A stretch of 64,000 nt of DNA. It comes from Candidatus Bathyarchaeia archaeon (GTDB lineage: Archaea; Thermoproteota; Bathyarchaeia; TCS64). The notes under the pieces were generated by a model, which saw nothing but the letters and a program-made list of their open reading frames with translations, was not told the origin of the DNA and searched no databases. The translations under genes and the position numbers were made by a program. How positions within the stretch are numbered: the first letter of the stretch is position 1; every line of letters begins with the position of its first letter. This document shows, piece by piece, positions 1-64,000 of the stretch. The stretch spans positions 1 to 64,000 of the forward strand of contig JBEKDF010000013.1 of assembly GCA_050014495.1 (NCBI GenBank). Direction: 5' to 3'.

Positions 1-344
1 GTTGAAGGGGATGGGTTCTACGAGAAGGTGAGGGGTTTGGGATATGCCCGGGATTGCCCCCAAATTCGGTGAGGGGGATTATGACCATTTTTAACCATTT
101 TAGGGACAAGCCAGCGCGCGCGGGCAGGATGACAGAGTTATCCTAATTAAGGGGTGGATGAACCTGATGCCTACTCAGGTATTTTCAGGTCTTAAGCCTC
201 TCATTCGGGGGGCCGTTGACAAAGACTGGGTTGAGCTTACTCGTAGAATGCCAGGGTTAGCCTAATGGCACCAAATACTCGGGAAATCTTAACCCAAATT
301 CACTTTGGTATAAGCCTCATCTTATCGATGAGAACGTACAGGAT

Positions 345-1742
345 TTAATCCCATTTTAGGCCGCAGTCTTTGAACTCGGCTTTAACCTTGGTTATGAGTG
401 ATTCGTAATCGGGGCGCGGTCTATGTTTTTGGAGGTCGTAGCACTCGGTGATAAGCTTCCCATTCTCAGGGGTTGGGGAGTTCGTCAACTTTTCGATTAT
501 GCCCTTAAACATGGGGTAGATATCGTCCCTTTTTACGCCTGCTCTCATCGCCGAATCGGAGGCGTCGATCATAAGTTCCACGTCCGCTGGTGTCTGCCCT
601 CCGTTCATCCGACTCCTGCTGACCCTTGGCGTGTATAGATTGGCGCCATTCACCGCTGCTTCGACGCTACGTAGGATCAGCTCTTCAAGGTGACTCTCTG
701 TGCATAGCTCGGAAACGGGTATTGGCCAATGCATCGGAATGCCCTTACAATTCCGGATTGTTGCCTGGTAGACGACTGACCTCGCGAAGTTAACGGGGAA
801 CATAGCGCGCTTCATGCCGCTGATGTGGTTGAAGTGCTCCACCCCGTTGTAGTAGAGGTTGTCGCGGTAGACCATCCAGGCGATGATCGTCTTAGCAAGG
901 CTCTCGATTATTGCGCCACCGGGTCCACCTGCGAATCCTCCCACAATTCCGAAGCTGCCGCTTATTCCGAAGTATCCGTGGCTCTGAAGTACGAGGGCCG
1001 CGGTGATCAGATCGTATTGGACCTTCACATCGGGTAGAACCGAGAGCAAGACGCCATCCGTGGGCCTTAGCCCGGCTACAGGATCGATGGTGGCGAGGAA
1101 CGAGGATGCCTTGGTGCTGATTGGGTAGTATACTATTGCTGCGCCTGGTCTTCCGGCTTTCCTGATTCCTTCCCTGAGCCATGCTACCTGACGCTTCGAT
1201 GCATAGGCTTCCAGTGGCTCACCATACAACTCGTATCCGTCAATGGCGGGGAGGTTGAAGCCCTCGAGGAAATCGAGTCGGGGGATCATCGCGAAGTTCT
1301 GGACGACGATATTCGCTAGATCCTCGGTGAAGGGTGCATGGTGGCCCGGCGCAATGTTGAGGGGCTCATGACCCTCGATCTTGTGCTGGTGCCAGACCCT
1401 CGTGTCTTTTCCCTCGCCCATTATGACCTCACTCTGCATCGCTTTGATGGCTCCTTGCACCTCTTCCTCCGAGAACCTGACTATTCGCTCGCTGTCGATG
1501 CATAGGCAGCCTACGTCGACGACGAACCTCACAGCCGCCTGCCACGCTGAATCAGCTAAGCTGTTATCAACGTTCAGCCAGTTTGATGGATCGTTTGGAA
1601 TCTCTATTTTATACTCCTTCTCCAGCTCCTGCATTTTCTTAAAGAGGGCGATGTCCCAATCCTTGATTGTTTTTTTAGGTCCCCTTCGCATTCGATCAAC
1701 GACTTCCACTAGGCTGATCATTATACTCAAGTCAATATCCAT
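345..1742 (-). CDS. mtmB: Monomethylamine:corrinoid methyltransferase (MtmB) family protein, no pyrrolysine
   Basis: 465-aa ORF with MtmB-like segments (LADSAWQAA, RIVRFSEEE, AGRPG, GGFAGGPGGA); no in-frame TAG. True start may be MISLVEV a few codons in. Confidence 0.85.
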   Translation of the reverse strand: MDIDLSIMISLVEVVDRMRRGPKKTIKDWDIALFKKMQELEKEYKIEIPNDPSNWLNVDNSLADSAWQAAVRFVVDVGCLCIDSERIVRFSEEEVQGAIKAMQSEVIMGEGKDTRVWHQHKIEGHEPLNIAPGHHAPFTEDLANIVVQNFAMIPRLDFLEGFNLPAIDGYELYGEPLEAYASKRQVAWLREGIRKAGRPGAAIVYYPISTKASSFLATIDPVAGLRPTDGVLLSVLPDVKVQYDLITAALVLQSHGYFGISGSFGIVGGFAGGPGGAIIESLAKTIIAWMVYRDNLYYNGVEHFNHISGMKRAMFPVNFARSVVYQATIRNCKGIPMHWPIPVSELCTESHLEELILRSVEAAVNGANLYTPRVSRSRMNGGQTPADVELMIDASDSAMRAGVKRDDIYPMFKGIIEKLTNSPTPENGKLITECYDLQKHRPRPDYESLITKVKAEFKDCGLKWD

Positions 1743-1862
1743 CTTCGACCTTAAATCATTAGATGAAGTGTAGTCTAATCATAAAGTCGGATCTTATTGA
1801 GAGCTTCATTTACCCGTTAATATGAAATAGGGATTCGATTAGTAGACTGTCAGTGAAACTTC

Positions 1863-2534
1863 TTGAGTATTGAGGAACGGGTTCTGCAGAAACTCTATGA
1901 GGCTGTGCTTAACTTCGACTCCACGGCCGCGGAGAACGCTGCGAAGGAAGCCATGGCTCTGAATATGGATCCGATTAAGGCTATCGAGGAGGGGCTAGCA
2001 AGGGGGCTTAGGGAGATAGGTGACAAGTTTGAGCGTGGTGAACTTTACCTCCCTCACCTTATCATGGGTGCGGATGCCATGGAGGCTGCCATCAAGGTCC
2101 TCGAGGGGCATATGACTCAGAGTGGATTAGAGGCGATAAACCGTGGAACCGTCGTCATTGGGACGGTCGAGGGTGACATCCACGACCTCGGCCTCCGCAT
2201 TGTCTCCTCAATGCTTAGGGCCAACGGTTTCAAGGTCTACGATCTGGGATTCAACACGAAGAGCCTGGACTTCATTGAGAAGGCGAAGGAGGTAAACGCC
2301 GACATAATCGCGGTCTCATCGCTGATGACTACCACCATGCCTTTCATGAAGGACCTCATCGAGGCATTAGAGGCCTCAGGGCTCCGAAGTAAGTTCTTGG
2401 TGATCGTTGGCGGCGGCCCAGTTACTGAGCAGTGGGCGAAGGAGATTGGGGCAGATGGATATGGACGAGATGCGGCTGAGGCGGTAAGGGCTGCTAGGGA
2501 GCTGATGAAGCGGAAGAGGGGATCAGCACCTTGA
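1863..2534 (+). CDS. Cognate corrinoid (B12-binding) protein, MtmC/MtbC/MttC family
   Basis: DxHxxG motif (EGDIHDLG), SSLMTTTM and GGGPVT..WAKEIGADGY motifs, N-terminal cap helices; TTG start. Confidence 0.93.
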   Translation: MSIEERVLQKLYEAVLNFDSTAAENAAKEAMALNMDPIKAIEEGLARGLREIGDKFERGELYLPHLIMGADAMEAAIKVLEGHMTQSGLEAINRGTVVIGTVEGDIHDLGLRIVSSMLRANGFKVYDLGFNTKSLDFIEKAKEVNADIIAVSSLMTTTMPFMKDLIEALEASGLRSKFLVIVGGGPVTEQWAKEIGADGYGRDAAEAVRAARELMKRKRGSAP

Positions 2535-3946
2535 CTTCGCCAAACCTTTGGGAGGTCCTTGATAGGGCGTGCAATACAGGTCCGGTGATACCTGGCAAGG
2601 ACTTCGACATGAAGTTGTTTCACACCGTCACAAGGCTCATCAAGGAACATGACATCAAGTACGACCCAAATACGCCGGTGACGAGCGATGACGGACTAGC
2701 CGACGAAGCGTGGAAGGCGGGGAGGGAATTATTTGAGGAGGTTGGGTCATACTGCATTAATTCGGGTAGAGTAATCAAGTTTGATTCCTCCGAGATCGGG
2801 GATGGATTAAGGGACCTCCGCGGGGATGCGGTAGTTGGCGATGGAGCAGAGAGGAGGGTTCTATCCCTAAGGAGTGTCGAGGATAAGAGGCCTCCATCCA
2901 TCGTTTGTGGGGGAGTAATTGAGAGCGACTTCCCCGAGGGTGAGAACTTCGTCAAGCTCTATCAGAGCATCGCTCAGGAGCCATTCATCGACGGATTCTA
3001 CGTGGGTCCGCCTCTGCACACATCTGAGGGACGACTCGTTAGATCGGGGACGCCACTCGAGATGCACAGCGGGAAGTCGATGGCAACCTGGGTTCGAGAG
3101 GCTGTTCGACGCGCAGGCAGGCCTGGGCTCCACTTCATCTCAGCGTGCACCCCGTCCATCGCGAATGTTGCGGCCTCAGATCCGATTGAGGGTATAAGGC
3201 GCTCAGATGGAATCGTGGCGACGATCATGCCGGAGCTCAAGACCGACTATGAGAACCTGAATAAGGTGACCTTCGCACATGACTACGGTTGTGTTAAGCA
3301 CATCTACAACGGCGGAATGATCGGGGGATGGGCGGGGGGACCCGAGGGAGCTCTCCTCGCGTCGATCGCTAACGCCTTGATGGCAGTCATGGTATACAAG
3401 ATCAATGTAGGCTCCTCTTATAACGCGCTGGGCTACCTCAGGGCTTCTGCCCCGAACTACAGCGCCTTCGTCACCCGCCCCTGCATCTGGGGTTCATCGA
3501 TAGGCAGCCAAGCCCTCTCAAGGAACACGAAGATCATCAACACTGGGCTCGCCATGACTAATGCGGGACCCGGTACGGAGATGCAGTTCCAGGAGATGGC
3601 CGCTGCTCAGTGCGCAGCAATTCCATGTGGCAGGGAGGGTCTCTCACAAGGCGCGAGGAGGTTTAAAGTCAGGCCCCTCCTAGGAAGCGGCCTAGAGAAC
3701 AGGTTCTGGTCTGAGGTTGGCTACGCCATGGCGGGGGTGAAGAGGGACCTAGCCAACACCATCGCAAACTCGCTGCTTGCTAAATACGAAACCAAGATCA
3801 CCAGGGAGTCTGATGGCGGTCCACCCGGATACACCTTTGACGAGATTTACGACCTAACGACTCTGAAGCCGAGGCAACAGTTCATAGATGTTTACGAGAA
3901 GGCGAAAAAGGACCTAGAGGACCTCGGACTAGAATTCAGAAACTAA
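2531..3946 (+). CDS. mtmB: Second MtmB-family methyltransferase, no pyrrolysine
   Basis: DDGLADEAWKAG, RVIKF, AGRPG, ELKTDY, GGWAGGPEG motifs; overlaps the corrinoid gene stop (TTGA). Confidence 0.87.
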   Translation: MTSPNLWEVLDRACNTGPVIPGKDFDMKLFHTVTRLIKEHDIKYDPNTPVTSDDGLADEAWKAGRELFEEVGSYCINSGRVIKFDSSEIGDGLRDLRGDAVVGDGAERRVLSLRSVEDKRPPSIVCGGVIESDFPEGENFVKLYQSIAQEPFIDGFYVGPPLHTSEGRLVRSGTPLEMHSGKSMATWVREAVRRAGRPGLHFISACTPSIANVAASDPIEGIRRSDGIVATIMPELKTDYENLNKVTFAHDYGCVKHIYNGGMIGGWAGGPEGALLASIANALMAVMVYKINVGSSYNALGYLRASAPNYSAFVTRPCIWGSSIGSQALSRNTKIINTGLAMTNAGPGTEMQFQEMAAAQCAAIPCGREGLSQGARRFKVRPLLGSGLENRFWSEVGYAMAGVKRDLANTIANSLLAKYETKITRESDGGPPGYTFDEIYDLTTLKPRQQFIDVYEKAKKDLEDLGLEFRN

Positions 3947-3974
3947 CATTCACGCGCGACAACAATACTGTTAA

Positions 3975-5880
3975 ATGGAAAAATGTCTTGGACTCATTAA
4001 CTTGAGTCCCTCAACAAAGGTGCTCTTCGAACCAATTGGAAAGAAGATAGACGCCTCCGCCAACGAAACCATTCTCGAAATCGCAACTCGAGCGGGCGTA
4101 GGTATTAGATCGGAGTGCGGTGGAATCCAGACTTGCGGGAAATGTCGCATTGTTGTGAAGAATGGAAGAGGGCTAACGAGCCTAACGGAAAAGGAGAGGC
4201 AGATCCTTTCCAAGGAAGACATTGAAGTGGGACAACGTCTGGCATGCGCCACTAGATTAGTCGGGGACTTGGACCGTTTGACAATCATGCTCCCCCCCAG
4301 GTAGCCTCGTTAGGGAACGGAAATTCATGGAGGAAGGTATAGAAGGTAAGGTGAAACTAGACCCAGCATTCAGAAAATTTGTCATCACAGTGTCTAAACC
4401 CGCTATAAGTGACAGGAGATCCGATGAAGTCAGGCTCCTGGACAGCCTCGGCGAGAAATACGGATTGAGACACTTATCAATCGACTACTCGGTTCTGAAG
4501 GATCTCCCTAACAACCTGTATCTCCCAGATGCTTTAACAGCAGTCGTTTGGAATGATTCCGAATTGATCTCCCTCGAGAAAGGCGATACGAGCAGTATCC
4601 AGTACGCTTTGGCCATCGATGTTGGTACCTCGAGAATAACTTGCTCACTTGTGGATACATCAACGGGGCACAAGCTTGCACGCAGGTCAATTGAAAATCC
4701 ACAGATAACATACGGCGAGGATGTCATGACTCGAGCCACCTTCGCTCAACTGAGCGATGAAAATCGAGTTCATCTACAGAAGATAGTTGTTGAGGGGATA
4801 AACCAGCTAATCGAAAACCTCTGCACCGAGAACGAAATCTCTCCTGCTAACATCTACGAGGCAGTGGTGGTGGGGAACACCGTCATGCACCATATGCTTC
4901 TCGGCATAGAGACGAAGCATCTTGCGATGTCCCCATTCGAGCCAGCCACCAAAGCACCAATCCATATAAAATCCGGGGAAGTGGGACTGAAAATGAATCG
5001 CATGGGCATTGTAACTCTATTGCCTATTATTGATGTATTTGTAGGATCTGATGCAGTCGGAGACATAATTTCGACCGGGTTATATCGCAGCCGAAAGCCC
5101 AGTCTTCTCCTAGACATAGGGACTAACACAGAAGTCATGCTGAGCTACAAAGGGATTGTATCAGCCTGCTCCTGTGCCTCTGGCCCAGCTTTCGAGGGAG
5201 TGCACATCGAGCACGGAATGAAGGCAGTGACTGGAGCGATAGAGAGCATCCGAATAAATGAAGGAGGCCTCGACCTGAGCTACGATGTGATAGGAGGAAA
5301 CAAACCCATCGGACTTTGCGGATCAGGAATAGTCGATGCAATCGCCCAGCTCCTTTCAAGAGGTATCATCGACAGAGTCGGCAGGTTCAACACCGCGTCC
5401 GAAACCCCGAGGCTGAAGAAACAGGGTGGAGTCATTAAGTATGTAGTAGCTTGGAGTGAGGAGAGTGATACAGGTAGTGAGATCACGGTTTCCCAGAAGG
5501 ATATCACCGAGGTCATACTTGCAAAGGCGGCGATCTACTCTGCCTGCGCTTCTCTCATGGCGATGAAGAAGTTGGGAATAAAGGACATAAACAAAATCAT
5601 GGTTGCAGGCGCATTTGGCAGCCATCTGGACAAGAATAATGCTAAGGCAATTGGGTTGTTACCAGCGGTAGATAACGATAAGATACATTTCGTGGGCAAC
5701 TCGGCTTTGGCCGGTGCTGAGATGGCCCTAAGATCAAGGAGTAACCGACTTCTATCTGACAGGATATCAGAGAGCACAATATATGTGGAGTTGGCGACGA
5801 GCAATGACTTCGACCGGGAGTTCACAGGAGCGCTTTGGCTGCCCCACCGTGACGCAAGTAGATTCCAAGTGAAAGCATAA
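3975..5880 (+). pseudogene. Corrinoid reductive activator (RamA/RACo, ASKHA/DUF4445 with N-terminal 2Fe-2S domain), split by a +1 frameshift
   Basis: 3975-4304 has the 2Fe-2S motif CGGIQTCGKC...RLAC; 4327-5880 has DVGTS, DIGTNTE, ASGPAFEG, GLCGSG, AGAFG. Removing one C from the C7 run at 4292-4298 joins them (..MLPPGSLVRERKFMEEG..). Confidence 0.85.
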
Positions 5881-6062
5881 TCGAATTTTAATGCGCACGC
5901 GTACACTCCACATCTGTGGCAGAGGATCTCCTTCGATACTCCATCCTTCACTACATTTCAGCCTTCTTAAATAATCTCCACGGAAGGTTCGGGCACTTCC
6001 TGACCTCCTCTTAAATTATTATGCCACACGTTTTATCTGAGCTTCATTAGCCACATTAAACA

Positions 6063-6980
6063 ATGGATGAGACCGATATAGACCTGAGCTTAACTTTACT
6101 CCAAAACAGTCGCGTACCCTATAGAGCACTCGCGACTAAGCTCAACCTCTCGGTCAACGCCATCCACAAGCGTATCCAGGTTATGATCGAGACGGGGATA
6201 ATAAGGGGATTCACGGCGAGGCCCAACCTGACAATTGGTACACTAAACGTCTACACATACGGCACAGCGATGGCTGAGCCCCTAAGGGACCTACCTGCTA
6301 AGCTATCGCGTAACGACTCAGTTTACTGGGTAGCGCAGGCGGGTGGCGGATACATATACGTAGGCGCATATGTGAAGGGGCTTGGGGAGCTTTCCGCCGT
6401 CAGTGACTACATCAGGAAGACGGCGGAGATGCCCAGCCCAACTGTAGGAATAATCGACTACGGCGGCAACATCAAGGCCCCGCCAAAAGAAGCCCTCGAC
6501 GCGCTCGACTGGCAGATAATCCACAGCCTCAGCGAAAACTCCCGGAAACCGGTTGCAGACGTCGCCAAGGACCTCGGCACATCCACGAAAACGGTGCGCC
6601 GCCGCTTAGATAGAATGATCAAAGAGAACCTCATTGAATTATCGATTAAATGGTACCCAGATGTATCAGATGATATTATGAGCATCTTCCACGCTAAGCT
6701 GGCGATGAAGGCAAGGGTCGACTCCGCTGAACTCCACCGCAAGTATGCCCCTCACCTCCTATACCAACTACACTTCAGTAACCTACCTGACGACCACCTC
6801 ATCTTCACCTGGACTAGGACAATGAAGGAACTTAGGGAGTTCAAGGAGAGGATAGAGAAAGAGCCATGTTTCAGAAGCGTTTCCATGAACATACTCTACA
6901 CTGGCGAGATCTTCCCGACGTGGAGAGACTCTCTGCCACTGAAGATGGGGTGGCCTGAGAATCCGCCAGTGCGTTTATAG
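6063..6980 (+). CDS. Lrp/AsnC-family regulator with two tandem wHTH-RAM units
   Basis: Two AsnC-type HTH segments (MDETD..NSRVPYRALATKL..; LDALDWQII..NSRKPVADVAKDLG..). Confidence 0.85.
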   Translation: MDETDIDLSLTLLQNSRVPYRALATKLNLSVNAIHKRIQVMIETGIIRGFTARPNLTIGTLNVYTYGTAMAEPLRDLPAKLSRNDSVYWVAQAGGGYIYVGAYVKGLGELSAVSDYIRKTAEMPSPTVGIIDYGGNIKAPPKEALDALDWQIIHSLSENSRKPVADVAKDLGTSTKTVRRRLDRMIKENLIELSIKWYPDVSDDIMSIFHAKLAMKARVDSAELHRKYAPHLLYQLHFSNLPDDHLIFTWTRTMKELREFKERIEKEPCFRSVSMNILYTGEIFPTWRDSLPLKMGWPENPPVRL

Positions 6981-7161
6981 CCTCCCCCGCACTTCACCTT
7001 TGTTTCAAAACCTCTGAAATCCGACGAAATGAGGTGATTCTTCCCAAACTTCAACCAGTTGGTTGATGGAAAGCCCACAAGACGACTCACAGTGTCTCAA
7101 ATCACTCCTAGCCAGTTAACATACATCTATAAGTGAAAATAACCTACTCGAAACCGGAAAA

Positions 7162-7911
7162 GTGCATGAGATGAACGCGATAGAGATAGAATCACTCAGC
7201 AAGAGGTTCGAGGACAAGACGGCCCTCGACGGCCTCAGCCTCACAATCCCTGAAGGCGAGCTATTCGGGCTCCTAGGACCCAACGGAGCCGGAAAAACCG
7301 TCACGATCAAGACCCTCTGCGGAATACTCCAGCCAACATCTGGCAACGCTCGAGTCGGAGGATACGATGTCCATAGGGAGCAGGAGAAGATCCATAAAAT
7401 AATAGGCCTCTGCCCACAGGAGCCAGCATACTTCGGCTACCTCAGCGGTAGGGAGAACATAGATCTCTTCGCCCACCTTCAAGGGGTCCCCACCAAGCAA
7501 CTGAAAGAGAACTCCACGCAGCTAATCAAGGAGGTTGGCCTAAGCGAGGACGCCGACCGGAGGGCCAGTAAGTACAGTGGGGGTATGATCCGCCGCCTCA
7601 GCCTAGCAATGGCCCTGATACACGACCCATCCATAGCCTTCTTAGACGAGCCCACCGTCGCCATGGACCCACAGAGCCGCCACGCGACATGGGACCTCAT
7701 TAGGGAATTGAAGTTCCGCGGCAAAACAGTCATACTGACGAGCCACTACATCGAGGAGGTTGAGGCGCTCGCTGACAGAGTTGGCATCATTGACTATGGC
7801 AAACTCATCGCATTAGGGTCACCAACCGAACTCAAGCAGAGGAACGGGGCAACGACCCTCGAGGACGTCTTCATAGCCCTAACAGGCCGCAAAATCAGGG
7901 AGGAGAGCTAA
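7162..7911 (+). CDS. ABC transporter ATP-binding protein (DrrA/multidrug type)
   Basis: GPNGAGKT, YSGGM signature, LDEPT, H-loop. Confidence 0.95.
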   Translation: MHEMNAIEIESLSKRFEDKTALDGLSLTIPEGELFGLLGPNGAGKTVTIKTLCGILQPTSGNARVGGYDVHREQEKIHKIIGLCPQEPAYFGYLSGRENIDLFAHLQGVPTKQLKENSTQLIKEVGLSEDADRRASKYSGGMIRRLSLAMALIHDPSIAFLDEPTVAMDPQSRHATWDLIRELKFRGKTVILTSHYIEEVEALADRVGIIDYGKLIALGSPTELKQRNGATTLEDVFIALTGRKIREES

Positions 7912-7913
7912 GC

Positions 7914-9047
7914 TTGAATACTTCGCGAGTTCTAGCCCTCGTGGGCAAGGAGCTAAAGCGGTTCACCCGTGAGCCGGCTGTCCTCTTCATGGCAATAGCC
8001 TTCCCACTCATCCTCACCCTAGCCTTCGGAGCCAGCTTCGGAGCCATAGGCGGGTCGGAGACCCGCTACCCAGTTGCCGTCGTGAACATGGACTCCGGGG
8101 TCTGGAGTTCAGCCCTGAAGACGGCGCTGACCGGGTCACAGGTACTCAACGTCCAGAACTACACAGATGCCTCGGCTGCGGGCGACGACCTCCAGCAGGG
8201 TAAGGTCAAGGCGGTGCTGATGATACCAGCGGACTTCACAACCAGCGTGGACTCATACAGGGCGAACCCGGGCAACTCAGCTCTATGGCATAACACTACC
8301 CTGGCTCTCTCAGTTGACAAGGGCTCAATGATAGCGAACGCTGCCGTCCCGCCGATAATCGAGCAGGTCATCGCGGCCCTAGTCACCGGCAAAAGCGCCG
8401 CGACTCGATCACCGGTCACTGTAGGTGCCCCCACGCAGGTGGAATCCCAGGTGATAAGCCAATTCGCATTCATGGCGCCGGGGATGTTTGGCTACGCCGC
8501 CATCTTCCTCATCATGATAGTCGCCGGGGCTATGACAGGCGAAAGGGAGCAGGGCATCCTGAGGAGGATAAGTGTCACCCCTACAACAATCGGGGATATC
8601 TTCGCTAGCCAAGTGGTTTCAAACATGATAGTTGGAGCCGTCCAGGTGGCAATGGTATACGCTGCCTCGTCCCTAATGGGCTTCAGGGCACAAGGCGGAG
8701 TGCCCGGAATCGCCATAGCGTTCCTACTGGTGATGATCCTCACAACCTGCAGCGTGGGGCTAGGCCTAGTCGTAGCCACATTCGCCAGAAACGCGGGAGC
8801 AGCGACTGGGATAAGCTTCGTCTTCATCCTCCCCCTCATGTTCCTCGGAACCTTCGTCCCGGCGCCGGAGAGCATCGCGAGGTTCGTCCCCACGTGGTAC
8901 GTCACAGACGCCTTGACGAGCATTCTTCTAAGAGGTGCCCCAGTGACAAGCCCCTCCATCCTACTGGATGTGTTGACAGTGTCAGTGGTTAGCATAGTCA
9001 TCATGCTCGCAGGAGTACTACTCTACCGCCGCTTCGGAAAATCCTGA
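7914..9047 (+). CDS. ABC-2 type permease
   Basis: Six-TM ABC-2 pattern with large external loop, EREQGILRRI motif; directly after the ATPase. Confidence 0.92.
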   Translation: MNTSRVLALVGKELKRFTREPAVLFMAIAFPLILTLAFGASFGAIGGSETRYPVAVVNMDSGVWSSALKTALTGSQVLNVQNYTDASAAGDDLQQGKVKAVLMIPADFTTSVDSYRANPGNSALWHNTTLALSVDKGSMIANAAVPPIIEQVIAALVTGKSAATRSPVTVGAPTQVESQVISQFAFMAPGMFGYAAIFLIMIVAGAMTGEREQGILRRISVTPTTIGDIFASQVVSNMIVGAVQVAMVYAASSLMGFRAQGGVPGIAIAFLLVMILTTCSVGLGLVVATFARNAGAATGISFVFILPLMFLGTFVPAPESIARFVPTWYVTDALTSILLRGAPVTSPSILLDVLTVSVVSIVIMLAGVLLYRRFGKS

Positions 9048-9060
9048 AGAGTGTCTCACC

Positions 9061-9429
9061 ATGAATATCAACCTAGCTGAGCTGAAGGAGAGGGCTGACC
9101 GGTCGAACAGAGGCGAATCCTACGAGATAATCGATAGGAATGAAGAATATCAATTCGGTGTGGGTTACGAGAGGGTCTCTGGATCGGAGCTGAGACCTTA
9201 CCTAGAGCTCCTCGTTTGTCTCTGCAGGGGCGGAACCCCTAAAATGAATGAGTTAGAGTCCCGCATCAGAATAATCAAAGCCATCGAGTCGCGGGGATAC
9301 AAGCTAACCTGCGAGGATGATGGCTCAATATCCTGCGAAGCATCAATGGATGAGACACTGATAGAGAGCGAGGTGGAGGCCATCTCCGACATCATGCGCG
9401 CGAATAGCCTTATCCTTACTTCAACCTGA
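9061..9429 (+). CDS. Hypothetical protein
   Basis: 122-aa ORF 13 bp after the permease, host-like composition. Confidence 0.65.
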   Translation: MNINLAELKERADRSNRGESYEIIDRNEEYQFGVGYERVSGSELRPYLELLVCLCRGGTPKMNELESRIRIIKAIESRGYKLTCEDDGSISCEASMDETLIESEVEAISDIMRANSLILTST

Positions 9430-9607
9430 TACTACGCACGCAAGGAAACTAACATGCTCGCGACACTCTGATCAGACGGACCTTATCGGGTTTGCCAGGC
9501 TGATTATTGTTCTGCTATTCGTTATGCGCTCGCGCGGACGAGTTGAACCGTTCCCTTAATCAAAGGTGTGTCCTGGAGTTCACTCACGTAAATTATTCGA
9601 GAGAGAG

Positions 9608-11092
9608 TCACGCAAAACGAGTCTTCATCATCAACTCATTACGCAGCCAAGTGCTAATCATGAACAGACTCGCCGTTTTTACGGTGCCAGCGGCAGCGTA
9701 TAACAAGTTCAGATCCTCAGGGGGCTTCGTCATGGCCTCGGGCATCATCTCCCTGATCCATGAATCGATCGATGCCGCCATCAAGTAGACGAAAAACGCG
9801 GGAACCTTGTTAGCCACAAGTTTGTCGTTCGGAACCCTCATAAGAAGATAGCCATAATCTGTGAATGAACGCATCTGCGGTATCAACTTAAGGGCATCAC
9901 GGTAAGGCTCGAACTCGCTCCTGATCGTCCCCCGAACCTCGTCAACAACCGCACCGGCGGTCTCCTCGATCTCAGACTTCGCCTGGTTGTGAATATCGAT
10001 AAGGTTCCCTAAGCCAGCCCTAGCAGCCTCCCCAACCGCCTTCACATTATTCTCTGAGACGTCTTTAAGCTGCTTCTCACCAGCCTCACCCAAAGCCGAT
10101 ATATTGGCGATGGCTTCGTCACCAACCTGTTTCACACTATCCTTGGAGGCGGTCTCCACCTTCACGATTGAAGATAAAGCTATATCTCTGATAGCGAAGA
10201 GCCGCACCTTAGTGATCTCTATATCTGCCTCGATCTCCTTAAGCTCCTCCGTCTTCGCGGCTGTCTCCGACCACAACCACTCAAGTCTACGCTCCTCCTG
10301 CAGGACCTCAATCAGGTTCTTAACCGATGTCTTTGGATCCCCCGCGATACCGAGTGTGTCGAGGCCTAAACGTATGCCCTCGATATCCTCGGAGGTGTAA
10401 CCAGCCTCATAGAAGGTCCCAAGTATTCTGATGGACTCCCCCTGAACATAGTTTATATTCAGCTCCTTATCCCTGGCGACCTTGAGCCTATTGATCTCGG
10501 ACTCAAGAGCCGTCTTAGAATCACGTAGGTCAATGATGTTCTTCCTCAGACCCGGCAGCTCGGCCTTCAGACTCTCCGTCTCCGAGAGGAAACCCCTGTA
10601 CATCTCAGCCGTATCAAGCCTCTGTATGAGCTCATCCTCATCCCCGAAGCTAAAACGCTCCAGCCGCCGGAACGTCGCATCAGATATACCCCTCTTAGAA
10701 TACTCATCAAGCTTCTTCTCCAACTGCTCGGTTCGCAGCTCCAGCTCGGACACAGACTTCTCCTTACCCTTGATCTCCTCCCCCAGCTCAACGGCGCTAA
10801 GAACCAACTTCTGAACCTCCACCTTCTTCTCCGCCACATCCCCCTTGACTGACTTATACTCATCCCTGATATTGGCCAAATCAAGGGACTCCCTCTCCCT
10901 CGACTTCCTAGCCTCCTCAACCTCACCAGCGACGAAGGAGAGATATTCCCGAACCGCGTCATACACCGGGCCCGGCGAAAACTCCCTCAAAAGCTCGGCA
11001 ATAGAAGCACCGCCCTTGAGCCTCTCAAGAACCTCCCCCCTCACGACAGCCTTCTTCCCAGGCCTACCCCTCCTCCGCGACATCCAGAACAC
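9608..11092 (-). CDS. Long coiled-coil protein with basic, HTH-like N-terminus; function unknown
   Basis: 494-aa ORF, RRRGRPGKK start, E/K-rich heptads. Start is probably MSRRR. Confidence 0.75.
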   Translation of the reverse strand: MFWMSRRRGRPGKKAVVRGEVLERLKGGASIAELLREFSPGPVYDAVREYLSFVAGEVEEARKSRERESLDLANIRDEYKSVKGDVAEKKVEVQKLVLSAVELGEEIKGKEKSVSELELRTEQLEKKLDEYSKRGISDATFRRLERFSFGDEDELIQRLDTAEMYRGFLSETESLKAELPGLRKNIIDLRDSKTALESEINRLKVARDKELNINYVQGESIRILGTFYEAGYTSEDIEGIRLGLDTLGIAGDPKTSVKNLIEVLQEERRLEWLWSETAAKTEELKEIEADIEITKVRLFAIRDIALSSIVKVETASKDSVKQVGDEAIANISALGEAGEKQLKDVSENNVKAVGEAARAGLGNLIDIHNQAKSEIEETAGAVVDEVRGTIRSEFEPYRDALKLIPQMRSFTDYGYLLMRVPNDKLVANKVPAFFVYLMAASIDSWIREMMPEAMTKPPEDLNLLYAAAGTVKTASLFMISTWLRNELMMKTRFA

Positions 11093-11609
11093 TAGACAGC
11101 GAATTATCCCACCGAGAATAAATCATGATCACCCAACACGAAGATTCCACAATAACCAACCCAATACATGAAAATTCCCTTATATCTCCAGGTAAAAACA
11201 CAAAATTCCGAACCACATGCAGACAATACCCAATAAATGAAACAAAATCCCCGCAAATAACGACCAAAATCACCCATGGAGACCCCTACACCCACCTTAG
11301 GAGATGTCACTAGGAAGACATACCCCAAAAAGTTAATTTAGAACAAAAAACACGAATCAGAAAAATACCCATGGAAAGAAAATATCTGGGCAGTTTCCCA
11401 ATAATATTTAAGAAAAAATCGTATCTCGTAAAAATAATTCAGAAGAAATAAGGAATAACTCAATTAATCGAGAAAAATCTACAGGAAGAAAAAACAAAAA
11501 AACGAAGAACCGAAAAAATAATCCTCATGAATGAGAAAAAGGAAAATCGAAATTTAACCAATTGCGCGCGGAATCCAATGGTGGAAGATAGATGAGCAAA
11601 TTAGCATCG

Positions 11610-12854
11610 TCACTCAGAAGTCTTCAGATTTAACGTCTCAGGTATGGTTGCCAGCGCACCACCAGACAGAGCAGTAGACACGATCAGCAGTAGAAGCACA
11701 GAAGTTGGGCTAATATAGTTCCAGAGCAGCCCAGCAGAAGTTGGAACTATTATACCAACCACGCCACCGAAGAGCCCAAGGAGACCACTCCAACTCCCGA
11801 GAAGGCTAATCGGCACTAGCTCCGCACGCATCGCGTTACCAGTAACAATACCCAACGTATAGAATCCCTGAAAGACACCTGCCAATAAAAGTATAAACGA
11901 GCCACCCACCGGCGCGATGGCTAGCAAAACCAGTGATAAGGCATACAGCGGCATACACAGGAACACAATCTTCTTCCGACCAAACCTATCGGCCAACCTC
12001 CCCACAGGAATAGATAGCAGAAGAGGCACCAGCAGAGAAGCTGTGGCCATTCCTCCTATAGTGAATGGGTCAGCCTCCTTCACCTGAGCAGCATAAAGAG
12101 GGATGTATATCGCGTTGAGATAGAAGGGAACCATCTGAATGCTCTGATAAAGGAGAAACCTTTTCACAGCAACCCCCTTATTCAACACCTGCCTGACACC
12201 ATCACGAATACCTAGACCCACCCTTGGACTCAGCCTGCTCTTCGGATTGTTGAAAAACCTCGCAACCAATAGAAACTCAAAGACAATCACTGCAAACTGA
12301 ATATAGAAGAGGGGCCTGATCCCCGCCGCATTCATTCCCCCGGATATTGAGATAACAGCTGCCCCTACAATTGGAGCCAAGATCCCAGAGATCGAAGCCA
12401 AGCTGTCGCAGAGCTGCATACCCACGGCTCTATCCTCGTTAATCAAGGAACTCCCACAGACGACGGGGCATGAAGTCTGATTGACCTTGATCGCTATTGT
12501 AAAGATGAACAACGCTGGGATCGTAAACCACCAGTTCGTGGCTAACCCGAACAGCAGCGAACCAATGGCCATGAAGATGGTTCCGAAGTAAAACGTCCTC
12601 TTGAGCCCATACCTGTCGATTGCCCACCCAGCAGGCAGAGATGTGATAGTTGTTCCCACCCCAGCCAAGCTATTAACTAATCCAACCTGAATAGAGTTGG
12701 CACCCAACGCGATAAGGAATATTGATTGATACTGCTGGACAAGTAGGTTCGCGAAGTTTTCAACCGACCTCCTTATCATGTTGACATTGAAAGCTTTCTC
12801 CTGTTTTGTGAGGAAATGAATTCCCTTAGACAATAAACTCTCTGATTTAGCCAT
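11610..12854 (-). CDS. MFS transporter
   Basis: 12-TM pattern, motif A twice (GWAIDRYGLKR, GRLADRFGRK). Confidence 0.93.
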   Translation of the reverse strand: MAKSESLLSKGIHFLTKQEKAFNVNMIRRSVENFANLLVQQYQSIFLIALGANSIQVGLVNSLAGVGTTITSLPAGWAIDRYGLKRTFYFGTIFMAIGSLLFGLATNWWFTIPALFIFTIAIKVNQTSCPVVCGSSLINEDRAVGMQLCDSLASISGILAPIVGAAVISISGGMNAAGIRPLFYIQFAVIVFEFLLVARFFNNPKSRLSPRVGLGIRDGVRQVLNKGVAVKRFLLYQSIQMVPFYLNAIYIPLYAAQVKEADPFTIGGMATASLLVPLLLSIPVGRLADRFGRKKIVFLCMPLYALSLVLLAIAPVGGSFILLLAGVFQGFYTLGIVTGNAMRAELVPISLLGSWSGLLGLFGGVVGIIVPTSAGLLWNYISPTSVLLLLIVSTALSGGALATIPETLNLKTSE

Positions 12855-13140
12855 GATTTCTCCAGCTTAGTTTGTGTGTAACTTTCCAGGGCCAGGGGGT
12901 CATACTACCATCTCCTCCATCCCTTCAATATAATAATCACGTTTTTGAGCGGAAGTCACCGAACAAATCAGCGATATTTTTCAATATCCAGTAATTTATG
13001 TGTTGTACGGAAATCACTTAAACCATGCGCGCAAAGAATACTTCTCCAAATCCTCGGCTTTTCAGCGGATTATAAGATCAGGAATAACTGTCTGAGACTA
13101 CTATCATAAGTAATAGTGGTTTACATAATTCTATGATCGA

Positions 13141-13668
13141 ATGAGCGACATTAAAACACTCCTCGAAACCAATGAACTTGTACTGAAAAAGAAGATACTC
13201 TCTCTTCGGGAACACTACGACCTACTGGATCGAGAAGAAAGAAAACTCGGCGAAGCTGAGGGCAACTTGTTTCAACTACCCGCTAAATTTAACGTACTCG
13301 ATGTCAAAGGAACCGAGATCCTGCATATAGAGGGAAAGGTTTTCTCACTTCGAAGGCAATTTACCTTTCATGACCCAACCGGAGTCGAGCTAGGAAAAAT
13401 AACTAAGAAGATCGTGAAGCTTATCGGAGAAGAGTTTTGGGTGGAGAATAATGGTGTCGAGTTTATGCGCATTTATGGGAACTTCACCGAACATGATTAC
13501 CAGATGGTAATCAACGGAGTTCAGGTAGCCACTGTACACAGGAATTGGTTCACTATACGCGACCAACTCGGAGTCTCCATCACCGGTGACGTCGATCACA
13601 GGGTAGTTCTCGGGGCAGTCATTGTCATAGAGCACATAGAAGTTACGGAAAAGGAAAACAGAAATTAA
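13141..13668 (+). CDS. LURP-one/scramblase (Tubby-C-like) family protein
   Basis: LKKKILSLRE start, GNFTEHDYQ and WFTIRD motifs, terminal hydrophobic helix. Confidence 0.8.
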   Translation: MSDIKTLLETNELVLKKKILSLREHYDLLDREERKLGEAEGNLFQLPAKFNVLDVKGTEILHIEGKVFSLRRQFTFHDPTGVELGKITKKIVKLIGEEFWVENNGVEFMRIYGNFTEHDYQMVINGVQVATVHRNWFTIRDQLGVSITGDVDHRVVLGAVIVIEHIEVTEKENRN

Positions 13669-13818
13669 ATAACCCTACTTCAAAAAATTCGCTTAAAGTA
13701 GACGCGTCTACAATCATCGATAAAAAAAGTTAAGGCAACGGTACTATTCAAATTTGATGAATCAAGGTAACTGAGAAGGCGTATATAGTGTGAAAGTCAG
13801 TCAGCTCTTTCTAAAAAA

Positions 13819-14661
13819 TTAATAATGTAAATCTTTTAGGTATTTTGATACCTCACCAAAAGGAACACGGAGAATAGCCAAGTCCAACCCCTCCTCCTCG
13901 AATTTCCTCAATTTATCTCTGCACTCCTCAACCGAACCACTAATTGCCACAGAAGTTTTGATCTCAGCCGGGTCGCGACCAACTCTAAGACAAGCATCCC
14001 TCAACTTCCTAAGACCCAATCTGTATTCATCAATAGTTGTTACCCTCATCATATTCCAACCATCGGCGTGTCGAGCAATCACACCCAATATCTTCGGACC
14101 GGCCATTCCCCCCACCCAAATAGGTATTCGCGGTTCCTGAACGGGTCTCGGAAGACAAATTGCATCCTTTACCGAATAATATTTACCAACGAAAGTCGTT
14201 TTGTCTTGTTTCCACATCCTCTTAATTATCTCAAGACCTTCATCTAGCTTCTCTATTCGAACATCAGGCCTCCTTGGAAAAGGAATACTATATGCAACAA
14301 ACTCATACTCAAATCCCAATTTCTTGCCCTCCTTAGCTCTGTTCATTCCGCCAGCTCCAATACCGAACTCTAGACGCCCACTACTAATTTGATCAAGAGT
14401 TGTCGCCATTTTAGCTAGGAGAGCCGGGTTCCTGTTGTTTATATTTAGAACAAGCGTACCCAACCTGATCCTTTTGGTCTCTACCGCTAATGCAGATAGG
14501 ACCGTCCAGCACTCCAAGAACTGTGAATCAGCCTTTGGGGAAGAATGGAGATGGTCAAGCAACCAAAACGATTCCAAACCAGCATTCTCAGCTTCTAATG
14601 CCACGTAGCGAATTTGTTCATAACTTAATCCATCCTGTGTTAAATGTAATCCTAACTTCAA
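13819..14661 (-). CDS. LLM-class flavin/F420-dependent oxidoreductase
   Basis: DHLH, LSALAVETKRIRLGTLV, LAKMATTLDQISSGRLEFGIGAG, PIWVGG, ADGWN. Confidence 0.92.
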   Translation of the reverse strand: MKLGLHLTQDGLSYEQIRYVALEAENAGLESFWLLDHLHSSPKADSQFLECWTVLSALAVETKRIRLGTLVLNINNRNPALLAKMATTLDQISSGRLEFGIGAGGMNRAKEGKKLGFEYEFVAYSIPFPRRPDVRIEKLDEGLEIIKRMWKQDKTTFVGKYYSVKDAICLPRPVQEPRIPIWVGGMAGPKILGVIARHADGWNMMRVTTIDEYRLGLRKLRDACLRVGRDPAEIKTSVAISGSVEECRDKLRKFEEEGLDLAILRVPFGEVSKYLKDLHY

Positions 14662-14795
14662 TTCATTTACCTATTAGTGACAAAATAGTGGATTCTTATT
14701 TATTTTGCGTGTGTTGGGGAATCATATTTGTAAAAAAAGCAACGTGAGGAAGTAGATAAATTCGTTTTTTATATATGACCATACTAAAATATGGA

Positions 14796-15677
14796 TCACG
14801 TTGACTGAGTAGTTTTTTCGAGAACTTTTCGACTGTCTAAGTAATTAATTAGTCTTGGGGCAATCTTCTCCACAACTAAAAAGGCGCATGTCGCATAGAC
14901 TATCCCACCAATAACATCCACTACATAATGCTCTCCAAGATATACGACGCTGAACCATACATTAAAAGGTAACAGTAAAATGGGGAGGACCCTCCGTCCC
15001 TTGATCTTGAGGGCATATAGCGAGATCAGCCATGGATACGCTGCGTGTAGGCTCGGGAATGCTGCGAATGGGTTAGCTTCTATGTAATCGAAGAGAGTCT
15101 TGGAAGCAGTTACCCCTAACGACGAGTAAACCTGGAGTAGGATCCTCACGGCGTTAACACCATACCAAGGGGGTGCTGAAGGGAATATCAAAAACGTCGT
15201 AAGAGCAGCATAAGAGCAGACTAGAAGCGAGGCAACGAATCCCCAGTAATTCTTCGATGAGTATCTCCATAGCATGAACCCGAATGCTATTGGCAATATG
15301 AAGTGAAGGGAGTATAGGAAGGCACAGGTATAGTCTAGCACGACAAACCTGTAATACTGTTGGAGGAAAAGGGAGGGTAGAATTCCAAATAACTTGAAGT
15401 CGGCTTCAGCGAGTTCCTCAATGTGGATGATCCCGCCCAGCTTGTCGGCGAACCCGTAGACGGCTTCGTAAGTAATGAAGAGCGCTACGAAAGGAAACCA
15501 ATCCTTGACGAAGCGGCGGGTCCACCTCATGCCAGCGGCATAGATTAAGAGGAAGACGACGTAAAACTCTGGTCCGGGAACAATATGGTAGTAAAGGAAG
15601 GAGACACCTAAAATCAGTAGGTAAGAGGCTGGGAGAAGCAGCCAGAAACGCCGTATCAACTCCTCGCCTAAACGCAA
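14796..15677 (-). CDS. PAP2-superfamily membrane protein (AUR1/IPC-synthase-like)
   Basis: PSAPPW, AFPSLHA and HYVVDV motifs; multiple TMs. Confidence 0.88.
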   Translation of the reverse strand: MRLGEELIRRFWLLLPASYLLILGVSFLYYHIVPGPEFYVVFLLIYAAGMRWTRRFVKDWFPFVALFITYEAVYGFADKLGGIIHIEELAEADFKLFGILPSLFLQQYYRFVVLDYTCAFLYSLHFILPIAFGFMLWRYSSKNYWGFVASLLVCSYAALTTFLIFPSAPPWYGVNAVRILLQVYSSLGVTASKTLFDYIEANPFAAFPSLHAAYPWLISLYALKIKGRRVLPILLLPFNVWFSVVYLGEHYVVDVIGGIVYATCAFLVVEKIAPRLINYLDSRKVLEKTTQST

Positions 15678-15943
15678 GGTCTCCTTCCCTCCGAGAATGT
15701 ACCCTTAGGGGTAGTACAGTTGGTTATTCGTGACGACGTGTGTTCCTTCGCCTTTATTGGACTCCTATTATGGTGATTGTTGTGATATAAACGATAACTA
15801 TGAGGAAAATGGATAAGTGAATACTCTCCCAGGCTAGCACTCTAGCGCGCACGTGTGTGCTGGAAGAAAAAGTTAGCTCCTGCCTAAAACCTTAGACTAT
15901 TACAAATGTAACGTATCAAACGTGTATATGGGTTAAAATTGTG

Positions 15944-16099
15944 TCACGTGGATTCCTGCTTGGAAACAGGATCCACGGTTATGTTCGTCTTTTTATCGAA
16001 TTTTGTGTGGCACTTTTCACAGTTTGCCATTGGAAATGGTCCTTCGAGGGTCACGAAAACGTTTCCGCAGTTTGGGCATTTGATGGTTATTTTATTCAT
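15944..16099 (-). CDS. Small zinc-ribbon protein (51 aa), absent from the ORF track
   Basis: Translated by hand: MNKITIKCPNCGNVFVTLEGPFPMANCEKCHTKFDKKTNITVDPVSKQEST; two CxxC pairs. Confidence 0.7.
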   Translation of the reverse strand: MNKITIKCPNCGNVFVTLEGPFPMANCEKCHTKFDKKTNITVDPVSKQEST

Positions 16100-16191
16100 T
16101 CATCAATCAACAAGATTCTTTCGCTTCTTCTAATTAAAGTATTTATTGCCTCCTTTGCGCGAATATAATAAAGTGAAGAAAATAGACTCAT

Positions 16192-17253
16192 TCATTTTAT
16201 AGCGTACCTGTTAACGACATCCCAGTCAACTTCGAAGCCGAGCCCTGGAGTGTTCGGAGCAGTGAGGTACCCCTTCTCGGGGCGATATGCGGGGTTTATG
16301 AAGTATGATTCGAGTGGAACCGCGTTTATCTCTACCCACTCACTCCGGTTGTTGCTGAGGCTGAGGTGAACGGATGCGGGGATTCCGGGACCAAAGAAGA
16401 AGCTGTGAGTCGCCAAATCCAGGTTCCACGTATCAGCCAAGGCGAATATTTTTCTGCACGCAGTGATGCCACCGGTCATTATCACATCTGGTTGGACGAT
16501 GTCATATGGGTGCTTCATCATGATGTTCTTGAAGCCGTAATGGGTATACTCATTCTCCCCGCCAGCGATTGGTATATCCGTCTTAGTCCTAAGCCACGCG
16601 AGACTGTCATAATCGTCTACCGGCCAGATGGGCTCCTCAAGCCATGAGAGGTTATACTGTTCAAGCTGGCGCGCTGCCTTCAAAGCCTCCCCAGGTGTCC
16701 AAGCCCCATTGACATCTAACATCACCTCGATGTCGTCCCCAACCGCGTCCCTCACCGCCTTAACGCATGCAACACCATCGTACTTACCTTGGTGTATCTT
16801 AATCCCCGTATAGCCCTCCTCTATCCAGCGCTGACTGACCTTAGCAACCTCCTCTGGCTTCTTATACTCCATGAGACTGGCATACGCTTTGATCCTCGGC
16901 TTACAGAGACCGCCTAACATCTCATAGACAGGTAGCTTCCTCGCCTTACCAATGATATCCCAGAGGGCGATCTCGACACTACTTAGTGCTTGAATAGATA
17001 TCCCTTTGATGCCATGACCGAAGCTGACGTGGTATATCTTGTTCCACAGGCGCTCCACGTGCATTGGATCCTCCCCAACCAAGAGAGGCTTTAGCTGCTG
17101 CTCGATATAACCGCCAACTGCACCATAGGTGTAGGGGATCGCCTCCCCGTATCCCTTTATGCCCTCATCTGTAACGACCTCGACGAGGATGTGTACACTC
17201 CTCCTCTTCGGGTAGGCGGAGAGTGGCTCTGTCTCCCTTAGAGGAATCCACAT
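16192..17253 (-). CDS. Mandelate racemase/muconate lactonizing enzyme (enolase superfamily)
   Basis: KIH, metal ligands LDVN / WLEEP / GGENE, QPDV. Homologous-looking N-terminus extends upstream to ~17283. Confidence 0.92.
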   Translation of the reverse strand: MWIPLRETEPLSAYPKRRSVHILVEVVTDEGIKGYGEAIPYTYGAVGGYIEQQLKPLLVGEDPMHVERLWNKIYHVSFGHGIKGISIQALSSVEIALWDIIGKARKLPVYEMLGGLCKPRIKAYASLMEYKKPEEVAKVSQRWIEEGYTGIKIHQGKYDGVACVKAVRDAVGDDIEVMLDVNGAWTPGEALKAARQLEQYNLSWLEEPIWPVDDYDSLAWLRTKTDIPIAGGENEYTHYGFKNIMMKHPYDIVQPDVIMTGGITACRKIFALADTWNLDLATHSFFFGPGIPASVHLSLSNNRSEWVEINAVPLESYFINPAYRPEKGYLTAPNTPGLGFEVDWDVVNRYAIK

Positions 17254-17311
17254 GGGATAGGTCTTGATGTCAATTATCTTCGTCTTCTTGAACCTCCAGA
17301 AACTACTTATC

Positions 17312-17956
17312 TTATGGAGCTCTTGTAGAAAAAGACTTTATAGGTTCTCCTTCGACGCTCACGACCACGCGTTCGATGAATAGATCTTTACCCGCAGCCC
17401 TGATTGCACGGGATACGAGGCCATTGAGGCCCGAACAGCACGGTACCTCCATGTGAACGATCTTTACGTCTTTGATACTGTTGTAACGGAATATCTCAGT
17501 GAGCTTCTGGAGATAGGCTTGAATGTCGTCGAACTTCGGGCAGCCAATTAAAACCACCTGATCACTTAGTAGGGTGCTCTGCCAGTCTGGACTTGCGACT
17601 GGGACGCAGTCTGACATGATTAAAAGGCCAGTATCCTTGAAAAAAGGAGCTTGAGGATTGATGAGGTTTAGCTGTACGGGCCAATTCCTGAGATGCGACC
17701 TTCTCTTCGGTTTCTTGGACTTGAGGTACTCCTTGGTCGCTTCCTCATCGAAGGCAGGGGCTTCCCGTTGGATGACTCTAATCGCATCCTGTGGACATTT
17801 GCCGAGGCAGGCCCCAAGGCCGTCGCAGTAGACTTCGCTAACGAGTCTCGCCTTTCCACCCTCGATCTTAAGTGCCCCCTCGGCGCACTGCGGGATGCAT
17901 ACCCCGCAACCGTTGCACTTCTCATTGTCGATCAAGACGATCGCCCTCTTGACCAT
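17312..17956 (-). CDS. 4Fe-4S ferredoxin-domain iron-sulfur protein
   Basis: CNGCGVCIPQC and CDGLGACLGKCP, then NWPVQL, GCPKFD, MEVPCC motifs. Confidence 0.88.
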   Translation of the reverse strand: MVKRAIVLIDNEKCNGCGVCIPQCAEGALKIEGGKARLVSEVYCDGLGACLGKCPQDAIRVIQREAPAFDEEATKEYLKSKKPKRRSHLRNWPVQLNLINPQAPFFKDTGLLIMSDCVPVASPDWQSTLLSDQVVLIGCPKFDDIQAYLQKLTEIFRYNSIKDVKIVHMEVPCCSGLNGLVSRAIRAAGKDLFIERVVVSVEGEPIKSFSTRAP

Positions 17957-17996
17957 AAATAGGAAATTTGTGATCGAGATATTAGATACTTCGCTG

Positions 17997-19715
17997 TTAG
18001 AACCCTAGAGCTTTGGACCTCCTATAGAGGTCAACGCCTCCCCTCAGGTTCTTTTCGCTGATTAGGATAGCGGATGGCCTCGCAAAGTAGCTAAGGCCAG
18101 GACCTTCCTCCACTACCTTGACATTGTGCCCACATTTACGTAGACCATCGATGGAATTCAATGGGATTCGGGAGTCGACGAGCGTGTCGAGTCCACTCGC
18201 GTCGACAGTGGGCTCGGAGACTGCTTCCTGCGGGCCCATCCCGAACTCAATCATATTGAGAACGACCTGAAGGTTCCGCTCTATTATACGCCTACTCCCA
18301 GGTGCGCCCTCTACGATGATTGGGGCTCCATCCTTCAGTATCATTAGTGGACCCATGTTCATAACAGGCCTTTTCCATGGCGCGACACTGTTAGGATAAC
18401 CAGCGACAGGTACGAACCACCCCATGGCAGCTGTGAGGTAGAGACCGGTACCTTTCGGGACTACACCGGCTTGGAATCCGGGTGTATGGGTACAGGCTAA
18501 CGCATTCCCCTCAGCGTCGACCACGTTGAAGTGACTTGTCTCACCAACGGATGTGCTCGGAGATGATGAACCCCTATGCATCGGTATCTTCCTGCCCTCA
18601 TGCAACCATGGGTCATGAATAGGAGCATTGAGGTATCTCACCCAAGGCTCCGCTCCACCACTCTGGAACATCGTCATCCCCGAGATTAATCCCCGGATGT
18701 GAGAAGCATAGGAGTCGGACAATAGCCCCAATAGGGGGATGTCAACGTGCTCCCAGTCACCGAGTAGACTGTACCTATCGGCGAAAGCATGGCGTGATGA
18801 CTCAACGAGTATGTTAAGGTACTCTGCTGAGTTGTGTCCAATCTCCTCGAGATTGTAGCCCTCCATGACTTTCATGGCTTCGAGTATGGTGAAACCGCCA
18901 CTAGGGGATGAGGGAGTTGCGACCTCGAGTCCTCTATATTTAATCTGCAAAGGCTGACCCACGGTAGGCTCATAATCGGCGAGATCCTCCGATGTCATCA
19001 CTCCTCCAGCTGCTGCAACTACATCCTCGATTGCCTTAGCCACTACGCCAGAGTAAATTGCATCGCGACCCTCAATCCCAATCCGTCTTAGGAGCTTGGA
19101 GAGGTCGGGCTGCACTATCTTTGTCCCAGGTGCAGCTGGGAAACCACCGGGCAACCAAATGTCGTCTATTGCGGGACACCTTTGGCTCTCACGCATCAGG
19201 GTTGCATTGACAAGCGCTTGGTCCCAGCCAAGGATGAATCCCTCAGAAGCCAGCTTCTGCGCGGGCTCGACAACCTCCGCGAGTGGGAGAGTACCGTAGA
19301 GTTCATGGGCCTTAAGGAAGCCAGCGCAGACCGTAGGAATGGTGAGCGCCTTCCCACCAATACTGTTCTCGTTACCCGCGACTTCGAATATTTTGGTGCC
19401 TCCCGCTGCAGCTTCCCCGACAACCTTGAACATTTCGGGGGAAGCCATCCGTGGTGCCCTCGTGTTGAAGTCAATGGAGACCACACGCCCCTCCTCTGCC
19501 AAGTATGCGACCATGAAGCCGAGACCCCCGAGCCCAGCGAGGTAAGGCTCTAACACAGTGTTACAGAAACCTATAGCGACACCCGCATCAAAGGCGTTAC
19601 CCCCCGCCTTTAGTATCCTAAGACCAGCCTCAGCCGAACCCGGCGTGGAGGCAGTCACCATGCCATTCTCAGCTGTGGTCTCATCTTTAAGGAACCTTAG
19701 AGAGCCCATTGCCAC
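17997..19715 (-). CDS. ggt: Gamma-glutamyltransferase family protein
   Basis: GGNAFDAG, IDFNTRAP, AFADRY, autocleavage Thr in ETSHFNVVD, GAPGS. Confidence 0.92.
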   Translation of the reverse strand: MAMGSLRFLKDETTAENGMVTASTPGSAEAGLRILKAGGNAFDAGVAIGFCNTVLEPYLAGLGGLGFMVAYLAEEGRVVSIDFNTRAPRMASPEMFKVVGEAAAGGTKIFEVAGNENSIGGKALTIPTVCAGFLKAHELYGTLPLAEVVEPAQKLASEGFILGWDQALVNATLMRESQRCPAIDDIWLPGGFPAAPGTKIVQPDLSKLLRRIGIEGRDAIYSGVVAKAIEDVVAAAGGVMTSEDLADYEPTVGQPLQIKYRGLEVATPSSPSGGFTILEAMKVMEGYNLEEIGHNSAEYLNILVESSRHAFADRYSLLGDWEHVDIPLLGLLSDSYASHIRGLISGMTMFQSGGAEPWVRYLNAPIHDPWLHEGRKIPMHRGSSSPSTSVGETSHFNVVDAEGNALACTHTPGFQAGVVPKGTGLYLTAAMGWFVPVAGYPNSVAPWKRPVMNMGPLMILKDGAPIIVEGAPGSRRIIERNLQVVLNMIEFGMGPQEAVSEPTVDASGLDTLVDSRIPLNSIDGLRKCGHNVKVVEEGPGLSYFARPSAILISEKNLRGGVDLYRRSKALGF

Positions 19716-19842
19716 TCGTTACATGAATATCAACGCTATGTAAGAAAGTTACCAGCGGTCAGCCACTTTCATACGCCTCAGCACGCATCAAATCGACTCC
19801 GCTTAAATAGTAGAAGACTATAGAAGCCACCTCTGTTCTTCC

Positions 19843-20445
19843 ATGGAGTCCTCTGATCATAAGCTCTTAAAGAGTGTCGCAGTCTTATGGCTTCTCAACC
19901 AAGGCTGCTTCTTGGCTGATATCGAGGTGCCATTGAGCCAAGTCGGGCTTATCCGCTACACGGAACTAGATAATAAGACAGTGGTGGATGCTATAGGGGT
20001 GGGCCTTCGATTCAATGCGGAGAATGGTAAAAAAGAGGTGTTGGAAAACTTTGACACCTCCTCTCTTGCGGATTCCGAGGCAGGTGAATGTATACTCCGT
20101 GGAGTCGAGGTTAAGGTGTCCCGCGGAGACTTTCACGCCGGCTTTGCATGCAGTGGATGTAATTTTCACTATCTCCTTACACCTCTCCGCCTTCTCGCCC
20201 CGACAGAGGTTCCCCGAGGAGTCGGCCTCATTGAGTTTAACAAATATAAGTGGAGCTGCGAACTCGACGACGCCAATCCAAACCGCCCCTTCAAAATAAA
20301 TGGTCTACGCCTACTGAAGCACCCTACTTACAGAAAATTACCACGTTTCCAAGTTGACGGCGCTATTTCTTACATTGCCAGTAAGACCCTACAGCAAACA
20401 CGTAAAAGAATTCTACAAGACATCGCTTTTAAAGAAGCGAATTAA
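19843..20445 (+). CDS. PD-(D/E)XK-type protein, MmcB-like putative endonuclease
   Basis: E..D..EVKVSRGDF..CNFHYLLTP pattern. Confidence 0.6.
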   Translation: MESSDHKLLKSVAVLWLLNQGCFLADIEVPLSQVGLIRYTELDNKTVVDAIGVGLRFNAENGKKEVLENFDTSSLADSEAGECILRGVEVKVSRGDFHAGFACSGCNFHYLLTPLRLLAPTEVPRGVGLIEFNKYKWSCELDDANPNRPFKINGLRLLKHPTYRKLPRFQVDGAISYIASKTLQQTRKRILQDIAFKEAN

Positions 20446-20505
20446 GGGTGACCCCTATCATAAAAATCTTGAAGATCAGAATCAAAAAACACAAAAGCGC
20501 GATAG

Positions 20506-21924
20506 CTAGAACTCCTCGATTGGGCGAAGCCATTTGCCATAACTAGGCTTGCCTATGACCTGTCCATCCTCATAGAGTACGACTCCGCGAAGTATTGTCA
20601 ACACTGGCGCACCAATACCTTCAATGCCCTCGTATGGTGTGATCTTCTGGATCGTTTTCAGGTCCTCACCCCTGATCTTGAATGGCTTCTCCATGTCAAT
20701 AACCACAACGTCGGCGTCGGCTCCTATATTTAGCCCCCCCTTCTTCGGGTAGACGCCGACGATCATCGCTGGGTTTGTACTAAAAACTTCAACGAGACGC
20801 TCAAGACCAATCCTACCATCGTTCACCGCGTTCAGCATCAAAGGAAGTGTGGTCTCAATTACTACACCACCGCTGGGAGCATCGAATATGTTCTTCCAAC
20901 CCTTCTCTTTCTCTTCCTTAGTATATGGGGCGTGGTCGCTTGCGAGTACATCTATGATTCCGTCATTAAGTGCATCCCATAACTGAGCCTGATCAGCCTC
21001 TGTCCTGAGGGGAGGATCAACCTTCGCGTATGGCCCCCTCTCTTTCATCGTTTCCTCATTCATCAGAAGATAGTTCGTCGATGTCTCACCCGTCGCATCG
21101 ACTCCCCTAATCTGCGCCTCCTCAAGGACGTCGACGACGCTCCCAGCCGTAATGTGACAGATGTGGAGATGCATCCCCGCTTCCTCAGCGAACATCAGGG
21201 CGCGGCTCGCTGCCTCAGCCTCCGCAATGGGTGGACGGAACTCTCCGTGGGCCATTGGATCGACACGCCCAAGTCTCTTCGCCTCCTCAGCCCCCCTGTC
21301 GACTATCACCTGATTCTCAGCGTGAATCAGGCAAGGTAGTCCCTCATCCGCTATGATCTCGAAGTTCTTCCTGAGTTGCCAGTCGTCCGCTGCTAACTCC
21401 TTGAAGCGCGCGATCATGAAACTCTTGTAGGCAACAGCCCCAGCCTTAGCCATGCCACGTAGTTCACCCTCCGAAACCTCGCCAGCGCCCCCCACTAAGC
21501 CAAAGTCAACCAGCGACTTCCTCGATGCGATCTCTTTCTTCTCCTCGAAGGCCTTCACTGTGACGGTGGCAGGGATTGTATTGGGCATATCCATAACCGA
21601 GGTTACGCCTCCAGCTGCCGCAGCACGAGTGCCTGACTCGAAGTTCTCCCTCTCCGGGTTACCGGGGTCCCTGAGGTGAACATGCATGTCCACCATTCCA
21701 GGGAGGATATACCTACCAACAGCGTCTATGACTCTATCAGCTCTAGGTTCACCCGACTTCATGATTCCTATGATCTTACCCTCGTCTATGACGAGGCTCC
21801 CCTCCCATAGACCAGAGGGTAAGACTAGCGTACCGTTCTTTATGACAACATCGACTGGCAATGCCATACACCTGCAATAAGGCGGTACAGAGGGGGAGAT
21901 AACCTTAACCCGGCTAGAAGACAA
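20506..21924 (-). CDS. Allantoinase/dihydroorotase-family cyclic amidohydrolase
   Basis: DMHVHLRDPG, DMPNT, HAEN, HICH, ASDHAP. Start probably MALPV. Confidence 0.9.
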   Translation of the reverse strand: MSSSRVKVISPSVPPYCRCMALPVDVVIKNGTLVLPSGLWEGSLVIDEGKIIGIMKSGEPRADRVIDAVGRYILPGMVDMHVHLRDPGNPERENFESGTRAAAAGGVTSVMDMPNTIPATVTVKAFEEKKEIASRKSLVDFGLVGGAGEVSEGELRGMAKAGAVAYKSFMIARFKELAADDWQLRKNFEIIADEGLPCLIHAENQVIVDRGAEEAKRLGRVDPMAHGEFRPPIAEAEAASRALMFAEEAGMHLHICHITAGSVVDVLEEAQIRGVDATGETSTNYLLMNEETMKERGPYAKVDPPLRTEADQAQLWDALNDGIIDVLASDHAPYTKEEKEKGWKNIFDAPSGGVVIETTLPLMLNAVNDGRIGLERLVEVFSTNPAMIVGVYPKKGGLNIGADADVVVIDMEKPFKIRGEDLKTIQKITPYEGIEGIGAPVLTILRGVVLYEDGQVIGKPSYGKWLRPIEEF

Positions 21925-23050
21925 CGTCCCAGGGCATCTGGTTTAGTATAACGGGATCTCCCTTCGTGACAAGGACTATGTCCTCGACATGACTCCTCAT
22001 CCCAAGCTTCGAGTCAACCCTGATGGGCTCATATGTGAGTGTCATCCCAGCCTTGAGTGGCAGTGCATCTGTTTCTATGGAGCCAAAATTTGTCGCGAAT
22101 GGCATGGTGTAATCATGAACATCTAGACCTATCTGGTGGCCACTACGTGGAGTGGGCTCGAAACCCAGCTCTTCGTGGAGTGTGTTGGCATATCGGAGGA
22201 CCTCATTGCCCGAGACACCCTCTCGAATATGCTTGATCCCCTCCCTCTGAACCGCGACAACCCGATCCAAAAAGTCCTTCGCGTCAGCATCCAATGTTAC
22301 TGGCCAAGTTCTTCCCATATCGCTGCAGTAACCTGACTCCACACGGACACCTACATCTACACTGATCAGGTCATTATGCTTCACCACACCGTAGGGCCTC
22401 CTTGGTCCTCTGCAGAAACTGACACTTGAGTCAAAGCTATGGTCGAGGGCTCCGAGCTCAATTAGTCGAGCGTCTAAACGCTTCTTCAGCTTCCATGTAT
22501 CAGCGCCCGGGATGGCTCCCTGAATGAGCTCGTAGACGGCATTCTCAGTGATGTTGATGGCTCGCCTCATCTCTGAGACCTCGTACTCATCCTTGATACT
22601 CCGCATTGTGAAGATGTGGTCGCTGAGATCCTTCTTGGGATCAATCTTGATATGAATAGTGTCGGTGAGTGTGTATGCGAACTGGCTGCTCATTGTGCTG
22701 AGGTCGAAACAGACTCTGTCGGGGTTATAGCCAGTTAGGGCAACCTGAGTACCTCTCATGTGATGGCCCTTCTCCTGCCTCACCGCCACTACCTTAGTAT
22801 ACTTTCCGCTCTCATCAGCAGCCTTCGCACCCCAGTGGGGGCAGACTAAGGTGACATCCCCGTTGACTCCAAGGACCAGAGTCTGGTGCTCGTCCCCGAT
22901 CCCATCTGGACATAGATAGATGAAGTTACCCGGATTCTGATTCACCACCTCATTTAGGAGGACAATCGTCTCAAATCCCCTGCGCTCAACCTCTCTAAGG
23001 AGTTCCTTTCTCCTTCTCGCCAACGATTCCTCCTGGTTCAAGTGGTTCAC
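21914..23050 (-). CDS. M24 metallopeptidase (Xaa-Pro aminopeptidase-like)
   Basis: DVG, YCSDMGRT, GHQIGLDVHD, TYEP, VEDIVLVT ligands. Confidence 0.92.
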   Translation of the reverse strand: MNHLNQEESLARRRKELLREVERRGFETIVLLNEVVNQNPGNFIYLCPDGIGDEHQTLVLGVNGDVTLVCPHWGAKAADESGKYTKVVAVRQEKGHHMRGTQVALTGYNPDRVCFDLSTMSSQFAYTLTDTIHIKIDPKKDLSDHIFTMRSIKDEYEVSEMRRAINITENAVYELIQGAIPGADTWKLKKRLDARLIELGALDHSFDSSVSFCRGPRRPYGVVKHNDLISVDVGVRVESGYCSDMGRTWPVTLDADAKDFLDRVVAVQREGIKHIREGVSGNEVLRYANTLHEELGFEPTPRSGHQIGLDVHDYTMPFATNFGSIETDALPLKAGMTLTYEPIRVDSKLGMRSHVEDIVLVTKGDPVILNQMPWDVVF

Positions 23051-23155
23051 TCAAGTGTCTAGAGTCGTGACCTGTGGATATGGCTTTTCCCCCCACCTTA
23101 ATAGGCTTGTTCGACCCCCACAAGTTTATTATCCGATGTAAGGGCTACCGTCTCC

Positions 23156-24319
23156 ATGAACAGGGACCTCGTGACCTTCGGTCTCCTCGGGGCGGCCCAC
23201 TCACTAAACCACAGCCTTTTCCTTGTTCTCCCACCACTCCTCGGAAACATAGCCCAGAACCTAGGTGTCAGCTTCCAAACCCTCGGCTTAGTTGCCACAG
23301 CCACTTACTTCATCTACGGCACTGGAGCGCTCGCGGGTGGTCCACTCTCAGACATTATCGGGAGTGTCAAGGTCGCGAGGATAAGCATAGGCCTCGCCGG
23401 TATTTCCAGCCTCCTCTTCCTAATCTGCAGGGAGATATACACCTTCTCAGCTGCCATGTTTCTTATGGCGATCTGGGCGAGCTTCTACCACCCGACAGCA
23501 AACAAACTCATTGCCCAAGCGTTCCCCTCCAAGACGGGAAACGCGATGGGGATACACAATGCAGCGGGGAACGCTGGCCAAGTATTAACACCCACAATAG
23601 CATTCCTCCTCGGCGTAGCCATAGACTGGCGATTCAGCTTCATCTTCTTCGGCCTGCTCAGCATCGGAACAGCCTACTTCATGAATAGGATCACAATCCA
23701 GGACGATGCCCCTAGCTCTGAGAGGAAGATCGCAATCGGAGAGTTCTTGAGGATACCAAATTTCTGGCAGATCCTACTCTTCAACGCCCTCGTCGGATTC
23801 ATATTTAGGGGCGTCGAGGTCTACTTCCCCACATTCCTCAGTCTCGGTCAGGGGTATACTGGTGAATTCGCGGCAATCGGGAGCTCGCTTATCCTACTCT
23901 TCGGGGTAGCTGGACAACTCATCGGCGGTAGAGGGTCAGATAAGGTTGGCCCCACGAAGATCCTTCTAGGCGCAGTCGTCGGTATACTTCTGAGCCTGTT
24001 CGTGTTACTACTTATTCCTACAAGTTACCCGGTTGTCATCGCCTTCACGTTGATCTACGGAGTCGCCGTCTTCGCCCATCAGCCATCGATGACCAGCCTC
24101 GTCAGTAGCGTTACTCCTAGGCACCTAATGGGTTTAAGCTACGGCGTCATGTTCTTCTTCAGCTTCGGCCTTGGCTCGGTGGCTGCATTCATTCTGGGGT
24201 GGCTAACAGATAGCTATGGAGTGGTCTTCGCCTTCTGGTCAAACACGATTGTGGCAGTAGCCCTCCTTGGCATTACACTCCTGATCTACAGGACATTTGG
24301 TAAGACTAATTCCGTGTGA
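23156..24319 (+). CDS. MFS transporter
   Basis: 12-TM pattern, GGPLSDIIG / GGRGSDKVG motif A variants, YHP motif. Confidence 0.9.
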   Translation: MNRDLVTFGLLGAAHSLNHSLFLVLPPLLGNIAQNLGVSFQTLGLVATATYFIYGTGALAGGPLSDIIGSVKVARISIGLAGISSLLFLICREIYTFSAAMFLMAIWASFYHPTANKLIAQAFPSKTGNAMGIHNAAGNAGQVLTPTIAFLLGVAIDWRFSFIFFGLLSIGTAYFMNRITIQDDAPSSERKIAIGEFLRIPNFWQILLFNALVGFIFRGVEVYFPTFLSLGQGYTGEFAAIGSSLILLFGVAGQLIGGRGSDKVGPTKILLGAVVGILLSLFVLLLIPTSYPVVIAFTLIYGVAVFAHQPSMTSLVSSVTPRHLMGLSYGVMFFFSFGLGSVAAFILGWLTDSYGVVFAFWSNTIVAVALLGITLLIYRTFGKTNSV

Positions 24320-24827
24320 GGTAGCTCAGGACGCTAGCGATGGTCTTCGCGTCCTCAATCATGTTCTCCTCCATCATCTCCAAAAGCTCCTCGGGACCAT
24401 ATAATTCGAGGCTTATACTCTCATCCTCCTCCGTGCTCTGCTCCCCAGCCTTTAACGCAGTCGCGAAAAAAAGATGGATGACTTCATTGCTATAACCAGG
24501 CGCCATGTACATGGAGAGGATCTTCTTCATAGAACCTGCTGTATAGCCCGTCTCCTCCTTTAGTTCACGACGGGCGCACGTATCGGGGGCTTCGTCCTTC
24601 TCGAGTGTCCCAGCCGGGATCTCGAGAAGCTCCTTACCAGCGGAGTAGCGAAACTGTCTAACTAGGAGGATTCTGCCATCGTCGAGGACAGGGACGATTG
24701 CAACTGCTCCCGGATGGTCTACGATATCTCTTATGGTCCTCTTTCCGTTTTGAAGCTGGACCTCATCGGTCTTGAAGCTGAAGTTCCTGCCCTGATGAAG
24801 GATTCGAGAGGTTAGGGTCTTCTCCAT
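24306..24827 (-). CDS. NUDIX hydrolase, ADP-ribose pyrophosphatase-like
   Basis: HPGAVAI, QFRY, Nudix box GTLEKDEAPDTCARRELKEETG, DAKT. Confidence 0.93.
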   Translation of the reverse strand: MEKTLTSRILHQGRNFSFKTDEVQLQNGKRTIRDIVDHPGAVAIVPVLDDGRILLVRQFRYSAGKELLEIPAGTLEKDEAPDTCARRELKEETGYTAGSMKKILSMYMAPGYSNEVIHLFFATALKAGEQSTEEDESISLELYGPEELLEMMEENMIEDAKTIASVLSYLTRN

Positions 24828-24923
24828 TTCATTATAAATGGCATTCTTGGGGTTATGAAGATGTCCGTGTGGGCTTAATCGTTTTTAGGACTATCGCTGG
24901 GAGGTTGAAATAATCAATGAGGT

Positions 24924-25736
24924 ATGAATAGTAAGAGGATAATCATGAGGAGCAGCGGTGGAGCCCATCACAACAGAATCATCAAGGAGGAGTTCTCCAG
25001 ACAATCGGGTACAATGCGAGAGGCAAAGGTGTTCACCGATATAGAAGTCATCAACAAAATCGATTCGGAGGTCACCCGCAACGGTGGAGGGATCAAGGTC
25101 CTCGATATCGGCTGTGGTCCAGGCATACTTACAGTCACACTCGCACCACTCGTAGAGGAGATCGTAGGCCTCGACCTCACACCCGACATGATCACCCGAG
25201 CCCGGAGTAGGTCAAATGAACTCGGGCTAACAAATGTCAGCTTCATGCAGGGAAGTGCAGATAACCTTCCCTTCGCAAGCAACTACTTTGACATAGTCGT
25301 AACGCGACTGTTGCTCCACCACCTTCTATCTCCCTCTAGAGCCATTGAGGAGATGACACGTGTACTTAGGGTGGGCGGATTGGTTGTCGTAGCTGACATT
25401 GTCTCCTCGAAGAATAAGGAAGAAGCAGAGATTCACAACGCGCTGGAGACTCTACGCGACCCGAGCCATGTCAGGGCCCTCTCTGAGAAGGAGTTGGAGG
25501 CGTTGCTAAATTCAGGTGGACTTAGGGTAATCGCCAAGGACAGTTGGGTGAATGAGAGGGAGTTCGGGGAGTGGATCAGGATAACGAACGCACCCGAGAG
25601 AGAGTGGTCCCTCCTCGTTGTCATGAGGACACTAGCGGAGGCGGGAATCACTGCGGGAGTCAACCTCAGAGTTGAAGGAGGCAATGTAAAATTTGACCAC
25701 AGGTGGGTACTCGTTGCCGCTGAGAAAAAAAGCTAG
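24924..25736 (+). CDS. Class I SAM-dependent methyltransferase (UbiE-like)
   Basis: VLDIGCGPG, LPFASNYFDIV, RDPSHVR. Confidence 0.92.
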   Translation: MNSKRIIMRSSGGAHHNRIIKEEFSRQSGTMREAKVFTDIEVINKIDSEVTRNGGGIKVLDIGCGPGILTVTLAPLVEEIVGLDLTPDMITRARSRSNELGLTNVSFMQGSADNLPFASNYFDIVVTRLLLHHLLSPSRAIEEMTRVLRVGGLVVVADIVSSKNKEEAEIHNALETLRDPSHVRALSEKELEALLNSGGLRVIAKDSWVNEREFGEWIRITNAPEREWSLLVVMRTLAEAGITAGVNLRVEGGNVKFDHRWVLVAAEKKS

Positions 25737-25744
25737 CAACTGAA

Positions 25745-26965
25745 CTATTCTTCCAACAGGGCTACGGGTTCGCCATCCTTCAGATAGATTCGAGGGGTAT
25801 GAGGATTGAGGTGGTTGAGGACGCTATAGGTCATCCAACCAGCTGTCTCAGCGAACTTGCTCAATGTATTCTCACCGGTGCATCCAATTAACTCGATGAC
25901 GTCACCCTGCTTAGCCTCCAGACCTCGTAGATCGACTAAAATGTGATTGAGGCTTATCGAACCGATGGCACTTCGATATTTTCCGTCGACTAGGATGTGT
26001 GCATTATTAGCCATCTCACGGGGGACGCCATCGTAGAATCCAACGTGCACAGTACCAACGGGCATGTCCTCAGGAGCGACGCACTTACCCCAATAGGTGA
26101 CTGAATCGCCTCTACTGATGGTTTTCGTATACTCTATCCGCGCCTTCCAAGAGAGGGCTTGCCTCAGCTTCAAGCCTGAGGAGATGTCCTTAGGTTCTGG
26201 GTAGATACCGTAAAGACTCATGCCGGGTCGGATGATGTCGAGGTGTGCCTCTGGATTGTTGAGGGTCGCGTCGGTGCTGGCGAGGCTCAGTGAGCCGGGG
26301 TCGACACCGGCAGATCGAAGCTTGTCAGCCACGGCCCTGATTCTTGCTATCTGTTGCTCGTCATACTCCGGGTTCTGCATGAGTGTGCTCATGACCCCAT
26401 AGAGATTGATACAAGGAAGCGCCGCTATTTTCTCGATAAGGTCTGGCGCCTCCTCATACCAGACGCCAACACGTCTTAGACCAGTGTCAACCTTAACGAA
26501 AATGCTCGCGGTCTTATTCATCCTCTCCGCTGCCTCACTCAACTTCTCCGCTGCGTCAAGTGTGTAGACAACCTGAGTCACACCCTTCTCAACACTTATC
26601 TTATACTGATCTATTGTCCAGAGGGGGTCCATGTTTACAACTTGTAGGCCGGTGGCCTCCCTGATCTGGATTGCCTCACGAGTCTTGGCGACGAGGACAC
26701 GTTTGATACCATTGTCCTCGAGGTGAGTCGCTACTGGGAGGATGCCATGGCCATAGGCATTATTCTTGACACATGGCATCACCTCGGCCTTAGTGTGTCT
26801 CCTAATCTCAGTGAGGTTGTTTGTGACGGAATCGAGGTCGATCTCGAGCCAGCTTCCATAGCCCTCCATTCTTCTCCTTATTTCAGCGGGCTTGAGCTGC
26901 ATCGACCAGTAAGAGTGAGGCATAGCTCCTTCTTCTTGGCCATTCTGTATAAGCGTGTTGCTCAC
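25745..26965 (-). CDS. alr: Alanine racemase family (PLP, fold type III)
   Basis: WLEIDL, PLP-Lys motif VKNNAYGHG, KVDTGLRRVG, IRPGMSLYG, second base Tyr in VTYW, GFYDG. Confidence 0.88.
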   Translation of the reverse strand: MSNTLIQNGQEEGAMPHSYWSMQLKPAEIRRRMEGYGSWLEIDLDSVTNNLTEIRRHTKAEVMPCVKNNAYGHGILPVATHLEDNGIKRVLVAKTREAIQIREATGLQVVNMDPLWTIDQYKISVEKGVTQVVYTLDAAEKLSEAAERMNKTASIFVKVDTGLRRVGVWYEEAPDLIEKIAALPCINLYGVMSTLMQNPEYDEQQIARIRAVADKLRSAGVDPGSLSLASTDATLNNPEAHLDIIRPGMSLYGIYPEPKDISSGLKLRQALSWKARIEYTKTISRGDSVTYWGKCVAPEDMPVGTVHVGFYDGVPREMANNAHILVDGKYRSAIGSISLNHILVDLRGLEAKQGDVIELIGCTGENTLSKFAETAGWMTYSVLNHLNPHTPRIYLKDGEPVALLEE

Positions 26966-27114
26966 TCAAGAAAATATTCATTTTGTTACGTTATAGATCT
27001 CTAATAACGCCACAAGCACTGTTCTAGGGATTTACCTCTAAGAATTTTTGAGAGATATTCAATTTTATATTATAACCTCGCACAGTGTTTTAACCCTCAT
27101 TAATAGGTACACAG

Positions 27115-27558
27115 ATGTATAATAGGGGAAGACGAGACTCATCAGGTGTAGGTTTGTTGGGAAACAGACCCGCGGGAGCCAATAGAGCATTATCCAATGG
27201 ATCACTCTGTCTAGACAGGAATTGCGTTACATGCTGCCTCGAAACCGAGATGCCTCTGACCGAGGATGATATGAAGAGAATCGAGAAGCTAGGCTTCAAA
27301 CGATTAGAGTTCACAGTCGAGGTCGAGGGAGAGACCCGTCTCTTAAACGTTAACGGGACTTGTTTCTTTCTCAAAGACGGCAGATGCAAGATATACGTTG
27401 ACCGCCCGGAGGGTTGCAGGATTTACCCACTAGTCTACGACGTCGAAACACACAAGTTCGTCTATGACAAGGTGTGTCCACACTACTCCGAATTCAAGGC
27501 GACGAGAGAGGACAAAGATAGGCTTAAGCGACTCATAAGGAAGATAGAACATTTTTAG
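27115..27558 (+). CDS. YkgJ/FliB-family cysteine-cluster protein; integration target with altered C-terminus
   Basis: CxxCC, CFFL..C.IY..RP..CRIYP..CP motif. Contains the att core at 27535-27543. Start uncertain. Confidence 0.88.
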   Translation: MYNRGRRDSSGVGLLGNRPAGANRALSNGSLCLDRNCVTCCLETEMPLTEDDMKRIEKLGFKRLEFTVEVEGETRLLNVNGTCFFLKDGRCKIYVDRPEGCRIYPLVYDVETHKFVYDKVCPHYSEFKATREDKDRLKRLIRKIEHF

Positions 27559-27559
27559 G
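27534..27559. repeat. attL: spacer CATAAGGA plus element arm AGATAGAACATTTTTAGG
   Basis: Arm 27542-27559 matches the reverse complement of 37231-37248 at 15/18 positions. Confidence 0.85.
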
Positions 27560-27604
27560 TATAAACTTATAAAGAACTACAAACCAGTTAAACCCAGAAC
27601 AAAT

Positions 27605-28897
27605 ATGAGAACAACAGAGGAAAGGGAAACAGAAAACAGAAAAGTCGTTTACGACTTGATGATAAGCAAACAGGTTAAAGAGAACAATTCTAAAAAAATT
27701 GCAAAGGCTGTTAATCTATACTGCCTTTACAGAAACACAACACCTGAAAGCCTACTCTCAGAGGCAAAGGCTGATTTTGATAAAACTCAGAAAGAACTTG
27801 TAAACTATTACGAACAACTAAAAACAGAGGTTTTAGAAAGCACCGCCAAGGAAAGGGTTTACTCAAAAATCACAAGTTTCTATACTCACTCAGGTTTTAG
27901 GTTTCCTTTACATTTCACGCCAAAGATCAACAAGTTAAGCCAAGCTATACAGGCAGATCGTGATCACGAATTCCTAAAGTTGAACAAAGAAGAATCAGAA
28001 ACCTTTATCGATAAAACCGAATTAAGGAAATTTTTAAACTCACTATCACCAAGGGATCGATCCATCGGTTTGGCGATGCTTTCAAGTTCACAGGACTCAG
28101 GCGATATTTTCAGACTCACAGTAGGACAATTTAAAACAGGATGCAAAATGAATGGCACAGGGATAAGGTTTTTCTGGGATAACAACAGAGTTAAAACAAG
28201 TGAAAGGTTTCAAAGTTTTTTCAGTGTTGAGGCAACTGAGGCAGTAAATCAATACTTAGAAACTGAAAGGATCGGTGCTTTAGAAACAGAACCACTCTTT
28301 ACGATAAACGCAACTATTATAGACAAAAAAACAAAAAAGAAAATAACAAAAATAGTAGCGATGCAACCCGAACATCTACATAAGGCTTATTCATACACCG
28401 CCAAACAGATCGGTATAGTCTGGGATTCTGCCAAATTTCAGAATCCTTTTCGACCAAAGCGGTTAAGACACTATTTCTTAACTTGTGCATCAAAGGCAGG
28501 AATAGACGAAATATTCCAAAACATATTAACAGGACACACCTTAACAATAGGACAATCTTACGTTGAAAATAGGGCAGACTTAGAAATTATTTACAAAAGG
28601 ATCGAACCCTACCTTACTATTTTTGGAAACGTTGAACAACTAACCAAGGCAGTTAAGACCATCGCAGATGTTGAGGACATAGTAAAACAGCAAAACGACT
28701 TAATCAGAGACTTAAAGATCGACAGACTTGAGACAAAGGCAGACCTTGAGGAAATGAAAAAGAAAAACACAGCGTTAGATCAGACAGTCTCAATAATGAA
28801 AGACGAATTTGAAAAGGCTTACGCAGAATTTAGAGAAGAAAGGGATCGGATGAGAAAAGCAAACGAACTTAAAGATCAGAAAGAAGCACCACAATAA
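27605..28897 (+). CDS. Tyrosine recombinase/integrase with C-terminal coiled coil
   Basis: PRDRSIGLAMLSS, RVKT, PKRLRH, LTGH, QSY; adjacent to attL. Box I Arg position reads Asp (SSQDSGDI). Confidence 0.85.
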   Translation: MRTTEERETENRKVVYDLMISKQVKENNSKKIAKAVNLYCLYRNTTPESLLSEAKADFDKTQKELVNYYEQLKTEVLESTAKERVYSKITSFYTHSGFRFPLHFTPKINKLSQAIQADRDHEFLKLNKEESETFIDKTELRKFLNSLSPRDRSIGLAMLSSSQDSGDIFRLTVGQFKTGCKMNGTGIRFFWDNNRVKTSERFQSFFSVEATEAVNQYLETERIGALETEPLFTINATIIDKKTKKKITKIVAMQPEHLHKAYSYTAKQIGIVWDSAKFQNPFRPKRLRHYFLTCASKAGIDEIFQNILTGHTLTIGQSYVENRADLEIIYKRIEPYLTIFGNVEQLTKAVKTIADVEDIVKQQNDLIRDLKIDRLETKADLEEMKKKNTALDQTVSIMKDEFEKAYAEFREERDRMRKANELKDQKEAPQ

Positions 28898-28973
28898 ACC
28901 ACCAAACATATTTAAGGGTTAGTTTACAATATATATATTGATTAAATATGTGTGTAAAACACGGTGATCAAAA

Positions 28974-29447
28974 ATGGTAGGAAAAGGATTTCTAAGTAGT
29001 ATAAAACAAAAGGTTGAATATGCAAAGAAATCTTATCAAATTGCAAAGAAAGACTATACTATTGCACAACTGGAATACAACAAAGTAAAGCAAAAATACG
29101 AAAACGCTAAGGAAAAAGGATCAGCAAAAGAAGAAGAGTATAAAAAACAGTACATTAAAGTTAAGAAACAATTCGGTTTAGCAAAGGAAAAATATGGAAA
29201 AATTAAAGAAAAAACGCCGGATTGGATACTATCCAAGCCAAAACCAGCCAATAAACAACCAGAGAAACAACTAGCAAAGACGCCGCCGAATATGCAACAA
29301 GCAAAAACAAAACCGCCAATAAGCAAAGCGGATAAAGGTTTTGGCGAAGAACTTCCCAGCGACGGGTGGACCTTCGGACCCAAGTCTATCCCGGACTTCG
29401 GCAAAATAGCAGAGCCATTTGATAAGACTAAAAAGAAAAAGGATTGA
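28974..29447 (+). CDS. Lysine-rich hypothetical protein
   Basis: 157-aa ORF, GGTGA SD-like sequence upstream. Confidence 0.7.
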   Translation: MVGKGFLSSIKQKVEYAKKSYQIAKKDYTIAQLEYNKVKQKYENAKEKGSAKEEEYKKQYIKVKKQFGLAKEKYGKIKEKTPDWILSKPKPANKQPEKQLAKTPPNMQQAKTKPPISKADKGFGEELPSDGWTFGPKSIPDFGKIAEPFDKTKKKKD

Positions 29448-29692
29448 TATATATGGCATATAGAACAAAAATTGAAAAATTAACGACTGATCCGATGACG
29501 GCGGTAAGAAAGCATAATTTCGATATAGCAATGAAAAACTTTCAAGATCATTTAGCAAAGACACAATTAACAAAGAAGCAAATGATGGATATAAAGAACA
29601 AGAAAAGTATCAAATTACCAATTACTCATCTAGTGCCCACAAATAAGAAAATATCCAAAACTAAGAAGAAAAGCAAGAAGGTGAAAAAATGA
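29444..29692 (+). CDS. Small basic hypothetical protein
   Basis: 82-aa K-rich ORF coupled to its neighbours. Confidence 0.6.
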   Translation: MIYMAYRTKIEKLTTDPMTAVRKHNFDIAMKNFQDHLAKTQLTKKQMMDIKNKKSIKLPITHLVPTNKKISKTKKKSKKVKK

Positions 29693-29853
29693 TAGATTAT
29701 TCTAATATGTCTAAACAGGAATTGAGAAATTCAATACAGATAAAAATTAAAAATGTAAAACAGTTTAAGTCCGAATTGCGTGATGCAGAAAGAGACTTAG
29801 AAAGAGCAAGAAAAGCGTGCAAGAAAGCAAAGAATACAGAATCAATTTGGTAA
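29689..29853 (+). CDS. Small basic coiled-coil protein (54 aa), absent from the ORF track
   Basis: ATGA overlap with the previous stop, GGTGA upstream; MIDYSNMSKQELRNSIQIKIKNVKQFKSELRDAERDLERARKACKKAKNTESIW. Confidence 0.6.
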   Translation: MIDYSNMSKQELRNSIQIKIKNVKQFKSELRDAERDLERARKACKKAKNTESIW

Positions 29854-30118
29854 AATAAAGCCAAATATTTATAAGCAATCCATTTATATTATTTATTTGA
29901 GTAGAACCCAGTTAATTAACCTTCTCTGATTCTATTCAGTGTCCGCCAAGACAAAACCAAAAGGTGGATCGGGAAAAACAAACCCGATCTACCTAATTTT
30001 TATCACTATTGAAATGTATTGAAATATTGATATAGTATTTAAAGCGATATGTAGTCTCTGTGCATATCGATGTGGTAACATATATAAGGATTTGAATTAG
30101 TAATATATATTGATAATT

Positions 30119-30265
30119 ATGTCTCAAGAAGATTATCCAGAAGAAATTAGGTCTTATACAAGAACAGGTTGCCCTTTCAATACTAGTGATAGGCGTAAAT
30201 ATAATCACTGGTATCACTATAAAATCCGAAAGCCACAAATAGCCAATAAACAAAAGGTGGTATAA
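30119..30265 (+). CDS. Small hypothetical protein (48 aa), absent from the ORF track
   Basis: MSQEDYPEEIRSYTRTGCPFNTSDRRKYNHWYHYKIRKPQIANKQKVV; TATA-like TATATAA upstream. Confidence 0.5.
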   Translation: MSQEDYPEEIRSYTRTGCPFNTSDRRKYNHWYHYKIRKPQIANKQKVV

Positions 30266-30327
30266 AAACGGAAAAAGTAGATATTGAGATTGAAACACTC
30301 AAAAAACTTGAAATATCAAAACAAGAT

Positions 30328-30546
30328 ATGATAGAATTTGTTAAAGAGTGTCAAGGTACAGATGAACAAATTAATGATCACGTTTTACAAAATTTAACCT
30401 ATTTCACTATATATGGTAGTCATAAATGTGGCAAATTAGAACTGAATCAACCAAGAATGAAACTATTCAACGCTTTTTATAATTATAATCGCAAACTGGA
30501 AAATGAATTAAACAAACTCAGCAAACGATATCGCAGGATAGAATAG
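30328..30546 (+). CDS. Hypothetical protein
   Basis: 72-aa ORF; frame stays open upstream to ~30250. Confidence 0.55.
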   Translation: MIEFVKECQGTDEQINDHVLQNLTYFTIYGSHKCGKLELNQPRMKLFNAFYNYNRKLENELNKLSKRYRRIE

Positions 30547-30692
30547 TGAAAAAGGAAAAATAAAATTGTCTAATCCTATAAGAAAAATAGAAAAGAGATT
30601 AACCGATAGTGAGCTTGATAAGAAAATATCAGAGCTTTATAAGAGTGAAAAAATATTAAAGACTAGAAAACACTGGTTGTGAATATGAGAAA

Positions 30693-32510
30693 TTGGCGGA
30701 CAACGAAACAGCAAACAAAGGAAAAGAATTAGTAGACCAATTAGGTATTGAGTACAAGCCAATTACTACTAGTGAAATATTAAACGACGAAAAAAATACA
30801 ACCATCGGCGATGGCGATTATGATTCTATAAAACCCATAATATCCAAGTTTTCAATAAAAGAGATAACACAAAGTTATATCAATAATAAAATACCAAAAT
30901 TGGATTTCTTAGGCTTACTCAAATACAAAGAATATTCGATATATGATATAAATAAGATATTGAAAGACACGCAACCATTAAGAGATATAATGATTAATAA
31001 AGGTGGACAACCAACAGAGCCGGCGGCGGAGAAAGAGCAAATTCAGATAAGAAACGTTAGATGCATATCTACGGATCACTTTATAGCGGAAACAATAAGG
31101 CTAGACGGTACGAATATATTCCTAATATATCAACCAAACACAGATAGACAGTTTAAATGGACCACATCGCCATTTGTATTAAAGGACAGTATTACATATT
31201 TACCAGAAATTGACGAACCTTATAAACCTTATACTTTTACTAAAACCGAAATTGATAAACTAATTTCAAGTGAGATTGAGATACCAACCTTATATGAATT
31301 ATATGATCAAATTTTAAATATAATCAGAGATTATATTGTAGTCCCGGACGAATATCTATCATTAATAGCCAATACTATTTTAGTATCTTATGAGCAAGAA
31401 AAATTTGATGCTTTAGGATATTTAGCAATTCTAGGTATACCCGGTTGTGGAAAAACAAGAATAGGTGAAATTATATATTATATCGGATATAGACCATTAA
31501 TGGATATTGGTTTGAATTCGGCGAATGTATACGATTATATAGGCACGGAAACAGAAGGAAATTGTATAATTATAGCGGACGAAATTCAAACGAATGAAAA
31601 TGATCCCGATCTATTAAAAATATATCGTTCAGGATACAGAAAAGGTTTTAAAATTAGACGTATAACCGATCCAAGTAGTGCAACCAGATCACATAGATAT
31701 TATAATATATATAGCTTAAAAGTGTTTATTGGGTACTATATGCCACCTAAAGATGCATTAAGTGAAAGGTGTATTACCATAAATGTTATCAACGGTGATC
31801 CGGTTAAAGATATAATAAAGGATTCAGATCGACAAACATTTCAAGAATTGAAAAAGAGAATTCTCTTATCAAGAATGGCTCACTATTTCGATCCATTACC
31901 AATAGTAAAAACCGATATAAAAGGTAGAGATAAAGAAATATGGTTGCCTCAGTTAGTGGTTGCAGAAACTACAAATGCGAAAGAAAACATTAATAAACTA
32001 TTGAAAGAATACTTAACCGATATGGAGAATAGAAATAAGGCAGGAATAGATCGTAAAATTGTTGCGTGTGTATTAAGGCAAACAGAGTTTTATGAAACAC
32101 ACACGTTAAAAGTGAATTCTATTTGGAATTCTATATTATTAACATTATGCAAAGACCCTAAAATCCTACAATATTACCCAAATATAGACAGCTTTCAATA
32201 TGAATTAGGTGATACTAAGGTTTCGAAATGGTTAATAGGAAAGAAACTAAAACCAGTTTTATGCGGAAAAGACGATACTAAATATTTTAGTGATACAAGC
32301 ACAACAGAAAGAGTTTGGACGTTTGATAAGAAAATATTGGATCAGCTTGAGAAATCTTTAAAGATCACAGATACTGAGAAAGACGAATTTGTAATAGCCG
32401 ATCTTAACCAACCAGACCCACCGACGCCGCCAAAGCCAACATCGCCATCGCCGCCGCAGATCAGCCTTCCCAACACGCTAGAAAAGCTCTTTAATCCAAA
32501 TTCTCAATAA
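30693..32510 (+). CDS. AAA+ P-loop NTPase, putative replicative helicase/Rep of the element
   Basis: Walker A GIPGCGKT, Walker B IIADE, GYRKG, Arg-finger-like LSERC; Pro-rich tail; followed by the iteron region. Confidence 0.75.
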   Translation: MADNETANKGKELVDQLGIEYKPITTSEILNDEKNTTIGDGDYDSIKPIISKFSIKEITQSYINNKIPKLDFLGLLKYKEYSIYDINKILKDTQPLRDIMINKGGQPTEPAAEKEQIQIRNVRCISTDHFIAETIRLDGTNIFLIYQPNTDRQFKWTTSPFVLKDSITYLPEIDEPYKPYTFTKTEIDKLISSEIEIPTLYELYDQILNIIRDYIVVPDEYLSLIANTILVSYEQEKFDALGYLAILGIPGCGKTRIGEIIYYIGYRPLMDIGLNSANVYDYIGTETEGNCIIIADEIQTNENDPDLLKIYRSGYRKGFKIRRITDPSSATRSHRYYNIYSLKVFIGYYMPPKDALSERCITINVINGDPVKDIIKDSDRQTFQELKKRILLSRMAHYFDPLPIVKTDIKGRDKEIWLPQLVVAETTNAKENINKLLKEYLTDMENRNKAGIDRKIVACVLRQTEFYETHTLKVNSIWNSILLTLCKDPKILQYYPNIDSFQYELGDTKVSKWLIGKKLKPVLCGKDDTKYFSDTSTTERVWTFDKKILDQLEKSLKITDTEKDEFVIADLNQPDPPTPPKPTSPSPPQISLPNTLEKLFNPNSQ

Positions 32511-32535
32511 GGTTGTCTCAGATGACATAACCTTA

Positions 32536-32896
32536 AAATTTAGCCCTAATTAGGGTTAATTTTCAAGTTTACTTTCAGAAAAACTTTCTAACGTTTCTAA
32601 CGTTTCTAACGGAAGATTTGAGAGTATAAAAAAAAATATACAAAACCACAAAAAAACGTAAAAAGATACAAAAAGATATAAATATAAAAAACTCATATTT
32701 TACCCTCAAATAGGGTATATATCGGGTATATTATACCCTTTATATAAAAAGATCAGAATTATTTAAGTATAGAAGGACTCTGTTAGAAACGTTAGAGACT
32801 CTTTTTTTTTGTTTTTCCTTGTGGATCTTCCGTTAGAAACGTTAGAAACGTTAGAAAAATAAACTGAAAGTAAAACGCCAAAATACCCTAGGGTAT
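32536..32896. repeat. Putative replication origin: 50-bp inverted repeat with 3x 9-bp iterons, plus CCC-GGG palindromes around an AT-rich core
   Basis: 32568-32617 vs 32825-32874; (TTTCTAACG)x3; extra iteron copies 32782-32796; palindromes 32544-32555, 32701-32717, 32724-32738, 32883-32896. Confidence 0.85.
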
Positions 32897-33008
32897 AGTG
32901 AATAACTCAATCTGAAAAAAGGTTTGCTCAATACAGCTCAGATGAATAGAGCTTGTATGTAATTACATTCAAGAAACATTATTAAGCATTTCTAAACGTA
33001 TATACATT

Positions 33009-33338
33009 ATGGGTATTAATTGGGAAAGCGAAACATCCAACAGAAAATATGTATGGGAAAAGAACAACTATCCTATATTTGCAACCTACATCCGAAGTCT
33101 AGGAAAATTGGATAACGCGCCATTCTGTGTTTATAAACATCCGAAAGAAAAGTTTATCGAAAAAAATATTTGTCTTCAATGTTGGTATCTAGGTTTAAAA
33201 TGCATCTATTGGGTATATGCTCACGATAGGAAAAGTCCGCAGATAGTAGATGCTAAACAGCATCACATAAAACATTTAAATATTAAAGAAAAGGAAGAAA
33301 GAGAAAAATGTCTGCTAACTCAACAACTGAAACAATAA
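33009..33338 (+). CDS. Hypothetical protein with Cys/His motifs
   Basis: 109-aa ORF, CVYKH..CLQC..C. Confidence 0.65.
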   Translation: MGINWESETSNRKYVWEKNNYPIFATYIRSLGKLDNAPFCVYKHPKEKFIEKNICLQCWYLGLKCIYWVYAHDRKSPQIVDAKQHHIKHLNIKEKEEREKCLLTQQLKQ

Positions 33339-33538
33339 AAAATATAACTACAATTTCGGGTATAACCACTAGGACTTTTACCAATATAACAATAACACAA
33401 GTGCCAATTTATGAATGGGATAATACCAAATTCTTTCTATTCATAATTTCAATAGTGATCCTATATTTTGTGGCGGGTTATATTCAGAGACATAGAGTTA
33501 GCCAAAGTAGCTGGGAAAAGCCAAACTGGAAGTTTTAA
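33308..33538 (+). CDS. Small single-TM protein with Thr-rich N-terminus and three N-x-T sequons
   Basis: NST, NIT, NIT; TM FFLFIISIVILYFVAGYI; basic C-terminus. Confidence 0.65.
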   Translation: MSANSTTETIKNITTISGITTRTFTNITITQVPIYEWDNTKFFLFIISIVILYFVAGYIQRHRVSQSSWEKPNWKF

Positions 33539-33627
33539 CTATTACAATATAACAGATTTCAATAGTTAATAGTTAATAGTTTTCTCAATAGAATAAACAT
33601 TATTACAGTAGTAATATTAATATACTT

Positions 33628-33996
33628 ATGCAATCCAATTATGATATGGTTAAATCAAATAATCAATCTAGGTCTTATACTAGAAGAAATTTAGGCTCAA
33701 GCAAGTCTGATAATTATTTCATTGAGTACTATAAAAACATAGCAAAGCCAAAGCGTGGTATCGTAATGAGCAGGGAAGAATATTTGGCTTGTTGCTCATT
33801 TAAGACACTTCATAAACAGTTATGCAAACTCTATCATCAGAAAATAGATATTACAGAGCGGATGGATAAACTGAATATTGAAATTGATTCGGTTATAAAA
33901 ATTATTGAGAAAAATCCTAATATCCCACTCTATTCAATGTATACATTAAAAAATGAAGAATGGAATATGGGTGAGAGTGAAGTAAAAGTTGTATAG
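33628..33996 (+). CDS. Hypothetical protein
   Basis: 122-aa ORF overlapping the next gene. Confidence 0.6.
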   Translation: MQSNYDMVKSNNQSRSYTRRNLGSSKSDNYFIEYYKNIAKPKRGIVMSREEYLACCSFKTLHKQLCKLYHQKIDITERMDKLNIEIDSVIKIIEKNPNIPLYSMYTLKNEEWNMGESEVKVV

Positions 33997-34660
33997 AAAA
34001 GAAACACAATTTGAGCCACAAACCGAATCAACTCAGCAACAGCAGAAAATAAATATACCATATATAATAGAGCAACAATTAATAAAAATCAGCTCGAGTG
34101 GTTGGAAAGGCGATGAAGCTGGGTATAGTAATGCAATTCAAACTTTATTAAAAGATTTACCAATTGAGAATCAAAAACATATAGAATCACGTAAGGACGA
34201 ATATATAACAAGTGTAGAGAAACCAGAGTGGAAGTATTGCTCAGGTAGAAAGATGGGTACATTAGAAAATCCATTATTTTGCAACCGAAAGGGTGTGGAT
34301 TGGCGGTGGAGTGCTGATATCAATAATGGACAACCCATAAGAATAAGCCCAATAATTGAAGAAGTTGAAGAAACAAACTATCAAACACTGTACGGTCTTA
34401 TAATGGAAGAAATGCAGAGTATGGGTCTACTTTTCAAGATAGAGCCACACGATAGAGTTGGCAAAAAGATAAAATATCCGCCTACACCGCTTATCACACT
34501 AAAAGATGGCTCTGAAGTCCGTGTCTTAATGCAAAAGGATGTCCCGCCCGAAATAGCCTTACTACAAAAGCAAGCAAATTCTAATGAAACGGATGAAGAT
34601 AATTCTACTGAAGAATATGAAGATAGTGAAGAAATGGACTTAGACGAAGATGTCCAATAA
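33989..34660 (+). CDS. Hypothetical protein with acidic C-terminal tail
   Basis: 223-aa ORF overlapping the ATPase start. Confidence 0.7.
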   Translation: MYRKETQFEPQTESTQQQQKINIPYIIEQQLIKISSSGWKGDEAGYSNAIQTLLKDLPIENQKHIESRKDEYITSVEKPEWKYCSGRKMGTLENPLFCNRKGVDWRWSADINNGQPIRISPIIEEVEETNYQTLYGLIMEEMQSMGLLFKIEPHDRVGKKIKYPPTPLITLKDGSEVRVLMQKDVPPEIALLQKQANSNETDEDNSTEEYEDSEEMDLDEDVQ

Positions 34661-35705
34661 TTTAGAATATGCTGATCCGCCAGCGGATTATCACGGTTCA
34701 CATCCTTGGGCTAATTGGCACAATTTCGCATATGAAAAGGGTGGAAATTTTAATGCAAATGTATTGAATTTTATTCAACGAAAAAGAAACTCTCTAGAAG
34801 CCCTAATAATTTGTGCAAGTGGTGCCGCCGGCTCTGGTAAAAGTTATTGGGTTTTGAGAATTTGTGAGATCCTAGATCCTAAATTCTCAGTGGATCAGGT
34901 TGCCTTCGGTCCAGATGAATTTTTGGCACTTATAGGTCCAGACACCAAACTGAAAATGGGTCAATGTATAGTTTTAGATGAAAGTCAGTGGGGTGCAAAC
35001 TCAAGAAGTTGGTTCGATAAAGCCCAGCAGGACTTGATGTTACAGCTTGAAGCGATCCGATCAAAAGGGTTTGTCATATGGATCGTCTCTCTTTCTGAAG
35101 CATCACTAGATTTGATCGCTAGAAATTATGTCCTTTCCGCCAAAGCTCATTTATTAAAAAGAGCACATGCACGATTCTATTCGTACCAGATGTCTCCATT
35201 CAGCGTAAAACCCTATCCAAAAATTGTTAGTCGGGACTGTGAGATGGAATTACCGGGTGTTGAGTCGTGTCAATTTTTTTCGTGCTTAAAATGTCCATAT
35301 TCAGGTGTACAAAAAACTCTCTGGAAAAAGCGATCTCACTGGAAAGAAAATGGCGATATAATTTGTCAAAATTTGAGATCAAAATATGAGCGTAAAAAGA
35401 AGGAATTTGTCGAATTGATGGCTAATCAGTCGATTGAAGGTAGAGCGGCAGAAAAAGAGATTACAATAAGCAAGAAAATCTCTGTGGATGATATAGTAAA
35501 GCTACTTAGAGAAAATCCTAATAGACTTATAATGAGTAACCAAGGTAATATTGGAAAAGCAAGTGCTTTATTGGTTGTTAGAGAAATATATCCAAGCGTA
35601 AGTGAGAGAAGCATAACAAACGCAATAGGAATACTCAATCAAGATGTCCTTTTCTGCTCTAAATTGAGTTTAAAGAAGACAGTGCCTATTCCAGAGACAG
35701 GATAA
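34650..35705 (+). CDS. P-loop ATPase, possibly viral morphogenesis/packaging type, with Cys cluster
   Basis: Walker A GAAGSGKS, Walker B IVLDE, CQFFSCLKC..C. Confidence 0.75.
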   Translation: MSNNLEYADPPADYHGSHPWANWHNFAYEKGGNFNANVLNFIQRKRNSLEALIICASGAAGSGKSYWVLRICEILDPKFSVDQVAFGPDEFLALIGPDTKLKMGQCIVLDESQWGANSRSWFDKAQQDLMLQLEAIRSKGFVIWIVSLSEASLDLIARNYVLSAKAHLLKRAHARFYSYQMSPFSVKPYPKIVSRDCEMELPGVESCQFFSCLKCPYSGVQKTLWKKRSHWKENGDIICQNLRSKYERKKKEFVELMANQSIEGRAAEKEITISKKISVDDIVKLLRENPNRLIMSNQGNIGKASALLVVREIYPSVSERSITNAIGILNQDVLFCSKLSLKKTVPIPETG

Positions 35706-35987
35706 ACCATATATCTATATTTCTAGACAGTAGAAGCCACACAAACCATACAGGTGGATGTGCATCCTTTTCCTAGTATTGAAGAAACCTTACATATAAG
35801 TTGTTATGAGTTTTCAACAATATTTGTAATGAATATAACAGAAAAAACAAGAAAAAAGAGAAAAGAGTTGCGCACCTTTTCACTTATATTATTATATGGC
35901 GACAGGTATATTGATCAGGTATCGCAACTCTTTCGTGCTAGGGTTTAATAGTGGACAATATCACTATATATACCGTAGGGTCAAAGG

Positions 35988-36707
35988 ATGTCTGAAAACG
36001 TTATAATAGAACAATCCGCTATGGATGCTATACTAAAACAACTAGAAGTACATGCAAAAAAGGTATCCAAGCACAATAAATGGACAGATCAACATTTGGA
36101 TGAATACTTGTTGAAATATCGTTCTACTTTAGCTATGTTCTATTATTCTGGACTCAGATGTTCGGAAGTTATCGGAGACATCGGTCCTAAGTGGAAAGTA
36201 TTAAGCAACAATGGTAGGATACTTAGCCGAAACCTTCAGCTTTCAAAAGAATGGTGGAAGTTGCCTGAATCAGATGGTATCTGGGTTTGGAAGTCTAGAC
36301 CTTCAGCAAAGGGAATACTTAAAGAAGACTTGGAGATTAAGCAAGGCACACTATACATCTACAGTAAACCCTTAAAGGGTGGACTAAGAGAAAGTCCCAT
36401 AGAGATAAGCACAGCTTTACCTTATGTTGATTACATCATACAGGCGCGGAATTTAACAGATGCTGGTGATAGAGTATTTAGACTTAGGCGTTCAGCATTA
36501 TGGCAAACACTACGCAAACTAGTTGGTTATGGTTCACATAGATTCAGAAAGTCTAGAGTTAATTGGTTCGCTTCGCAACCAGATGTTAATCTAAAGGATA
36601 TGCTTCAGTGGTTTGGTTGGCGTCGTTCAGCAACTGCCGACTTTTATATTGTAAAGGCTAAAAGTGCAACAGACATGAAAAATATACTAAATAGGGTGGT
36701 TTTATGA
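35988..36707 (+). CDS. Compact tyrosine recombinase (Xer-like catalytic domain)
   Basis: Full catalytic set: YSGLRCSE, LKGG, HRFR, FGW, FY. Confidence 0.88.
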   Translation: MSENVIIEQSAMDAILKQLEVHAKKVSKHNKWTDQHLDEYLLKYRSTLAMFYYSGLRCSEVIGDIGPKWKVLSNNGRILSRNLQLSKEWWKLPESDGIWVWKSRPSAKGILKEDLEIKQGTLYIYSKPLKGGLRESPIEISTALPYVDYIIQARNLTDAGDRVFRLRRSALWQTLRKLVGYGSHRFRKSRVNWFASQPDVNLKDMLQWFGWRRSATADFYIVKAKSATDMKNILNRVVL

Positions 36708-36749
36708 TCATTTACCTATACTTATTTTATATAAAGAAGTGGTCATCAA

Positions 36750-36953
36750 TTGAGTAGCGAGCATATTTTTAAAGGAATTTACCTTAGAGTTAATTTCAAT
36801 ACTGAGCAACAGTATAAGGAATTCATTCGATACCTTCAGCACGCCAAAGTTAAGCTATCCTATACTTCACCTAAAAGTGATGGCGTCGGTGGATACTTCG
36901 GATTCATTTCGTTTGAAGGATCAAAATATTACATAGAGCCTTTTGAAGTCTAG
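36750..36953 (+). CDS. Small hypothetical protein
   Basis: 67-aa ORF, TTTATATA TATA-like box just upstream. Confidence 0.55.
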   Translation: MSSEHIFKGIYLRVNFNTEQQYKEFIRYLQHAKVKLSYTSPKSDGVGGYFGFISFEGSKYYIEPFEV

Positions 36954-37230
36954 TGAGTAGAGATATAAATTACTTTTAAAAAGAGTTTTTAGCAAACCGT
37001 ATCAGCTAGATCATCTATATATGTAATTTATTAAAAAGTGAATATTGATCGCGATCAATATACAGAAAAACTTGAAACAGTACTGCCATCTGCGATGGAG
37101 GTGTATCACTTGATACACCCCTATACCTTGTTATCATTTGATAACAGGGTTAAAGCTACTAAGCCACTTAGTAGGACGCAAATGGTTTTCTCTGTTTTAG
37201 TGTCCGACTTATAGAAATGGCATAAAATCA

Positions 37231-37301
37231 CTTAAAAATGTACTTTCTTATAAGGAAGTTGGATAGGGAAGCTGCGAAGAGGATGTAGGCGTTAAATCTT
37301 A
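37231..37301. repeat. attR arm and core, plus first displaced copy of the YkgJ 3' end
   Basis: Arm CTTAAAAATGTACTTTCT (37231-37248); 37250-37301 equals 42050-42101 with 2 mismatches and encodes IRKLDREAAKRM*. Confidence 0.9.
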
Positions 37302-37588
37302 GCTAAATAACAGTTTCGAATCTATGAATTAATACCTCGCTGGGTTTGTTTTTCACCCTAATTATTAATTATAGTATACGGAACCGCGCGCGCCTCGAAA
37401 CGTCTACATGTGTGCGCTAAACTGGCTGATGCCTGAAAGGGTCGGCGACAAGAGAGCCTCGATAGGAGCCTATCCAATTGGAGGTGAATATGTTATCGAC
37501 ATCGACTCTTATCTCAACTATAAGAAACACAGTCACAACCCACGTCTGGGTTCAAGGCGCACGTGAAATAGTTCTTCCCCAAGTTCAG

Positions 37589-39133
37589 CTATTGGGTGGG
37601 TAGCCTTATTGTGAAGGTCGTTCCCTCGCCAAGCTTGGACACGAAGCCCACTTTTCCCCCGTGACCCTCAACCACCATCTTAACGAAGTATAGTCCAAGC
37701 CCCAAGCCACCCTTCTTTGTTGTGAATAGTGGCTCGAAGATATGCTTGGAGGCTTCCTCACTTATACCCACGCCAGTGTCACCGACCTCCATGACCACCT
37801 CCTCGCCCACACGCCTAGCTGAAACTGTGAGCTTAACCCCCTCGGGCATCGCCTCGTAGCCGTTCCGCACAAGGTTATCCAATACCCTACGCATCAGCTC
37901 AGGGTCAAGAGACACATCCTCCAGTCCCCCTCTCAGCTGCATGTCCAGACTTATGTTCTCGGGTTTAGGCACACCATCAACAACTTCCTTGACGAGGGAC
38001 GATAAATCCACCTTCCGCTTCACTACCTTCACATCCCGTGTCCCTTCCCTAAACCCCTCGATCATGTGTAGAGACCTCTCCGCGTTGCTGGAGATTAACA
38101 ACAGCATCCTATCTGAGAGCTCCTGCTTCTTCCTAGCAATCTCCGCGGCTTGGCTGATGGCTATGAGCGGCCCACGCAGATCGTGCGCCACCGTTGCCCC
38201 AATCCTACTAATAGTATCCATCTGCTGTATGCTACGTAGCCTCTCATCGCTCTCACGCAACTTAGATTCCTCCTCCTCAACCAATCCCTCAAGCCTGTAA
38301 GCCCGCTCCTGCACCCTCTCCCTTGCAACAGCCAACTCTGTGTTCAACGTCTGAAGACCTTCATTCGTCTTGTTGAGCTCCTTATTGGCCGCCGCCGACA
38401 CCTCTTCAGCTCTCTTCCGTTGTGTGATGTCATCGAATATAGCGACGAAGTACCCCTTTTCCGGGCTGTAGGCGGAGATGGATAGCCATATGCTGAGGGG
38501 TTTGAGGAATAGCTCGAAGCTCGCAGGCACTCCAGTTGAGGAGACTCTACCATAAATATCGATGAGCTCAGGTTTTCCCTCTTTGATTCCCGGTATTGCT
38601 TCAGATACCTTTCTTCCAATTACTTCCTCCCTCTTCAAGCCGGTTAACCTCTCGAAGGAGTCATTGACTTCGAGGTAGGTGAAGTCCTCTGGTTTGCCAT
38701 TTTGGTCTTGTATCATCTTACAGTAGGCGAAACCGTTCATCATGTTGGAGAAGAGAGTGCGGTACCTTTCCTCGCTTACCTTTAACGCATTCTCTGCCCG
38801 ACTCTTCTCCACAGCGTGCCTGATCCTTCTTGCGAGGACTTTGAAGTGTGCTAGCTCCATCTCCTTCTTGACGTAGTCGTCAGCCCCAGCGGTGAAGACG
38901 TCAGAGGCTATCTCATCACTCCCTCGCCCAGTGTAGATTATGAAGGGGATCGTCCTCGTCTTCTTGATCTCGGTGCAGAACTTGGTGCCATCCATCCCCG
39001 GCATCTGGTAGTCGGAGACGATGCAGTCGAAGGGCTGATCCGATAGGAGTTTCAGCGCGTCGGATGGTATTTGCATCGTTGTTACTGTTAGGGAGGGGTC
39101 ATCGGACTCGAGGCTAAGCTTCGTGAGTTCCAA
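37589..39133 (-). CDS. REC-PAS-histidine kinase hybrid
   Basis: SDYQMPGMDG receiver, PAS, AHDLRGP H-box, N/G1/F/G2 boxes. In-frame IRVLLVDDEE lies upstream of the called start. Confidence 0.92.
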   Translation of the reverse strand: MELTKLSLESDDPSLTVTTMQIPSDALKLLSDQPFDCIVSDYQMPGMDGTKFCTEIKKTRTIPFIIYTGRGSDEIASDVFTAGADDYVKKEMELAHFKVLARRIRHAVEKSRAENALKVSEERYRTLFSNMMNGFAYCKMIQDQNGKPEDFTYLEVNDSFERLTGLKREEVIGRKVSEAIPGIKEGKPELIDIYGRVSSTGVPASFELFLKPLSIWLSISAYSPEKGYFVAIFDDITQRKRAEEVSAAANKELNKTNEGLQTLNTELAVARERVQERAYRLEGLVEEEESKLRESDERLRSIQQMDTISRIGATVAHDLRGPLIAISQAAEIARKKQELSDRMLLLISSNAERSLHMIEGFREGTRDVKVVKRKVDLSSLVKEVVDGVPKPENISLDMQLRGGLEDVSLDPELMRRVLDNLVRNGYEAMPEGVKLTVSARRVGEEVVMEVGDTGVGISEEASKHIFEPLFTTKKGGLGLGLYFVKMVVEGHGGKVGFVSKLGEGTTFTIRLPTQ

Positions 39134-39336
39134 CGAGGACTCTTCGTCGTCGACGAGAAGGACACGGATGGCATCGGTGCTATTCTTCCCAGTTTGTTTC
39201 TGTAAGGAGGCTCACCGAATATTTAGAACAGTTACGCAGTCTTAGTTAACTCTTCGGATGGAGATTCTCAATTACCTTGGTTCGCATTGTGGGAGATTCA
39301 TAGTTAATAGCTTCGAAATAAGCATCTCGAAGGCGC

Positions 39337-40056
39337 GCGCGCAACGGGGTCACTTCAGTGTTATTCGTACAGCGTGGATTCACTGGGGAGGAGGATATCT
39401 TCTCCGGTGATGGCAACTTTCTTGAGGTTTTCTGCCCTGGCAAGGATCGACTGCTCGAATGGATTGACAATTTGGGGAATCTGTACGACATTTCTCTGAC
39501 GAACATAAAGAAGTTCTGTGTTGGTTCTCCGATTCAGGCTGCAGCTGATGTTATGACTTTGCTTGTTCAAGAATATCATCTGACTGCTGATCAGGTCAAG
39601 GGTGTTGATGTTCATCTTCCACCGAGTGGTGCAAGGACGGTTAACAACCGCACCATGCCAGATATTAATTGCCAGTACATAATGACGGTGATTCTACTTG
39701 ATGGAAAACTAACTTTTGAAGCAGCCCACTCATATGAGAGGATGACCGATCCTAAAGTACGAGAAGTGCAGTCCCTCATTAACCTAATTGGCGATCCAAA
39801 ATTTATTGGGCAAGAAGAGAAACGACCTGGAATGGTGCGGGTCCACCTGGTAGATGGTCGTACTGTGGAGAAACTCGTCTCATCGGTTCGAGGAACTGCA
39901 GATAATCCTATGACTCGAAGCGAAATCGAGATAAAATCTATGGACCTCCTTCAGGGTATTCTCGGCAAGGATAAAGCGAACTCTCTAATAGGAACCATCT
40001 GGGAACTGGAGAAGGTGCGGTCGATGCGAGAGCTGCGACCATTACTCTCAGTTTAA
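39337..40056 (+). pseudogene. C-terminal half of an MmgE/PrpD-family protein, 5'-truncated
   Basis: Starts at ARNGVTS..RGFTG (mid-protein motif), IKKFCVG, RGTADNPMT; in-frame stop at 39319-39321 just upstream. Confidence 0.8.
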
Positions 40057-40094
40057 GTATATTTCACGTGCGCGCGCTTCGTGCTTTTTATCGC

Positions 40095-41699
40095 TTATCT
40101 GAAGAATTTCTGCAAGCCGTTGCTTGAAATGATGTATTCGCGCATCAAATCATCCCGAACCGATTTTTTGGTGTTTCCATAGAAGTTCGACCTCAACCTA
40201 AAAGTGTCGCCCCATTCCATGAATACGGGATTGTCCAGCGAGGTGGCAGGCCAATATGAAAGATCGCCTCCATTGGGATTTCCTGTCGCAACGAAATTGG
40301 CCCAATAGGATGAGCAATTTTCAGCAATCTTGAAATCCAGCTCGGTCCAGTCCCTCTGCTGAGGAATATCACGCAGAGACTTGAACACATACCACAATTC
40401 ACTGCTGTGCCAAGCCCATCGGATCTCGGCTTCGCGGCCCGGTGCCCAATGAGAGAAATAGTAGGGATACAGACTGCTGACCGGATTCAATTGGTTCAGC
40501 ATCAATGCCACGATCAGGTTTTGAGTGCCGCCAGTTTCGCTGCGCAGACGCAGGCTTTCCATGGTGGCAGCAAAATCATCGGTTGTGTTGTACAACTCGG
40601 AAAAATTGTATTTGTCAAACAGCTCCTGATAGGTTTTCTTTGAGGATTCCATGAAAATACTCTTGGTGATGATTGAAAATTCCCCGTTCCCTTCGCCACA
40701 GTTGACACCGAACAGGATATTTTTGCCTTTGAGAGCCCCTTTCTGTTTAAAGAAATCGATCGGGCTATGGGTCATGGCGTAGCCGTCCACCATCGAAGTG
40801 AAACCTTTGCCATAAACCTCGCTTTTGGGGGTGTTCTCATTCACAAAGGCACTGGTCGGCAAAGCCCGCAGCTCAGTCACGCTCAGACCGGCATAGCCCT
40901 TGTCCTTCAAATACGTATCGCACGCAGTTTCCGTCTGATCAAGCGTGGATCTTCTGCTTAACGCACTAAAACTGCTGTCCATGATGGCACGGTCAAATAA
41001 ATCGGTCGCCAGGGGTGATGTGAGAATGGAGCAAACTGCACCGGCGCCTGCGGATTGCCCGGCAATGGTGACCCGTGTAGGATCACCACCAAACATCTTG
41101 ATATTTTTCCGAACCCATTCTAGGCTTTTGATCTGATCCAGCAGGCCGTAGTTGCCTGATGTGCCGGTTGGTGATGCGGCGGAAAGATCTTTTGTTGCCA
41201 GATAGCCGAAAACGCCCAGACGATATCCGACCGAAACGACTATGATTCCCTTTTTACAAAGCTCTTCCGGATTGAATTCCGGTTCATAGCTGTAACCATG
41301 CATACTTGCACCGCCATGAAACCATACCAGTACCGGGCAATTTTCATCCGGGGTTTGGGCGGGTGTTGCGACATTCAGGTAGATACAGTCTTCGCTCATG
41401 ACTGGTTTCTTATCTTTATACTCATAGTAAAACTCTGGTCCCCACCAATCTGTGGTTGATAGAATCTGCACGGCCATAGGTGCATAAGTATCACAGGCTC
41501 GAACACCGTCCCAAGGTTCTGGATCTGCAGGAGCGGCCCACCGCAAATCACCAACCGGTGGTTTGGCGTAGGGCACGCCTTTATAAATCGTTATGCCGTT
41601 TTCAACGTAAAAATCACCCGATACTTTGCCAAAGACAGTCTGGACAATTCGCGTGCGCGTGGGGTCTATTTCCTGCTCGGAATATTGTTTCCCCATCAT
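40095..41699 (-). CDS. Carboxylesterase type B (pNB-esterase-like)
   Basis: GVPYAKPPVGDLRW, SEDCIYLNV, GNYGLLDQ, nucleophile GQSAG, WHSSE. Confidence 0.93.
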   Translation of the reverse strand: MMGKQYSEQEIDPTRTRIVQTVFGKVSGDFYVENGITIYKGVPYAKPPVGDLRWAAPADPEPWDGVRACDTYAPMAVQILSTTDWWGPEFYYEYKDKKPVMSEDCIYLNVATPAQTPDENCPVLVWFHGGASMHGYSYEPEFNPEELCKKGIIVVSVGYRLGVFGYLATKDLSAASPTGTSGNYGLLDQIKSLEWVRKNIKMFGGDPTRVTIAGQSAGAGAVCSILTSPLATDLFDRAIMDSSFSALSRRSTLDQTETACDTYLKDKGYAGLSVTELRALPTSAFVNENTPKSEVYGKGFTSMVDGYAMTHSPIDFFKQKGALKGKNILFGVNCGEGNGEFSIITKSIFMESSKKTYQELFDKYNFSELYNTTDDFAATMESLRLRSETGGTQNLIVALMLNQLNPVSSLYPYYFSHWAPGREAEIRWAWHSSELWYVFKSLRDIPQQRDWTELDFKIAENCSSYWANFVATGNPNGGDLSYWPATSLDNPVFMEWGDTFRLRSNFYGNTKKSVRDDLMREYIISSNGLQKFFR

Positions 41700-42049
41700 T
41701 GTTCAGGTAGCATCTCATTTTAGGCTCATTTAAGTATTATTTTCGTCTAAAAAGCGCGCGCTTCGGGCAGAGCGTGGGTGAAGAATACCATTTTCTCCTC
41801 GGTGGCGATGAATGCGCGCGCGCATTCAGGGATGTGGAAAGTAATAACCAATTAAAAAGAAGAGAACCGCAGTAGTGATGCAAATTAAACTGGTAAATAT
41901 AAGCATTTTTCTCCGCTCCTTTCTAAGCCTCTCAAAATCTTGCTTTAACTTTTCAACAGATCGACTCAGTGCTTGATCATCGTTACTAAGACCCATGGAT
42001 AAGAAGAGGATGTAATCCGCTTTAATGAATTTCGCGCCAATGCGCGCGC

Positions 42050-42101
42050 ATAAGGAAGTTGGATAGGGAAGCCGCGAAGAGGATGTAGGCGCTAAATCTT
42101 A
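42050..42101. repeat. Second (probably original chromosomal) YkgJ 3' end; distal att
   Basis: ATA AGG AAG TTG GAT AGG GAA GCC GCG AAG AGG ATG TAG; preceded by palindrome ATGCGCGCGCAT. Confidence 0.88.
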
Positions 42102-42144
42102 TCTAGCTAATACACACACATTTGGTTTATCCGGGTGTTTTTTC

Positions 42145-43767
42145 ATGGATGAGAAGAAGGTGAGGGAGATCTCATTAGCCATACTAGCCATTATCGGGCT
42201 TCTCGCTATTGTCACGGGCTACCTTGCGACAGGGCCGACCGCCAAGTTTCTACTCGCATTTTACCCCCTCATCGTCGTCTTGATAGGCGTCGCGTTCCTC
42301 CGCCAGGGTAGCCTAAACATGGCCTTCATCGGTTGGGGCCTAGCAGTGGTGTTGGCAGTGTCCAACTTTGGTAACACGCCTATCGATGCGGGGGCCTCCA
42401 CGCTTGTTGGTGTGCTGAAGAGTTTCGGTATCGCCTTCACCGTTGCAGCCACGATGCTCTTAATCTATATAATGCAGGCAACTGGGGCTCTCGAGACGAT
42501 CTCCGCGGTAATTAAGAAACAGGTCACTGGAAGTGAAGTCCAAGCTCTTTACATCGGAGTAGGTTTTGGTTCCTTCCTCTCCGCCCTAGGGGTCGTCACG
42601 CCAGCGTTATTTCCGCCCCTCCTCGCTACGATGGGATTCAGCCAACTAGCCGCCATAAGCGTCGCCGTCCTCGGTTACGACCCTACAACAAGTTTTAGTT
42701 TACTCGGAATTCCAATCACATTACCAAGCCAGCTCTTTGGCCTAAATCCTATCGTATTCGCCTTCAAAATAGCTGTCTTTCTCCCCGTCGTATCAACGGG
42801 CTTTGCCTTCGCAATCCTATGGCTAATAGGAGGTGTCAAATCCATTAGGAAGGGTCTCGTCCCCGGTCTCATCTGCGGCCTCGTACTCGCGGGGGCGTGC
42901 CTAGTCAGTACTGTTGTAGACTACAATATCGGATATGAGCTAATTCCGATACGTATCATCGGTGTCATAGCAGGACTCCTTACAATGTTTGCCTTAACTG
43001 CTTATGATCGCCTATGCGGTAGAAAGAACACAGAAACGGTCAAGAGTGAAGAAATTAAACTAGGTGAGATATGGCGCTCATTTTCACCCTTCGTGATACT
43101 GACCATCCTCGCTGTTATAGTGAGCCTACCCACCATAGGCGACTATTTATCAAGGGCACCTGGCTCCATTGAGGTCATCACCATAGGCTCTCAGAGTATT
43201 GACCTCGATATCCTCTCCCAGATATATACTTGGATTTTCATCGCTACAATAATCTGCCTCACAACTCTGAAGCCCACAAGAGACCAACTCAGAAGGGGGA
43301 TCGATCTCTGGATCAGACGTGCCCCAACCCCCGTCCTCACCATCATGGTCTACTTCGGCGTCAGCTTTGTAATGTCGGGCTCAACAATGAACCAGGTGCT
43401 TGGCGATACGCTTGCACTAGTCTTTGGAGGAGCCTACATCTATGTCTCCTCCAGTTTAGGCTTCCTCGGCGCCATAGTAGGCGGCTCTGAGACTACCTCA
43501 AATGTCCTTTTCTATAAAATACAGAAGACCGCTGCCGACAAGATTGGGCTAAGCTCAACGCAGTTCATGACACTATACGGGGGCCACGCTGTCGGGGGAG
43601 GCGTCGCAAGTTCGGTAACTCCGTCAAAGATCAATAACGCTGTCGCAACCGTGGCTGCAGGGAAGGAGACCGAGTCGATAATAATGAGGAAACACCTAAT
43701 TGTTGCTATATTATTGACTGTGGTGACTTGCTTGCTTGGTGGTCTCCTTATCATCCTCGCCTTCTAG
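42145..43767 (+). CDS. lctP: L-lactate permease family transporter
   Basis: Polytopic membrane protein; TSFSLLGIPI, GSETTSNVLF and SSVTPSKI match LctP-type motifs. Confidence 0.8.
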   Translation: MDEKKVREISLAILAIIGLLAIVTGYLATGPTAKFLLAFYPLIVVLIGVAFLRQGSLNMAFIGWGLAVVLAVSNFGNTPIDAGASTLVGVLKSFGIAFTVAATMLLIYIMQATGALETISAVIKKQVTGSEVQALYIGVGFGSFLSALGVVTPALFPPLLATMGFSQLAAISVAVLGYDPTTSFSLLGIPITLPSQLFGLNPIVFAFKIAVFLPVVSTGFAFAILWLIGGVKSIRKGLVPGLICGLVLAGACLVSTVVDYNIGYELIPIRIIGVIAGLLTMFALTAYDRLCGRKNTETVKSEEIKLGEIWRSFSPFVILTILAVIVSLPTIGDYLSRAPGSIEVITIGSQSIDLDILSQIYTWIFIATIICLTTLKPTRDQLRRGIDLWIRRAPTPVLTIMVYFGVSFVMSGSTMNQVLGDTLALVFGGAYIYVSSSLGFLGAIVGGSETTSNVLFYKIQKTAADKIGLSSTQFMTLYGGHAVGGGVASSVTPSKINNAVATVAAGKETESIIMRKHLIVAILLTVVTCLLGGLLIILAF

Positions 43768-43992
43768 TGGCTGGTAATCCGTTTTCTCTAAGGTCAGATT
43801 TCCATAGACGCAACCTATGAATCTGGCGAACATGAGCTTCCGCCTCACGATGTTGTATGTGGACTCGGTCATACCATGCTCCTGGAGCTTAGTCTTAAGG
43901 TTCGTCTCCGATAACTGACCGAAGCTGCAGTCCTGTAGTGTATCAAGGAATAGGAGATCATCCTCCGTCAGCTTCGGCTTCTTACTACCCAC
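43711..43992 (-). CDS. Small hypothetical protein, possibly wHTH
   Basis: GGTGA SD-like sequence before the GTG; converges on and overlaps the lctP end. Confidence 0.55.
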   Translation of the reverse strand: MGSKKPKLTEDDLLFLDTLQDCSFGQLSETNLKTKLQEHGMTESTYNIVRRKLMFARFIGCVYGNLTLEKTDYQPLEGEDDKETTKQASHHSQ

Positions 43993-44112
43993 GACATCAC
44001 CGGCCCATAGATGAGCCTATTATCTCACCTTCACAGTGGAGAGTTAAATCCTTGCCCCTAGTAATTTTAGCGCGCTCGTCGAATCGTCCATAAATTGGTA
44101 GCAGTATTTTTG

Positions 44113-44569
44113 ATGGCTATGGAGTTCAGCACGATCCCTTGGTAGGGCTATGCTCTCGGAACCATGGATGTTTGGTATCACGAACTCGCTTCTGAAGTTC
44201 GCTGCACATGAGAATATGGATAGCATCTTTGCATCCCAGATACTGTGGCTCAGCGTCGGTATCTTCGGCCTCATCTTCTTCGCCTATTACTATACAATGG
44301 GCTCCTTCACCACCAACCTCACTGGAACTTCGGCGATCCTTCTCGCGGTCCCGATCATCTCGGGCGTCTGCCTCGCTGCGGGCATGTTCTTCATCAACAA
44401 GGCAGTGGCTGTCGGGCCAGCGGGGCCAGCAACTGCGATTACAGCTGGCAACGCTATCCTTGTAGCCCTATTAGCCTACGTGGTCCTCAATGAAGGATTC
44501 GGCACTCCTAAACTAATTGGGATGCTAATGGTCGTTAGTGGCATCATTGTGATGAGTGTATTCGCCTAA
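44113..44569 (+). pseudogene. EamA/DMT half-size transporter, apparently disrupted
   Basis: 44150-44569 ORF has EamA motifs (GPAGPATAI, LNE..KLIG). Plausible N-terminus MAMEFSTIPW*GYALGTM is in another frame with a TAG at 44143-44145. Confidence 0.6.
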
Positions 44570-44633
44570 CTAGTTAGATTCCTTTCCGCCGCTAACTTGA
44601 TTTAAGCAGTGGTAGATAATCAACTGATATACT

Positions 44634-45029
44634 ATGCAAGTCAGAAAGCTCGGTGAGGTAGTAGTGGAACCAACCTCAGGTGGCATCTTCACGGGGGAGG
44701 TAACAATCCAGAGGGTCTTCGGAAAAGAGACGGGGGCATCAAACCTCAACCTGAGTCTCGTTTCATTTCCCGCTGGGATCCATAATACTTGGCACACTCA
44801 CAACCAAGATCAATGCCTCTGGATACTCACCGGGAGGGGGAGGGTGGCGAGTAGGGAGAGAGAGTATGTAGCTGAGCCGGGCATGGCGTTCTTCATCCCA
44901 GCTGGTGAGAGCCACTGGCACGGAAGCGTCGGGGAGGATTTTAGTCATATAAGTATCATAGGTGGCATGGGACCCACGAGAACCGATGGGCCCGACCCCT
45001 TTAAATCGGAGCCATCATCCATCAGTTGA
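44634..45029 (+). CDS. Cupin domain protein
   Basis: WHTHNQDQ and PAGESHWHG cupin motifs. Confidence 0.9.
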   Translation: MQVRKLGEVVVEPTSGGIFTGEVTIQRVFGKETGASNLNLSLVSFPAGIHNTWHTHNQDQCLWILTGRGRVASREREYVAEPGMAFFIPAGESHWHGSVGEDFSHISIIGGMGPTRTDGPDPFKSEPSSIS

Positions 45030-45034
45030 TCTAA

Positions 45035-45802
45035 TTGAACCTAGATGTGAGGCTGAGAGTTGGTGGGATCACCGATATGTCCACCATCGACTGGTATGGT
45101 AATGTCAGCCTCATCGTCTTCTGTGCTGGTTGTAACTACAGGTGCCCATACTGCCAGAATTCGGGTCTAATACCCCTCGACTCAGGGAGAGAGATAGATC
45201 TTGATTTCCTTCGAGATCGCTTCATAGCTAACAAAATGATTAACGACGCCGTCGTGTTCACTGGGGGCGAACCTGTCCTCCAGCCTGATGCTGTGATCAA
45301 GAGCGCGAAGTTAGCCCAGAGCCTTGGCCTCAGAGTCATGCTCGATAGCAACGGCAGCGTAAAAGAGAACATAGATAGGATACTTCGTAGTGGCGCAATT
45401 AATAGGGTCGCCCTCGACGTCAAAGCCCCCCTGAATATGGAGGATTATGGGAGGGTCACGGGGCGCCCCGACTTAGGAGAAGTTTCAGTCGAGGCTGTAG
45501 AGCACTGTCTGAATCTGAGTAAGGAGCTTGGTATCGAGATGGAGGTCCGAACTACCGTCGCCCCTGGCATCTCTGACGATTTGGCATTCATTCGAAGCAT
45601 AGCCGACTCCATTAAGGGGAGGAGCGATGTCTATTACCTTCAGCAGTTCGATAACCTTGGTGAGGTGCTAAGCCAAACCCTTAAACAGGAGAAACCTCCT
45701 ACGAGGGAGGCAATGATGAGCCTCGCCCGAGAAGCCCTGAAGACGGGAATTAGGAATGTATTCATCAAGACGCGAAGTCATGGGCTCGAGAGGATGGGCT
45801 GA
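45035..45802 (+). CDS. Anaerobic ribonucleotide reductase activating protein (radical SAM)
   Basis: GCNYRCPYCQN, FTGGEP, DSNGS, DVKAP, EVRTT, YYLQQF. Confidence 0.9.
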   Translation: MNLDVRLRVGGITDMSTIDWYGNVSLIVFCAGCNYRCPYCQNSGLIPLDSGREIDLDFLRDRFIANKMINDAVVFTGGEPVLQPDAVIKSAKLAQSLGLRVMLDSNGSVKENIDRILRSGAINRVALDVKAPLNMEDYGRVTGRPDLGEVSVEAVEHCLNLSKELGIEMEVRTTVAPGISDDLAFIRSIADSIKGRSDVYYLQQFDNLGEVLSQTLKQEKPPTREAMMSLAREALKTGIRNVFIKTRSHGLERMG

Positions 45803-45805
45803 GAG

Positions 45806-46354
45806 ATGGCCCGGAGACTACTCATCCTGTTAACGGGGATGGCTGGCTCCGGTAAGACGACTCTCTCTGGAATTATCCGTGAATCTGGCCTCCGTGTCAT
45901 AACCATGGGAGATGTAATTAGGGATTTAGCCAAGCGGCAGGGACTCGAGCCCTCACCCGAGAACATAGGACACATCGCTGAGGACATAAGAAAGGGGGGC
46001 CCCGATGCTGTGGCTCGCCACTGTGTAGAGATGCTTAAGAGAGGACCAGAAGGTCTCATTGTTGTTGATGGCATTAGAAGTCTAGCTGAGGTTGGCGCAT
46101 TCAAAGATGAGTTCGATGTCGTTCTAATTGCCTTATGGGCTAGTCCACTGAGCAGGTTCAAGAGGCTCACACGTAGAGGTCGGAGCGATGACCCAAAGAC
46201 CTGGGAGGAGTTCAAGGAGAGAGAGGGTCGCGAACTTTGCTTCGGTATTGGAGACGCCATTGCATCAAGCGACTACATGATTAAGAACGACGATGGCATT
46301 AACGTCTTAAAACCTGCTTTCGACGAGATTATGGGGCAGATAAAGAATGGCTGA
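45806..46354 (+). CDS. Archaeal nucleotide-kinase-fold protein (dephospho-CoA kinase-like, UPF0200)
   Basis: GMAGSGKT, MGDVIR, DGIRS, RGRSDD. Confidence 0.85.
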   Translation: MARRLLILLTGMAGSGKTTLSGIIRESGLRVITMGDVIRDLAKRQGLEPSPENIGHIAEDIRKGGPDAVARHCVEMLKRGPEGLIVVDGIRSLAEVGAFKDEFDVVLIALWASPLSRFKRLTRRGRSDDPKTWEEFKEREGRELCFGIGDAIASSDYMIKNDDGINVLKPAFDEIMGQIKNG

Positions 46355-46748
46355 AGTCAGGGTCACCATCAAGGCTCACCTTAACCCAACTGAGAGCCAG
46401 GAGAAGCTTGAGAAGGCGATCACAAACCTATTCGGAGATGTCAAACCCCAACGCAGTAGGGAGCATGGGACTACATACCTTGTCCTCAACTTATCTGGAA
46501 AGGATTCTCTCCGCAAACTCAGGCAGAGAATTGCTAGTGACAGGATCAGGGACGCGACCCGAGCGATCCTTAACAGGTGGGCCGCAAAAAACGAGAAAGT
46601 AACATTCCACCTCAATAGGCAGGCAGCCTACGCGAATCACGTGAGCATCTACCACGCAAACCAGGCACCTCTCGGTCCAATAGAAGTAGAGATAGAGGGG
46701 CCACCTGAGATGATCATTGAGTTTCTTACGGGAAAGGGCGCTTCTTAA
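46347..46748 (+). CDS. UPF0201/DUF54 putative RNA-binding protein
   Basis: PTESQEK..AITNLF, IRDATR, LNRQAA, PLGPI; usual neighbour of the upstream kinase. Confidence 0.82.
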   Translation: MAEVRVTIKAHLNPTESQEKLEKAITNLFGDVKPQRSREHGTTYLVLNLSGKDSLRKLRQRIASDRIRDATRAILNRWAAKNEKVTFHLNRQAAYANHVSIYHANQAPLGPIEVEIEGPPEMIIEFLTGKGAS

Positions 46749-46776
46749 CGCACAATGCAGCAAGATGTAAATGTGT

Positions 46777-49098
46777 TCATCTCAGGAGGATACGCCGCTT
46801 CTCTGGTGGCATCTTACCCATCTTCTTCACCTGCTCTGTGAAGTCCGAGATAAATTTGGGGAGCATCTTAAAGATAGGTAACACCATGGGCTGGAGGCGT
46901 ATCCTATCCGGCTCTATACCGAATCCCTTCAAGGACTCAGAGACATCAGCAACGAGCTTCGCTGCTAGCTCGGCCTCGTGGCTCTCCTCCACCTCGCATA
47001 TGAGTACTCCGTCGGCACCAAGCCCTATCGCTTTCAGGATGGTTTCCTTGCTCAGGAGCGCAGTCGAGGGCATCCGAACGATCCTGATGTTAGTCGGGTA
47101 ATGAAGCCTCGCCGTGCCTGCATTGTCAGCTGCCGTGTAGCTGATGTTGTCATCAAAGAAGCCAAGCACCGCAATGTCGCCCTCAGTCCCTGAGAGGAGG
47201 CCCTTTGCCTCCTCCAGCAGGGCGTCCCCTGAGTTGTTAGGTATTCTTAATGAGCCTTTGGGGCACACTGGTATGCAAGCACCGCAGCCGTTGCAACTCA
47301 CAGAATCGAGTATAGGTCCCTCGTCGCCCATCGTCAACGCGCCCCTGACGCAGGCGTCCATGCAGGCACCGCAGAGGTCGCACCCCCCCTCATGGATTGG
47401 CTTGTCTGGGCTCAGCTTGATTGTGCCGTCCCCGACGAAGTTATAAACGTGGCTCGCTGCGGCCCTCGCGTCGACCACCGAGTCGTGTATGTCCTTTGTC
47501 CCCGTGGCGACGCCAACAGCGAAGACGCCCTCCCTAAGCGTCGAGATCGGGTCTAGCTTCACATGCTTCGGGGCCACGAAGAGGTCCTCCCCGAGGGCAA
47601 TGCCAAGGCGGGAAGCGAGCTCGCTCGTCCCCGCGGAAGGGACCATGGCAGAGCTGAGCACGACGAGGTCGACGGGGTTTCTCAGCATGAGCCCCGTGTC
47701 TAGGTCCTCGACGGTTATCTCGAATCTCCCATCCTCGAGGGGTGTGACGCCACCGGGCTTCGCGTGTATGAACTGGATCCCTTTCTCGCGGGCCTCCCTG
47801 TAGAAGTCCTCGAACCCACGCCCGGTCATACGCATGTCCGTGTAGTAGATGTAGACCTTGAGGAATGGCAGGAACTTCCTGAGTAATATCGCCTGTTTAA
47901 CGGAATAAGCGCAGCAAACGCTGCTGCAATAGCCTACGCCGTGGTGGGAGTCGCGGCTCCCTGCGCAGAGAACATATGCGATGGACTTGACTCTATCACC
48001 GTTCCCACGCGTCAGAACCTTCCCCTCAGTGAGCTCGTTCTCGATGATTCTCTCCACCTGCAGGGCGTTCACGACACCGCTCATCTCGGGGTGGTATGTG
48101 CGGAGCACCTTGTTCCCGATGAGGTCGAAGCCTGTTGCGACTATCATCGACCCAGCGTCGACTGCGACAATCTTCTCCTGATCGTCCAGGTCAATCGCGT
48201 CGACCGGGCACGCCTCAACGCAGGCCCCGCATCGTTTGCAGTGCTCGAAGTCGATCGCGTAAGATGATGGCACGGCCTGCGGGAAGGGGAGATAGGCTGC
48301 TTTCCGCTTGTACAGCCCTTCCTCGAACTCGTCCTTCACCTCGGTCGGGCAGACCTGGCTACATCGCCCGCATTTGAGGCACTTTTCGATATCGACACCT
48401 CTCGATGTGACCCTGACCTTGATGTGGTAATCCCCCGGACCACCCGACACGGATGCGACATTGGCACCCGTCAGAAGGGTGATGTTCTTGTCGTTCCCGA
48501 CCTCAGCCATGCGTGGGCTTAGTATGCATGGGCTACAGTCGAGTGTGGGGAAGGTCTTGCTCAGCTGTGCCATGCGCCCGCCTATGCTGGAGCGGCGTTC
48601 CACTAGGCTTACCTTAAACCCACCCTTGCTGAGCTGGAGGGCGGCGGTTATCCCCGCGACGCCCCCGCCGATGACGAGCACGTCCCTGTTTATCTTGACG
48701 ACCTTCTCCTCCAATGGCTCAAGGGTACGCGCACGCGCGATGCCACCCTTGACCAAGCTTACAGCCTTCTCGGTGGCTCCTCTTTCATGGACCCAGCTGC
48801 ATTGCTCCCTCAGGTTGACATGGACGAGTCTATGCTTGTTGATGCCGACCTCCTCGACTACGCCCCGAAACATCTCCTCGTGCATGTGGGGACTGCAGCA
48901 GGCAACAACGACCCTGTCCAGCCCGTGAGTCTTTATGCTGTCCTGTATTAGCTGTATACCTGGCTTGGAGCAGAGGAACTCGGTGACCTGCGCCGTCTTG
49001 ACGTCCCCCTCCCTCTTTACCGAGTCTCGGACCTTCTCGCAGTCCACGGTGCCCGAGATGTTCCCACCGCACTTGCAGATGAATACACCCGTCACCAT
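46777..49098 (-). CDS. hdrA: Heterodisulfide reductase subunit A with fused, Cys-depleted MvhD-like domain
   Basis: CKCGGNI, REQCSWVH, GGGVAG, TFPTLDC, CAGSRD..YCSSVCC, ferredoxin inserts; start taken at MVTG. Confidence 0.93.
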   Translation of the reverse strand: MVTGVFICKCGGNISGTVDCEKVRDSVKREGDVKTAQVTEFLCSKPGIQLIQDSIKTHGLDRVVVACCSPHMHEEMFRGVVEEVGINKHRLVHVNLREQCSWVHERGATEKAVSLVKGGIARARTLEPLEEKVVKINRDVLVIGGGVAGITAALQLSKGGFKVSLVERRSSIGGRMAQLSKTFPTLDCSPCILSPRMAEVGNDKNITLLTGANVASVSGGPGDYHIKVRVTSRGVDIEKCLKCGRCSQVCPTEVKDEFEEGLYKRKAAYLPFPQAVPSSYAIDFEHCKRCGACVEACPVDAIDLDDQEKIVAVDAGSMIVATGFDLIGNKVLRTYHPEMSGVVNALQVERIIENELTEGKVLTRGNGDRVKSIAYVLCAGSRDSHHGVGYCSSVCCAYSVKQAILLRKFLPFLKVYIYYTDMRMTGRGFEDFYREAREKGIQFIHAKPGGVTPLEDGRFEITVEDLDTGLMLRNPVDLVVLSSAMVPSAGTSELASRLGIALGEDLFVAPKHVKLDPISTLREGVFAVGVATGTKDIHDSVVDARAAASHVYNFVGDGTIKLSPDKPIHEGGCDLCGACMDACVRGALTMGDEGPILDSVSCNGCGACIPVCPKGSLRIPNNSGDALLEEAKGLLSGTEGDIAVLGFFDDNISYTAADNAGTARLHYPTNIRIVRMPSTALLSKETILKAIGLGADGVLICEVEESHEAELAAKLVADVSESLKGFGIEPDRIRLQPMVLPIFKMLPKFISDFTEQVKKMGKMPPEKRRILLR

Positions 49099-49099
49099 G

Positions 49100-49972
49100 T
49101 CAGACACCCACCTTCCCGAGGAGAGCTTGGACTCCAACCGAGTTCACGTCGAAGCCCAGCTTCGATGGGTCAATGCCCAGCGCAAGGCCGAGTAGCTGGG
49201 GATAGTAGAGAACAGGAAGGCCAAGCTGAATCCCGAGCTCCTCCTCTAGAGTCTTCTGGTACTTATCATACATTATCCCGCAGAAGGGGCAGATGACGAC
49301 CATGGCGTCAGCCTTCCCGGATAGCTTCGCGAGCTTCTTCCCGGTCATCGCTTTCGCTATATCTTCCCGGACTGCCAGTATCCCGCCCCCACAGCAGTCG
49401 GTCTTCCCCTGGTAATCGAGGGCCTCCGCCCCCGTCGCCTCGACGAGCCTATCAAGGGTACCGGGGAACTCGGGGTCGTCGAAGCCCAGGTAGAGGGTTG
49501 ACGGTCGGACGTAGTGGCACCCAGGGTGAGTAGCGATCCTCAGGCCCTTGAGTGGCTTCACGACCCGTGCCCGAATATTATCGAGACCGTAGTCGTCATG
49601 GAGCATACGAGCGAAGTGTATCACCCTCGGCTTCTCCCCAGCGTAGGCTAGACCCGCCTGTGTGAGGATCTTACAGACGCCCTTAGTGGCCTCAGCATCC
49701 TCTCCGAGCCTTTTCTCGGCCTTACTAAGCATCTCGCCACATGCAGAGCATAAAGTAACGAGGGCATCATCGCTCTCTGACGCTATCTTCAGGTTAGCAG
49801 CAGCCATCGATAATGCCTTGACCTCATCCACCGGCTCCACTGGGAAACCACAGCAGCCATAGCCACCGTCGACGAACTCGATGCCAAGCACCCTCGCAAC
49901 CTCCCTCGCAGATTGCTCGTAGTTCATCTGCCGGGTTGGAATCGTGCACCCGAGGAAGAGACTGTATCTCAT
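49100..49972 (-). CDS. hdrB: Heterodisulfide reductase subunit B
   Basis: FLGCTIP, two CCG domains, HPGCH, CPFC, PVLYYPQLLGLA. Confidence 0.95.
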   Translation of the reverse strand: MRYSLFLGCTIPTRQMNYEQSAREVARVLGIEFVDGGYGCCGFPVEPVDEVKALSMAAANLKIASESDDALVTLCSACGEMLSKAEKRLGEDAEATKGVCKILTQAGLAYAGEKPRVIHFARMLHDDYGLDNIRARVVKPLKGLRIATHPGCHYVRPSTLYLGFDDPEFPGTLDRLVEATGAEALDYQGKTDCCGGGILAVREDIAKAMTGKKLAKLSGKADAMVVICPFCGIMYDKYQKTLEEELGIQLGLPVLYYPQLLGLALGIDPSKLGFDVNSVGVQALLGKVGV

Positions 49973-50454
49973 GCCTTCGCCTCTGATATGCGCTTTATGA
50001 ATTCGAGATCCGACTCGACAGCAGGCAGACCACGGTCACCTCTCTCCTCGTTTGTGAAGTCGTCGATCGAGTAGACTCGCCCGTTCCGACTCAGGACATT
50101 GAGGAGCTTCGAGAGGTTAGCGGGGGCCACACCCTCCTTCGCTGCCATGTTTCTTAAGACGGTCATTACTTCTGGTGGGCGTACATCCTGAGGGCATCTC
50201 TCGAGGCAGATGAAGCACATACTACATAGCCAGATAGTATCACTCGAGAAGACTTGCTTCTTCAGCCCCATCTTAGCTAGCTTCATTATCCGCCGTGGGC
50301 TGAACGAAGCCTCAACTTCCCTAACCGGACATGAAGCGGTACATACCCCACACTGGAAACACTTGCTAAGGTCGCTCGCGCCCAGCTCGGTTTCGAGCCT
50401 CCTCAGGAAACGGGTGTCAACCTCGGAGAGATCCACTACGCTGTCTTGGGCCAT
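49969..50454 (-). CDS. hdrC: Heterodisulfide reductase subunit C
   Basis: CFQCGVCTASCP and WLCSMCFICLERCP. Confidence 0.95.
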   Translation of the reverse strand: MAQDSVVDLSEVDTRFLRRLETELGASDLSKCFQCGVCTASCPVREVEASFSPRRIMKLAKMGLKKQVFSSDTIWLCSMCFICLERCPQDVRPPEVMTVLRNMAAKEGVAPANLSKLLNVLSRNGRVYSIDDFTNEERGDRGLPAVESDLEFIKRISEAKA

Positions 50455-50501
50455 CTGCTTTTGATGGATAACAGTGGATTAAAAAGATTGAGAAGAAAGA
50501 C

Positions 50502-50840
50502 CTACGCCTTCTGGGCTTCGTAGATTTCGGTCTTCTTGGTGTACTCTGGTGCCCTCATCTCAACTGCTCCTGTGATTGCCTGTTGCATGCAGTTGTCTAT
50601 ACAAAGATAGCAAAAGAGACACTTAAAGGGCTGATACTCGACCCTCTTCTCTTCTGGAACGACTCTAATAGCCATACTCGGGCAGATGCGCTCGCAGTCC
50701 TGACACTGGTCACACCTATTCATATCCCATGTCAGGGCACCGCGTGTACCAGGTACTGGCGTCGGCTTCTCGAATGGATATTTGACAGTCGCTGGTTTGC
50801 TGAATAGGTTCTTTAGCACTTCTTTTACCATTTCTGGCAT
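50502..50840 (-). CDS. echF: Ech hydrogenase 2x[4Fe-4S] subunit F
   Basis: NLFSKPATVKYP, two CxxCxxCxxxC motifs. Confidence 0.9.
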   Translation of the reverse strand: MPEMVKEVLKNLFSKPATVKYPFEKPTPVPGTRGALTWDMNRCDQCQDCERICPSMAIRVVPEEKRVEYQPFKCLFCYLCIDNCMQQAITGAVEMRAPEYTKKTEIYEAQKA

Positions 50841-50841
50841 G

Positions 50842-51966
50842 TCAGTTTGCCTCCTTAACTTGGACGAAACGTTCTGTGCAGCTTATGCATGGATCTATGC
50901 TATGGATGATTGTCGGGATGTCCGGAACATCATTCCCGATTAGCATCGAAACAAGAGGAGGAATGTTGGCGGCTGTTGGGGTTCTAATCTTGCAGCGATT
51001 CAGCTTGTTTGTGCCGTTTCCCTCGATATAGTAGAAGAGCTCCCCGCGTGGCTGCTCAGTTCTTGCCACTGCCGTGCCCTCTGGGAACTTTTTGTTCTTG
51101 TTGAGCACTGGACCCTCCGGCATCTCCTTTAGTACCCTCTCTATTAGATCTAGGCTCTGGAAAACTTCGTCGTATCTTACGAGCATTCTCGAGTAAGCGT
51201 CTTCTCCTTCGTGGGTTATTGGCTCGAATTCGAGTGCCCCATAGGCTTCGTATCCCATCATCCTTGCATCTGACTTTATGCCACTCCCCCTAATGGTTGG
51301 GCCGACTGCGCCTAGGAAGGATGCTTTGCTCTTTGGTAGGATGCCTCTCCCCTCACACTTAGCTTTAATGGCGGAATCCTTGTAGAAGACTGGTCGAAGG
51401 TTCTCCATTTTCTTCCTGACAATACTTAGATCGTCGACGTAGGCCTTCGCAAGACTCTCGTCGATGTCCTTTCTACATCCACCAATCATATTTGTCTCGA
51501 GATGAATTCGGTGGCCGTTCGTTTTCTCGTTGAGTGTGAGTATAACCTCACGGTCTCGCCAGATCTGCATGAATAGGCTCTCGAAACCAATTGCGTCGGC
51601 GAAGAGGCCGAGCCAGAGGAGGTGACTCTGTAGGCGTTGCAGTTCACTCCAGGCTACACGTATGTATTTAGCGCGGGTAGGGACCTCAGTGTCAGTTATC
51701 TTTTCGATTGCCTCGCTGTAAGTCATGCCGTGAATGTAATTGCATATGCCACAAACTCGTTCGCAGAGGTAGATGTTTCTCTTGTAGTCGTTCAGCTCGC
51801 AGCCTCGCTCTATCCCGCGGTGGACATAACCTAGGTTTGGCACGACGTCGACTATCTTGTCCTCGTCGATGATAAAGCGAAGGTGTACGGGTTCGGGTAG
51901 CACGGGGTGTTGGGGCCCGAATGGTATGACAGTGTACTTGCTCTGAGACATTTTTGCATCACTCAT
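50842..51966 (-). CDS. echE: Ech [NiFe] large subunit (group 4)
   Basis: GPQHP, GYVHRGIE, ERVCGIC, PRGE, RTPT, DPCISCTER. Confidence 0.93.
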   Translation of the reverse strand: MSDAKMSQSKYTVIPFGPQHPVLPEPVHLRFIIDEDKIVDVVPNLGYVHRGIERGCELNDYKRNIYLCERVCGICNYIHGMTYSEAIEKITDTEVPTRAKYIRVAWSELQRLQSHLLWLGLFADAIGFESLFMQIWRDREVILTLNEKTNGHRIHLETNMIGGCRKDIDESLAKAYVDDLSIVRKKMENLRPVFYKDSAIKAKCEGRGILPKSKASFLGAVGPTIRGSGIKSDARMMGYEAYGALEFEPITHEGEDAYSRMLVRYDEVFQSLDLIERVLKEMPEGPVLNKNKKFPEGTAVARTEQPRGELFYYIEGNGTNKLNRCKIRTPTAANIPPLVSMLIGNDVPDIPTIIHSIDPCISCTERFVQVKEAN

Positions 51967-53758
51967 TCCAGTCACACTTCCAGCAGCGACTTGCCTCACG
52001 AAGCGCCTCGTCCTCGTTGTAGCCAAGTTCAACCTCGTCGAAACACTTTACACGCTCTTCTGAGTTTAACTCCCGGCAGATGACCATCTCTTGGAACCTG
52101 ATCTCCTCAATATTCGGGGGGCGACCCACAAATTCGTCCGCCTCGAGGTCGGGGGGAGGGAGGCCTTTGCCACCGAGGCTAACATCTATATTATGTGCGG
52201 CCTTCCTGCCGTCCCTCAGAGCCTCGATGACGCTGCTAGGGCCATAGACGCCGTCACCCCCAGCATAGACACCTGGGAGGTTCGTCTGCATCGTTTCCTC
52301 GTTGATGACTATTCTGCCCTGTCTGTTGACCTCGATGCCAAAGTCGGCGGGTATAACGACTGACTGTCCTATGGCCTTTATGATCGAGTCGACCTCGACT
52401 GTGTACTCGCTCCCCTTTATCGGAACTGGTCTACGCCTACCCGAGTCGTCGGGTGCGCCAAGTTCCATCTGTTGTAGGATTAGCTTGAGGGGCTTCCCAG
52501 CCTCGATCTTCAAGGTGGCAGTGAGATACTCGAAACTGACTCCCTCTTGGAGTGCCCCATTGATCTCGTGGGGAGACGCGGGCATCTCCTTCTCGGTGCG
52601 TCTATAGTACATGACAACCTTACTGGCGCCGAGACGCTTGGAAACTCGGGCGGCGTCTATGGAACTGTTGCCACCGCCAATGATAGCGACCCTGTCACCG
52701 ATGGATGGCGTCTTGTTGTGGACGTTCACTTGGCTGAGGAGCTCACGGAAGTCCATAACGCCCTCGGATTCCTCGCCATCGACACCAAGCTTGTAGCTAT
52801 CCAGTGCCCCTATTGCGACGAAGATAGCATCATGGTCCTTCTTTAGAGTCTTGAGATTTTTAATCTCCTTCTTCGTCTTTAGGGAGACACCCACCTCAAC
52901 TAAACGGGCTTGAATTTCCTCCTCGAGGAGGTCCTTCGGGAGCCTATACTTAGGTATACCCCATAGCATGGCTCCACCACAACGGTCACCTCTCTCAAAT
53001 AGGGTAACCTCGTGCCCGAGCGAACCGAGGAAGTAGGCACAGCTGACGCCGGCAGGTCCTCCACCTACGACTGCGATCTTCTTTCCGGTAGGTTTGGCCA
53101 GCTCCACCTTCCTCCTGAGGCTTGACATCGAGTCTGCCGTGTATCTCTTTAAGAGCCTGATTTGTATGGGTTCGTCGTTTCTTTCCTGACGGCAGCCCTC
53201 TTGACAGGGAGCGAAGCAAACGCGGCCCAAGATTGCTGGTAGAGGTGCGCGCTCGCAGACCGTGCTGTAGGCACTCTGTGGGTTACCCTCAGCTATCTGT
53301 CTGATGTATTTGGGTGCATTAACCATTCCCGGGCATTGTTCACGGCAGCGACCATAGAATCTCTTAATGAAAGGCGCGGGCCCCACTGCCGGTTTCACAA
53401 GCGTCGTGTCTTCAGCGCCCTCGATTGTTAGGAGCTTACCATCAAAGTCGACGCTTATACCTGAGACCTGTATCTTGAATAAGTCTTGTATCTCATTCTC
53501 GAATATGAAAGCAGATGGGTAGATGCTTGTGATACTTGACATGGGCTCCTTCCTTGGGGTCTTGACATGGAAGTTTATTACGTCCAAGTTTAGGGAGAAG
53601 TTGTAGACGTACTCTATTTCATTGTCATGATCGAGAGCAGTTATGGTGATCAGGCGAGCCCCCTGAGCCTTAAGATCATTCAACCTGTTGAACATCTCCG
53701 ACTTCTCAGCCATTATGTTCTCGGTCTTTGACTTTAGCTCAAACTGCTGGGTAGTCAT
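51959..53758 (-). CDS. echD: EchD (NuoC-like) fused to GltD/NfnB-like FAD/NAD(P)H oxidoreductase
   Basis: First ~110 aa EchD-like (RLITIT, SITSIYPSAFIFENEIQDLF); then CREQCP, GRVCFAPCQEGC, GGGPAG, GIPKYRLP, GGGNSSIDAAR, YRRT, EASRCWKC. Confidence 0.88.
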   Translation of the reverse strand: MTTQQFELKSKTENIMAEKSEMFNRLNDLKAQGARLITITALDHDNEIEYVYNFSLNLDVINFHVKTPRKEPMSSITSIYPSAFIFENEIQDLFKIQVSGISVDFDGKLLTIEGAEDTTLVKPAVGPAPFIKRFYGRCREQCPGMVNAPKYIRQIAEGNPQSAYSTVCERAPLPAILGRVCFAPCQEGCRQERNDEPIQIRLLKRYTADSMSSLRRKVELAKPTGKKIAVVGGGPAGVSCAYFLGSLGHEVTLFERGDRCGGAMLWGIPKYRLPKDLLEEEIQARLVEVGVSLKTKKEIKNLKTLKKDHDAIFVAIGALDSYKLGVDGEESEGVMDFRELLSQVNVHNKTPSIGDRVAIIGGGNSSIDAARVSKRLGASKVVMYYRRTEKEMPASPHEINGALQEGVSFEYLTATLKIEAGKPLKLILQQMELGAPDDSGRRRPVPIKGSEYTVEVDSIIKAIGQSVVIPADFGIEVNRQGRIVINEETMQTNLPGVYAGGDGVYGPSSVIEALRDGRKAAHNIDVSLGGKGLPPPDLEADEFVGRPPNIEEIRFQEMVICRELNSEERVKCFDEVELGYNEDEALREASRCWKCDWNE

Positions 53759-53759
53759 C

Positions 53760-54203
53760 TTAGTCCACCTTCTCTCCCTCACTGACTTTCTGGAGTTTCT
53801 GTAAGGCCAGGATAACTCCATCTACGATTGACTCTGGACGAGCCGCACATCCGGGGACGTAAACGTCAACTGGGATCACCTTATCGACACCTCCGAGAGT
53901 GTTGGGGCAATTGTGGAAGATCGCACCACTGCAAGCACATTCACCGACCGCGATGACTACTTTTGGCTGAGGCATTTGGTCGTAAAGGTTCTTCAATACG
54001 TGCTGGTTGCGTTTGTTGGCTGGACCTGTCAGGACCAGAACGTCCGCCTGCTTCGGGTCGCCTATATTGATTATTCCGAAGCGCTCGACATCGAACTTAG
54101 GTGTCAAAGCAGCCAGTATCTCGATGTCGCAGCCATTGCAGCTACCGCAGTCGAAGTGCAGGACCCACGGGGACTTGAGCCGTGCCTTAGTCATTGTCTT
54201 CAT
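53760..54203 (-). CDS. echC: Ech small subunit C
   Basis: KSPWVLH..SCNGCDIE, GECACSG, YVPGCAARP; ATGA overlap with echB. Confidence 0.93.
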   Translation of the reverse strand: MKTMTKARLKSPWVLHFDCGSCNGCDIEILAALTPKFDVERFGIINIGDPKQADVLVLTGPANKRNQHVLKNLYDQMPQPKVVIAVGECACSGAIFHNCPNTLGGVDKVIPVDVYVPGCAARPESIVDGVILALQKLQKVSEGEKVD

Positions 54204-55108
54204 GAGAGAATCACCAACCGGGCTAGGAGCCCAACGATGTTCGCGATTATCAACAGAAAGCCCACTACCCATGTGGTCTTTAACATCGTCTTCCAGTCGA
54301 GCCTTGGATAACTGTTATCGATTACAAGTACGATGAAGAATAGAGCAAATGCGACAACTGCACCCACAACTATCCAAGGAATAGTGATAGCATCAAGCAC
54401 AATGTCCTTTGCCCAAAAGAGGCTAGCGAAGCCAACTAGCAAGGCGACCTTCGTCCAGTGGCAGAGCTCGATGAGGGCAAGTGTATAGCCACTAAATTCT
54501 GTATAGATCCCTCTGACGAGCTCCTGGTGAGCATGACCAGACCCTGATACATCGAAGGGGGACTTCTTCATGTTGATTATAAGCACCGGGATTAGTGCGA
54601 GGAAGGTTAATGGAAGGATCGTTAGCAGTGGTACCGGGACATCAAAGATAGAGCTGACCATGAAGCTCCCTGAGACGAAGAAGATGCTGATCGCTACCAA
54701 GAGCAGTACAGGCTCATAGCTAAGCATCCCGAGAAGCTCCCGACGGGCACCTATATTGCTGTAGGGTGATTTGGAGTTGAACGCGGCCACAATCAAGCAG
54801 AGGTCCGCTATTCCCATAGTGAAGACTAATAGGAGCATATCCTGCCCGAATGCTAGGAGCGCGAAGGCAGCTACGCTGAAGCCGAAGTAGCCGAAAGCTA
54901 GGACAGGTTGAAGACTGCTCGCGATAAACGGCTCCTTGCCCCAAAGCTTGATCGCATCATAGAAAGGCTGTGTTATCGGAGGACCAATGCGGCTCTGCAT
55001 TCTAGCTGTTATCTTCCGGTCAATGCCCATCAGTAGACCGCCAATAAAGGGAGCCAGAATTACTAGGACCACCGGAATGTACGTGCTTAGGTTAGTAAAG
55101 TCAACCAT
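54200..55108 (-). CDS. echB: Ech membrane subunit B (NuoH-like)
   Basis: GIDRKITARMQSRIGPP, SYEP, KSPFD..HQELVRG. Confidence 0.93.
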   Translation of the reverse strand: MVDFTNLSTYIPVVLVILAPFIGGLLMGIDRKITARMQSRIGPPITQPFYDAIKLWGKEPFIASSLQPVLAFGYFGFSVAAFALLAFGQDMLLLVFTMGIADLCLIVAAFNSKSPYSNIGARRELLGMLSYEPVLLLVAISIFFVSGSFMVSSIFDVPVPLLTILPLTFLALIPVLIINMKKSPFDVSGSGHAHQELVRGIYTEFSGYTLALIELCHWTKVALLVGFASLFWAKDIVLDAITIPWIVVGAVVAFALFFIVLVIDNSYPRLDWKTMLKTTWVVGFLLIIANIVGLLARLVILS

Positions 55109-55109
55109 T

Positions 55110-57035
55110 TCAAAGCACCACCGTAATGAACATTATCATGACGAGCAACGCCCCCACAACAGCGCCGTAGTTTAGCACATTAGATTGGCTGAACTCATTA
55201 TCCATGAAGAAGGCCGAAACCTGCATAGGGACCTGGGTGTCCGCCGTCGTCTCGAAGACGTCGGGATTGTCCAATACGTTTTCACCACTGACATACGGGG
55301 ATTTAACCACCCCACCCTTCTTCGACGCTATCAGCGATCCTATAACAAAGATCGCTATGGCACCCACCCAGAATGGGTATATGAGGAAGGTACCAAAGCT
55401 AGTGGAGAAGCTCAAGGTCCCGGCACTCACGTACGCATTATATCCAGCTGGGAGAGCGGGCAACACGATCCCAACGATAACCACCGATGCCCCAGCCCCC
55501 AATACAATAACAAGACCTAGGAGGGAGAACAAAGATATCGAGTAGGGTAGGGGAAGCGTCTCCTCACCAAGCTTCTTCCCAGACTGTGGAAGTACCAGCA
55601 TGTGCCCAAACCACTTCGCGTAATAAAGCGTCGTCGCGGCACTACCTATGAGGACAAGCGTTATTATTATTAGGAATCCGAGTGTAGATGACGAGCTAAT
55701 CGCGTCGATAGCCACCCATTTACCGATAAGCATCCCGAAAGGTGGTAGAAACATACTCAACATACCAATTATCATGATAATTGTCGTGGTTGGTAGCTTA
55801 GCGATGAGCCCCTCCCATTCCTCGATTACACGGGTGTGCACACGATTCTCAACAACCCCCGCACAGAGGAAGAGGAGACCCTTTGAGACGGAGTGGAAAA
55901 TTAGTAGTGTCAGCGCAGCAACATAGCCTAGTGGGTTCTGTGGTGTGCTTATCCCTATGCAGAGGATGATGAGGCCGAGGTTGCCGATCGTTGAGTAGGC
56001 GAGAATACCCTTGGATATTCTCTCGTTTAGGGCGAGAACTGCGGATATCATGAAGGTAAAAGCTCCGACGAGGATAACCCCGAAGCTTAGCGCTGTCCCG
56101 CTAAAAGCTGGAGCAAATCTAAGAAGAAGGAAGATACCTGCGTTCACCATTGTGCTGGAGTGGAGAAGCGCTGAGACTGGGGTTGGTGCCACCATTGCGC
56201 CCTGCAGCCACTTGTTGAACGGGAACTGTGCGGACTTCGTAAAGGCCGCGAATGCTAGCGCAGCGAATAAGAGAAGAGAGGTACGCGTTAAGGTCGAGTT
56301 TATCAAGGCCTCGATTGAGAGAGTTCCAGCGAAGGTGTAAGCGATGTAGATCGCGGCGACGAAGCCGACGCCACCCAGAAGGTTCATCCAGAGGGCTGTA
56401 AGCGAGTTCCTCACTGCGATATCCGTTTCATCGTGCCTGATCAGTTCGTAACTGCAGAGGGTGGTGACCTCCCAGAAAAAGTAGACCCAGTATAGGCTGT
56501 TGCTGAATACTAGGCCATACATGGCACCGAGGAGGAGTAGCATGAAGAAGAAGAATCGCGGCTGCCTACTCTTCTCAATGTGTAGGTGGTGCTCGTGCTC
56601 ATCCATGTAGCTGAGGGCGTATACGACAATGAGTGAGCCCACAATTCCTATGATCAAACTCATAATAAGCGAAAGTTCATTGACGATGATCAAAGGCTCG
56701 ACGGCCATTCCGCCTAGACCAAACTCAAAATAAGCCACTGGGACCAATTGCAATAAGGCGAGTCCGATGACCAGTAAGTTATTGTTCTTTAATCCAGCGT
56801 AGAGGAAGTAAACCAAAAGCGCGAGATCAAGAACCAAGATAACACTTTCGAAAATCGGCGCTGGTTGATATGAGAAGCCACCCCCCTGGAAAAGCAATAG
56901 GGATGAACCTATGAGAACAACAGCGGTCAGCGCTACTATGATCCTTCTAGCCACCTTTATGTTCAGGGCATAACAAGAGAGGCCCGCCAAAGGCGGGAAA
57001 ACCACCGTCAGGGCAATGAGAGCATCTCCGTTCAT
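55110..57035 (-). CDS. echA: Ech antiporter-like membrane subunit A
   Basis: FFWEVTTLCS, TKSAQFPF, AMVAPTPVSALLHSSTMV, HSVSKGLLF. Confidence 0.93.
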   Translation of the reverse strand: MNGDALIALTVVFPPLAGLSCYALNIKVARRIIVALTAVVLIGSSLLLFQGGGFSYQPAPIFESVILVLDLALLVYFLYAGLKNNNLLVIGLALLQLVPVAYFEFGLGGMAVEPLIIVNELSLIMSLIIGIVGSLIVVYALSYMDEHEHHLHIEKSRQPRFFFFMLLLLGAMYGLVFSNSLYWVYFFWEVTTLCSYELIRHDETDIAVRNSLTALWMNLLGGVGFVAAIYIAYTFAGTLSIEALINSTLTRTSLLLFAALAFAAFTKSAQFPFNKWLQGAMVAPTPVSALLHSSTMVNAGIFLLLRFAPAFSGTALSFGVILVGAFTFMISAVLALNERISKGILAYSTIGNLGLIILCIGISTPQNPLGYVAALTLLIFHSVSKGLLFLCAGVVENRVHTRVIEEWEGLIAKLPTTTIIMIIGMLSMFLPPFGMLIGKWVAIDAISSSSTLGFLIIITLVLIGSAATTLYYAKWFGHMLVLPQSGKKLGEETLPLPYSISLFSLLGLVIVLGAGASVVIVGIVLPALPAGYNAYVSAGTLSFSTSFGTFLIYPFWVGAIAIFVIGSLIASKKGGVVKSPYVSGENVLDNPDVFETTADTQVPMQVSAFFMDNEFSQSNVLNYGAVVGALLVMIMFITVVL

Positions 57036-57425
57036 GAGTACTCACACAACATTAGTACAGGATTCAGCGATAATAGATGGTTTAGATTCAGCATAAAGGT
57101 AAGTATATACCCTCGCCAAATCTGTACATACCATCCCCTACGCTTCAAAAGAAAGAGATTTAAACGTATCGTTAAAAAGGGATGCTTGCCTTTTAAAGAT
57201 ATTCAACTGAAAAGACAAAGTATCAAACTCGGGTCATTATTTGCATATATTTGTCCGTAATTTTTGGGATTTTTTTTGACAAAATCGCTTTTATAAGTCG
57301 CTTTTATCGGTTAACCTAAGTAAATCTGATAATTATAATAATTAAAATAAATATAGAATATATACGGAGGAAAATATGGATAGCAATATATACCGGATGG
57401 CTGGAGTTTATGGGAGGCGCGAAAA

Positions 57426-58775
57426 TTGGATAAGTATATTGAGAGCGTCTATAACGGCATCGTTGAGAAGGACCCCCTCCAGAAGGAGTTCCACCAGGCC
57501 GCATACGAAGTTCTGACTACAATCGAGCCCGCGATCAAGAAGTTCCCTCAGTACAAGGAGAACAAGATTCTTGAGCGATTCGTCGAGCCCGAGAGGTTGG
57601 TTCAGTTCCGTGTTCCCTGGAAGGATAAGAATGGAGAGATCCAGATCAACCGCGGCTATAGGATTCAGTTCAACTCTGCTATCGGTCCATACAAGGGTGG
57701 CTTCAGGTTCCACCCAACTGTGAATCTCAGCATTCTAAAGTTCCTGGGACTTGAGCAGATTTTAAAGAACAGCCTTACAACCCTCCCGATGGGTGGCGCG
57801 AAGGGTGGTTCTGATTTCGATCCAAAGGGCAAGACTGATGCTGAGGTCGAGAGCTTCTGCACTAGCTTCATGCTTGAGATCTTCAGGCATATTGGCCAGT
57901 TCACGGACGTCCCCGCCGGCGACATCGGTGTGGGTGGACGAGAGATCGGCTACATGTATGGCGCATACCGTAAGATCACCAACCAGCACGGTGTTGGTGT
58001 TCTCACCGGCAAGGGTATTCCCTTCGGTGGCAGCCTCATCAGGCCAGAGGCCACTGGCTATGGTGCAGCCTACTTTACCGAGGAGATGCTGAAGACCAAG
58101 AAGGACTCCTTCAAGGACAAGGATGTCCTCATCAGCGGCTCGGGCAACGTCGCCCAGTACGCTGCCGATAAGGTCATGCAGCTCGGAGGAAAGGTAGTCA
58201 CCCTCAGCGACTCGGACGGTACGATCTACATGCCTAAAGGTCTCACAAAGGAGCAGTGGGACTTCATGATGGAGCTGAAGAACGTCAAGAGGGGCAGGAT
58301 CAGCGAGATGGCTGAGAAGTTCAAGGGCATTGAATACAAGAAGGGCGCGAAACCATGGGGTTACAAGGGCCATGTTGCCATTCCCTGTGCAACTCAGAAC
58401 GAGTTAATTGGCAAAGAGGCTGAGAAGCTCGTTGCCGACGGTATCCTCGCCGTCACTGAGGGCGCTAACATGCCTTGCGACTTGAAGGCCATCGAGATCT
58501 TCCAGAAGGCGAAGGTCCTGTATGCACCCGGCAAGGCGAGCAACGCAGGCGGCGTAGCCACGAGTGGCCTCGAGATGTCTCAGAACAGCCAACGCTACTT
58601 CTGGACTCGCGAGGAGGTTGACGAGAAGCTTCACGCAATCATGGTGGGCATCCACAAGAACGCATACGACACCGCGAAGCTCTTCGGTCAGCCCGGAAAC
58701 TACGTAGTTGGTGCAAATATCGCAGGCTTCCTTAAGGTTGCCGATGCGATGATTGCCCAGGGCCTCTACGCTTAA
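57426..58775 (+). CDS. gdhA: Glutamate dehydrogenase, NADP-specific type
   Basis: GPYKGG.RFHP, GGAKGGSDFDP, DVPAGDIGVG, RPEATGYG, GSGNVA. Confidence 0.96.
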   Translation: MDKYIESVYNGIVEKDPLQKEFHQAAYEVLTTIEPAIKKFPQYKENKILERFVEPERLVQFRVPWKDKNGEIQINRGYRIQFNSAIGPYKGGFRFHPTVNLSILKFLGLEQILKNSLTTLPMGGAKGGSDFDPKGKTDAEVESFCTSFMLEIFRHIGQFTDVPAGDIGVGGREIGYMYGAYRKITNQHGVGVLTGKGIPFGGSLIRPEATGYGAAYFTEEMLKTKKDSFKDKDVLISGSGNVAQYAADKVMQLGGKVVTLSDSDGTIYMPKGLTKEQWDFMMELKNVKRGRISEMAEKFKGIEYKKGAKPWGYKGHVAIPCATQNELIGKEAEKLVADGILAVTEGANMPCDLKAIEIFQKAKVLYAPGKASNAGGVATSGLEMSQNSQRYFWTREEVDEKLHAIMVGIHKNAYDTAKLFGQPGNYVVGANIAGFLKVADAMIAQGLYA

Positions 58776-58777
58776 AC

Positions 58778-58805
58778 TCTTTATTTTATTTCTTTTTATT
58801 TCTTC
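58778..58805 (+). terminator. T-rich archaeal terminator-like tract after gdhA
   Basis: TCTTTATTTTATTTCTTTTTATTTC directly after the stop. Confidence 0.5.
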
Positions 58806-58930
58806 AATACTTCAATCATTTTCCTTGCATCGGTTTTTCCCTTTAATCAATATTGTCAGTTAGGGTTGTCAATGTAATTACAACATGTACAGGTTTTTAT
58901 AGTATTAACCCACAATACTGTGATCCCTTC

Positions 58931-59749
58931 ATGTACGGTATAGTGCGGAAGGAGAAGCTTACGTCAAACATCAAGCTATTTGATGTCACCGCACCAGCGG
59001 TTGCCGCTAAATCGAGGCCGGGTCAATTCGTGATTCTGCGCATTCATGAACGTGGGGAGAGATTTCCTATAACGATAGCGGACGCCAACCCCAAAAAAGG
59101 CACGGTAACCATCATCTTCGCAGAGGTGGGTAAATCCTCAACCCAGCTCGGGAAGCTCGAGATAGGGGACTCAATACTGAACTTCTCGGGACCCCTAGGG
59201 AACGCGACCAAAATACAGGAATACGGTGATATCCTCTGCGTGGGCGGGGGCGTGATGGCGGGTGCCCTACTGTACCAAGAGAAGGCATTAAAAAAAGCAG
59301 GAAATCGAATAACCACGATCCTGGGGGCGAGAAGCAAGGATCACATCATCCTCGAAAAGGAGCTACGGAAGATTAGCGACGAATTTCACATAGCCACAGA
59401 CGACGGATCAGAGGGCCACGAAGGCATAGCCTTCTTAGCAGAGATGTTGAAGGAGAAGAAATTCTCCCACGCGATCACAATCGGACCGACGAGCATGCAG
59501 ATGATAGTCTCCGAGATGACCAGACCCTACAAAATACCAACGACGGTGAACCTGTTCCCCATAATGGTGGACGGAACGGGAATGTGTGGAGCCTGCCGTG
59601 TAACAGTTGGAGGAGAGACACGCTTCGCCTGCGTCAATGGCCCCGACTTCGATGGCCATCAGGTAAACTACGACGAACTCATCAGCCGCATGAGGTTCTA
59701 CAACCCCAACGAGAAGATTGCTATGGTCCTATTCGATGGAGGTGACTGA
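58931..59749 (+). CDS. nfnA: NfnA/SudB-like FAD/2Fe-2S subunit
   Basis: PGQFVILR, GERFPITI, GPLGN, MVDGTGMCGACR, CVNGPDF. Confidence 0.9.
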   Translation: MYGIVRKEKLTSNIKLFDVTAPAVAAKSRPGQFVILRIHERGERFPITIADANPKKGTVTIIFAEVGKSSTQLGKLEIGDSILNFSGPLGNATKIQEYGDILCVGGGVMAGALLYQEKALKKAGNRITTILGARSKDHIILEKELRKISDEFHIATDDGSEGHEGIAFLAEMLKEKKFSHAITIGPTSMQMIVSEMTRPYKIPTTVNLFPIMVDGTGMCGACRVTVGGETRFACVNGPDFDGHQVNYDELISRMRFYNPNEKIAMVLFDGGD

Positions 59750-59750
59750 T

Positions 59751-61154
59751 TTGGCGCACCGGAAACCACAGGCCGAGATGCCAAAGCAGGCAGTTGAGCA
59801 AAGGATACATAATTTCGACGAGGTGGCACTAGGTTACATAGAGGAGTTAGCCCTAATGGAGGCGGGAAGGTGCCTCAACTGCCCTAAGCCCCAGTGCAAG
59901 AAGGGGTGCCCAGTTGAGGTACCAATCCCCGAGTTCATACAACTCATCAAGGATCATAAATTTCTGGAAGCGGCTAAGAAGCTCAAGGAGAAGAATGCAC
60001 TGCCAGCTGTTTGTGGTAGGGTCTGCCCACAAGAGGAGCAGTGCCAGAAGTTCTGCGTCCTGGGGGTCAGAGGAGACCCCGTGGGCATAGGACGTCTCGA
60101 GAGGTACGCCTCAGACTGGGAAAGGCTGAACGCGAAACTAGAGTCCCAGACTACTCTACAGATAAGCGGAAAGGTTGCTGTCGTAGGCTCCGGTCCAGCT
60201 GGTTTGACAGTAGCAGCGGATCTAGCAAAGATGGGACACAAGGTCACAATCTTCGAGTCTCTACACACCGCGGGGGGTGTGCTGATGTATGGGATACCGC
60301 AGTTTAGGCTCCCGAAGGAAATAGTCCAGATGGAGGTCGAGTACGTGAAAAGCTTAGGGGTTGAGCTCCGTCTTGACTCCACAGTGGGACTTCTATCCAC
60401 GATACAGGAACTAATGAATGATGGCTACGATGCAGTCTTCATAGGCTCGGGAGCGGGGTTACCCAACTTCCTCCATGTCCCCGGGGAGAACCTCAAGGGC
60501 ATATATTCAGCTAACGAGTTCCTGATACGTACGAACCTCATGAAGGCATACAAATTCCCCGAATATGATACGCCAATTCGTGTGGGGAAGAATGTAGGGG
60601 TCGTGGGGGCTGGCAACGTCGCTATGGACTCTGCACGCTGCGCCCTGAGGTTGGGAGCTGAGAGAGTTCACATAATATACCGTAGGAGTAGGGAGGAGAT
60701 GCCTGCAAGAGCAGAGGAGGCAGAGAATGCTGAGGAAGAGGGCATTGAGTTCAACCTCCTCACTAACCCCGTCCGCTTCATAGGAAACGAACGTGGCTTC
60801 CTGGAGAAGGTAGAGTGTGTGAAACAGCGTCTAAGCGAACCTGATCAGTCTGGGAGGCGCCGACCGGAACCCATCGAGGGAAGCAACTACACTATCGACA
60901 TCGACACTGCGGTCATAGCCATCGGGCAGTCACCCAACCCAATAATCCAGCAAACGACCGCTGGCCTCCAGATAACACGCCATGGGACAATCGTCGTCAA
61001 CGAGGATACGATGCAGACCGCCATTCCGGGAGTCTATGCAGGAGGCGATGTGGTCAGCGGTGCAGCGACCGTCATAAGTGCTATGGGGGCAGGCAAAAAG
61101 GCCGCTAAGGCGATACACGAATACATAATTACTAAGGCCTTGAATGGAGGTTAG
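59751..61154 (+). CDS. nfnB: NfnB/SudA-like (GltD-family) subunit
   Basis: RCLNCPKPQC..CP, GRVCPQEEQC, GSGPAG, GAGNVAMD, YRRS; GGAGGTGA SD before the TTG. Confidence 0.92.
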   Translation: MAHRKPQAEMPKQAVEQRIHNFDEVALGYIEELALMEAGRCLNCPKPQCKKGCPVEVPIPEFIQLIKDHKFLEAAKKLKEKNALPAVCGRVCPQEEQCQKFCVLGVRGDPVGIGRLERYASDWERLNAKLESQTTLQISGKVAVVGSGPAGLTVAADLAKMGHKVTIFESLHTAGGVLMYGIPQFRLPKEIVQMEVEYVKSLGVELRLDSTVGLLSTIQELMNDGYDAVFIGSGAGLPNFLHVPGENLKGIYSANEFLIRTNLMKAYKFPEYDTPIRVGKNVGVVGAGNVAMDSARCALRLGAERVHIIYRRSREEMPARAEEAENAEEEGIEFNLLTNPVRFIGNERGFLEKVECVKQRLSEPDQSGRRRPEPIEGSNYTIDIDTAVIAIGQSPNPIIQQTTAGLQITRHGTIVVNEDTMQTAIPGVYAGGDVVSGAATVISAMGAGKKAAKAIHEYIITKALNGG

Positions 61155-61235
61155 ACCTCACCTTTTTGTAAAGTTACACTATTTTGAAGGGTTGATAACT
61201 TAAATATTTAGTATCTTTATTAGTAGTGATCACGA

Positions 61236-61472
61236 ATGGAAAAAGCCCTGATTCTGCTAAAGATAGAGTGCCTCGGGGAGGACTGCATTGAGGAGGTATT
61301 GAATAGGGTCAAGCAGAGGTCTGAGGTTAAGGAGGCGGGTATGACCTTCGGTGAGTTTGATGTATATCTCATCGCCGAGGTTTCAAAGTCTCTAGAGATG
61401 ACTAAACTCGTGATGGAGCTCCGAGGCTACCCATCGGTCGTCTCTACGACAACACTTCTAATCGTCGGCTAA
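61236..61472 (+). CDS. Stand-alone Lrp/AsnC ligand-binding (RAM) domain protein
   Basis: KALILL..FGEFDV..ELRGYPSVVSTTTL; no HTH. Confidence 0.8.
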   Translation: MEKALILLKIECLGEDCIEEVLNRVKQRSEVKEAGMTFGEFDVYLIAEVSKSLEMTKLVMELRGYPSVVSTTTLLIVG

Positions 61473-61517
61473 ACTCTACTTTTTAGACTAAAACCCCTTT
61501 TAAATTCCTCTTTAAAT

Positions 61518-61862
61518 CTAGAAGAACCTCAGGAATGGCCCAAGGTTTTTCTCGCAAATTGGGCAGATACTCGGTGCCTGGCCTTTGATCAAATTTTCAA
61601 CTGTCGATTTTATACTATGTTCATCTATCTCAAGTAACTTCGCGTTCTCAGGTGGTTTATCAAATCGTCTAGCACACCATAATAGTATACGATCTCCACC
61701 TGACACCGTAACTTCGCAAACAATCGATATACCCTGGGATAGGATGTAGAATATGTGCCTCTCGGGGATCGGCATAACATTGGTCATATAGTCGACATAG
61801 TTTTCCGCTTGGAACGACTCGAAACGAGCCTCGTGCCTAGTGTAGTACACGATTTCGGCCAT
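61518..61862 (-). CDS. Hypothetical protein with C-terminal CPIC
   Basis: 114-aa ORF with TTTATAAA TATA box upstream. Confidence 0.6.
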   Translation of the reverse strand: MAEIVYYTRHEARFESFQAENYVDYMTNVMPIPERHIFYILSQGISIVCEVTVSGGDRILLWCARRFDKPPENAKLLEIDEHSIKSTVENLIKGQAPSICPICEKNLGPFLRFF

Positions 61863-61942
61863 GTCAAGTGCTCAATACATATTTTATAAATGTTTATAAT
61901 AAGTCTTGAATTCGAGTGAATAAAGCCGTTTTGGAGTAGGGG

Positions 61943-62176
61943 CTACACCTGTGGGATCACGTTGCAGGATATAGTGGATTTAATGCCCTCGGTCTCTCGA
62001 ATCTTCATCACTGCTGCACGCATTTCCTCGCGTGTGTTCGCCTTAATCATTACGAAGAGGTCGAAAGGTCCATAGAGCAAGTGAGATGTCACTACACATG
62101 GTATCTTGCGGATCTTATCTTGAGTCTCAGACTTGAATGATGGCGCTAGCACCACAAGGATTAGTGCCTGTTCCAT
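61943..62176 (-). CDS. Stand-alone RAM domain protein
   Basis: MEQALIL..YGPFDL..IRETEGIKSTIS. Confidence 0.82.
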   Translation of the reverse strand: MEQALILVVLAPSFKSETQDKIRKIPCVVTSHLLYGPFDLFVMIKANTREEMRAAVMKIRETEGIKSTISCNVIPQV

Positions 62177-62356
62177 TACAATCATAGAGGTAATCAACCA
62201 CATGTGATTTAAATTTATCCAACTAACTGGAATAAAGGAAAAACTAGTTTTTTATCCGATATTTGGCTTTGAAATACAAACATAAAAAGAAATAAACAGA
62301 TAATTATAGAATTTATCCTCTGAACAAGCATTTATATTAATTAAATTATTTATTCT

Positions 62357-62593
62357 ATGATCCGAATGCAAAGGGCACTGATCTTAGTGAAGTCGAAGTC
62401 CCAAGCCGATACGAACCTATTTAACAAGATAAAGGTATACCCAGGAGTCACGGAGGCGAACATGATCTACGGACCCTACGACATTTACACGCTTTATGAG
62501 GACACAAGCACTTTGGGAATAAAGAAGATGGTAATGGATATAAGGAACCTTCCCGGCGTCGTTTCAACGATGACCTGCCTCATATCCGATTAG
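62357..62593 (+). CDS. Stand-alone RAM domain protein
   Basis: RALILV..YGPYDI..IRNLPGVVSTMTC. Confidence 0.85.
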   Translation: MIRMQRALILVKSKSQADTNLFNKIKVYPGVTEANMIYGPYDIYTLYEDTSTLGIKKMVMDIRNLPGVVSTMTCLISD

Positions 62594-62607
62594 GTTATTA
62601 TAAATAA

Positions 62608-64000
62608 TTAGTCGTGGGTTAGTGCCTGAGTCTTCTTATTCGAGTCGTTCAGTTTCCTGATGCGTTCTGTAAAGTCGTTGAACATGGTTACCAGCCAAGT
62701 TGGCATACACGCACTCGTGAAGATCGTCTCGAGACGCTCCCCACCGACCCCGAGGACGTCGAGAGTCTTCTTCATTACGTCGACCCTATCCATGGCCTCG
62801 AGGTTACCCGTTAGGTAGTTGCACTGCGTTGGTAGGCACCCGCTTATTATTACTCCATCAGCTCCGTTTCGGAAGGCTGCGAGGACGTGCAAGGCGTCTA
62901 TCCTCCCTGTGCATGGGACCCGAATTATCCTTATGTTATCGGGGTACTCCATTCCCATGTTGCCCGCAGCGTCCGCTGCAGCATAACTGCACCACTGACA
63001 AGCGAAGGCGACGATCACTGGCTCGTCCTTTTTCTCCTCGCTCAGCCACTTTGGGGTGAGGATCGCCTTGATCTTGGGAACGAGCTGGTCGTCCTTGTAA
63101 TGGCGTAGCTGCATGGCGGATACAGGGCAGACCGCGCTGCATATCCCACAGCCCTCGCAGGCTGCCTCTATTACTTTTGGCTCCCCGAAAGCGCTCCACT
63201 CGATGGCGCTGAAGGGACAGATGCTCGCGCATGCGCCGCATCCGACGCATTTCTCCTCATCTACCCAGGCCTTGGCGAGGTCGATCTCCATCTCCCCGCG
63301 CATGAGCATCGAGGCGACACGCCCCGTGGCTCCCAGAGCCTGTGTGACGCTCTCTTGGATGTCTTTGGGTCCTTGCGCCGTGCCGGCTATGAAGATGCCT
63401 TCAATGGCTGTGTCTAAGGGCTCCAGTTTCGGGCCTCGCTCCGCAAAGAAGCCGTCCGTTGAGATGGCGATGCCAATCTTCTGGGCTAATTCTAGCGCTC
63501 CCTCGGATGGTTCCAAGCCTGTGGAGAGGACAAGCAGATCAACGTAGAGTGGAACAATCTCACCAAACTCGTCCTCGACGTCGACGTGGATAGAGCCGTC
63601 GGGCATTGTGGTCACATCCTTCACTTCCCCCCTTAGGAAGCGTACACCAAGGTTCTGCGCCCGGTAGTAGTAGTCTTCGTAGTGCTTCCCAGTGAGTCGA
63701 ATGTCCTTATGAATTATCGCTAAACCCGCTTCGGGGTACCTCTCCATGATCTCTGTCGCGTGCTTCACCGCGATTCCGCAGCAGATCTTACTGCAATACT
63801 CATGGGTCTTTGGGTCACGTGAGCCTACGCACTGGATCATAGCGATGCGCTTCGGCTCCTGCCCATCACTTGGGCGGATGATCCGCCCCCTCGTGGGTCC
63901 GGACTGGTCGAGTATCCTTGCTAGCTGGAGTTGGGTGATGATGTTCGGGTTCTCCCCATAGCTGTGCATCCCCTTCGGATCGAAAGTCTCGAAGCCCGAG
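62608..64000 (-). CDS. hdrA: Second HdrA-MvhD fusion; 5' part lies outside the window
   Basis: CVGSRD..YCSKICC, GPKDI, two ferredoxin motifs, intact MvhD cysteines (ACQWCSY, VPCTGR, SGC..QCNY). Confidence 0.92.
   Translation of the reverse strand, partial: SGFETFDPKGMHSYGENPNIITQLQLARILDQSGPTRGRIIRPSDGQEPKRIAMIQCVGSRDPKTHEYCSKICCGIAVKHATEIMERYPEAGLAIIHKDIRLTGKHYEDYYYRAQNLGVRFLRGEVKDVTTMPDGSIHVDVEDEFGEIVPLYVDLLVLSTGLEPSEGALELAQKIGIAISTDGFFAERGPKLEPLDTAIEGIFIAGTAQGPKDIQESVTQALGATGRVASMLMRGEMEIDLAKAWVDEEKCVGCGACASICPFSAIEWSAFGEPKVIEAACEGCGICSAVCPVSAMQLRHYKDDQLVPKIKAILTPKWLSEEKKDEPVIVAFACQWCSYAAADAAGNMGMEYPDNIRIIRVPCTGRIDALHVLAAFRNGADGVIISGCLPTQCNYLTGNLEAMDRVDVMKKTLDVLGVGGERLETIFTSACMPTWLVTMFNDFTERIRKLNDSNKKTQALTHD

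Follow-up and report, generated by a model that had tools for sequence, protein, structure and literature searches.

Extragenic palindromes of the REP/BIME type serve as targets of insertion sequences (ISs) in bacteria, and ISs of the IS5 group of the IS5 family give rise to a 4-bp duplication of a palindromic tetranucleotide. Palindromic structures are also targeted by IS1272, a member of the IS1182 family, and these targets are varied inverted repeats of 21-85 bp that are replaced without being duplicated (PMC5678879). Here, we describe short runs of alternating G and C in a 64,000-nucleotide stretch of DNA (the window) from a Candidatus Bathyarchaeia archaeon, in the 3.1-Mb genome of this archaeon (G000) and in its relatives. 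Beside these runs lies a clade of ISs with DDE transposases, nearest to the IS1182 and IS5 families. We consider it probable that the runs are the target or the duplicated flank of this IS clade, and that solitary runs are empty or vacated sites together with repair scars at IS-driven mosaic junctions. If this is true, a family of jumping genes has reshuffled the accessory DNA of this archaeon.

Alternating G/C runs are concentrated in the accessory DNA of the window

The window contains 19 alternating G/C runs of at least 6 nt, seven of which reach at least 8 nt (starting at 114, 37385, 39333, 40070, 41754, 41814 and 42042), when simulations give only ~0.5-1 runs of this length per 64 kb. A preliminary description of this DNA had listed such tracts, and the letters that it quoted were present at all 17 positions. 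Its view that they are concentrated in accessory rather than core DNA also held: 13 runs of at least 6 nt, intergenic or at the 3' tip of an ORF, lie in accessory DNA (1-15.9 kb and 37.3-42.05 kb), versus a single run outside ORFs (44070), plus four within ORFs, in the 33.5 kb of core; the 9.7-kb low-GC island has none. The tracts at 16157-16161 and near 20497 are only 5 nt long each. As had been described, all six tracts of the 37.3-42.05 kb segment fall between long ORFs, gene calls being a longest-ORF approximation rather than the output of a gene finder. The broader claim of a tract at almost every junction was correct for 1-17 kb, where a tract (GC or purine/pyrimidine) was found at five of the six junctions whose adjoining blocks lack collinearity, or a match, in the five relatives searched, and where the only junction that is collinear in the relative G016 has no tract; it failed for 3953-3958 (Table 1). 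The letters of the reported perfect palindromes are in the sequence, but, genome-wide, palindromic arms extend beyond the runs no further than expected from shuffled sequences. The tracts are not chimeras of the assembly, since those at 37385, 39333, 40070, 41754, 41814, 42042 and 44070 are bridged by independent contigs of other sequencing runs.

Table 1. Tracts and associated features in the window.
Feature	Position	Strand	Context
Group-1 IS terminus	1-113		Terminal 113 nt of a multi-copy IS, ending ...TTTAGGGACAAGCCA; the contig begins inside the IS
GCGCGCGCG run	114-122		Flank of the group-1 IS end at 1-113
Remnant of a sequence longer in relative G012	124-325		Cut at the run, with a slack of 0-1 nt
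CGCGCG	3953-3958		Inside a conserved MtmB-corrinoid-RACo operon; chance level, not a junction
Imperfect purine/pyrimidine-alternating tract ATGCGCACGCGTACAC	5891-5906		In the block I/block II junction
GCGCGCG run	9396-9402		Exact end of block II; replaces the last codons of ORF 9061-9429
CGCGCG	9531-9536		In a segment unmatched in the five relatives searched; at 6 nt, of weak significance alone
GCGCGCG run	11564-11570		40 nt outside block III (MFS gene)
GCGCGC	13027-13032		In the block III/block IV junction
GCGCGC, then ACGTGTGTGC	15845-15860		Junction of block VI with the syntenic core (core start ~15910-15931)
61-nt direct repeat, copy 1	37250-37310	+	Native 3' end of the CxxCxxCC-domain gene
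CGCGCGCGC run	37385-37393		Downstream of a histidine-kinase gene (37589-39133, minus)
(GC)5 run	39333-39342		16 nt upstream of a PrpD fragment (39358-40056)
(GC)4 run	40070-40077		Separates the 3' ends of two convergent genes, the PrpD fragment and a carboxylesterase gene
(GC)4 run	41754-41761		55 nt upstream of the carboxylesterase start
(GC)5 run	41814-41823		Left border of the 218-bp segment
Run-bounded 218-bp segment	41824-42041	-	Complete 56-aa ORF (41826-41996)
(GC)4 run	42042-42049		Right border of the 218-bp segment; adjoins copy 2 of the 61-nt repeat
61-nt direct repeat, copy 2	42050-42110	+	92% identical; truncated 3'-end duplicate of the CxxCxxCC-domain gene, joined straight to the run
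GCGCGC	44070-44075		Just past the end of a permease block

Runs of 8-10 nt are in excess genome-wide and intergenic

The window tracts exemplify, at one locus, a feature of the whole genome. G000 carries 459 alternating G/C runs of at least 8 nt, versus 22-52 expected from whole-genome Markov simulations of order 1 and order 3, so that the enrichment proposed earlier is large against such a background. Run lengths accumulate at 8-10 nt and then drop off (481 runs of 6 nt, 186 of 7, 192 of 8, 144 of 9, 111 of 10, five of 11 and four of 12). Although ORFs make up 81% of the genome, 380 of the 447 runs of 8-10 nt (~85%) are intergenic, as the preliminary description had led one to expect, with no preference per bp among divergent, convergent and tandem spacers. 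The runs are dispersed across most contigs, and their flanks share no consensus beyond T...A.

The excess is specific to a lineage within one genus, and the relatives compared are not independent of one another. G016, which has the most IS matches among the relatives (20), shows the same accumulation of runs up to 10 nt and likewise stops at 12 nt; G012, with five IS matches, has a near-geometric distribution of run lengths, while G005 (a 270-contig assembly) shows a strong excess of 8-nt runs but a single transposase match. Across genomes, the link between ISs and runs is therefore loose.

Since GCGCGC is among the sequences that type II restriction enzymes are known to recognize, the runs could be scars left by an enzyme that cuts it, the ends being filled in and religated, in some cases with an end from elsewhere; by reasoning only, fill-in and rejoining of a 4-nt overhang would lengthen a 6-nt site to 10 nt. 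Most genomes avoid the sites of their own restriction enzymes, however, and the IS ends that adjoin the runs would be left unexplained, which makes this scenario barely credible.

Homology breaks at the runs

None of 436 runs of at least 8 nt was spanned by an intragenomic homology block, versus 29-50 of 436 random intergenic sites, and a block ended within 5 nt of 107 of these runs, versus 17-32 for control sites; likewise, none of the 459 runs of at least 8 nt lay inside a collinear paralogous alignment. The idea that the tracts mark the junctions of a mosaic is thus well founded, and homologues in relatives also break exactly at runs, as had been anticipated. At window position 123, G012 reads through without a GC run and continues with sequence that has no homologue in G000. 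Block I (340-5877), which is collinear in G012 and G002, and block II, which starts at 6059, are on different contigs in relatives. A G016 match stops at 9395, where G016 has its own 3' end and no run, and the G016 copy of block III has no adjoining run. Homology to contig C55 begins at 41823/41824 and homology to G002 and G003 at 42049/42050, in each case beside a run, and at 44070-44075 an alignment shows that the window lacks ~76 nt present in G002. At 3953-3958, the alignment to G012 keeps the same length, with substitutions only and no indel.

A clade of DDE-transposase ISs abuts the runs

In G000, a run lies no more than 150 nt from the end of the contig at 44 of the 184 contig ends, at position 114-117 for 33 of them, and these ends stop in the termini of multi-copy repeats that read ...GGGACAAGCCA followed by GCGCGC. 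The 113 nt at the start of the window are of this kind and recur identically at an end of contig C58 and in C29. They belong to a first IS group, 39 of whose 41 ends are followed directly by GCGCG..., with flanking runs of 5 (3 cases), 6 (11), 7 (5), 8 (11), 9 (6) or 10 nt (3), and never more than 10. A full group-1 copy (C61:6043-7308) encodes a DDE_Tnp_1 transposase, and group 1 is one of four related groups, all with DDE_Tnp_1 (with DUF772) transposases and with runs of 5-10 nt alongside. These elements measure ~1.2-1.65 kb and have 16-bp terminal inverted repeats; IS1182 was the best NCBIfam model, and IS5 the second best, for all six DDE ORFs tested, which cover the four groups. Where both borders of full copies were resolved (groups 1, 3 and 4), the element is flanked by a run at each end, in G000, G016, G012, G002, G009 and one further MAG, and group 2 adjoins runs too. 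If an IS inserts into a run and duplicates it, each copy would indeed lie between two runs.

Alternatively, the runs may be cargo, the mobile unit being run-IS-run and inserting at arbitrary AT-rich sites without duplication; a solitary run would then be left when the identical terminal runs recombine and the IS is dropped, as for solo LTRs. In line with this, runs with or without an IS adjoin arbitrary breakpoints with a slack of 0-4 nt where homologues are run-less (window 123, 9396 and 41824; C3:52662; C24:1503; G016 L030; and, inside ISs, positions 116, 508 and 634/1086), no duplication was visible outside the runs in nine IS copies inspected, and IS1272 replaces its target without duplicating it (PMC5678879). 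Several observations nevertheless favor the run as a target. One IS subtype with identical ends has runs of 6, 6, 7, 7, 8 and 9 nt, which shows that the run does not just travel with the element as a copy. A 4-bp duplication within a pre-existing run can account for flank pairs such as (5,7) and (5,9): the sum of both flanks minus 4 is 8-10 nt, the length class of solitary runs, in nine of the 12 copies with both flanks readable, the other three implying targets of 12-14 nt, a length that is rare among solitary runs. The group-1 core also terminates in CA-3', the usual terminus of DDE transposons, which places the run outside the element. Furthermore, two copies of a 115-nt sequence, 100% identical to each other, lead from the very same nucleotide into different DNA, a solitary CGCGCGCG at the end of C32 and an IS fragment plus GCGCGCG in C76. 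In a paralogue that is 91% identical to one IS flank, the corresponding position holds an imperfect run, GCGCTCGC. We found no collinear pair of an intact IS between two runs and an empty site, and a metagenome scan of the C61 site returned the filled form only (2 of 2 contigs), so that the target and cargo readings are not separated; on balance, we regard the cargo reading as unlikely.

Solitary runs are also about three times denser near ISs, with 0.31-0.34 per kb at distances of up to 5 kb from 92 IS-end anchors and 0.10 per kb more than 20 kb from an anchor or on contigs without one. As this last value is still ~6-10 times the simulated background, it could point to a host feature, namely a minimal extragenic palindrome, possibly prone to form Z-DNA, that would be spread or maintained by other means and on which ISs merely land. 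Such a feature would also fit the strongly intergenic placement, even across spacer types, and one 8-nt run that is kept in place between G012 and G000 save one substitution. It is hard to reconcile with the lineage-specific excess, with the absence of runs from collinear paralogous alignments, with the absence of adjoining runs from the same gene blocks in G012 and G002, and with the lack of any detected Y1/RAYT-type transposase in G000 (96% complete). We know of no process that seeds bare 8-10-nt runs at deletion junctions, and we consider a host feature quite improbable.

Run-bounded segments show no sign of an integron-like cassette system

Next to the 4.7-kb segment at 37.3-42.05 kb, the CxxCxxCC-domain gene consists of 27115-27534 joined to 37250 onward without the island, and the corresponding empty-site joint (27534 to 37250) was found. 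Within the segment, the 141 nt that follow the run at 37385-37393 are repeated in contig C53, and position 37391 of this run is T instead of C in a contig of a related population (sequencing run X12; ~97% alike over 465 nt, at a 90% likeness setting). MmgE_PrpD_C is the sole domain match of the PrpD gene, which is probably truncated, its N-terminal domain being missing. The run at 41814-41823 is 2 nt shorter in one X12 contig, and the adjoining 218-bp segment is 91% identical to C55:5738-5952.

It had been proposed that gene cassettes are excised and inserted at the runs by a dedicated recombinase, as in integrons. Run-dense stretches do resemble arrays of single genes parted by runs, the genome has 13 tyrosine-recombinase matches, and the 218-bp single-gene segment is missing from one X12 contig, where 41810 is joined to 42039 and 11 letters fit both sides. 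This joint is weak (one contig, 31 letters on the short side, 90% likeness), and it could just as well result from a deletion between two runs. Moreover, genes between runs are in mixed orientation, truncated genes and IS fragments are also found between runs, one and the same block has its runs at nucleotides that differ between G000 and G016 and no runs in G012 or G002, the borders of the 56-aa gene segment vary between paralogues, and the runs are spread over most contigs instead of lying beside one integrase. We thus saw no sign of a site-specific cassette system and, with palindromic arms beyond the runs at chance level, none of a short-palindrome recombinase; this proposal appears very unlikely.

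Discussion

We favor a model in which the IS clade would insert into (GC)3-5 runs and duplicate part of the run, most economically by a 4-bp duplication of the GCGC in the middle of a run of 8-10 nt. Solitary runs would be sites that are unoccupied or that an IS has vacated, and some may be scars, formed when an IS was lost or when neighbouring run-ended DNA was rejoined elsewhere. Copies of the IS could then recombine, delete and move adjacent DNA, and such rearrangements would leave runs at mosaic junctions, including those of the 4.7-kb segment and of the 0-16 kb region. Counting against this model, many runs adjoin positions at which no GC run is present in the intact homologue, and two of these positions also carry an IS (window 123 compared with G012; G016 L030 compared with contig C16 of G000). 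A strictly run-targeted IS could not make such junctions without an additional, putative end-joining step, and targeting does not by itself explain the ~400 solitary runs or the stop of solitary and flanking runs alike at 10 nt.

Among known systems, integron attC cassettes also form dense arrays in which single accessory genes alternate with short palindromic sites, but the sites described here measure 8-10 nt without attC-like structure, and neither array polarity, precise cassette borders nor a single integrase-linked platform is seen. REP/BIME elements are comparable as hundreds of short intergenic palindromes targeted by specific IS families, yet our runs are only 8-10 nt long with a flanking consensus limited to T...A, lie at homology breakpoints rather than within conserved spacers, and come with no RAYT-like gene found in G000. 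With IS1272 of Staphylococcus aureus and the IS1182 family, the clade shares a DDE transposase with DDE_Tnp_1 and DUF772 domains and an association of insertion with palindromes instead of asymmetric sites of the usual kind (PMC5678879); it differs from them by a single defined (GC)n partner of 8-10 nt that flanks the element at either end, by its archaeal host, by scores of 71-178 bits, far under the curated cut-off of 270, and by proteins of 279-322 aa for a 488-position model. Matches to the IS5 family likewise stay under all curated cut-offs, and, unlike in the IS5 group, strict alternation over 8-10 nt, a far longer context, seems to be required of the target, and hundreds of solitary sites exist. 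The IS5 group is nonetheless the consistent second-best match and resembles the present elements in its size of ~1.2 kb, its one transposase gene and its short inverted repeats, and the flank pairs of nine of 12 copies fit its 4-bp palindromic duplication, here GCGC.

Alternating G/C runs are abundant, limited in length and mostly intergenic

Alternating G/C runs are in intergenic excess in this genome, behave as breakpoints of homology and are associated with a clade of insertion sequences (IS). All of the tracts quoted in the preliminary description are present in the window as written; the window holds 19 runs of at least 6 nt and seven of at least 8 nt, and six of these seven lie in 37385-42049. 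Across the whole assembly (G000, GCA_050014495.1; 92 contigs, 3,108,400 bp, 49.3% G+C), we counted 1,126 runs of at least 6 nt (481 of 6 nt, 186 of 7, 192 of 8, 144 of 9, 111 of 10, five of 11, four of 12 and three longer), a distribution that is not geometric and that piles up at 8-10 nt and then stops. The ~400 solo runs, which have no adjoining IS, and the runs flanking IS alike stop at 10 nt. The comparison with a Markov background that had been proposed, for which three genomes were simulated at each of orders 1 and 3, showed an excess: 459 runs of at least 8 nt were observed vs 22-52 in the simulations, and 267 of at least 9 nt vs 3-9. An order-5 model was set aside as a null because it learns the motif itself, yielding many runs of 8-10 nt.

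The claim that the tracts are intergenic also held: using as gene model our longest non-overlapping ORFs of at least 100 aa (not gene-finder output), which cover 81% of the genome, 380 of the 447 runs of 8-10 nt were intergenic or straddled an ORF end. Their density per bp was alike in tandem (168 in 265 kb), divergent (91 in 144 kb) and convergent spacers (93 in 106 kb), which speaks against a promoter or terminator role, and they were clustered (variance 3.7 vs mean 1.33 per 10 kb). The bases flanking the 459 runs were T at -1 in 56% and A at +1 in 52%, with nothing else in common, indicating that the runs are not part of a longer repeat; no other frequent 7-mer was found adjoining them. Since the T...A preference was strongest at 10-nt runs, the flanks are not eroded ends, and we rejected the idea that the runs are decayed longer tracts. 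A palindrome or hairpin origin was likewise rejected: arm extension beyond the run was as expected from shuffled sequence and the -1 and +1 bases were independent, which puts the arms of the previously noted palindromes at chance level.

Homology breaks off at the runs

None of the 459 runs of at least 8 nt is contained in a collinear paralogous alignment, all 43 run-spanning alignments concerning runs of 6-7 nt. Of the 436 runs with enough flank, intragenomic matches spanned none and stopped within 5 nt of 107, vs 29-50 spanned and 17-32 match ends in four draws of 436 random intergenic sites, bearing out the suspected tie between breakpoints and tracts. In individual cases (see the feature table), there is zero slack between the run and the truncated homology, and no GC run stands at the corresponding place in the intact homologue.

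Features located in the window and in other contigs of G000 (C-numbers); positions without a contig are window positions
Feature	Position	Observation
Direct repeat, 61 nt	37250-37310 and 42050-42110	92% identical; brackets a 4.74-kb segment with six runs
Breakpoint	41824	start of homology to C55
Breakpoint	C3:52662	start of a fragment of an ORF from the window's low-GC island
Breakpoint	9396	run in place of an ORF 3' end; ORF intact in the related genome G016
Breakpoint	124-325	remnant of a longer sequence of the related genome G012
Breakpoint	arbitrary points within IS copies	one being the joint of a 450-bp internal deletion
Intact IS copy	C61:6043-7308	1,266 bp; 279-aa DDE_Tnp_1 transposase; between (GC)5 and (GC)4

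Insertion sequences directly adjoin the runs

A run was found within 150 nt at 44 of the 184 contig ends of G000, in 33 cases at position 114-117. Each of these 33 contig ends lies ~114 nt inside a multi-copy repeat, the last bases of which read ...TTTAGGGACAAGCCA, ...TTTCGGGACAAGGCA or ...TTTCTAAACAGCCTT, followed directly by GCGCGC; window 1-113 is such a repeat end and 114-122 its flanking run. Since no fewer than 33 of the 184 contig ends fall inside these IS copies, the IS clade is a main cause of the fragmentation of this short-read assembly, which conceals how many copies truly exist; this matters for binning and for judging genome completeness.

The intact copy on C61 has perfect 16-bp inverted repeats (TGCCCTGTCCCTAAAT), and inverted-repeat pairs were found in four IS groups. 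Scanning G000 with the IS-end motif gave 82 matches, of which we kept the 41 with a TTT[AC]GGGAC core as group-1 ends and dropped the other 41 as chance. GCGCG... directly follows 39 of the 41 ends, with flanks of 5 nt (3 cases), 6 (11), 7 (5), 8 (11), 9 (6) or 10 nt (3) and none longer than 10. Three further groups, whose transposases are ~31-41% identical to that of group 1, also lie between runs in G000, G016, G012, G002 and G009, with exact borders read for groups 3 and 4. In a group-3 IS (1,655 bp) of G016, the transposase gene is followed by another gene, whose product has a PRiA4_ORF3-like domain (E 1e-19; contig L031:2061-2579). A partial transposase, 76% identical, is found on a 3.1-kb contig titled as the bacterial MAG Candidatus Desulfaltia (L064), reflecting either cross-domain transfer or a binning error.

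IS copies have GC runs on both sides, and the palindromic repeat hides their borders. The flank pairs of 12 readable copies are (10,8), (9,8), (6,6), (6,6), (8,6), (8,6), (8,8), (6,7), (6,8), (5,9), (7,7) and (5,7); assuming a 4-bp GCGC duplication, our arithmetic on these flanks gives a target of 8-10 nt for nine of the 12, a length that matches the solo runs. The density of solo runs up to 5 kb from an IS end is ~3 times that beyond 20 kb, and ~45 of the 459 runs of at least 8 nt adjoin repeats of at least three copies. One 115-nt sequence, present on C32 and C76, continues from the same joining base either into a solo CGCGCGCG or into an IS fragment plus GCGCGCG, the sole case found with the two states as alternatives. 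No intact filled/empty allele pair of an IS site was found: in all 10 relatives tried, the spacers that follow a conserved gene could not be aligned, no orthologues of the flanks of the C61 and C19 copies were detected, the flanks of 16 IS of relatives matched G000 only partially and non-collinearly, and a metagenome scan for an empty C61 site returned two contigs, both filled.

G000 and G016 show the excess of runs and its end after 10 nt most clearly, and transposase matches are most numerous in G016 (20, vs 11 in the collapsed assembly of G000 and 5 in G012). That the run excess tracks IS number across relatives is a hint and not a test, because these genomes are kin.

Numbers of runs of exact length in G000 and related genomes; runs starting with G, with those starting with C in parentheses
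Genome	6 nt	8 nt	10 nt	12 nt
G000	313 (168)	146 (46)	78 (33)	2 (2)
G016	299 (180)	95 (51)	27 (45)	2 (4)
G005	172 (85)	80 (26)	11 (9)	1 (0)
G012	354 (172)	37 (22)	7 (1)	1 (0)
G002	369 (180)	50 (46)	8 (4)	0 (0)
G009	223 (158)	53 (59)	6 (21)	0 (1)

The window in relatives and in other sequencing runs

In the related genomes G002, G003 and G005, a gene for a CxxCxxCC-domain protein lies directly upstream of a lactate permease gene, and the two are 14.5 kb apart in the window. The homology of relatives resumes at 42049/42050, beside the run 42042-42049, and stops at 44061, beside the tract at 44070. An apparent likeness of 42022-42041 to the relatives' CxxCxxCC-domain gene (alignment A1) was discarded, this stretch being homologous to C55 instead.

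Seven blocks were found in window 1-17 kb, with counterparts on different contigs of G016, G012 and G002. Six of their junctions are non-collinear or adjoin unmatched DNA; a GC or purine/pyrimidine tract marks five of these (5891, 9396, 11564, 13027 and 15845), and none is present at the sixth (14713-14805) or at the single junction found to be collinear in G016. The blocks have no adjoining runs in G012 and G002, and in G016 the runs stand at different nucleotides, those of block II being at 0 nt and ~150 nt in G000 vs ~40 and 80 nt in G016. The tract 3953-3958, previously counted as a junction, is a product of substitution within a conserved operon. This operon (345-5880), beside the IS end, encodes two MtmB-like methyltransferases, a corrinoid protein, a ferredoxin and RACo, and is conserved in G012 and G002 at 84-86% identity. 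The genes point to an archaeon (the MtmB-like methyltransferases with corrinoid protein and RACo, HdrA/MvhD and Mbh-like modules). A dispersed repeat of ~40-60 nt at 267-334 recurs in C16, C63 and C85 of G000 and in G002, G005 and G012.

Contigs from four other sequencing runs, compared over 26500-46000, bridge the GC runs with no differences, showing that the junctions are not assembly chimeras, an explanation that the preliminary description had considered. Stretches that have no contigs in X9, X10 and X12 are uninformative. One contig of sequencing run X12 (90% likeness) joins 41810 to 42039, skipping a 218-bp segment between two GC runs; the joint, at which 11 letters fit both sides, is weak, its short side having only 31 letters, and it may reflect either a gain of the segment by G000 or its loss from X12 by deletion between two runs.

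The low-GC island (27535-37249; 9,715 bp, ~30-37% G+C) is an integrative element that is active: other sequencing runs yielded contigs with both its empty site, with 27534 joined to 37250 (depth 7.4 in X5 and 6.6 in X12), and its circular form, with 37249 joined to 27535 (depth 36.3 in X5 and 5.4 in X9), the joint overlapping by 9 nt (ATAAGGAAG). Its insertion point is the 3' end of the CxxCxxCC-domain gene. The first ORF of the island (27605-28897) weakly matches tyrosine integrases (E 5e-4, under cut-off); when the other 13 island ORFs were tested against Pfam, 11 had no match at E 0.01 and two had weak, sub-threshold matches (DUF5517; Dit_N and Lig_C). At 32568-32874, the island contains 69-nt inverted arms of repeated TTTCTAACG units, 81% complementary and 169 nt apart, possibly serving as a replication origin or as an array of binding sites. 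Copy 2 of the 61-nt direct repeat is a truncated second copy of the 3' end of the CxxCxxCC-domain gene, shares its first base with the island's 9-nt attachment core and directly adjoins a (GC)4 run. That it arose from a break at the attachment site, followed by joining to a run-ended DNA end, is only an idea.

Possible origin of the runs

We infer that the runs are the target of the IS and that the solo runs would be empty or vacated IS sites, together with repair scars. This reading is based on the CA-3' ends of the IS core, which are typical of DDE elements, on the varying flank lengths beside identical IS ends, on the flank arithmetic and on the C32/C76 pair. According to its main rival, which we consider less probable, the IS would carry the runs along and seed them at new sites, which is the simpler account of the arbitrary breakpoints, including two that still carry an IS.

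In a more far-reaching reading, each IS insertion would duplicate a run and, after exit of the IS, two run-ended DNA ends could capture any other DNA; one run would become two with a new gene or fragment between them, each new run being a fresh IS target. Such a reading of the runs as portable landing pads in a self-amplifying, transposon-driven gene acquisition appears rather improbable to us. If true, it would account for close run pairs, for truncated genes and IS pieces between runs and for clustering, it would produce integron-like arrays without integrase or attC, and such capture would be a new gene-acquisition route in archaea.

Comparison with known systems

The integron-like cassette system initially proposed is not supported by these data. 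An integron array would be expected to have a single gene orientation, whereas orientation is mixed in C51, C33 and C32. It would also have one integrase and an attI platform, whereas runs occur on most contigs and the 13 tyrosine-recombinase matches in G000 (obtained with a model that is not IntI-specific) are dispersed. Finally, integron cassettes have precise borders, whereas those of one block differ between G000 and G016; the distance between a 56-aa gene and a run is 2 nt in the window, as against 174 and 81 nt in C55. The chance level of the palindromic arms also counts against such a system. REP-like palindromes, in turn, are spread by RAYT, whereas a search of G000 (95.95% complete) with the Y1 (IS200-like) transposase model PF01797 gave no match, and thus no RAYT-like gene. 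As for a candidate Z-DNA-forming element, what these data show is the alternating sequence, in runs 8-10 nt in length.

An IS with a strict preference for one simple-sequence palindrome is unusual, and full-text searches (insertion sequence with GCGCGC and target site; GCGCGCGC with transposase and archaea) found no published description of such an IS among the matches listed. In G000, the association between IS and runs leaves hundreds of marks, from which past rearrangements in this uncultured archaeal lineage can be read with nothing but sequence. Among 820 homologues of the transposase, none has an informative name, those named being only "transposase" or "hypothetical protein". The DDE_Tnp_1 domain (PF01609) was found in 7 of 7 DDE transposase ORFs tested, covering all four groups (E 9e-14 to 1e-24), and the N-terminal DUF772 (PF05598) scored 47-61 bits in groups 2-4 and weakly, at 19.5-20.6 bits, in group 1, under the cut-off of 23. 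Terminal inverted repeats and multiple copies (41 group-1 ends in G000) are family features that these IS share. IS1182 was the best NCBIfam match for all groups, at 71-178 bits vs a curated cut-off of 270, and IS5 the second, with best scores of 44-84 bits vs cut-offs of 110-275. Since these scores lie under the curated cut-offs, we file the IS as distant, short relatives of IS1182 and IS5 and not as members of these families.

Follow-up and report, generated by a model that had tools for sequence, protein, structure and literature searches.

An integrative element of a peat-dwelling Bathyarchaeia archaeon that exchanges the C-terminal tail of a CxxCxxCC protein

Results

A CxxCxxCC protein gene with an exchanged tail

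We analysed a 64,000-nucleotide stretch of DNA from a Candidatus Bathyarchaeia archaeon (contig JBEKDF010000013.1, positions 1 to 64,000; hereafter the window), in which the following features lie between and including an alanine racemase gene and an L-lactate permease gene.

25745..26965, minus strand: alanine racemase gene (alr), conserved left neighbour of the CxxCxxCC gene (Pfam Ala_racemase_N and Ala_racemase_C; synteny in relatives)
27115..27558, plus strand: CxxCxxCC (YkgJ-like) gene, hybrid form with its tail replaced (PF03692; homologue alignment)
27535..27543, plus strand: left copy of the 9-bp crossover core ATAAGGAAG, attL of element B (junction contigs; blastn overlap)
27544..37258, plus strand: element B, low-GC integrative plasmid- or virus-like element of 9,715 bp (GC; circle L059; 9,715-bp joints)
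37250..37310, plus strand: repeat copy 1; contains the right core of element B (first 9 nt) and is, over its full 61 nt, the putative left att of segment A
37311..42049, no strand: segment A, probable island remnant of about 4.7-4.8 kb with host-like GC (flanking 61-bp repeat; Pfam)
42050..42110, plus strand: repeat copy 2; the CxxCxxCC gene's native 3' end together with the beginning of the native spacer that precedes lctP
42145..43767, plus strand: lctP (L-lactate permease), conserved right neighbour (PF02652, E 1.5e-45; synteny in relatives)

The length of element B is counted from 27544 to 37258 and includes one copy of the core, the right one.

The ORF at 27115-27558 matches PF03692 in Pfam (CxxCxxCC; E 1e-12, 49 bits against a cut-off of 23 bits), and alignment of the protein with 17 homologues (18 sequences) revealed that C37, C40, C41, C83, C91, C101 and C121 are invariant. 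In the window its C-terminus reads ...KRLIRKIEHF, with the stop codon TAG at 27556-27558; residues 1-143 are host-derived, and the IEHF codons and the stop are derived from the element. The codons for I-R-K are the core ATAAGGAAG itself (27535-27543), and in the frame that it sets an alternative end, IRKLDREAAKRM followed by a stop, is read at both 37250 and 42050. A preliminary description of this DNA had reported the hybrid end RLIRK-IEHF and the alternative tail twice downstream (52 bp, 2 mismatches), and all of these sequence statements hold.

The IEHF end was found in none of the 19 CxxCxxCC homologues of relatives. The closest homologue ends in LIRKLEREAAKRM, and the native tails among relatives are LIRKLEREAAKRM, LIRRLEREAAKKA, LIHKLDREAAKKS and similar, corroborating the earlier expectation that orthologues carry the alternative tail. 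LDREAAKRM is the native tail, and nine residues are exchanged for four (IEHF) when element B integrates. Orthologues had also been expected to adjoin lctP; this gene lies directly 3' of the CxxCxxCC gene in six of 10 same-genus loci (identity 59% or higher), and alr, the CxxCxxCC gene and lctP are contiguous in the relatives G003, G015 and G016. Empty sites of element B were found in six relatives. The spot is variable within the genus, lctP being lost or replaced in G008, G011 and G012.

Element B occurs as a free circle, and its absence restores the gene

The GC content falls from about 0.50 in the flanks to 0.28-0.40 precisely between 27.5 and 37.3 kb. A closed circle of element B is present on two independent peat/wetland metagenome contigs, L059 and L060, which join window position 37258 to 27532. 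L059 is 9,838 bp long with a terminal overlap of 123 bp, giving a circle of 9,715 bp that differs from the integrated element at 3 of 9,715 positions.

Logan contigs from four runs (X1, X5, X6 and X9) were compared with the window. The attP joint, from 37249 back to 27535, is present in X1, X5 and X6, and the element-free joint, which leads from 27534 to 37250 and skips 9,715 bp, was found in X5 (contig of 7,602 bp, depth 6.4, shorter side 255 letters) and also in X1 (depth 2.4, shorter side 21 letters). Neither joint was found in the Logan contigs of X9. In X5, the host contig has segment A without element B, which is there only as a circle, and the depth is 12-24 for element B and 6.4 for the host flanks. 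The CxxCxxCC gene recovers its native end in the element-free allele. Excision had been proposed to regenerate the original protein, and the X5 contig of 7.6 kb, by joining 27534 directly to 37250, displays this outcome; the proposal that a 9.7-kb element had entered at the core and left the gene end unrestored is upheld by the attP circle in the two metagenome contigs and in Logan contigs of three runs. The attachment junctions are therefore seen in all four types, with attL and attR in the window, attP in L059, L060, X1, X5 and X6, and the attB-type joint in X5 and X1, so that borders, core, circle and element-free allele are each observed directly. These data largely establish element B as an active, still mobile circular element of a peat-dwelling Bathyarchaeia archaeon.

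A 9-nt core taken alone would be within chance; it is validated because the junction contigs show it, exactly nine letters being common to both sides in both types of joint. Since one copy pre-exists in the free circle, the 9-bp repeat is an att core and not a target-site duplication. In the circle, attP forms a 20+6+20 inverted repeat at the core (spacer ATAAGG, 17 of 20 pairs), which is the single best of all 9,715 circle positions, the next best having 15 of 20. The host attB has no inverted arms like those of attP, as no 20+6+20 register there reaches 11 of 20 pairs.

A casposon or transposon identity was rejected, since the 12 element B ORFs scanned with Pfam and PHROGs showed neither a Cas1 nor a transposase domain. 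No capsid or virion protein was recognised in element B among Pfam and PHROG structural matches. Judged by its genes, element B may be either a plasmid or a virus, and we refer to it as plasmid- or virus-like.

Two tyrosine recombinase genes flank attP in the circle

The genes and regions of element B discussed here are the following.

27605..28897, plus strand: int430, tyrosine recombinase that ends in a coiled-coil tail (weak PF00589; homologues; XerA profile match)
30693..32510, plus strand: rep605, P-loop protein (ESM Atlas structure neighbours)
32511..33008, no strand: non-coding repeat region (repeat search)
33628..36707, plus strand: conserved module o122, o223, atp351, o64, rec239 (same gene order in the G016:C20 element)
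34650-35705, plus strand: atp351, P-loop ATPase (Zot/AAA-like; Atlas, weak PHROG match)
35988-36707, plus strand: rec239, small tyrosine recombinase (relatives, catalytic residues, profile matches)

The match of int430 to PF00589 (E 4.9e-4, 20.4 bits) is under the Pfam cut-off of 27.1 bits, and PF00589 is carried by eight of 10 int430 homologues (precomputed matches). R150, K197, K285, R288, H311 and Y319 are invariant in the family (10 sequences), whose profile matches the archaeal XerA 5hxy with E 4.3e-7; K285, R288, H311 and Y319 align on the H-x-x-R, H and Y positions of XerA (motifs LRDR, P-H-x-L-R-H, G-H and Y). The first catalytic His is replaced by Lys (K285) throughout the aligned int430 sequences. 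At this position most members of the wider family have His. For rec239, 57 relatives were found, in which R57, K130, H184 and Y220 are invariant and R187 is nearly so. It has no Pfam match of its own; PF00589 is present in 13 of 20 aligned relatives (best E 3.4e-8), and its profile matches the XerC-like 4a8e (E 5.9e-6) and XerD (E 1e-5). By these residues and profile matches, both proteins belong to the tyrosine recombinase family.

An SSV-type (partitioning) integrase was rejected, as int430 is one intact 430-codon ORF when integrated and starts 61 nt from the core, which lies upstream of it. A GC step is found at the gene in five of the seven int430-homologue loci examined and about 1 kb beyond it in a sixth (L035); at one locus the border was fixed by comparison with same-genus genomes. 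The subfamily was never beside a tRNA gene in the DNA searched here.

Alternatively, rec239 rather than int430 might act at the ATAAGGAAG core, with int430 having another function. In the circle attP lies between the two recombinase genes, with about 540 nt from the end of rec239 to the core; the catalytic set of rec239 is complete, and the metagenome contig L077 carries homologues of both recombinases. However, a related element in G016 has kept rec239 (56% identical) and yet lies at a tRNA-Leu gene that contains an intron, the integrase at its att site being a different one. Furthermore, a rec239 homologue was found in only one of 52 related integrase loci (two circle contigs excluded; many of the loci are short), while the GC steps fall at or near the int430 homologues. 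We consider a role for rec239 at the core unlikely; int430 is most probably the integrase acting there, and rec239 probably serves a role other than integration, such as multimer resolution. We infer from these data both which recombinase acts and where it would cleave.

In the G016:C20 element the five genes of the module ending in rec239 recur in unchanged order, with 42-87% amino-acid identity, and the integrase is a different one. Target choice appears to be tied to the integrase module, because the G016 element keeps the rec239 module and has a different integrase and a different target. As a lead only, atp351 is 33% identical over 117 aa to a DnaA-like protein of Haloferax virus LSV-48N. 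A fold search of PDB and BFVD with the o223 model (poor, pLDDT 61) found nothing at E <= 0.001. No match to rep605 was found in Pfam, PHROG or NCBIfam; its structure neighbours in the ESM Atlas (a lead only) are DUF3631-type domains of phage/plasmid primase-helicases, and the protein is probably a replication helicase. It is followed by a region (32511-33008) of inverted clusters of the 9-nt unit TTTCTAACG with 69-nt inverted arms, a candidate replication origin of element B.

Segment A is flanked by two copies of the gene end

The direct repeat at 37250-37310 and 42050-42110 is 61 nt long and 92% identical, its first 52 nt differing at 2 positions. A 52-nt repeat is far beyond chance, because the rest of the 3.1-Mb genome matches it over at most 15 nt. 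One mismatch, GCT/GCC at 37273/42073, is synonymous, and the other, T/C at 37292/42092, lies past the stop; at both, the relatives agree with copy 2 and differ from copy 1. The sequence that follows copy 2 aligns with the gene-lctP spacer of relatives. Copy 1 carries a putatively element-derived copy of the last 12 codons of the gene and the stop (37250-37288). Between the two copies lie the following genes.

37375-37563, plus strand: AEP-primase-like gene fragment (80% identity to an ORF of contig C53)
37589-39133, frame open to 39211, minus strand: hybrid histidine kinase (Pfam; a 71%-identical paralogue lies elsewhere in the genome)
39322-40056, plus strand: MmgE/PrpD gene, 5'-truncated (Pfam)
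40095-41699, minus strand: carboxylesterase (Pfam)
41829-42047, minus strand: small membrane ORF

About 65 nt separate the left repeat from the primase fragment. Over 54 aa this fragment shares 80% identity with a full-length relative, a PF01896-positive ORF situated in a low-GC part of contig C53. The esterase was found in none of 40 relatives. No integrase, integrase relic or recombinase domain was found in segment A (15 frames scanned), and no allele without segment A was seen in the four Logan runs. Segment A is unusually rich in the host-wide motif GCGCGCGC (six sites, one per intergenic gap), which fits long residence or an origin in the host lineage.

Most likely, segment A is what decay has left of an earlier element at the same site, which would have brought a restoring copy of the gene 3' end. 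It could instead never have been mobile, the duplication and the block having arisen by another route, such as recombination with a differently arranged relative, or duplication with gene shuffling. The missing integrase, the host-like GC, the kinase paralogue, the six GCGCGCGC sites and the variable spot in the genus (lctP in G008, G011 and G012) would all fit such an origin. We nevertheless doubt it: attP-borne restoration classically leaves just such a trace, a copy of the gene end with a synonymous difference and unrelated DNA after it, and neither the primase relic so close to the left repeat nor the absence of the esterase from the relatives is in keeping with a segment that was never mobile.

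The order of the two insertions is not fixed by the structure, because segment A entering the right-hand att site of element B would give the same arrangement. On that account, element B would have entered the native gene end first and segment A, or its intact ancestor, would have followed. From the core onward, the 61-bp target is still complete in the right-hand att of element B, the identity block of segment A starts exactly at the left edge of element B's core, and the allele free of element B could come from its excision out of such an array. We think this order very unlikely, as element B is mobile and nearly identical to its circle, while segment A has no integrase, contains pseudogenes and has host-like GC; moreover, the simplest reading of X5 is that segment A is fixed and element B a recent visitor. 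The insertion of segment A before element B is plausible, given the signature of a gene-end-restoring insertion together with the primase-gene relic.

Discussion

We propose that element B enters the last codons of the CxxCxxCC gene by site-specific recombination of the tyrosine-recombinase type. Its attP would be a simple core site, with two inverted arms of about 20 nt around the 6-nt spacer and only the 9 bp of ATAAGGAAG common to the host site. Strand exchange within the core would join the host ...I-R-K to the four element codons (IEHF) and the stop, displacing the native tail on integration, and excision would be the reversal. An earlier element, the ancestor of segment A, would have integrated first with its restoring gene end, and element B would then have used the left att site of the remnant. 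As a whole, this explanation (element B mobile at the gene end, int430 the most probable integrase, segment A an older remnant) is in our view likely.

None of the Logan contigs shown from the four runs bridges the integrated junctions. In X1 they are deduced: the contigs break at all four core arms, therefore two continuations are required on each side, and the window's own 69-kb contig holds the integrated form. An assembly artefact, with element B present only as a free circle that was mistakenly built into the host contig, is scarcely credible, for although the X1 contigs shown stop at the core and X5 has only the circle and the host allele free of element B, a 9-bp repeat is too short for a false join by a k-mer assembler and the int430 protein is recorded on nine contigs, the longest being this 69-kb host contig.

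Among bacterial prophages, phage 21 and e14 target the 3' end of a protein gene, icd, and carry a substitute gene end. The left repeat of segment A would act in the same way, encoding the same protein with a synonymous change; unlike these prophages, element B has no substitute end, and the host is archaeal. Non-partitioning (pNOB8-type) archaeal integrases, in contrast to SSV-type ones, keep their gene intact after integration, with attP outside the gene, and int430 is like them in both respects. For the pNOB8-type members described so far the target is mostly a tRNA gene, and att sites of 29-69 bp restore the tRNA (She et al., cited in PMC6563490). Compared with those members, element B differs in using a 9-bp core in a protein gene that is not restored.

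The preliminary description had called a protein-gene target unusual in archaea. This was overstated, since 14 of 68 mapped integrated elements of Thaumarchaeota are reported in the 3' ends of protein genes, one with a new stop codon (PMC6563490). A close parallel in that account is NitEve-E2, a thaumarchaeal element in a Zn-finger protein gene with a 13-bp att (Krupovic et al. 2019, PMC6563490). As described there, elements of this type resemble element B in the entry, by means of a tyrosine recombinase, near the 3' end of a gene for a small Cys-rich protein, in a short att (13 bp in NitEve-E2, 9 bp in element B), in the replacement of the last nucleotides including the stop by a new stop from the element, in the verification of the site against the empty site of a relative, and in the tandem re-use of one site. 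By comparison with that description, element B belongs to a different archaeal class, has an unrelated target gene and exchanges nine residues for four, its circle and element-free allele are directly seen in natural samples, and what appears to be a remnant of the restoring type lies at the same site.

For Asgard archaea, Valentin-Alvarado et al. 2024 (PMC11529989) reported integrated or circular elements of Atabeyarchaeia, Yucahu-i among them, and described the integrases as related to those of Bathyarchaeia. Like element B, Yucahu-i is given as about 10 kb long, its first gene encoding a tyrosine integrase and its att being short (11 bp), and its integrated, excised and circular forms occur together in wetland metagenomes, the circle several-fold above the host (PMC11529989). 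It differs, according to the same account, in an att that is an AT-rich motif, described with no mention of protein-gene rewriting (PMC11529989). The gene content differs as well, for element B lacks a Holliday-junction resolvase and has two recombinases. Integration into protein-gene 3' ends, element-supplied stops and tandem arrays have thus already been described, and the present findings extend known biology rather than change it because the general phenomenon is known, as these reports present it, from Thaumarchaeota and Asgard archaea.

There is a slim chance that element B, the G016 element and L077 represent an undescribed Bathyarchaeia family of small plasmids or capsid-less viruses, in which exchangeable integrases retarget a conserved module (o122, o223, the Zot-like ATPase and the small recombinase) from tRNA to protein genes; reversibly exchanging the CxxCxxCC protein's conserved C-terminal helix would then not be neutral, but would act as a population-level on/off or tuning switch for this protein, or would place the integrase under host-gene read-through.

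Bathyarchaeia are an abundant, uncultured lineage of sediment and peat, and element B is among their few mobile elements with borders, core, circle and element-free allele fixed to the base. With it come a defined attP/attB pair and a candidate integrase whose subfamily (430 aa, Lys for His, coiled-coil tail) is uncharacterised; the pair might become a genetic tool for Bathyarchaeia, which have none. In natural populations, a mobile element reversibly edits the tail of a conserved host protein.

Element B replaces the end of a protein-coding gene

The target gene belongs to the CxxCxxCC/YkgJ family (PF03692, E 1e-12 in Pfam), and its protein in the window ends in ...KRLIRKIEHF and a stop. The I-R-K codons are ATAAGGAAG (27535–27543), and these nine bases are also the first nine of a 61-nt direct repeat whose two copies, 92% identical, lie further downstream. 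Within the first 52 nt the copies differ at two positions, a synonymous GCT/GCC change and one past the stop, and both encode IRKLDREAAKRM followed by a stop in the frame of the target gene; the 3.1-Mb genome holds no other match to the repeat longer than 15 nt. Across 27.5–37.3 kb, the extent of element B, GC content is 0.28–0.40 instead of about 0.50; at 37.3–42.0 kb it is host-like again.

Main features of the locus
27115–27558 (+), target ORF
27544–37258, element B, low GC
27605–28897, int430, tyrosine recombinase of element B, starting 61 nt from the core
35988–36707, rec239, second, small tyrosine recombinase of element B, with 57 relatives
37250–37310, copy 1 of the repeat
37311–42049, segment A
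42050–42110, copy 2 of the repeat

We rejected the alternative that the element in fact targets a known RNA gene. Since the default tRNA tool overlooks intron-bearing genes (none against one found by intron-aware ARAGORN at the same place), a default negative alone is no proof; the window held no tRNA gene in the intron-aware mode either, and Rfam returned zero matches at E ≤ 1 across 26500–43000. The element therefore targets the protein gene rather than a hidden RNA gene. Likewise, no tRNA gene, with or without intron, was found at any of 54 integrase loci, many of them short.

The replaced residues lie outside the Pfam domain, in a tail with an L-x-x-E pattern that continues in 16 of 19 homologues. 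A low-confidence model of the target protein (mean pLDDT 63.5) has residues 131–146 as a terminal helix, which suggests that the replaced residues fall within that helix; the model is not good enough to say what the tail swap does to the protein.

The empty site in related genomes

The host is a member of the class Bathyarchaeia. Of the 41 genomes searched, counting that of the window, 29 have a match to the target protein, and all 17 other members of the genus have one; a single-protein scan of a public genome-contig collection returned nothing. The preliminary description had proposed, as a check, that orthologues carry the native type of tail beside lctP, and the relatives bear this out. 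None of the 19 best homologues whose C-termini were read ends in IEHF; within the genus the C-termini are LIRKLEREAAKRM (in G003), LIRKLEREAVKKM, LIRRLEREAAKKA, LIHKLDREAAKKS, and LIKKLDREAANK. Among the 10 same-genus loci compared, those with at least 59% identity, lctP lies about 80 nt 3' of the gene in six (G002, G003, G005, G015, G016, and G017), with the complete order alr, gene, lctP in G003, G015, and G016. The exact core ATAAGGAAG occurs in none of 10 orthologues of other species.

The sequence downstream of copy 2 aligns with the native spacer between gene and lctP in the relatives, while copy 1 diverges from that spacer after about 37301–37310, and at both mismatches between the copies it is copy 1 that is the odd one out against the relatives. 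Copy 2 is therefore the native gene end and copy 1 the foreign copy.

The locus is variable in the genus, as three genomes illustrate.

Variant loci in the genus
G008, lctP absent
G011, about 4.5 kb of other genes, with only the 3' end of lctP
G012, AT-rich substitute gene end LITKLDKESSKRYC and a stop, then about 3 kb of foreign DNA (locus L021 on contig C1, 1650–4770); lctP missing

The G012 arrangement resembles a further old insertion at this position. After the substitute end, the insert carries a 451-aa secreted protein and a gene that we take to be DUF3800-like from its N-terminal motif. As a candidate for the displaced native gene end in this genome, a 20-nt match (position 9376 of the extracted locus, L021) was rejected as a chance hit inside a coding region.

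Element B circularizes and leaves an intact gene

A scan with the integrase alignment yielded two metagenome contigs (L059 and L060) with a 100% identical int430. Both connect position 37258 to 27532, and the core lies within the overlap. The 9,838 bp of L059 include 123 bp repeated at its ends, which gives a closed circle of 9,715 bp; after re-permutation, the circle and the integrated copy disagree at 3 of 9,715 positions.

Sequence words of element B were present in 24 peat or wetland runs, and at least half of the words in 12 of these. We compared the Logan contigs of four runs (X1, X5, X6, and X9) with 26000–43500. In X5, a 7,602-bp contig (depth 6.4) carries a joint from 27534 to 37250 that skips exactly 9,715 bp, the shorter side being 255 letters, and spans segment A as well as the target gene with its restored end. 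X1 has this joint too, at depth 2.4 and with a shorter side of 21 letters. The circle junction, from 37249 back to 27535, was found in X1, X5, and X6, and both types of joint share nine letters; the Logan contigs of X9 showed neither type. Depth in X5 was 12–24 for the contigs of element B and 6.4 for the host flanks. The contigs of X1 end at the core on all four arms, and integrated and free forms therefore coexist there. No contig bridging the integrated junctions was among those shown from the four runs, and these junctions rest on the 69-kb contig of the window itself and on the graph argument from X1. A joint skipping segment A was seen in none of the four runs. Because contigs lose rare variants, neither this nor the negative in X9 shows that such alleles are absent.

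Element B is active. That excision restores the native protein, as had been proposed from the sequence, was observed directly in the X5 contig with its restored gene end; the original observation at this locus is confirmed, and the mechanism is supported by the closed circle, the element-free allele, and the empty sites in relatives.

The recombination site and the assignment of the integrase

In the circle, the core sits in a 20+6+20 inverted repeat with arms ACTTAAAAATGTACTTTCTT and AAGATAGAACATTTTTAGGT and the spacer ATAAGG. With 17 of 20 positions paired, this is the single best structure of that layout over all 9,715 circle positions, the runner-up having 15. The host site has no comparable symmetry, and outside the nine shared bases attP (the junction on the circle) and the host site are unrelated. 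The layout of attP is that of a simple tyrosine-recombinase core site.

Searched alone, int430 scores below the Pfam threshold, and PF00589 is matched in 8 of 10 homologues; R150, K197, R288, H311, and Y319 are invariant in the family, whose profile matches archaeal XerA (E 4e-7) with these residues on the catalytic motifs and Lys285 replacing the first His. For rec239, R57, K130, H184, and Y220 are invariant, PF00589 is matched in 13 of 20 relatives, and the profile matches XerC/XerD-like structures at about 1e-5.

A related element of the same genus separates the two. G016 carries a low-GC element of about 8 kb (on contig C20) that shares with B the block o122, o223, atp351, o64, and rec239 at 42–87% amino-acid identity; its integrase is another one (PF00589, E 3e-16), and it encodes a DUF3987-like protein. 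The element lies at an intron-bearing tRNA-Leu(UAA) gene, overlooked by the default tRNA tool and detected by intron-aware ARAGORN, and the 3' half of this gene recurs at the far end (6300–6409 and 14532–14644 of the locus). Because this element keeps rec239 but has another integrase and a tRNA target, the target follows the integrase module and not rec239, and from this we infer that int430 integrates element B.

Contig C3 of the host genome (8631–8867 of locus L095) carries a C-terminal remnant, 78 aa long, of a rec239-like recombinase (70% identity), adjoining a DNA methyltransferase gene just past an aminotransferase gene; a further related element probably left it there.

Homologues of int430 with 31–36% identity were found in 32 further metagenome contigs and, out of 400 other Bathyarchaeia genomes searched, in 15, all from outside the genus; a single-protein scan of a viral-contig collection returned nothing. 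A GC step coincides with the integrase gene at five of the seven genome loci examined; at L035 the step lies about 1 kb beyond the gene, and L033 is low in GC throughout. In G263 an int430-family integrase stands at the edge of a low-GC element of about 11 kb (locus L107 on contig C11, about 6900–18375). On the integrase side the border falls at the stop codon of a small gene rich in Cys, which is conserved in G339 and G165, two genomes of the genus of G263; the far border was not found. Candidate attachment sites at 14 metagenome loci and in G263, exact repeats of 11–13 nt between the integrase-proximal flank and the rest, were at chance level and were rejected.

Other genes of element B

As leads only, rep605 resembles DUF3631-type helicase domains of phage and plasmid primase-helicases, and atp351 resembles Zot/AAA ATPases and a DnaA-like protein of a Haloferax virus. 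Single-protein scans of viral-contig and plasmid collections with rep605 returned nothing, and for o223 (AlphaFold pLDDT 61) Foldseek found nothing in PDB or BFVD at E ≤ 0.001. The noncoding stretch 32511–33008, with inverted clusters of TTTCTAACG, looks like an origin. No capsid-like protein was recognized in the element, which may be a plasmid or a virus.

Segment A is best read as an older, decayed element

Segment A comprises the 4.7 kb of host-like GC between the repeat copies.

Genes of segment A
AEP-primase-like gene fragment, 54 aa, with 80% identity to an ORF of contig C53 that matches PF01896 and lies in a low-GC stretch
37592–39211 (−), hybrid histidine kinase; a paralogue at another place in the genome is 71% identical
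MmgE/PrpD gene, 5'-truncated
Carboxylesterase, found in none of 40 relatives
41823–42037, small membrane ORF, at the right end

The flanking repeats, the foreign gene-end copy on the left, and the adjoining relic of a replication gene make a decayed integrated element, which would have carried a restoring attP, the best reading of this segment. Its identity block begins at the same base as the core of B, and the pattern of host-like and foreign positions puts its crossover in the first 23 nt of the block, which makes it likely that the same site was used twice. The order of the two insertions is unreadable from sequence; we favor A first because A is degraded and lies on the host contig where B is only a circle (X5), and because B is near-identical to its circle.

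Host-like GC and richness in the palindrome GCGCGCGC speak against a simple foreign origin of A. The palindrome is about 11-fold over-represented in the genome (512 sites against about 47 expected), in AT-rich surroundings, and is clustered genome-wide, with 4 or more sites in 5 kb at 34 clusters. Segment A contains six of its seven sites in the window, one per intergenic gap (37386, 39333, 40070, 41754, 41814, and 42042), the seventh being at 114. By Pfam at E ≤ 1, no recombinase domain or relic was found in 15 stop-to-stop frames of segment A, out of 45 of at least 45 aa; the other 30 mostly lie inside or overlap the kinase and esterase genes.

Three further observations concern the genes of this segment. 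Ahead of its first ATG/GTG/TTG the kinase frame stays open for 26 codons, and the receiver domain is complete only when these are included; the gene may be damaged at its 5' end or begin with some other start codon. Copies of the small membrane gene with 89–91% nucleotide identity lie on contig C55 of the host genome (5738–5952) and in another species of the genus (G011, contig C25). The low-GC stretch of C53 (about 4000–9500) holds the AEP-primase-like ORF and an ORF with a weak integrase match; it is probably another mobile element, its primase being the full-length relative of the fragment in A.

Comparison with known archaeal elements

An account of Thaumarchaeota places 14 of 68 mapped integrated elements in the 3'-distal parts of protein genes; one of these elements, in a Zn-finger protein gene, exchanges the final eight nucleotides of the gene and its stop for a stop of its own (13-bp att), and tandem re-use of sites is noted as well (PMC6563490). 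For wetland Asgard archaea, another report describes a 10.9-kb element with an 11-bp att whose integrated, excised, and circular forms occur together (PMC11529989). The accessible part of a survey of Bathyarchaeia viruses describes proviruses with integrases and gives no attachment sites (PMC10848311). In full-text searches, small integrative plasmid-like elements of Bathyarchaeia were absent from the titles and abstracts among the matches listed. Element B adds a well worked-out case to a kind of event already known in Thaumarchaeota and Asgard archaea.

What the first reader, a model, noticed from the sequence alone, without database searches (positions are those of the whole stretch)
51959..53758. 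EchD fused to a GltD/NfnB-like flavoprotein inside a complete ech operon
Seen: echA-B-C-[D+GltD]-E-F with tight or overlapping junctions and one continuous ORF. The flavoprotein part has FAD and NADPH-type motifs (GGGNS..YRR) and FeS cysteines, with the first cluster apparently completed by the C-terminal RCWKC. Established: canonical six-subunit Ech exchanges electrons only with ferredoxin. Inference: an ion-translocating hydrogenase with a built-in NADP(H) module, either direct H2:NADP+ coupling or a bifurcating arm with NfnA. I know of no characterised example.
Basis: partly seen in the sequence, partly recalled or inferred. Interest (0 to 1): 0.78.

Follow-up and report, generated by a model that had tools for sequence, protein, structure and literature searches.

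The report
Ech hydrogenase with fused NADPH module
A membrane-bound, ion-pumping nickel-iron hydrogenase of an uncultured peat archaeon has an NADPH-binding iron-sulfur flavoprotein fused to one small core subunit, so it probably exchanges electrons with NADPH directly, which no studied enzyme of this type is known to do.

Summary
Window 53758..51959 (minus strand) is one 599-residue ORF. It joins a complete EchD/NuoC domain (about residues 9-122) to a GltD/NfnB-like flavoprotein (about 133-599), inside a tight echA-B-C-[D+GltD]-E-F operon.

The fusion is not an assembly artefact. It recurs as one open frame in the same gene order in 22 Bathyarchaeia loci, 1 Hecatellales locus, 4 Dehalococcoidia loci and 1 Planctomycetota locus. 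It is present in 44 of 301 sampled Bathyarchaeia genomes.

The flavoprotein is circularly permuted, and its C-terminal RCWKC supplies the first cysteine pair of the Fe-S domain. Its closest solved relatives are the NADPH-input domains of NfnA (Bfu type) and StnC, not NfnB.

At the non-cysteine ligand of the FAD-proximal cluster it has an invariant lysine (K204), as in the non-bifurcating StnC/NfnA. Bifurcating NfnB has glutamate there.

My best reading (0.55) is a plain NADPH dehydrogenase module wired into the Ech Fe-S chain, the way the N-module sits on complex I. That would give an ion-coupled NADPH:H+ (H2:NADP+) oxidoreductase. A bifurcating arm with NfnA is disfavoured.

The wiring, direction and ion coupling are inferred, not shown. 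Seven full-text literature searches found no description. This scan has already flagged the same design three times in other genomes.

The parts
55110..57035 (-). echA: antiporter-like (NuoL/MrpA-type) membrane subunit, 641 aa
   Evidence: Pfam Proton_antipo_M E 2.3e-50. Conserved at this position in related loci.
54200..55108 (-). echB: NuoH-like membrane subunit, 302 aa
   Evidence: Pfam NADHdh E 9.5e-44.
53760..54203 (-). echC: NuoB-like [4Fe-4S] small subunit, 147 aa from the ATG at 54203 (the ORF is open up to 54272)
   Evidence: Pfam Oxidored_q6 E 1.2e-30. The start is chosen because it abuts the echB stop.
53393..53758 (-). Fusion protein, residues 1-122: complete EchD/NuoC (30 kDa) domain including its own C-terminal tail motif (TLVK)
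   Evidence: Pfam Complex1_30kDa 39.3 bits. BLASTP to a free-standing 127-aa EchD of a Syntrophales ech operon: residues 13-122 against 2-114, E 7e-13. AF2 pLDDT is 81-92 (10-residue block means) over residues 11-100.
53114..53362 (-). Fusion protein, residues 133-215: second half of the GltD-type Fe-S domain (C138, C142, C181, C185, C189, K204)
   Evidence: Pfam Fer4_20, profile positions 31-108 only. The cysteines and K204 are invariant. K204 aligns with StnC K170 (PMC10482914 section 9).
52154..53113 (-). Fusion protein, residues 216-535: FAD and NADPH Rossmann domains (GGGPAG, R272, GGGNSSID, YRR)
   Evidence: Pfam Pyr_redox_2 E 6e-30. Alignments to 9bov_A, 9n5u_A, 8oh5_C, 4ylf_B and 5jca_L. 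Foldseek top hits are the same chains.
51959..52153 (-). Fusion protein, residues 536-599 plus stop: permuted first half of the Fe-S domain (FDEVELGY...RCWKCDWNE; C592, C595)
   Evidence: Aligns to N-terminal residues 9-43 of Tm NfnB and to residues 509-567 of the NfnA/StnC chains. C592 and C595 are invariant.
50842..51966 (-). echE: [NiFe] large subunit, 374 aa, L1 and L2 motifs intact
   Evidence: Pfam Complex1_49kDa and NiFeSe_Hases. Motifs. The best solved relative is P. furiosus Mbh subunit L, 6cfw_L, 257.6 bits.
50502..50840 (-). echF: NuoI-like 2x[4Fe-4S] subunit, 112 aa, eight invariant Cys
   Evidence: Pfam Fer4 families. 22-sequence alignment A2.
46777..50454 (-). hdrC, hdrB and hdrA (HdrA2-like with a fused MvhD domain). 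They begin 47 nt downstream of echF on the same strand. This neighbour is specific to the closest clade and is not part of the core unit.
   Evidence: NCBIfam and Pfam. Present after echF in 5 related loci (L004-L007, L009). Absent in L010, L013, L025 and L032.
57426..61154 (+). gdhA, nfnA and nfnB, divergently transcribed from echA: a conserved NADP(H)-related neighbourhood
   Evidence: Pfam and NCBIfam. gdh and/or nfnA(B) lie upstream of echA in 12 of the 14 related loci that include upstream DNA.

Best explanation
This is a six-gene Ech-type (group 4) energy-converting [NiFe] hydrogenase. Its small EchD/NuoC subunit has a complete, non-bifurcating NADPH dehydrogenase module fused to it, holding FAD and two [4Fe-4S] clusters.

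Proposed mechanism. NADPH gives a hydride to the FAD. The two electrons then leave one at a time through the Lys-ligated proximal cluster and the distal cluster of the module. They pass into the EchF and EchC clusters and on to the [NiFe] site in EchE. There, proton reduction (or H2 oxidation in reverse) is coupled to ion movement through EchA/EchB.

The module would thus do for Ech what NuoEFG does for complex I and FpoF does for Fpo. The result would be an ion-coupled NADPH:H+ (H2:NADP+) oxidoreductase.

In a peat archaeon at low H2, the likely direction is NADPH oxidation to H2. That would dispose of NADPH made, for example, by the neighbouring glutamate dehydrogenase.

What is shown: gene order, a single ORF, domain content, conserved cofactor ligands, family placement and distribution.

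What is inferred: the electron path from the module to EchF, NADPH over NADH, the direction, and the ion coupling.
For: 1. Single ORF in a tight operon. There is no separate echD, so the module is stoichiometric with the complex.

2. The same echA-B-C-[fusion]-E-F order appears wherever the contig reaches, in 22 of 22 Bathyarchaeia loci (L004-L025) and in Planctomycetota L032. It also appears in Dehalococcoidia L035, L036, L041 and L042 and in Hecatellales L046. In L035, L036, L041, L042, L046 and L032 the fusion scores above the Pfam cut-off for Complex1_30kDa and also carries Fer4_20 and Pyr_redox_2.

3. The closest solved chains are the NADPH-input domains of Csac NfnA (9bov_A, 361 bits), Tsi NfnA (9n5u_A, 346) and StnC (8oh5_C, 300). 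These score ahead of NfnB/NfnL (271, 263) and GltD (179). Foldseek on the AF2 model gives the same order.

4. In those enzymes the FAD is described as a plain NADPH entry point feeding a linear cluster chain (PMC10482914 section 9; PMC11829005 passages; PMC12018979 passages).

5. K204 aligns with StnC K170 and is invariant in 36 of 36 sequences and 12 of 12 distant members. The window's own NfnB has Glu at that position.

6. The seven Cys, R272, YRR and both Gly-rich motifs are invariant in the same sets.

7. A free-standing EchD ends 13 residues after the position that aligns with K122, and the first cluster cysteine of the module is C138. The Fe-S domain is therefore tethered directly at the native end of EchD, not on a long flexible linker.

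8. The 12 fused modules form one clade (FastTree support 0.92) among 157 permuted GltD modules. This points to one origin followed by spread across Archaea and Bacteria.

9. The same permuted module is fused elsewhere to many other redox domains: NuoG-like, molybdopterin, SdhB-like, OYE, DHODH and RnfB-like. That fits a portable NADPH plug-in.

10. gdhA and nfnAB, both NADP(H) enzymes, sit divergently next to echA in 12 of 14 loci with upstream DNA.

11. The genome has HypD and can therefore mature [NiFe] sites.
Against: There is no biochemical or expression evidence. No listed run holding this stretch is on record as RNA.

I could not measure the distance from the module's distal cluster to the EchF clusters. 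No coordinates are given out, and the complex prediction was not run.

The AF2 model has pLDDT below 50 for residues 110-130, so the relative position of the two halves is not predicted.

NADPH to H2 is endergonic under standard conditions (E0' -320 against -414 mV, textbook values). Pumping in that direction needs low H2 and a reduced NADP pool.

The synteny with gdh and nfnAB comes from related genomes and may be inherited rather than selected. It is missing in L020 and L032.

Lys in place of Glu is a correlate of non-bifurcation in three solved enzymes, not a proven determinant. PMC12018979 says its functional meaning is unclear.
Confidence: 0.55

Rival explanations
1. Two-donor enzyme. Ferredoxin still docks at EchF while NADPH enters at the fused module. 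The complex would then either confurcate (reduced ferredoxin plus NADPH to 2 H2) or act mainly as a ferredoxin:NADP+ oxidoreductase, with the [NiFe] site as an overflow.
For: EchF keeps both clusters and is otherwise an ordinary NuoI/EchF protein. Canonical Ech is ferredoxin-linked (textbook knowledge; also stated for group 4 in PMC7886697). No ferredoxin:NADP+ link other than NfnAB was seen in this window; Rnf was not searched for in the genome. NfnAB, which also links ferredoxin and NADPH, is a conserved neighbour.
Against: No feature that marks a bifurcating or confurcating site was found. The ligand is Lys, not Glu, and there is no NfnA-like or BfuBC-like partner in the operon. Electron flow from ferredoxin to NADP+ would bypass the [NiFe]/coupling site, so the membrane subunits would have no role.
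Confidence: 0.2
2. Docking platform for a soluble bifurcating partner. The fused module, or Ech as a whole, hands electrons to the complex encoded just downstream. That is HdrA2-MvhD/HdrBC here, and a NuoE/NuoF/FdhA-like Bfu complex in L010. Together they would form a membrane-anchored supercomplex.
For: hdrCBA follows echF after 47 nt on the same strand, and does so in 5 related loci. L010 has a Bfu-type formate-dehydrogenase-like set in the same place. HdrA here carries an MvhD domain, which in Mvh-Hdr connects a hydrogenase to HdrA (recalled, not tested). GltD-like modules lie next to HdrA-like genes in many deltaproteobacterial loci.
Against: The downstream genes vary and are absent in most fused operons, including L013, L025, L032 and the Dehalococcoidia loci. 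Whatever the fusion does must work without them.
Confidence: 0.1
3. The module is intact but uses a different partner or purpose: NADH in place of NADPH, an unknown small-molecule acceptor, or a redox-sensing or assembly role with no net electron flow to the [NiFe] site.
For: Nucleotide specificity and electron flow are read only from motifs shared with NADPH enzymes. GltD-family modules serve many different enzymes.
Against: The YRR motif and all cofactor ligands are invariant across members only 40-50% identical. That argues for a working NADPH-type catalytic module. The five closest solved relatives that carry this motif are the NADPH-binding subunits of NADPH-oxidising enzymes.
Confidence: 0.1

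Closest known systems
Ech, the six-subunit energy-converting [NiFe] hydrogenase (echABCDEF, group 4)
   Same: Same six homologous genes in the same order. [NiFe] motifs are intact, EchC has one cluster and EchF two, and there are two membrane subunits. A Syntrophales ech operon with a free EchD has an EchE about 50% identical. That is as close as the bacterial fused operons.
   Different: EchD is not a free protein of about 125 aa. It is the N-terminal fifth of a 599-aa protein that adds FAD, an NADPH site and two more [4Fe-4S] clusters. Canonical Ech is known only with ferredoxin as partner.
NADPH-input domain of StnC / NfnA in the Bfu-type transhydrogenases (PDB 8oh5_C, 9bov_A, 9n5u_A)
   Same: Same circular permutation, same Lys ligand on the FAD-proximal cluster, and the same FAD and NADPH motifs. 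These are the best sequence and fold matches. In those enzymes the FAD is non-bifurcating and feeds a linear cluster chain.
   Different: In those enzymes the module sits between an N-terminal [2Fe-2S] domain and a NuoG/Fdh-like domain, and feeds a soluble BfuBC bifurcating core. Here those parts are missing and the module hangs on a membrane hydrogenase subunit.
NfnB/NfnL of NfnAB (NfnSL), the bifurcating NADPH subunit (PDB 4ylf_B, 5jca_L)
   Same: Same fold and cofactor set, about 37% identity. A true NfnAB pair is encoded 1-3 kb away.
   Different: NfnB is not permuted, uses Glu where this protein has Lys, and needs NfnA as the second exit for electrons.
N-module of respiratory complex I (NuoEFG) and FpoF of Fpo
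   Same: The same logic applies: a soluble dehydrogenase module added to the NuoB/C/D/I-type peripheral arm turns a hydrogenase-like scaffold into a nucleotide- or cofactor-linked pump.
   Different: The protein families are unrelated (GltD-type FAD here, NuoF-type FMN there). Attachment is by gene fusion to NuoC. The catalytic site is still a [NiFe] hydrogenase, not a quinone site.
GltD-related flavoprotein reported in mbx-like operons of Thermotoga and proteobacteria (Degli Esposti 2015, PMC4758237; passage seen)
   Same: A GltD-type NAD(P)H flavoprotein is proposed, from genomics alone, as the nucleotide site of a group-4-related membrane complex.
   Different: There it is said to replace NuoI in complexes whose NuoD has only vestigial [NiFe] cysteines. 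Here NuoI/EchF is kept, the [NiFe] site is intact, and the flavoprotein is fused to NuoC. I did not examine those operons.

Membership tests
Ech-type group 4 energy-converting [NiFe] hydrogenase | Six genes homologous to NuoL/NuoH/NuoB/NuoC/NuoD/NuoI in the order echABCDEF | tested here: met
   Pfam and NCBIfam on all six ORFs. The order is conserved in 22 of 22 Bathyarchaeia loci and in 6 other loci.
Ech-type group 4 energy-converting [NiFe] hydrogenase | [NiFe]-binding L1 (C[GS][ILV]C[AGNS]xxH) and L2 ([DE][PL]Cx[AGST]Cx[DE][RL]) motifs in the large subunit | tested here: met
   EchE has CGICNYIH and DPCISCTER. Motif definitions are as quoted in PMC7886697.
Ech-type group 4 energy-converting [NiFe] hydrogenase | EchD is a small free-standing subunit without cofactors | tested here: not met
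   EchD is residues 1-122 of a 599-aa Fe-S flavoprotein.
Ech-type group 4 energy-converting [NiFe] hydrogenase | Ferredoxin as redox partner; ion translocation | not testable with these tools
   Needs enzyme assays.
Ech-type group 4 energy-converting [NiFe] hydrogenase | HydDB subgroup (4e against 4g) of the large subunit | not tested
   No classifier or reference set was on hand. The best solved relative is Mbh subunit L, 6cfw_L.
StnC/NfnA(Bfu)-type permuted GltD-like NADPH module | Circular permutation: the first Cys pair of the Fe-S domain lies C-terminal to the flavin domains | tested here: met
   Residues 538-596 align to 509-567 of 9bov_A and 8oh5_C, and to the N-terminus of NfnB.
StnC/NfnA(Bfu)-type permuted GltD-like NADPH module | Lys ligand of the FAD-proximal [4Fe-4S] cluster (StnC K170, Tsi NfnA K165) | tested here: met
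   K204 aligns with K170. It is invariant in 36 of 36 and 12 of 12 sequences. Ligation itself is inferred.
StnC/NfnA(Bfu)-type permuted GltD-like NADPH module | N-terminal [2Fe-2S] domain, C-terminal NuoG/Fdh-like domain, and BfuB/BfuC partners | tested here: not met
   None of these domains is in the protein or the operon.
NfnB/NfnL (bifurcating subunit of NfnAB) | Glu ligand of the proximal [4Fe-4S] cluster | tested here: not met
   The fusion has Lys there. The window's own NfnB has Glu (GRLERY).
NfnB/NfnL (bifurcating subunit of NfnAB) | Arg hydrogen-bonded to flavin N5 (Tm R201) | tested here: inconclusive
   The residue is conserved (R272 = StnC R239). However, it is conserved in non-bifurcating StnC too, and the deciding distance cannot be read from sequence.
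NfnB/NfnL (bifurcating subunit of NfnAB) | Dedicated NfnA/NfnS partner giving a second electron exit | tested here: not met
   There is no NfnA-like gene in the ech operon. The neighbouring nfnA overlaps its own nfnB.

The most novel reading that the evidence does not exclude
A second, independent invention of the complex I idea. A nucleotide dehydrogenase module, here a GltD-type NADPH module joined by gene fusion to NuoC, is bolted onto a hydrogenase scaffold that still makes or uses H2. That would give an ion-pumping NADPH:H+ oxidoreductase. Abundant sediment and peat archaea (Bathyarchaeia), and some Dehalococcoidia and Planctomycetota, could then conserve energy from NADPH-yielding fermentations at low H2. 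With the membrane potential they could also push H2 out of NADPH, or make NADPH from H2. No ferredoxin would be needed.
Probability: 0.4. Interest if true: 0.85.

Novelty: new variant of a known kind. Interest (0 to 1): 0.68.

Why it matters
Ech-type hydrogenases are treated as ferredoxin-only enzymes in metabolic reconstructions. If this widespread variant takes NADPH directly, three things follow.

1. It would add a new coupling site between the NADP pool, H2 and the membrane potential.
2. It would change energy and redox budgets drawn for Bathyarchaeia. [quoted passage not shown]
3. It would give a living analogue of how a nucleotide-dehydrogenase module could have been recruited onto the hydrogenase ancestor of complex I.

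The question is directly testable. The fusion protein is soluble in design and could be expressed alone.

Tried and rejected
**Assembly or frameshift artefact.** Rejected. There is one open frame in 28 independent loci. Contigs of three other runs lie on the stretch without indels.

**Identity with the 'novel energy-converting hydrogenase' of Bathyarchaeia (Loh et al. 2021, PMC7886697).** Rejected. That is an 11-subunit Fpo-like complex (Hfo). The passages I read do not mention NADPH, glutamate synthase or a fusion.

**NfnB-type bifurcation.** Considered and put aside on the Lys/Glu position, the permutation and the lack of a partner.

**Docking of the module (residues 106-599) on EchF.** There is no verdict, and I did not repeat it.

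**Expression.** No RNA holder was listed for the stretch.

**Gene-context script.** My first run used an out-of-frame echE. It was redone correctly.

**Search for the locus of P0126.** P0126 is a sister protein with a dicluster domain in place of EchD. The search did not find its locus. It returned the Dehalococcoidia and Hecatellales fused operons and many unrelated GltD modules.

**Papers not available.** The Schoelmerich and Muller review (PMC11636919) is not held. Supplements of the Bathyarchaeia papers, for example Text S4 of PMC11697101 on its 'ECH' genes, were not opened and could mention the fusion.

**Literature searches that found no description:**. One search was on Stn/Nfn only.
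Full report
**The observation**

On the minus strand of the window lies a tight gene row:
- echA, 57035..55110
- echB, 55108..54200
- echC, 54203..53760
- a 599-codon ORF, 53758..51959
- echE, 51966..50842
- echF, 50840..50502

Gaps and overlaps are 1 nt, 0 nt, 1 nt, an 8-nt overlap and 1 nt.

Pfam and NCBIfam name the six products as follows:
- NuoL/antiporter-like
- NuoH-like
- NuoB-like
- a protein holding Complex1_30kDa (residues 24-100, 39.3 bits against a cut-off of 22.5), Fer4_20 (137-211) and Pyr_redox_2 (227-517)
- NuoD/[NiFe] large subunit
- NuoI-like

EchE keeps both [NiFe] motifs (CGICNYIH, DPCISCTER). EchF keeps eight cysteines.

**Not an artefact**

Homologues of the same length with the same three Pfam families fill the list of the 120 best-scoring clusters. 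Where named, almost all are labelled Bathyarchaeota.

A pattern scan of species-representative genomes returned 22 Bathyarchaeia-type loci with the fusion. Two of them are filed under bacterial bin names, probably by mis-binning. tblastn with the window's proteins shows echA-B-C-[fusion]-E-F in all 22, as far as each contig reaches.

Contigs of three further peat runs cover 51900-53900 with at most one substitution and no indel. One contig spans the domain junction. These are contigs, not raw reads.

**How widespread**

In an even sample of 301 genomes of the class, including this one:
- 44 have a match that begins at or before residue 25 of the query. One of these is cut by a contig end.
- 4 more have high-identity matches truncated at contig ends.
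- All lie in two families.
- Three genomes have two copies.

In a sample of 401 genomes of the phylum, 3 of 32 genomes of a family outside the class also have the fusion.

Among clusters at 50% identity of 1.84 billion proteins, 4 of the best 150 representatives are NuoC+GltD fusions. One is labelled Verstraetearchaeota, and one cluster contains a Planctomycetota protein.

The Planctomycetota locus L032, four Dehalococcoidia loci (L035, L036, L041, L042) and a Hecatellales locus (L046) have the same operon with the same fused protein.

In a FastTree of 157 permuted GltD modules rooted on the window's NfnB, the 12 fused modules fall in one clade of 14 (support 0.92). The two others in that clade are an N-terminally truncated fragment and a protein with a dicluster domain in place of EchD. 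I left out representatives shorter than 440 aa and one sequence whose matched stretch was under 330 residues. This is one invention that has moved between Archaea and Bacteria.

**What the flavoprotein half is**

Against all PDB sequences the scores are:

| Chain | Protein | Bits |
|---|---|---|
| 9bov_A | Caldicellulosiruptor NfnA of NfnABC | 361 |
| 9n5u_A | Thermococcus sibiricus NfnA | 346 |
| 8oh5_C | Sporomusa StnC | 300 |
| 4ylf_B | NfnB | 271 |
| 5jca_L | NfnL | 263 |
| 2vdc_G | GltD | 179 |

Foldseek with the AF2 model (mean pLDDT 83.7) ranks the same chains first.

The match to NfnA and StnC runs through to residue 596. The last 35 residues match the N-terminus of NfnB. The Fe-S domain is therefore circularly permuted exactly as in StnC/NfnA, and RCWKC provides its first cysteine pair.

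Seven cysteines are invariant in 36 homologues (138, 142, 181, 185, 189, 592, 595), and C168 is not. Seven Cys for two [4Fe-4S] clusters calls for one non-Cys ligand.

**The test for a bifurcating FAD**

I read section 9 of the Stn paper (PMC10482914) and passages of the T. sibiricus and C. saccharolyticus papers (PMC12018979; PMC11829005). They state three things:
- The FAD of StnC/NfnA does not bifurcate. It passes electrons from NADPH down a linear cluster chain.
- Its proximal cluster has a Lys ligand (K170 in StnC, K165 in Tsi NfnA).
- NfnB/NfnL has Glu at that position.

By the HMMER alignment, K170 corresponds to K204 of the fusion. K204 is invariant in 36 of 36 close members and 12 of 12 distant members, bacterial ones included. 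The window's own NfnB has Glu there.

The N5-proximal Arg (R272) is conserved, but it is conserved in both classes and cannot decide the question.

On the residues that can be read from sequence, the module belongs with the non-bifurcating NADPH-input modules. The authors themselves call the meaning of Lys against Glu unclear, so this is a correlate and not a proof.

**How the two halves are joined**

A Syntrophales ech operon (L062) has a free EchD of 127 aa. It aligns with residues 13-122 of the fusion (E 7e-13) and ends 13 residues later. In the fusion the first cluster cysteine is C138.

The flavoprotein therefore starts where a normal EchD stops. The conserved 'TLLKP' stretch, which AF2 leaves at low confidence (residues 110-130), is EchD's own tail rather than a free linker. 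The module's Fe-S domain must sit close to EchD on the peripheral arm.

I could not test whether that places it within electron-transfer distance of EchF.

**Context**

Divergent from echA lie gdhA, nfnA and nfnB. One or more of these are in the same place in 12 of the 14 related loci that include upstream DNA, and not in L020 or L032. These loci are relatives, so the count overstates independence.

Downstream of echF, after 47 nt, come hdrC, hdrB and an HdrA2-like hdrA with an MvhD domain. This holds for 5 close loci only. L010 has a NuoE/NuoF/FdhA-like set there instead, and L013, L025 and L032 have unrelated genes.

The genome also holds two other group-4-type large subunits, three further [NiFe] large subunits and HypD.

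**Mechanism**

The best-supported reading is an NADPH dehydrogenase module hard-wired to Ech. Electrons would run from NADPH to FAD, then to the Lys-ligated cluster and the distal cluster, then to the EchF and EchC clusters and finally to the [NiFe] site. Ion translocation by EchA/B would be coupled to this, and the whole path would be reversible.

From textbook potentials (NADP+ -320 mV; H+/H2 -414 mV at 1 bar, about -270 to -300 mV at 1-10 Pa), NADPH-driven H2 formation is uphill at high H2 and downhill by a few to about 20 kJ/mol at peat-like H2. The membrane link could therefore serve either to harvest or to supply the difference. Direction and stoichiometry are open.

The rivals are:
- a two-donor or ferredoxin:NADP+ role
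- a platform for the downstream Hdr or Bfu complexes
- another nucleotide, or a non-catalytic role

**Novelty**

The parts are known families. The combination is not described in the texts I could search:
- The Bathyarchaeia papers I opened speak of Hfo or of 'ECH' without noting a fusion.
- The T. sibiricus paper lists the hosts of NfnL-like domains without Ech or NuoC.
- The nearest precedent is a genomic note on a GltD-like subunit in mbx-like operons (PMC4758237).

Supplements and non-held reviews were not seen.

This scan has reported the same design three times in other genomes. My results agree with those notes. They add the Lys/Glu test, the single-origin tree, the junction analysis against a free EchD, and the variable downstream partners.

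Noticed in passing
L002 (G000:C14:75785-79147), ORF 1402-3072: A second group-4 hydrogenase in the same genome. Its large subunit is fused to NuoC (a 556-aa NuoCD-type protein with CGICGSVH and DPCISCAER motifs). It is preceded by a NuoH-like gene.
   Followed up: partly
G000:C5:23581-25055: A third group-4-type set with a separate NuoC (open frame 172 aa) and a large subunit (open frame 479 aa). It may be the Fpo-like Hfo complex described for Bathy-6.
   Followed up: no
window 28000-36700: A stretch of low G+C (30-37% against about 50% elsewhere). Seven ORFs of 122-605 aa in it have no Pfam match. It may be foreign or mobile DNA.
   Followed up: no
window 345-5880: Two MtmB-like methyltransferase genes flank a corrinoid (B12-binding) protein gene, followed by a RACo-type corrinoid activator gene. 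This is a methyl-transfer module.
   Followed up: no
window 62608-63969 and G000:C13:67403-68623 (beyond the window): An MvhD/FlpD-domain Fe-S protein at the window's end, and a further [NiFe] large subunit about 4 kb beyond it. This is probably an Mvh-type hydrogenase cluster close to the ech-hdr row.
   Followed up: no
L010:11474-16515: In a relative whose fusion protein is 83% identical, the place of hdrCBA after echF is taken by NuoE-like, NuoF-like and FdhA-like genes. That is a Bfu-type formate-dehydrogenase-like set.
   Followed up: partly
L044, L045, L047, L053, L054, L079, L092: Permuted GltD-like modules lie between HdrA-like genes, often with hdrB and hdrC, in deltaproteobacterial, Dehalococcoidia and Anaerolineales MAGs. 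This is a recurrent Hdr-linked use of the same module.
   Followed up: no
L062 and L081 (Syntrophales MAGs): A canonical ech operon with a free 127-aa EchD. A separate GltD-like gene lies about 2.7 kb away and nfnAB a further 2-3 kb on. This is an unfused neighbourhood resembling the fused one.
   Followed up: partly
P0126 (607 aa): The closest non-fused relative of the module carries an N-terminal Fer4_11 dicluster domain where the fusion has EchD. Its genomic context was not found.
   Followed up: partly
L015 and L018: Two loci with Bathyarchaeia-like ech operons (52-62% identity) come from MAGs labelled Patescibacteria and Krumholzibacteriaceae. These contigs are probably mis-binned.
   Followed up: no
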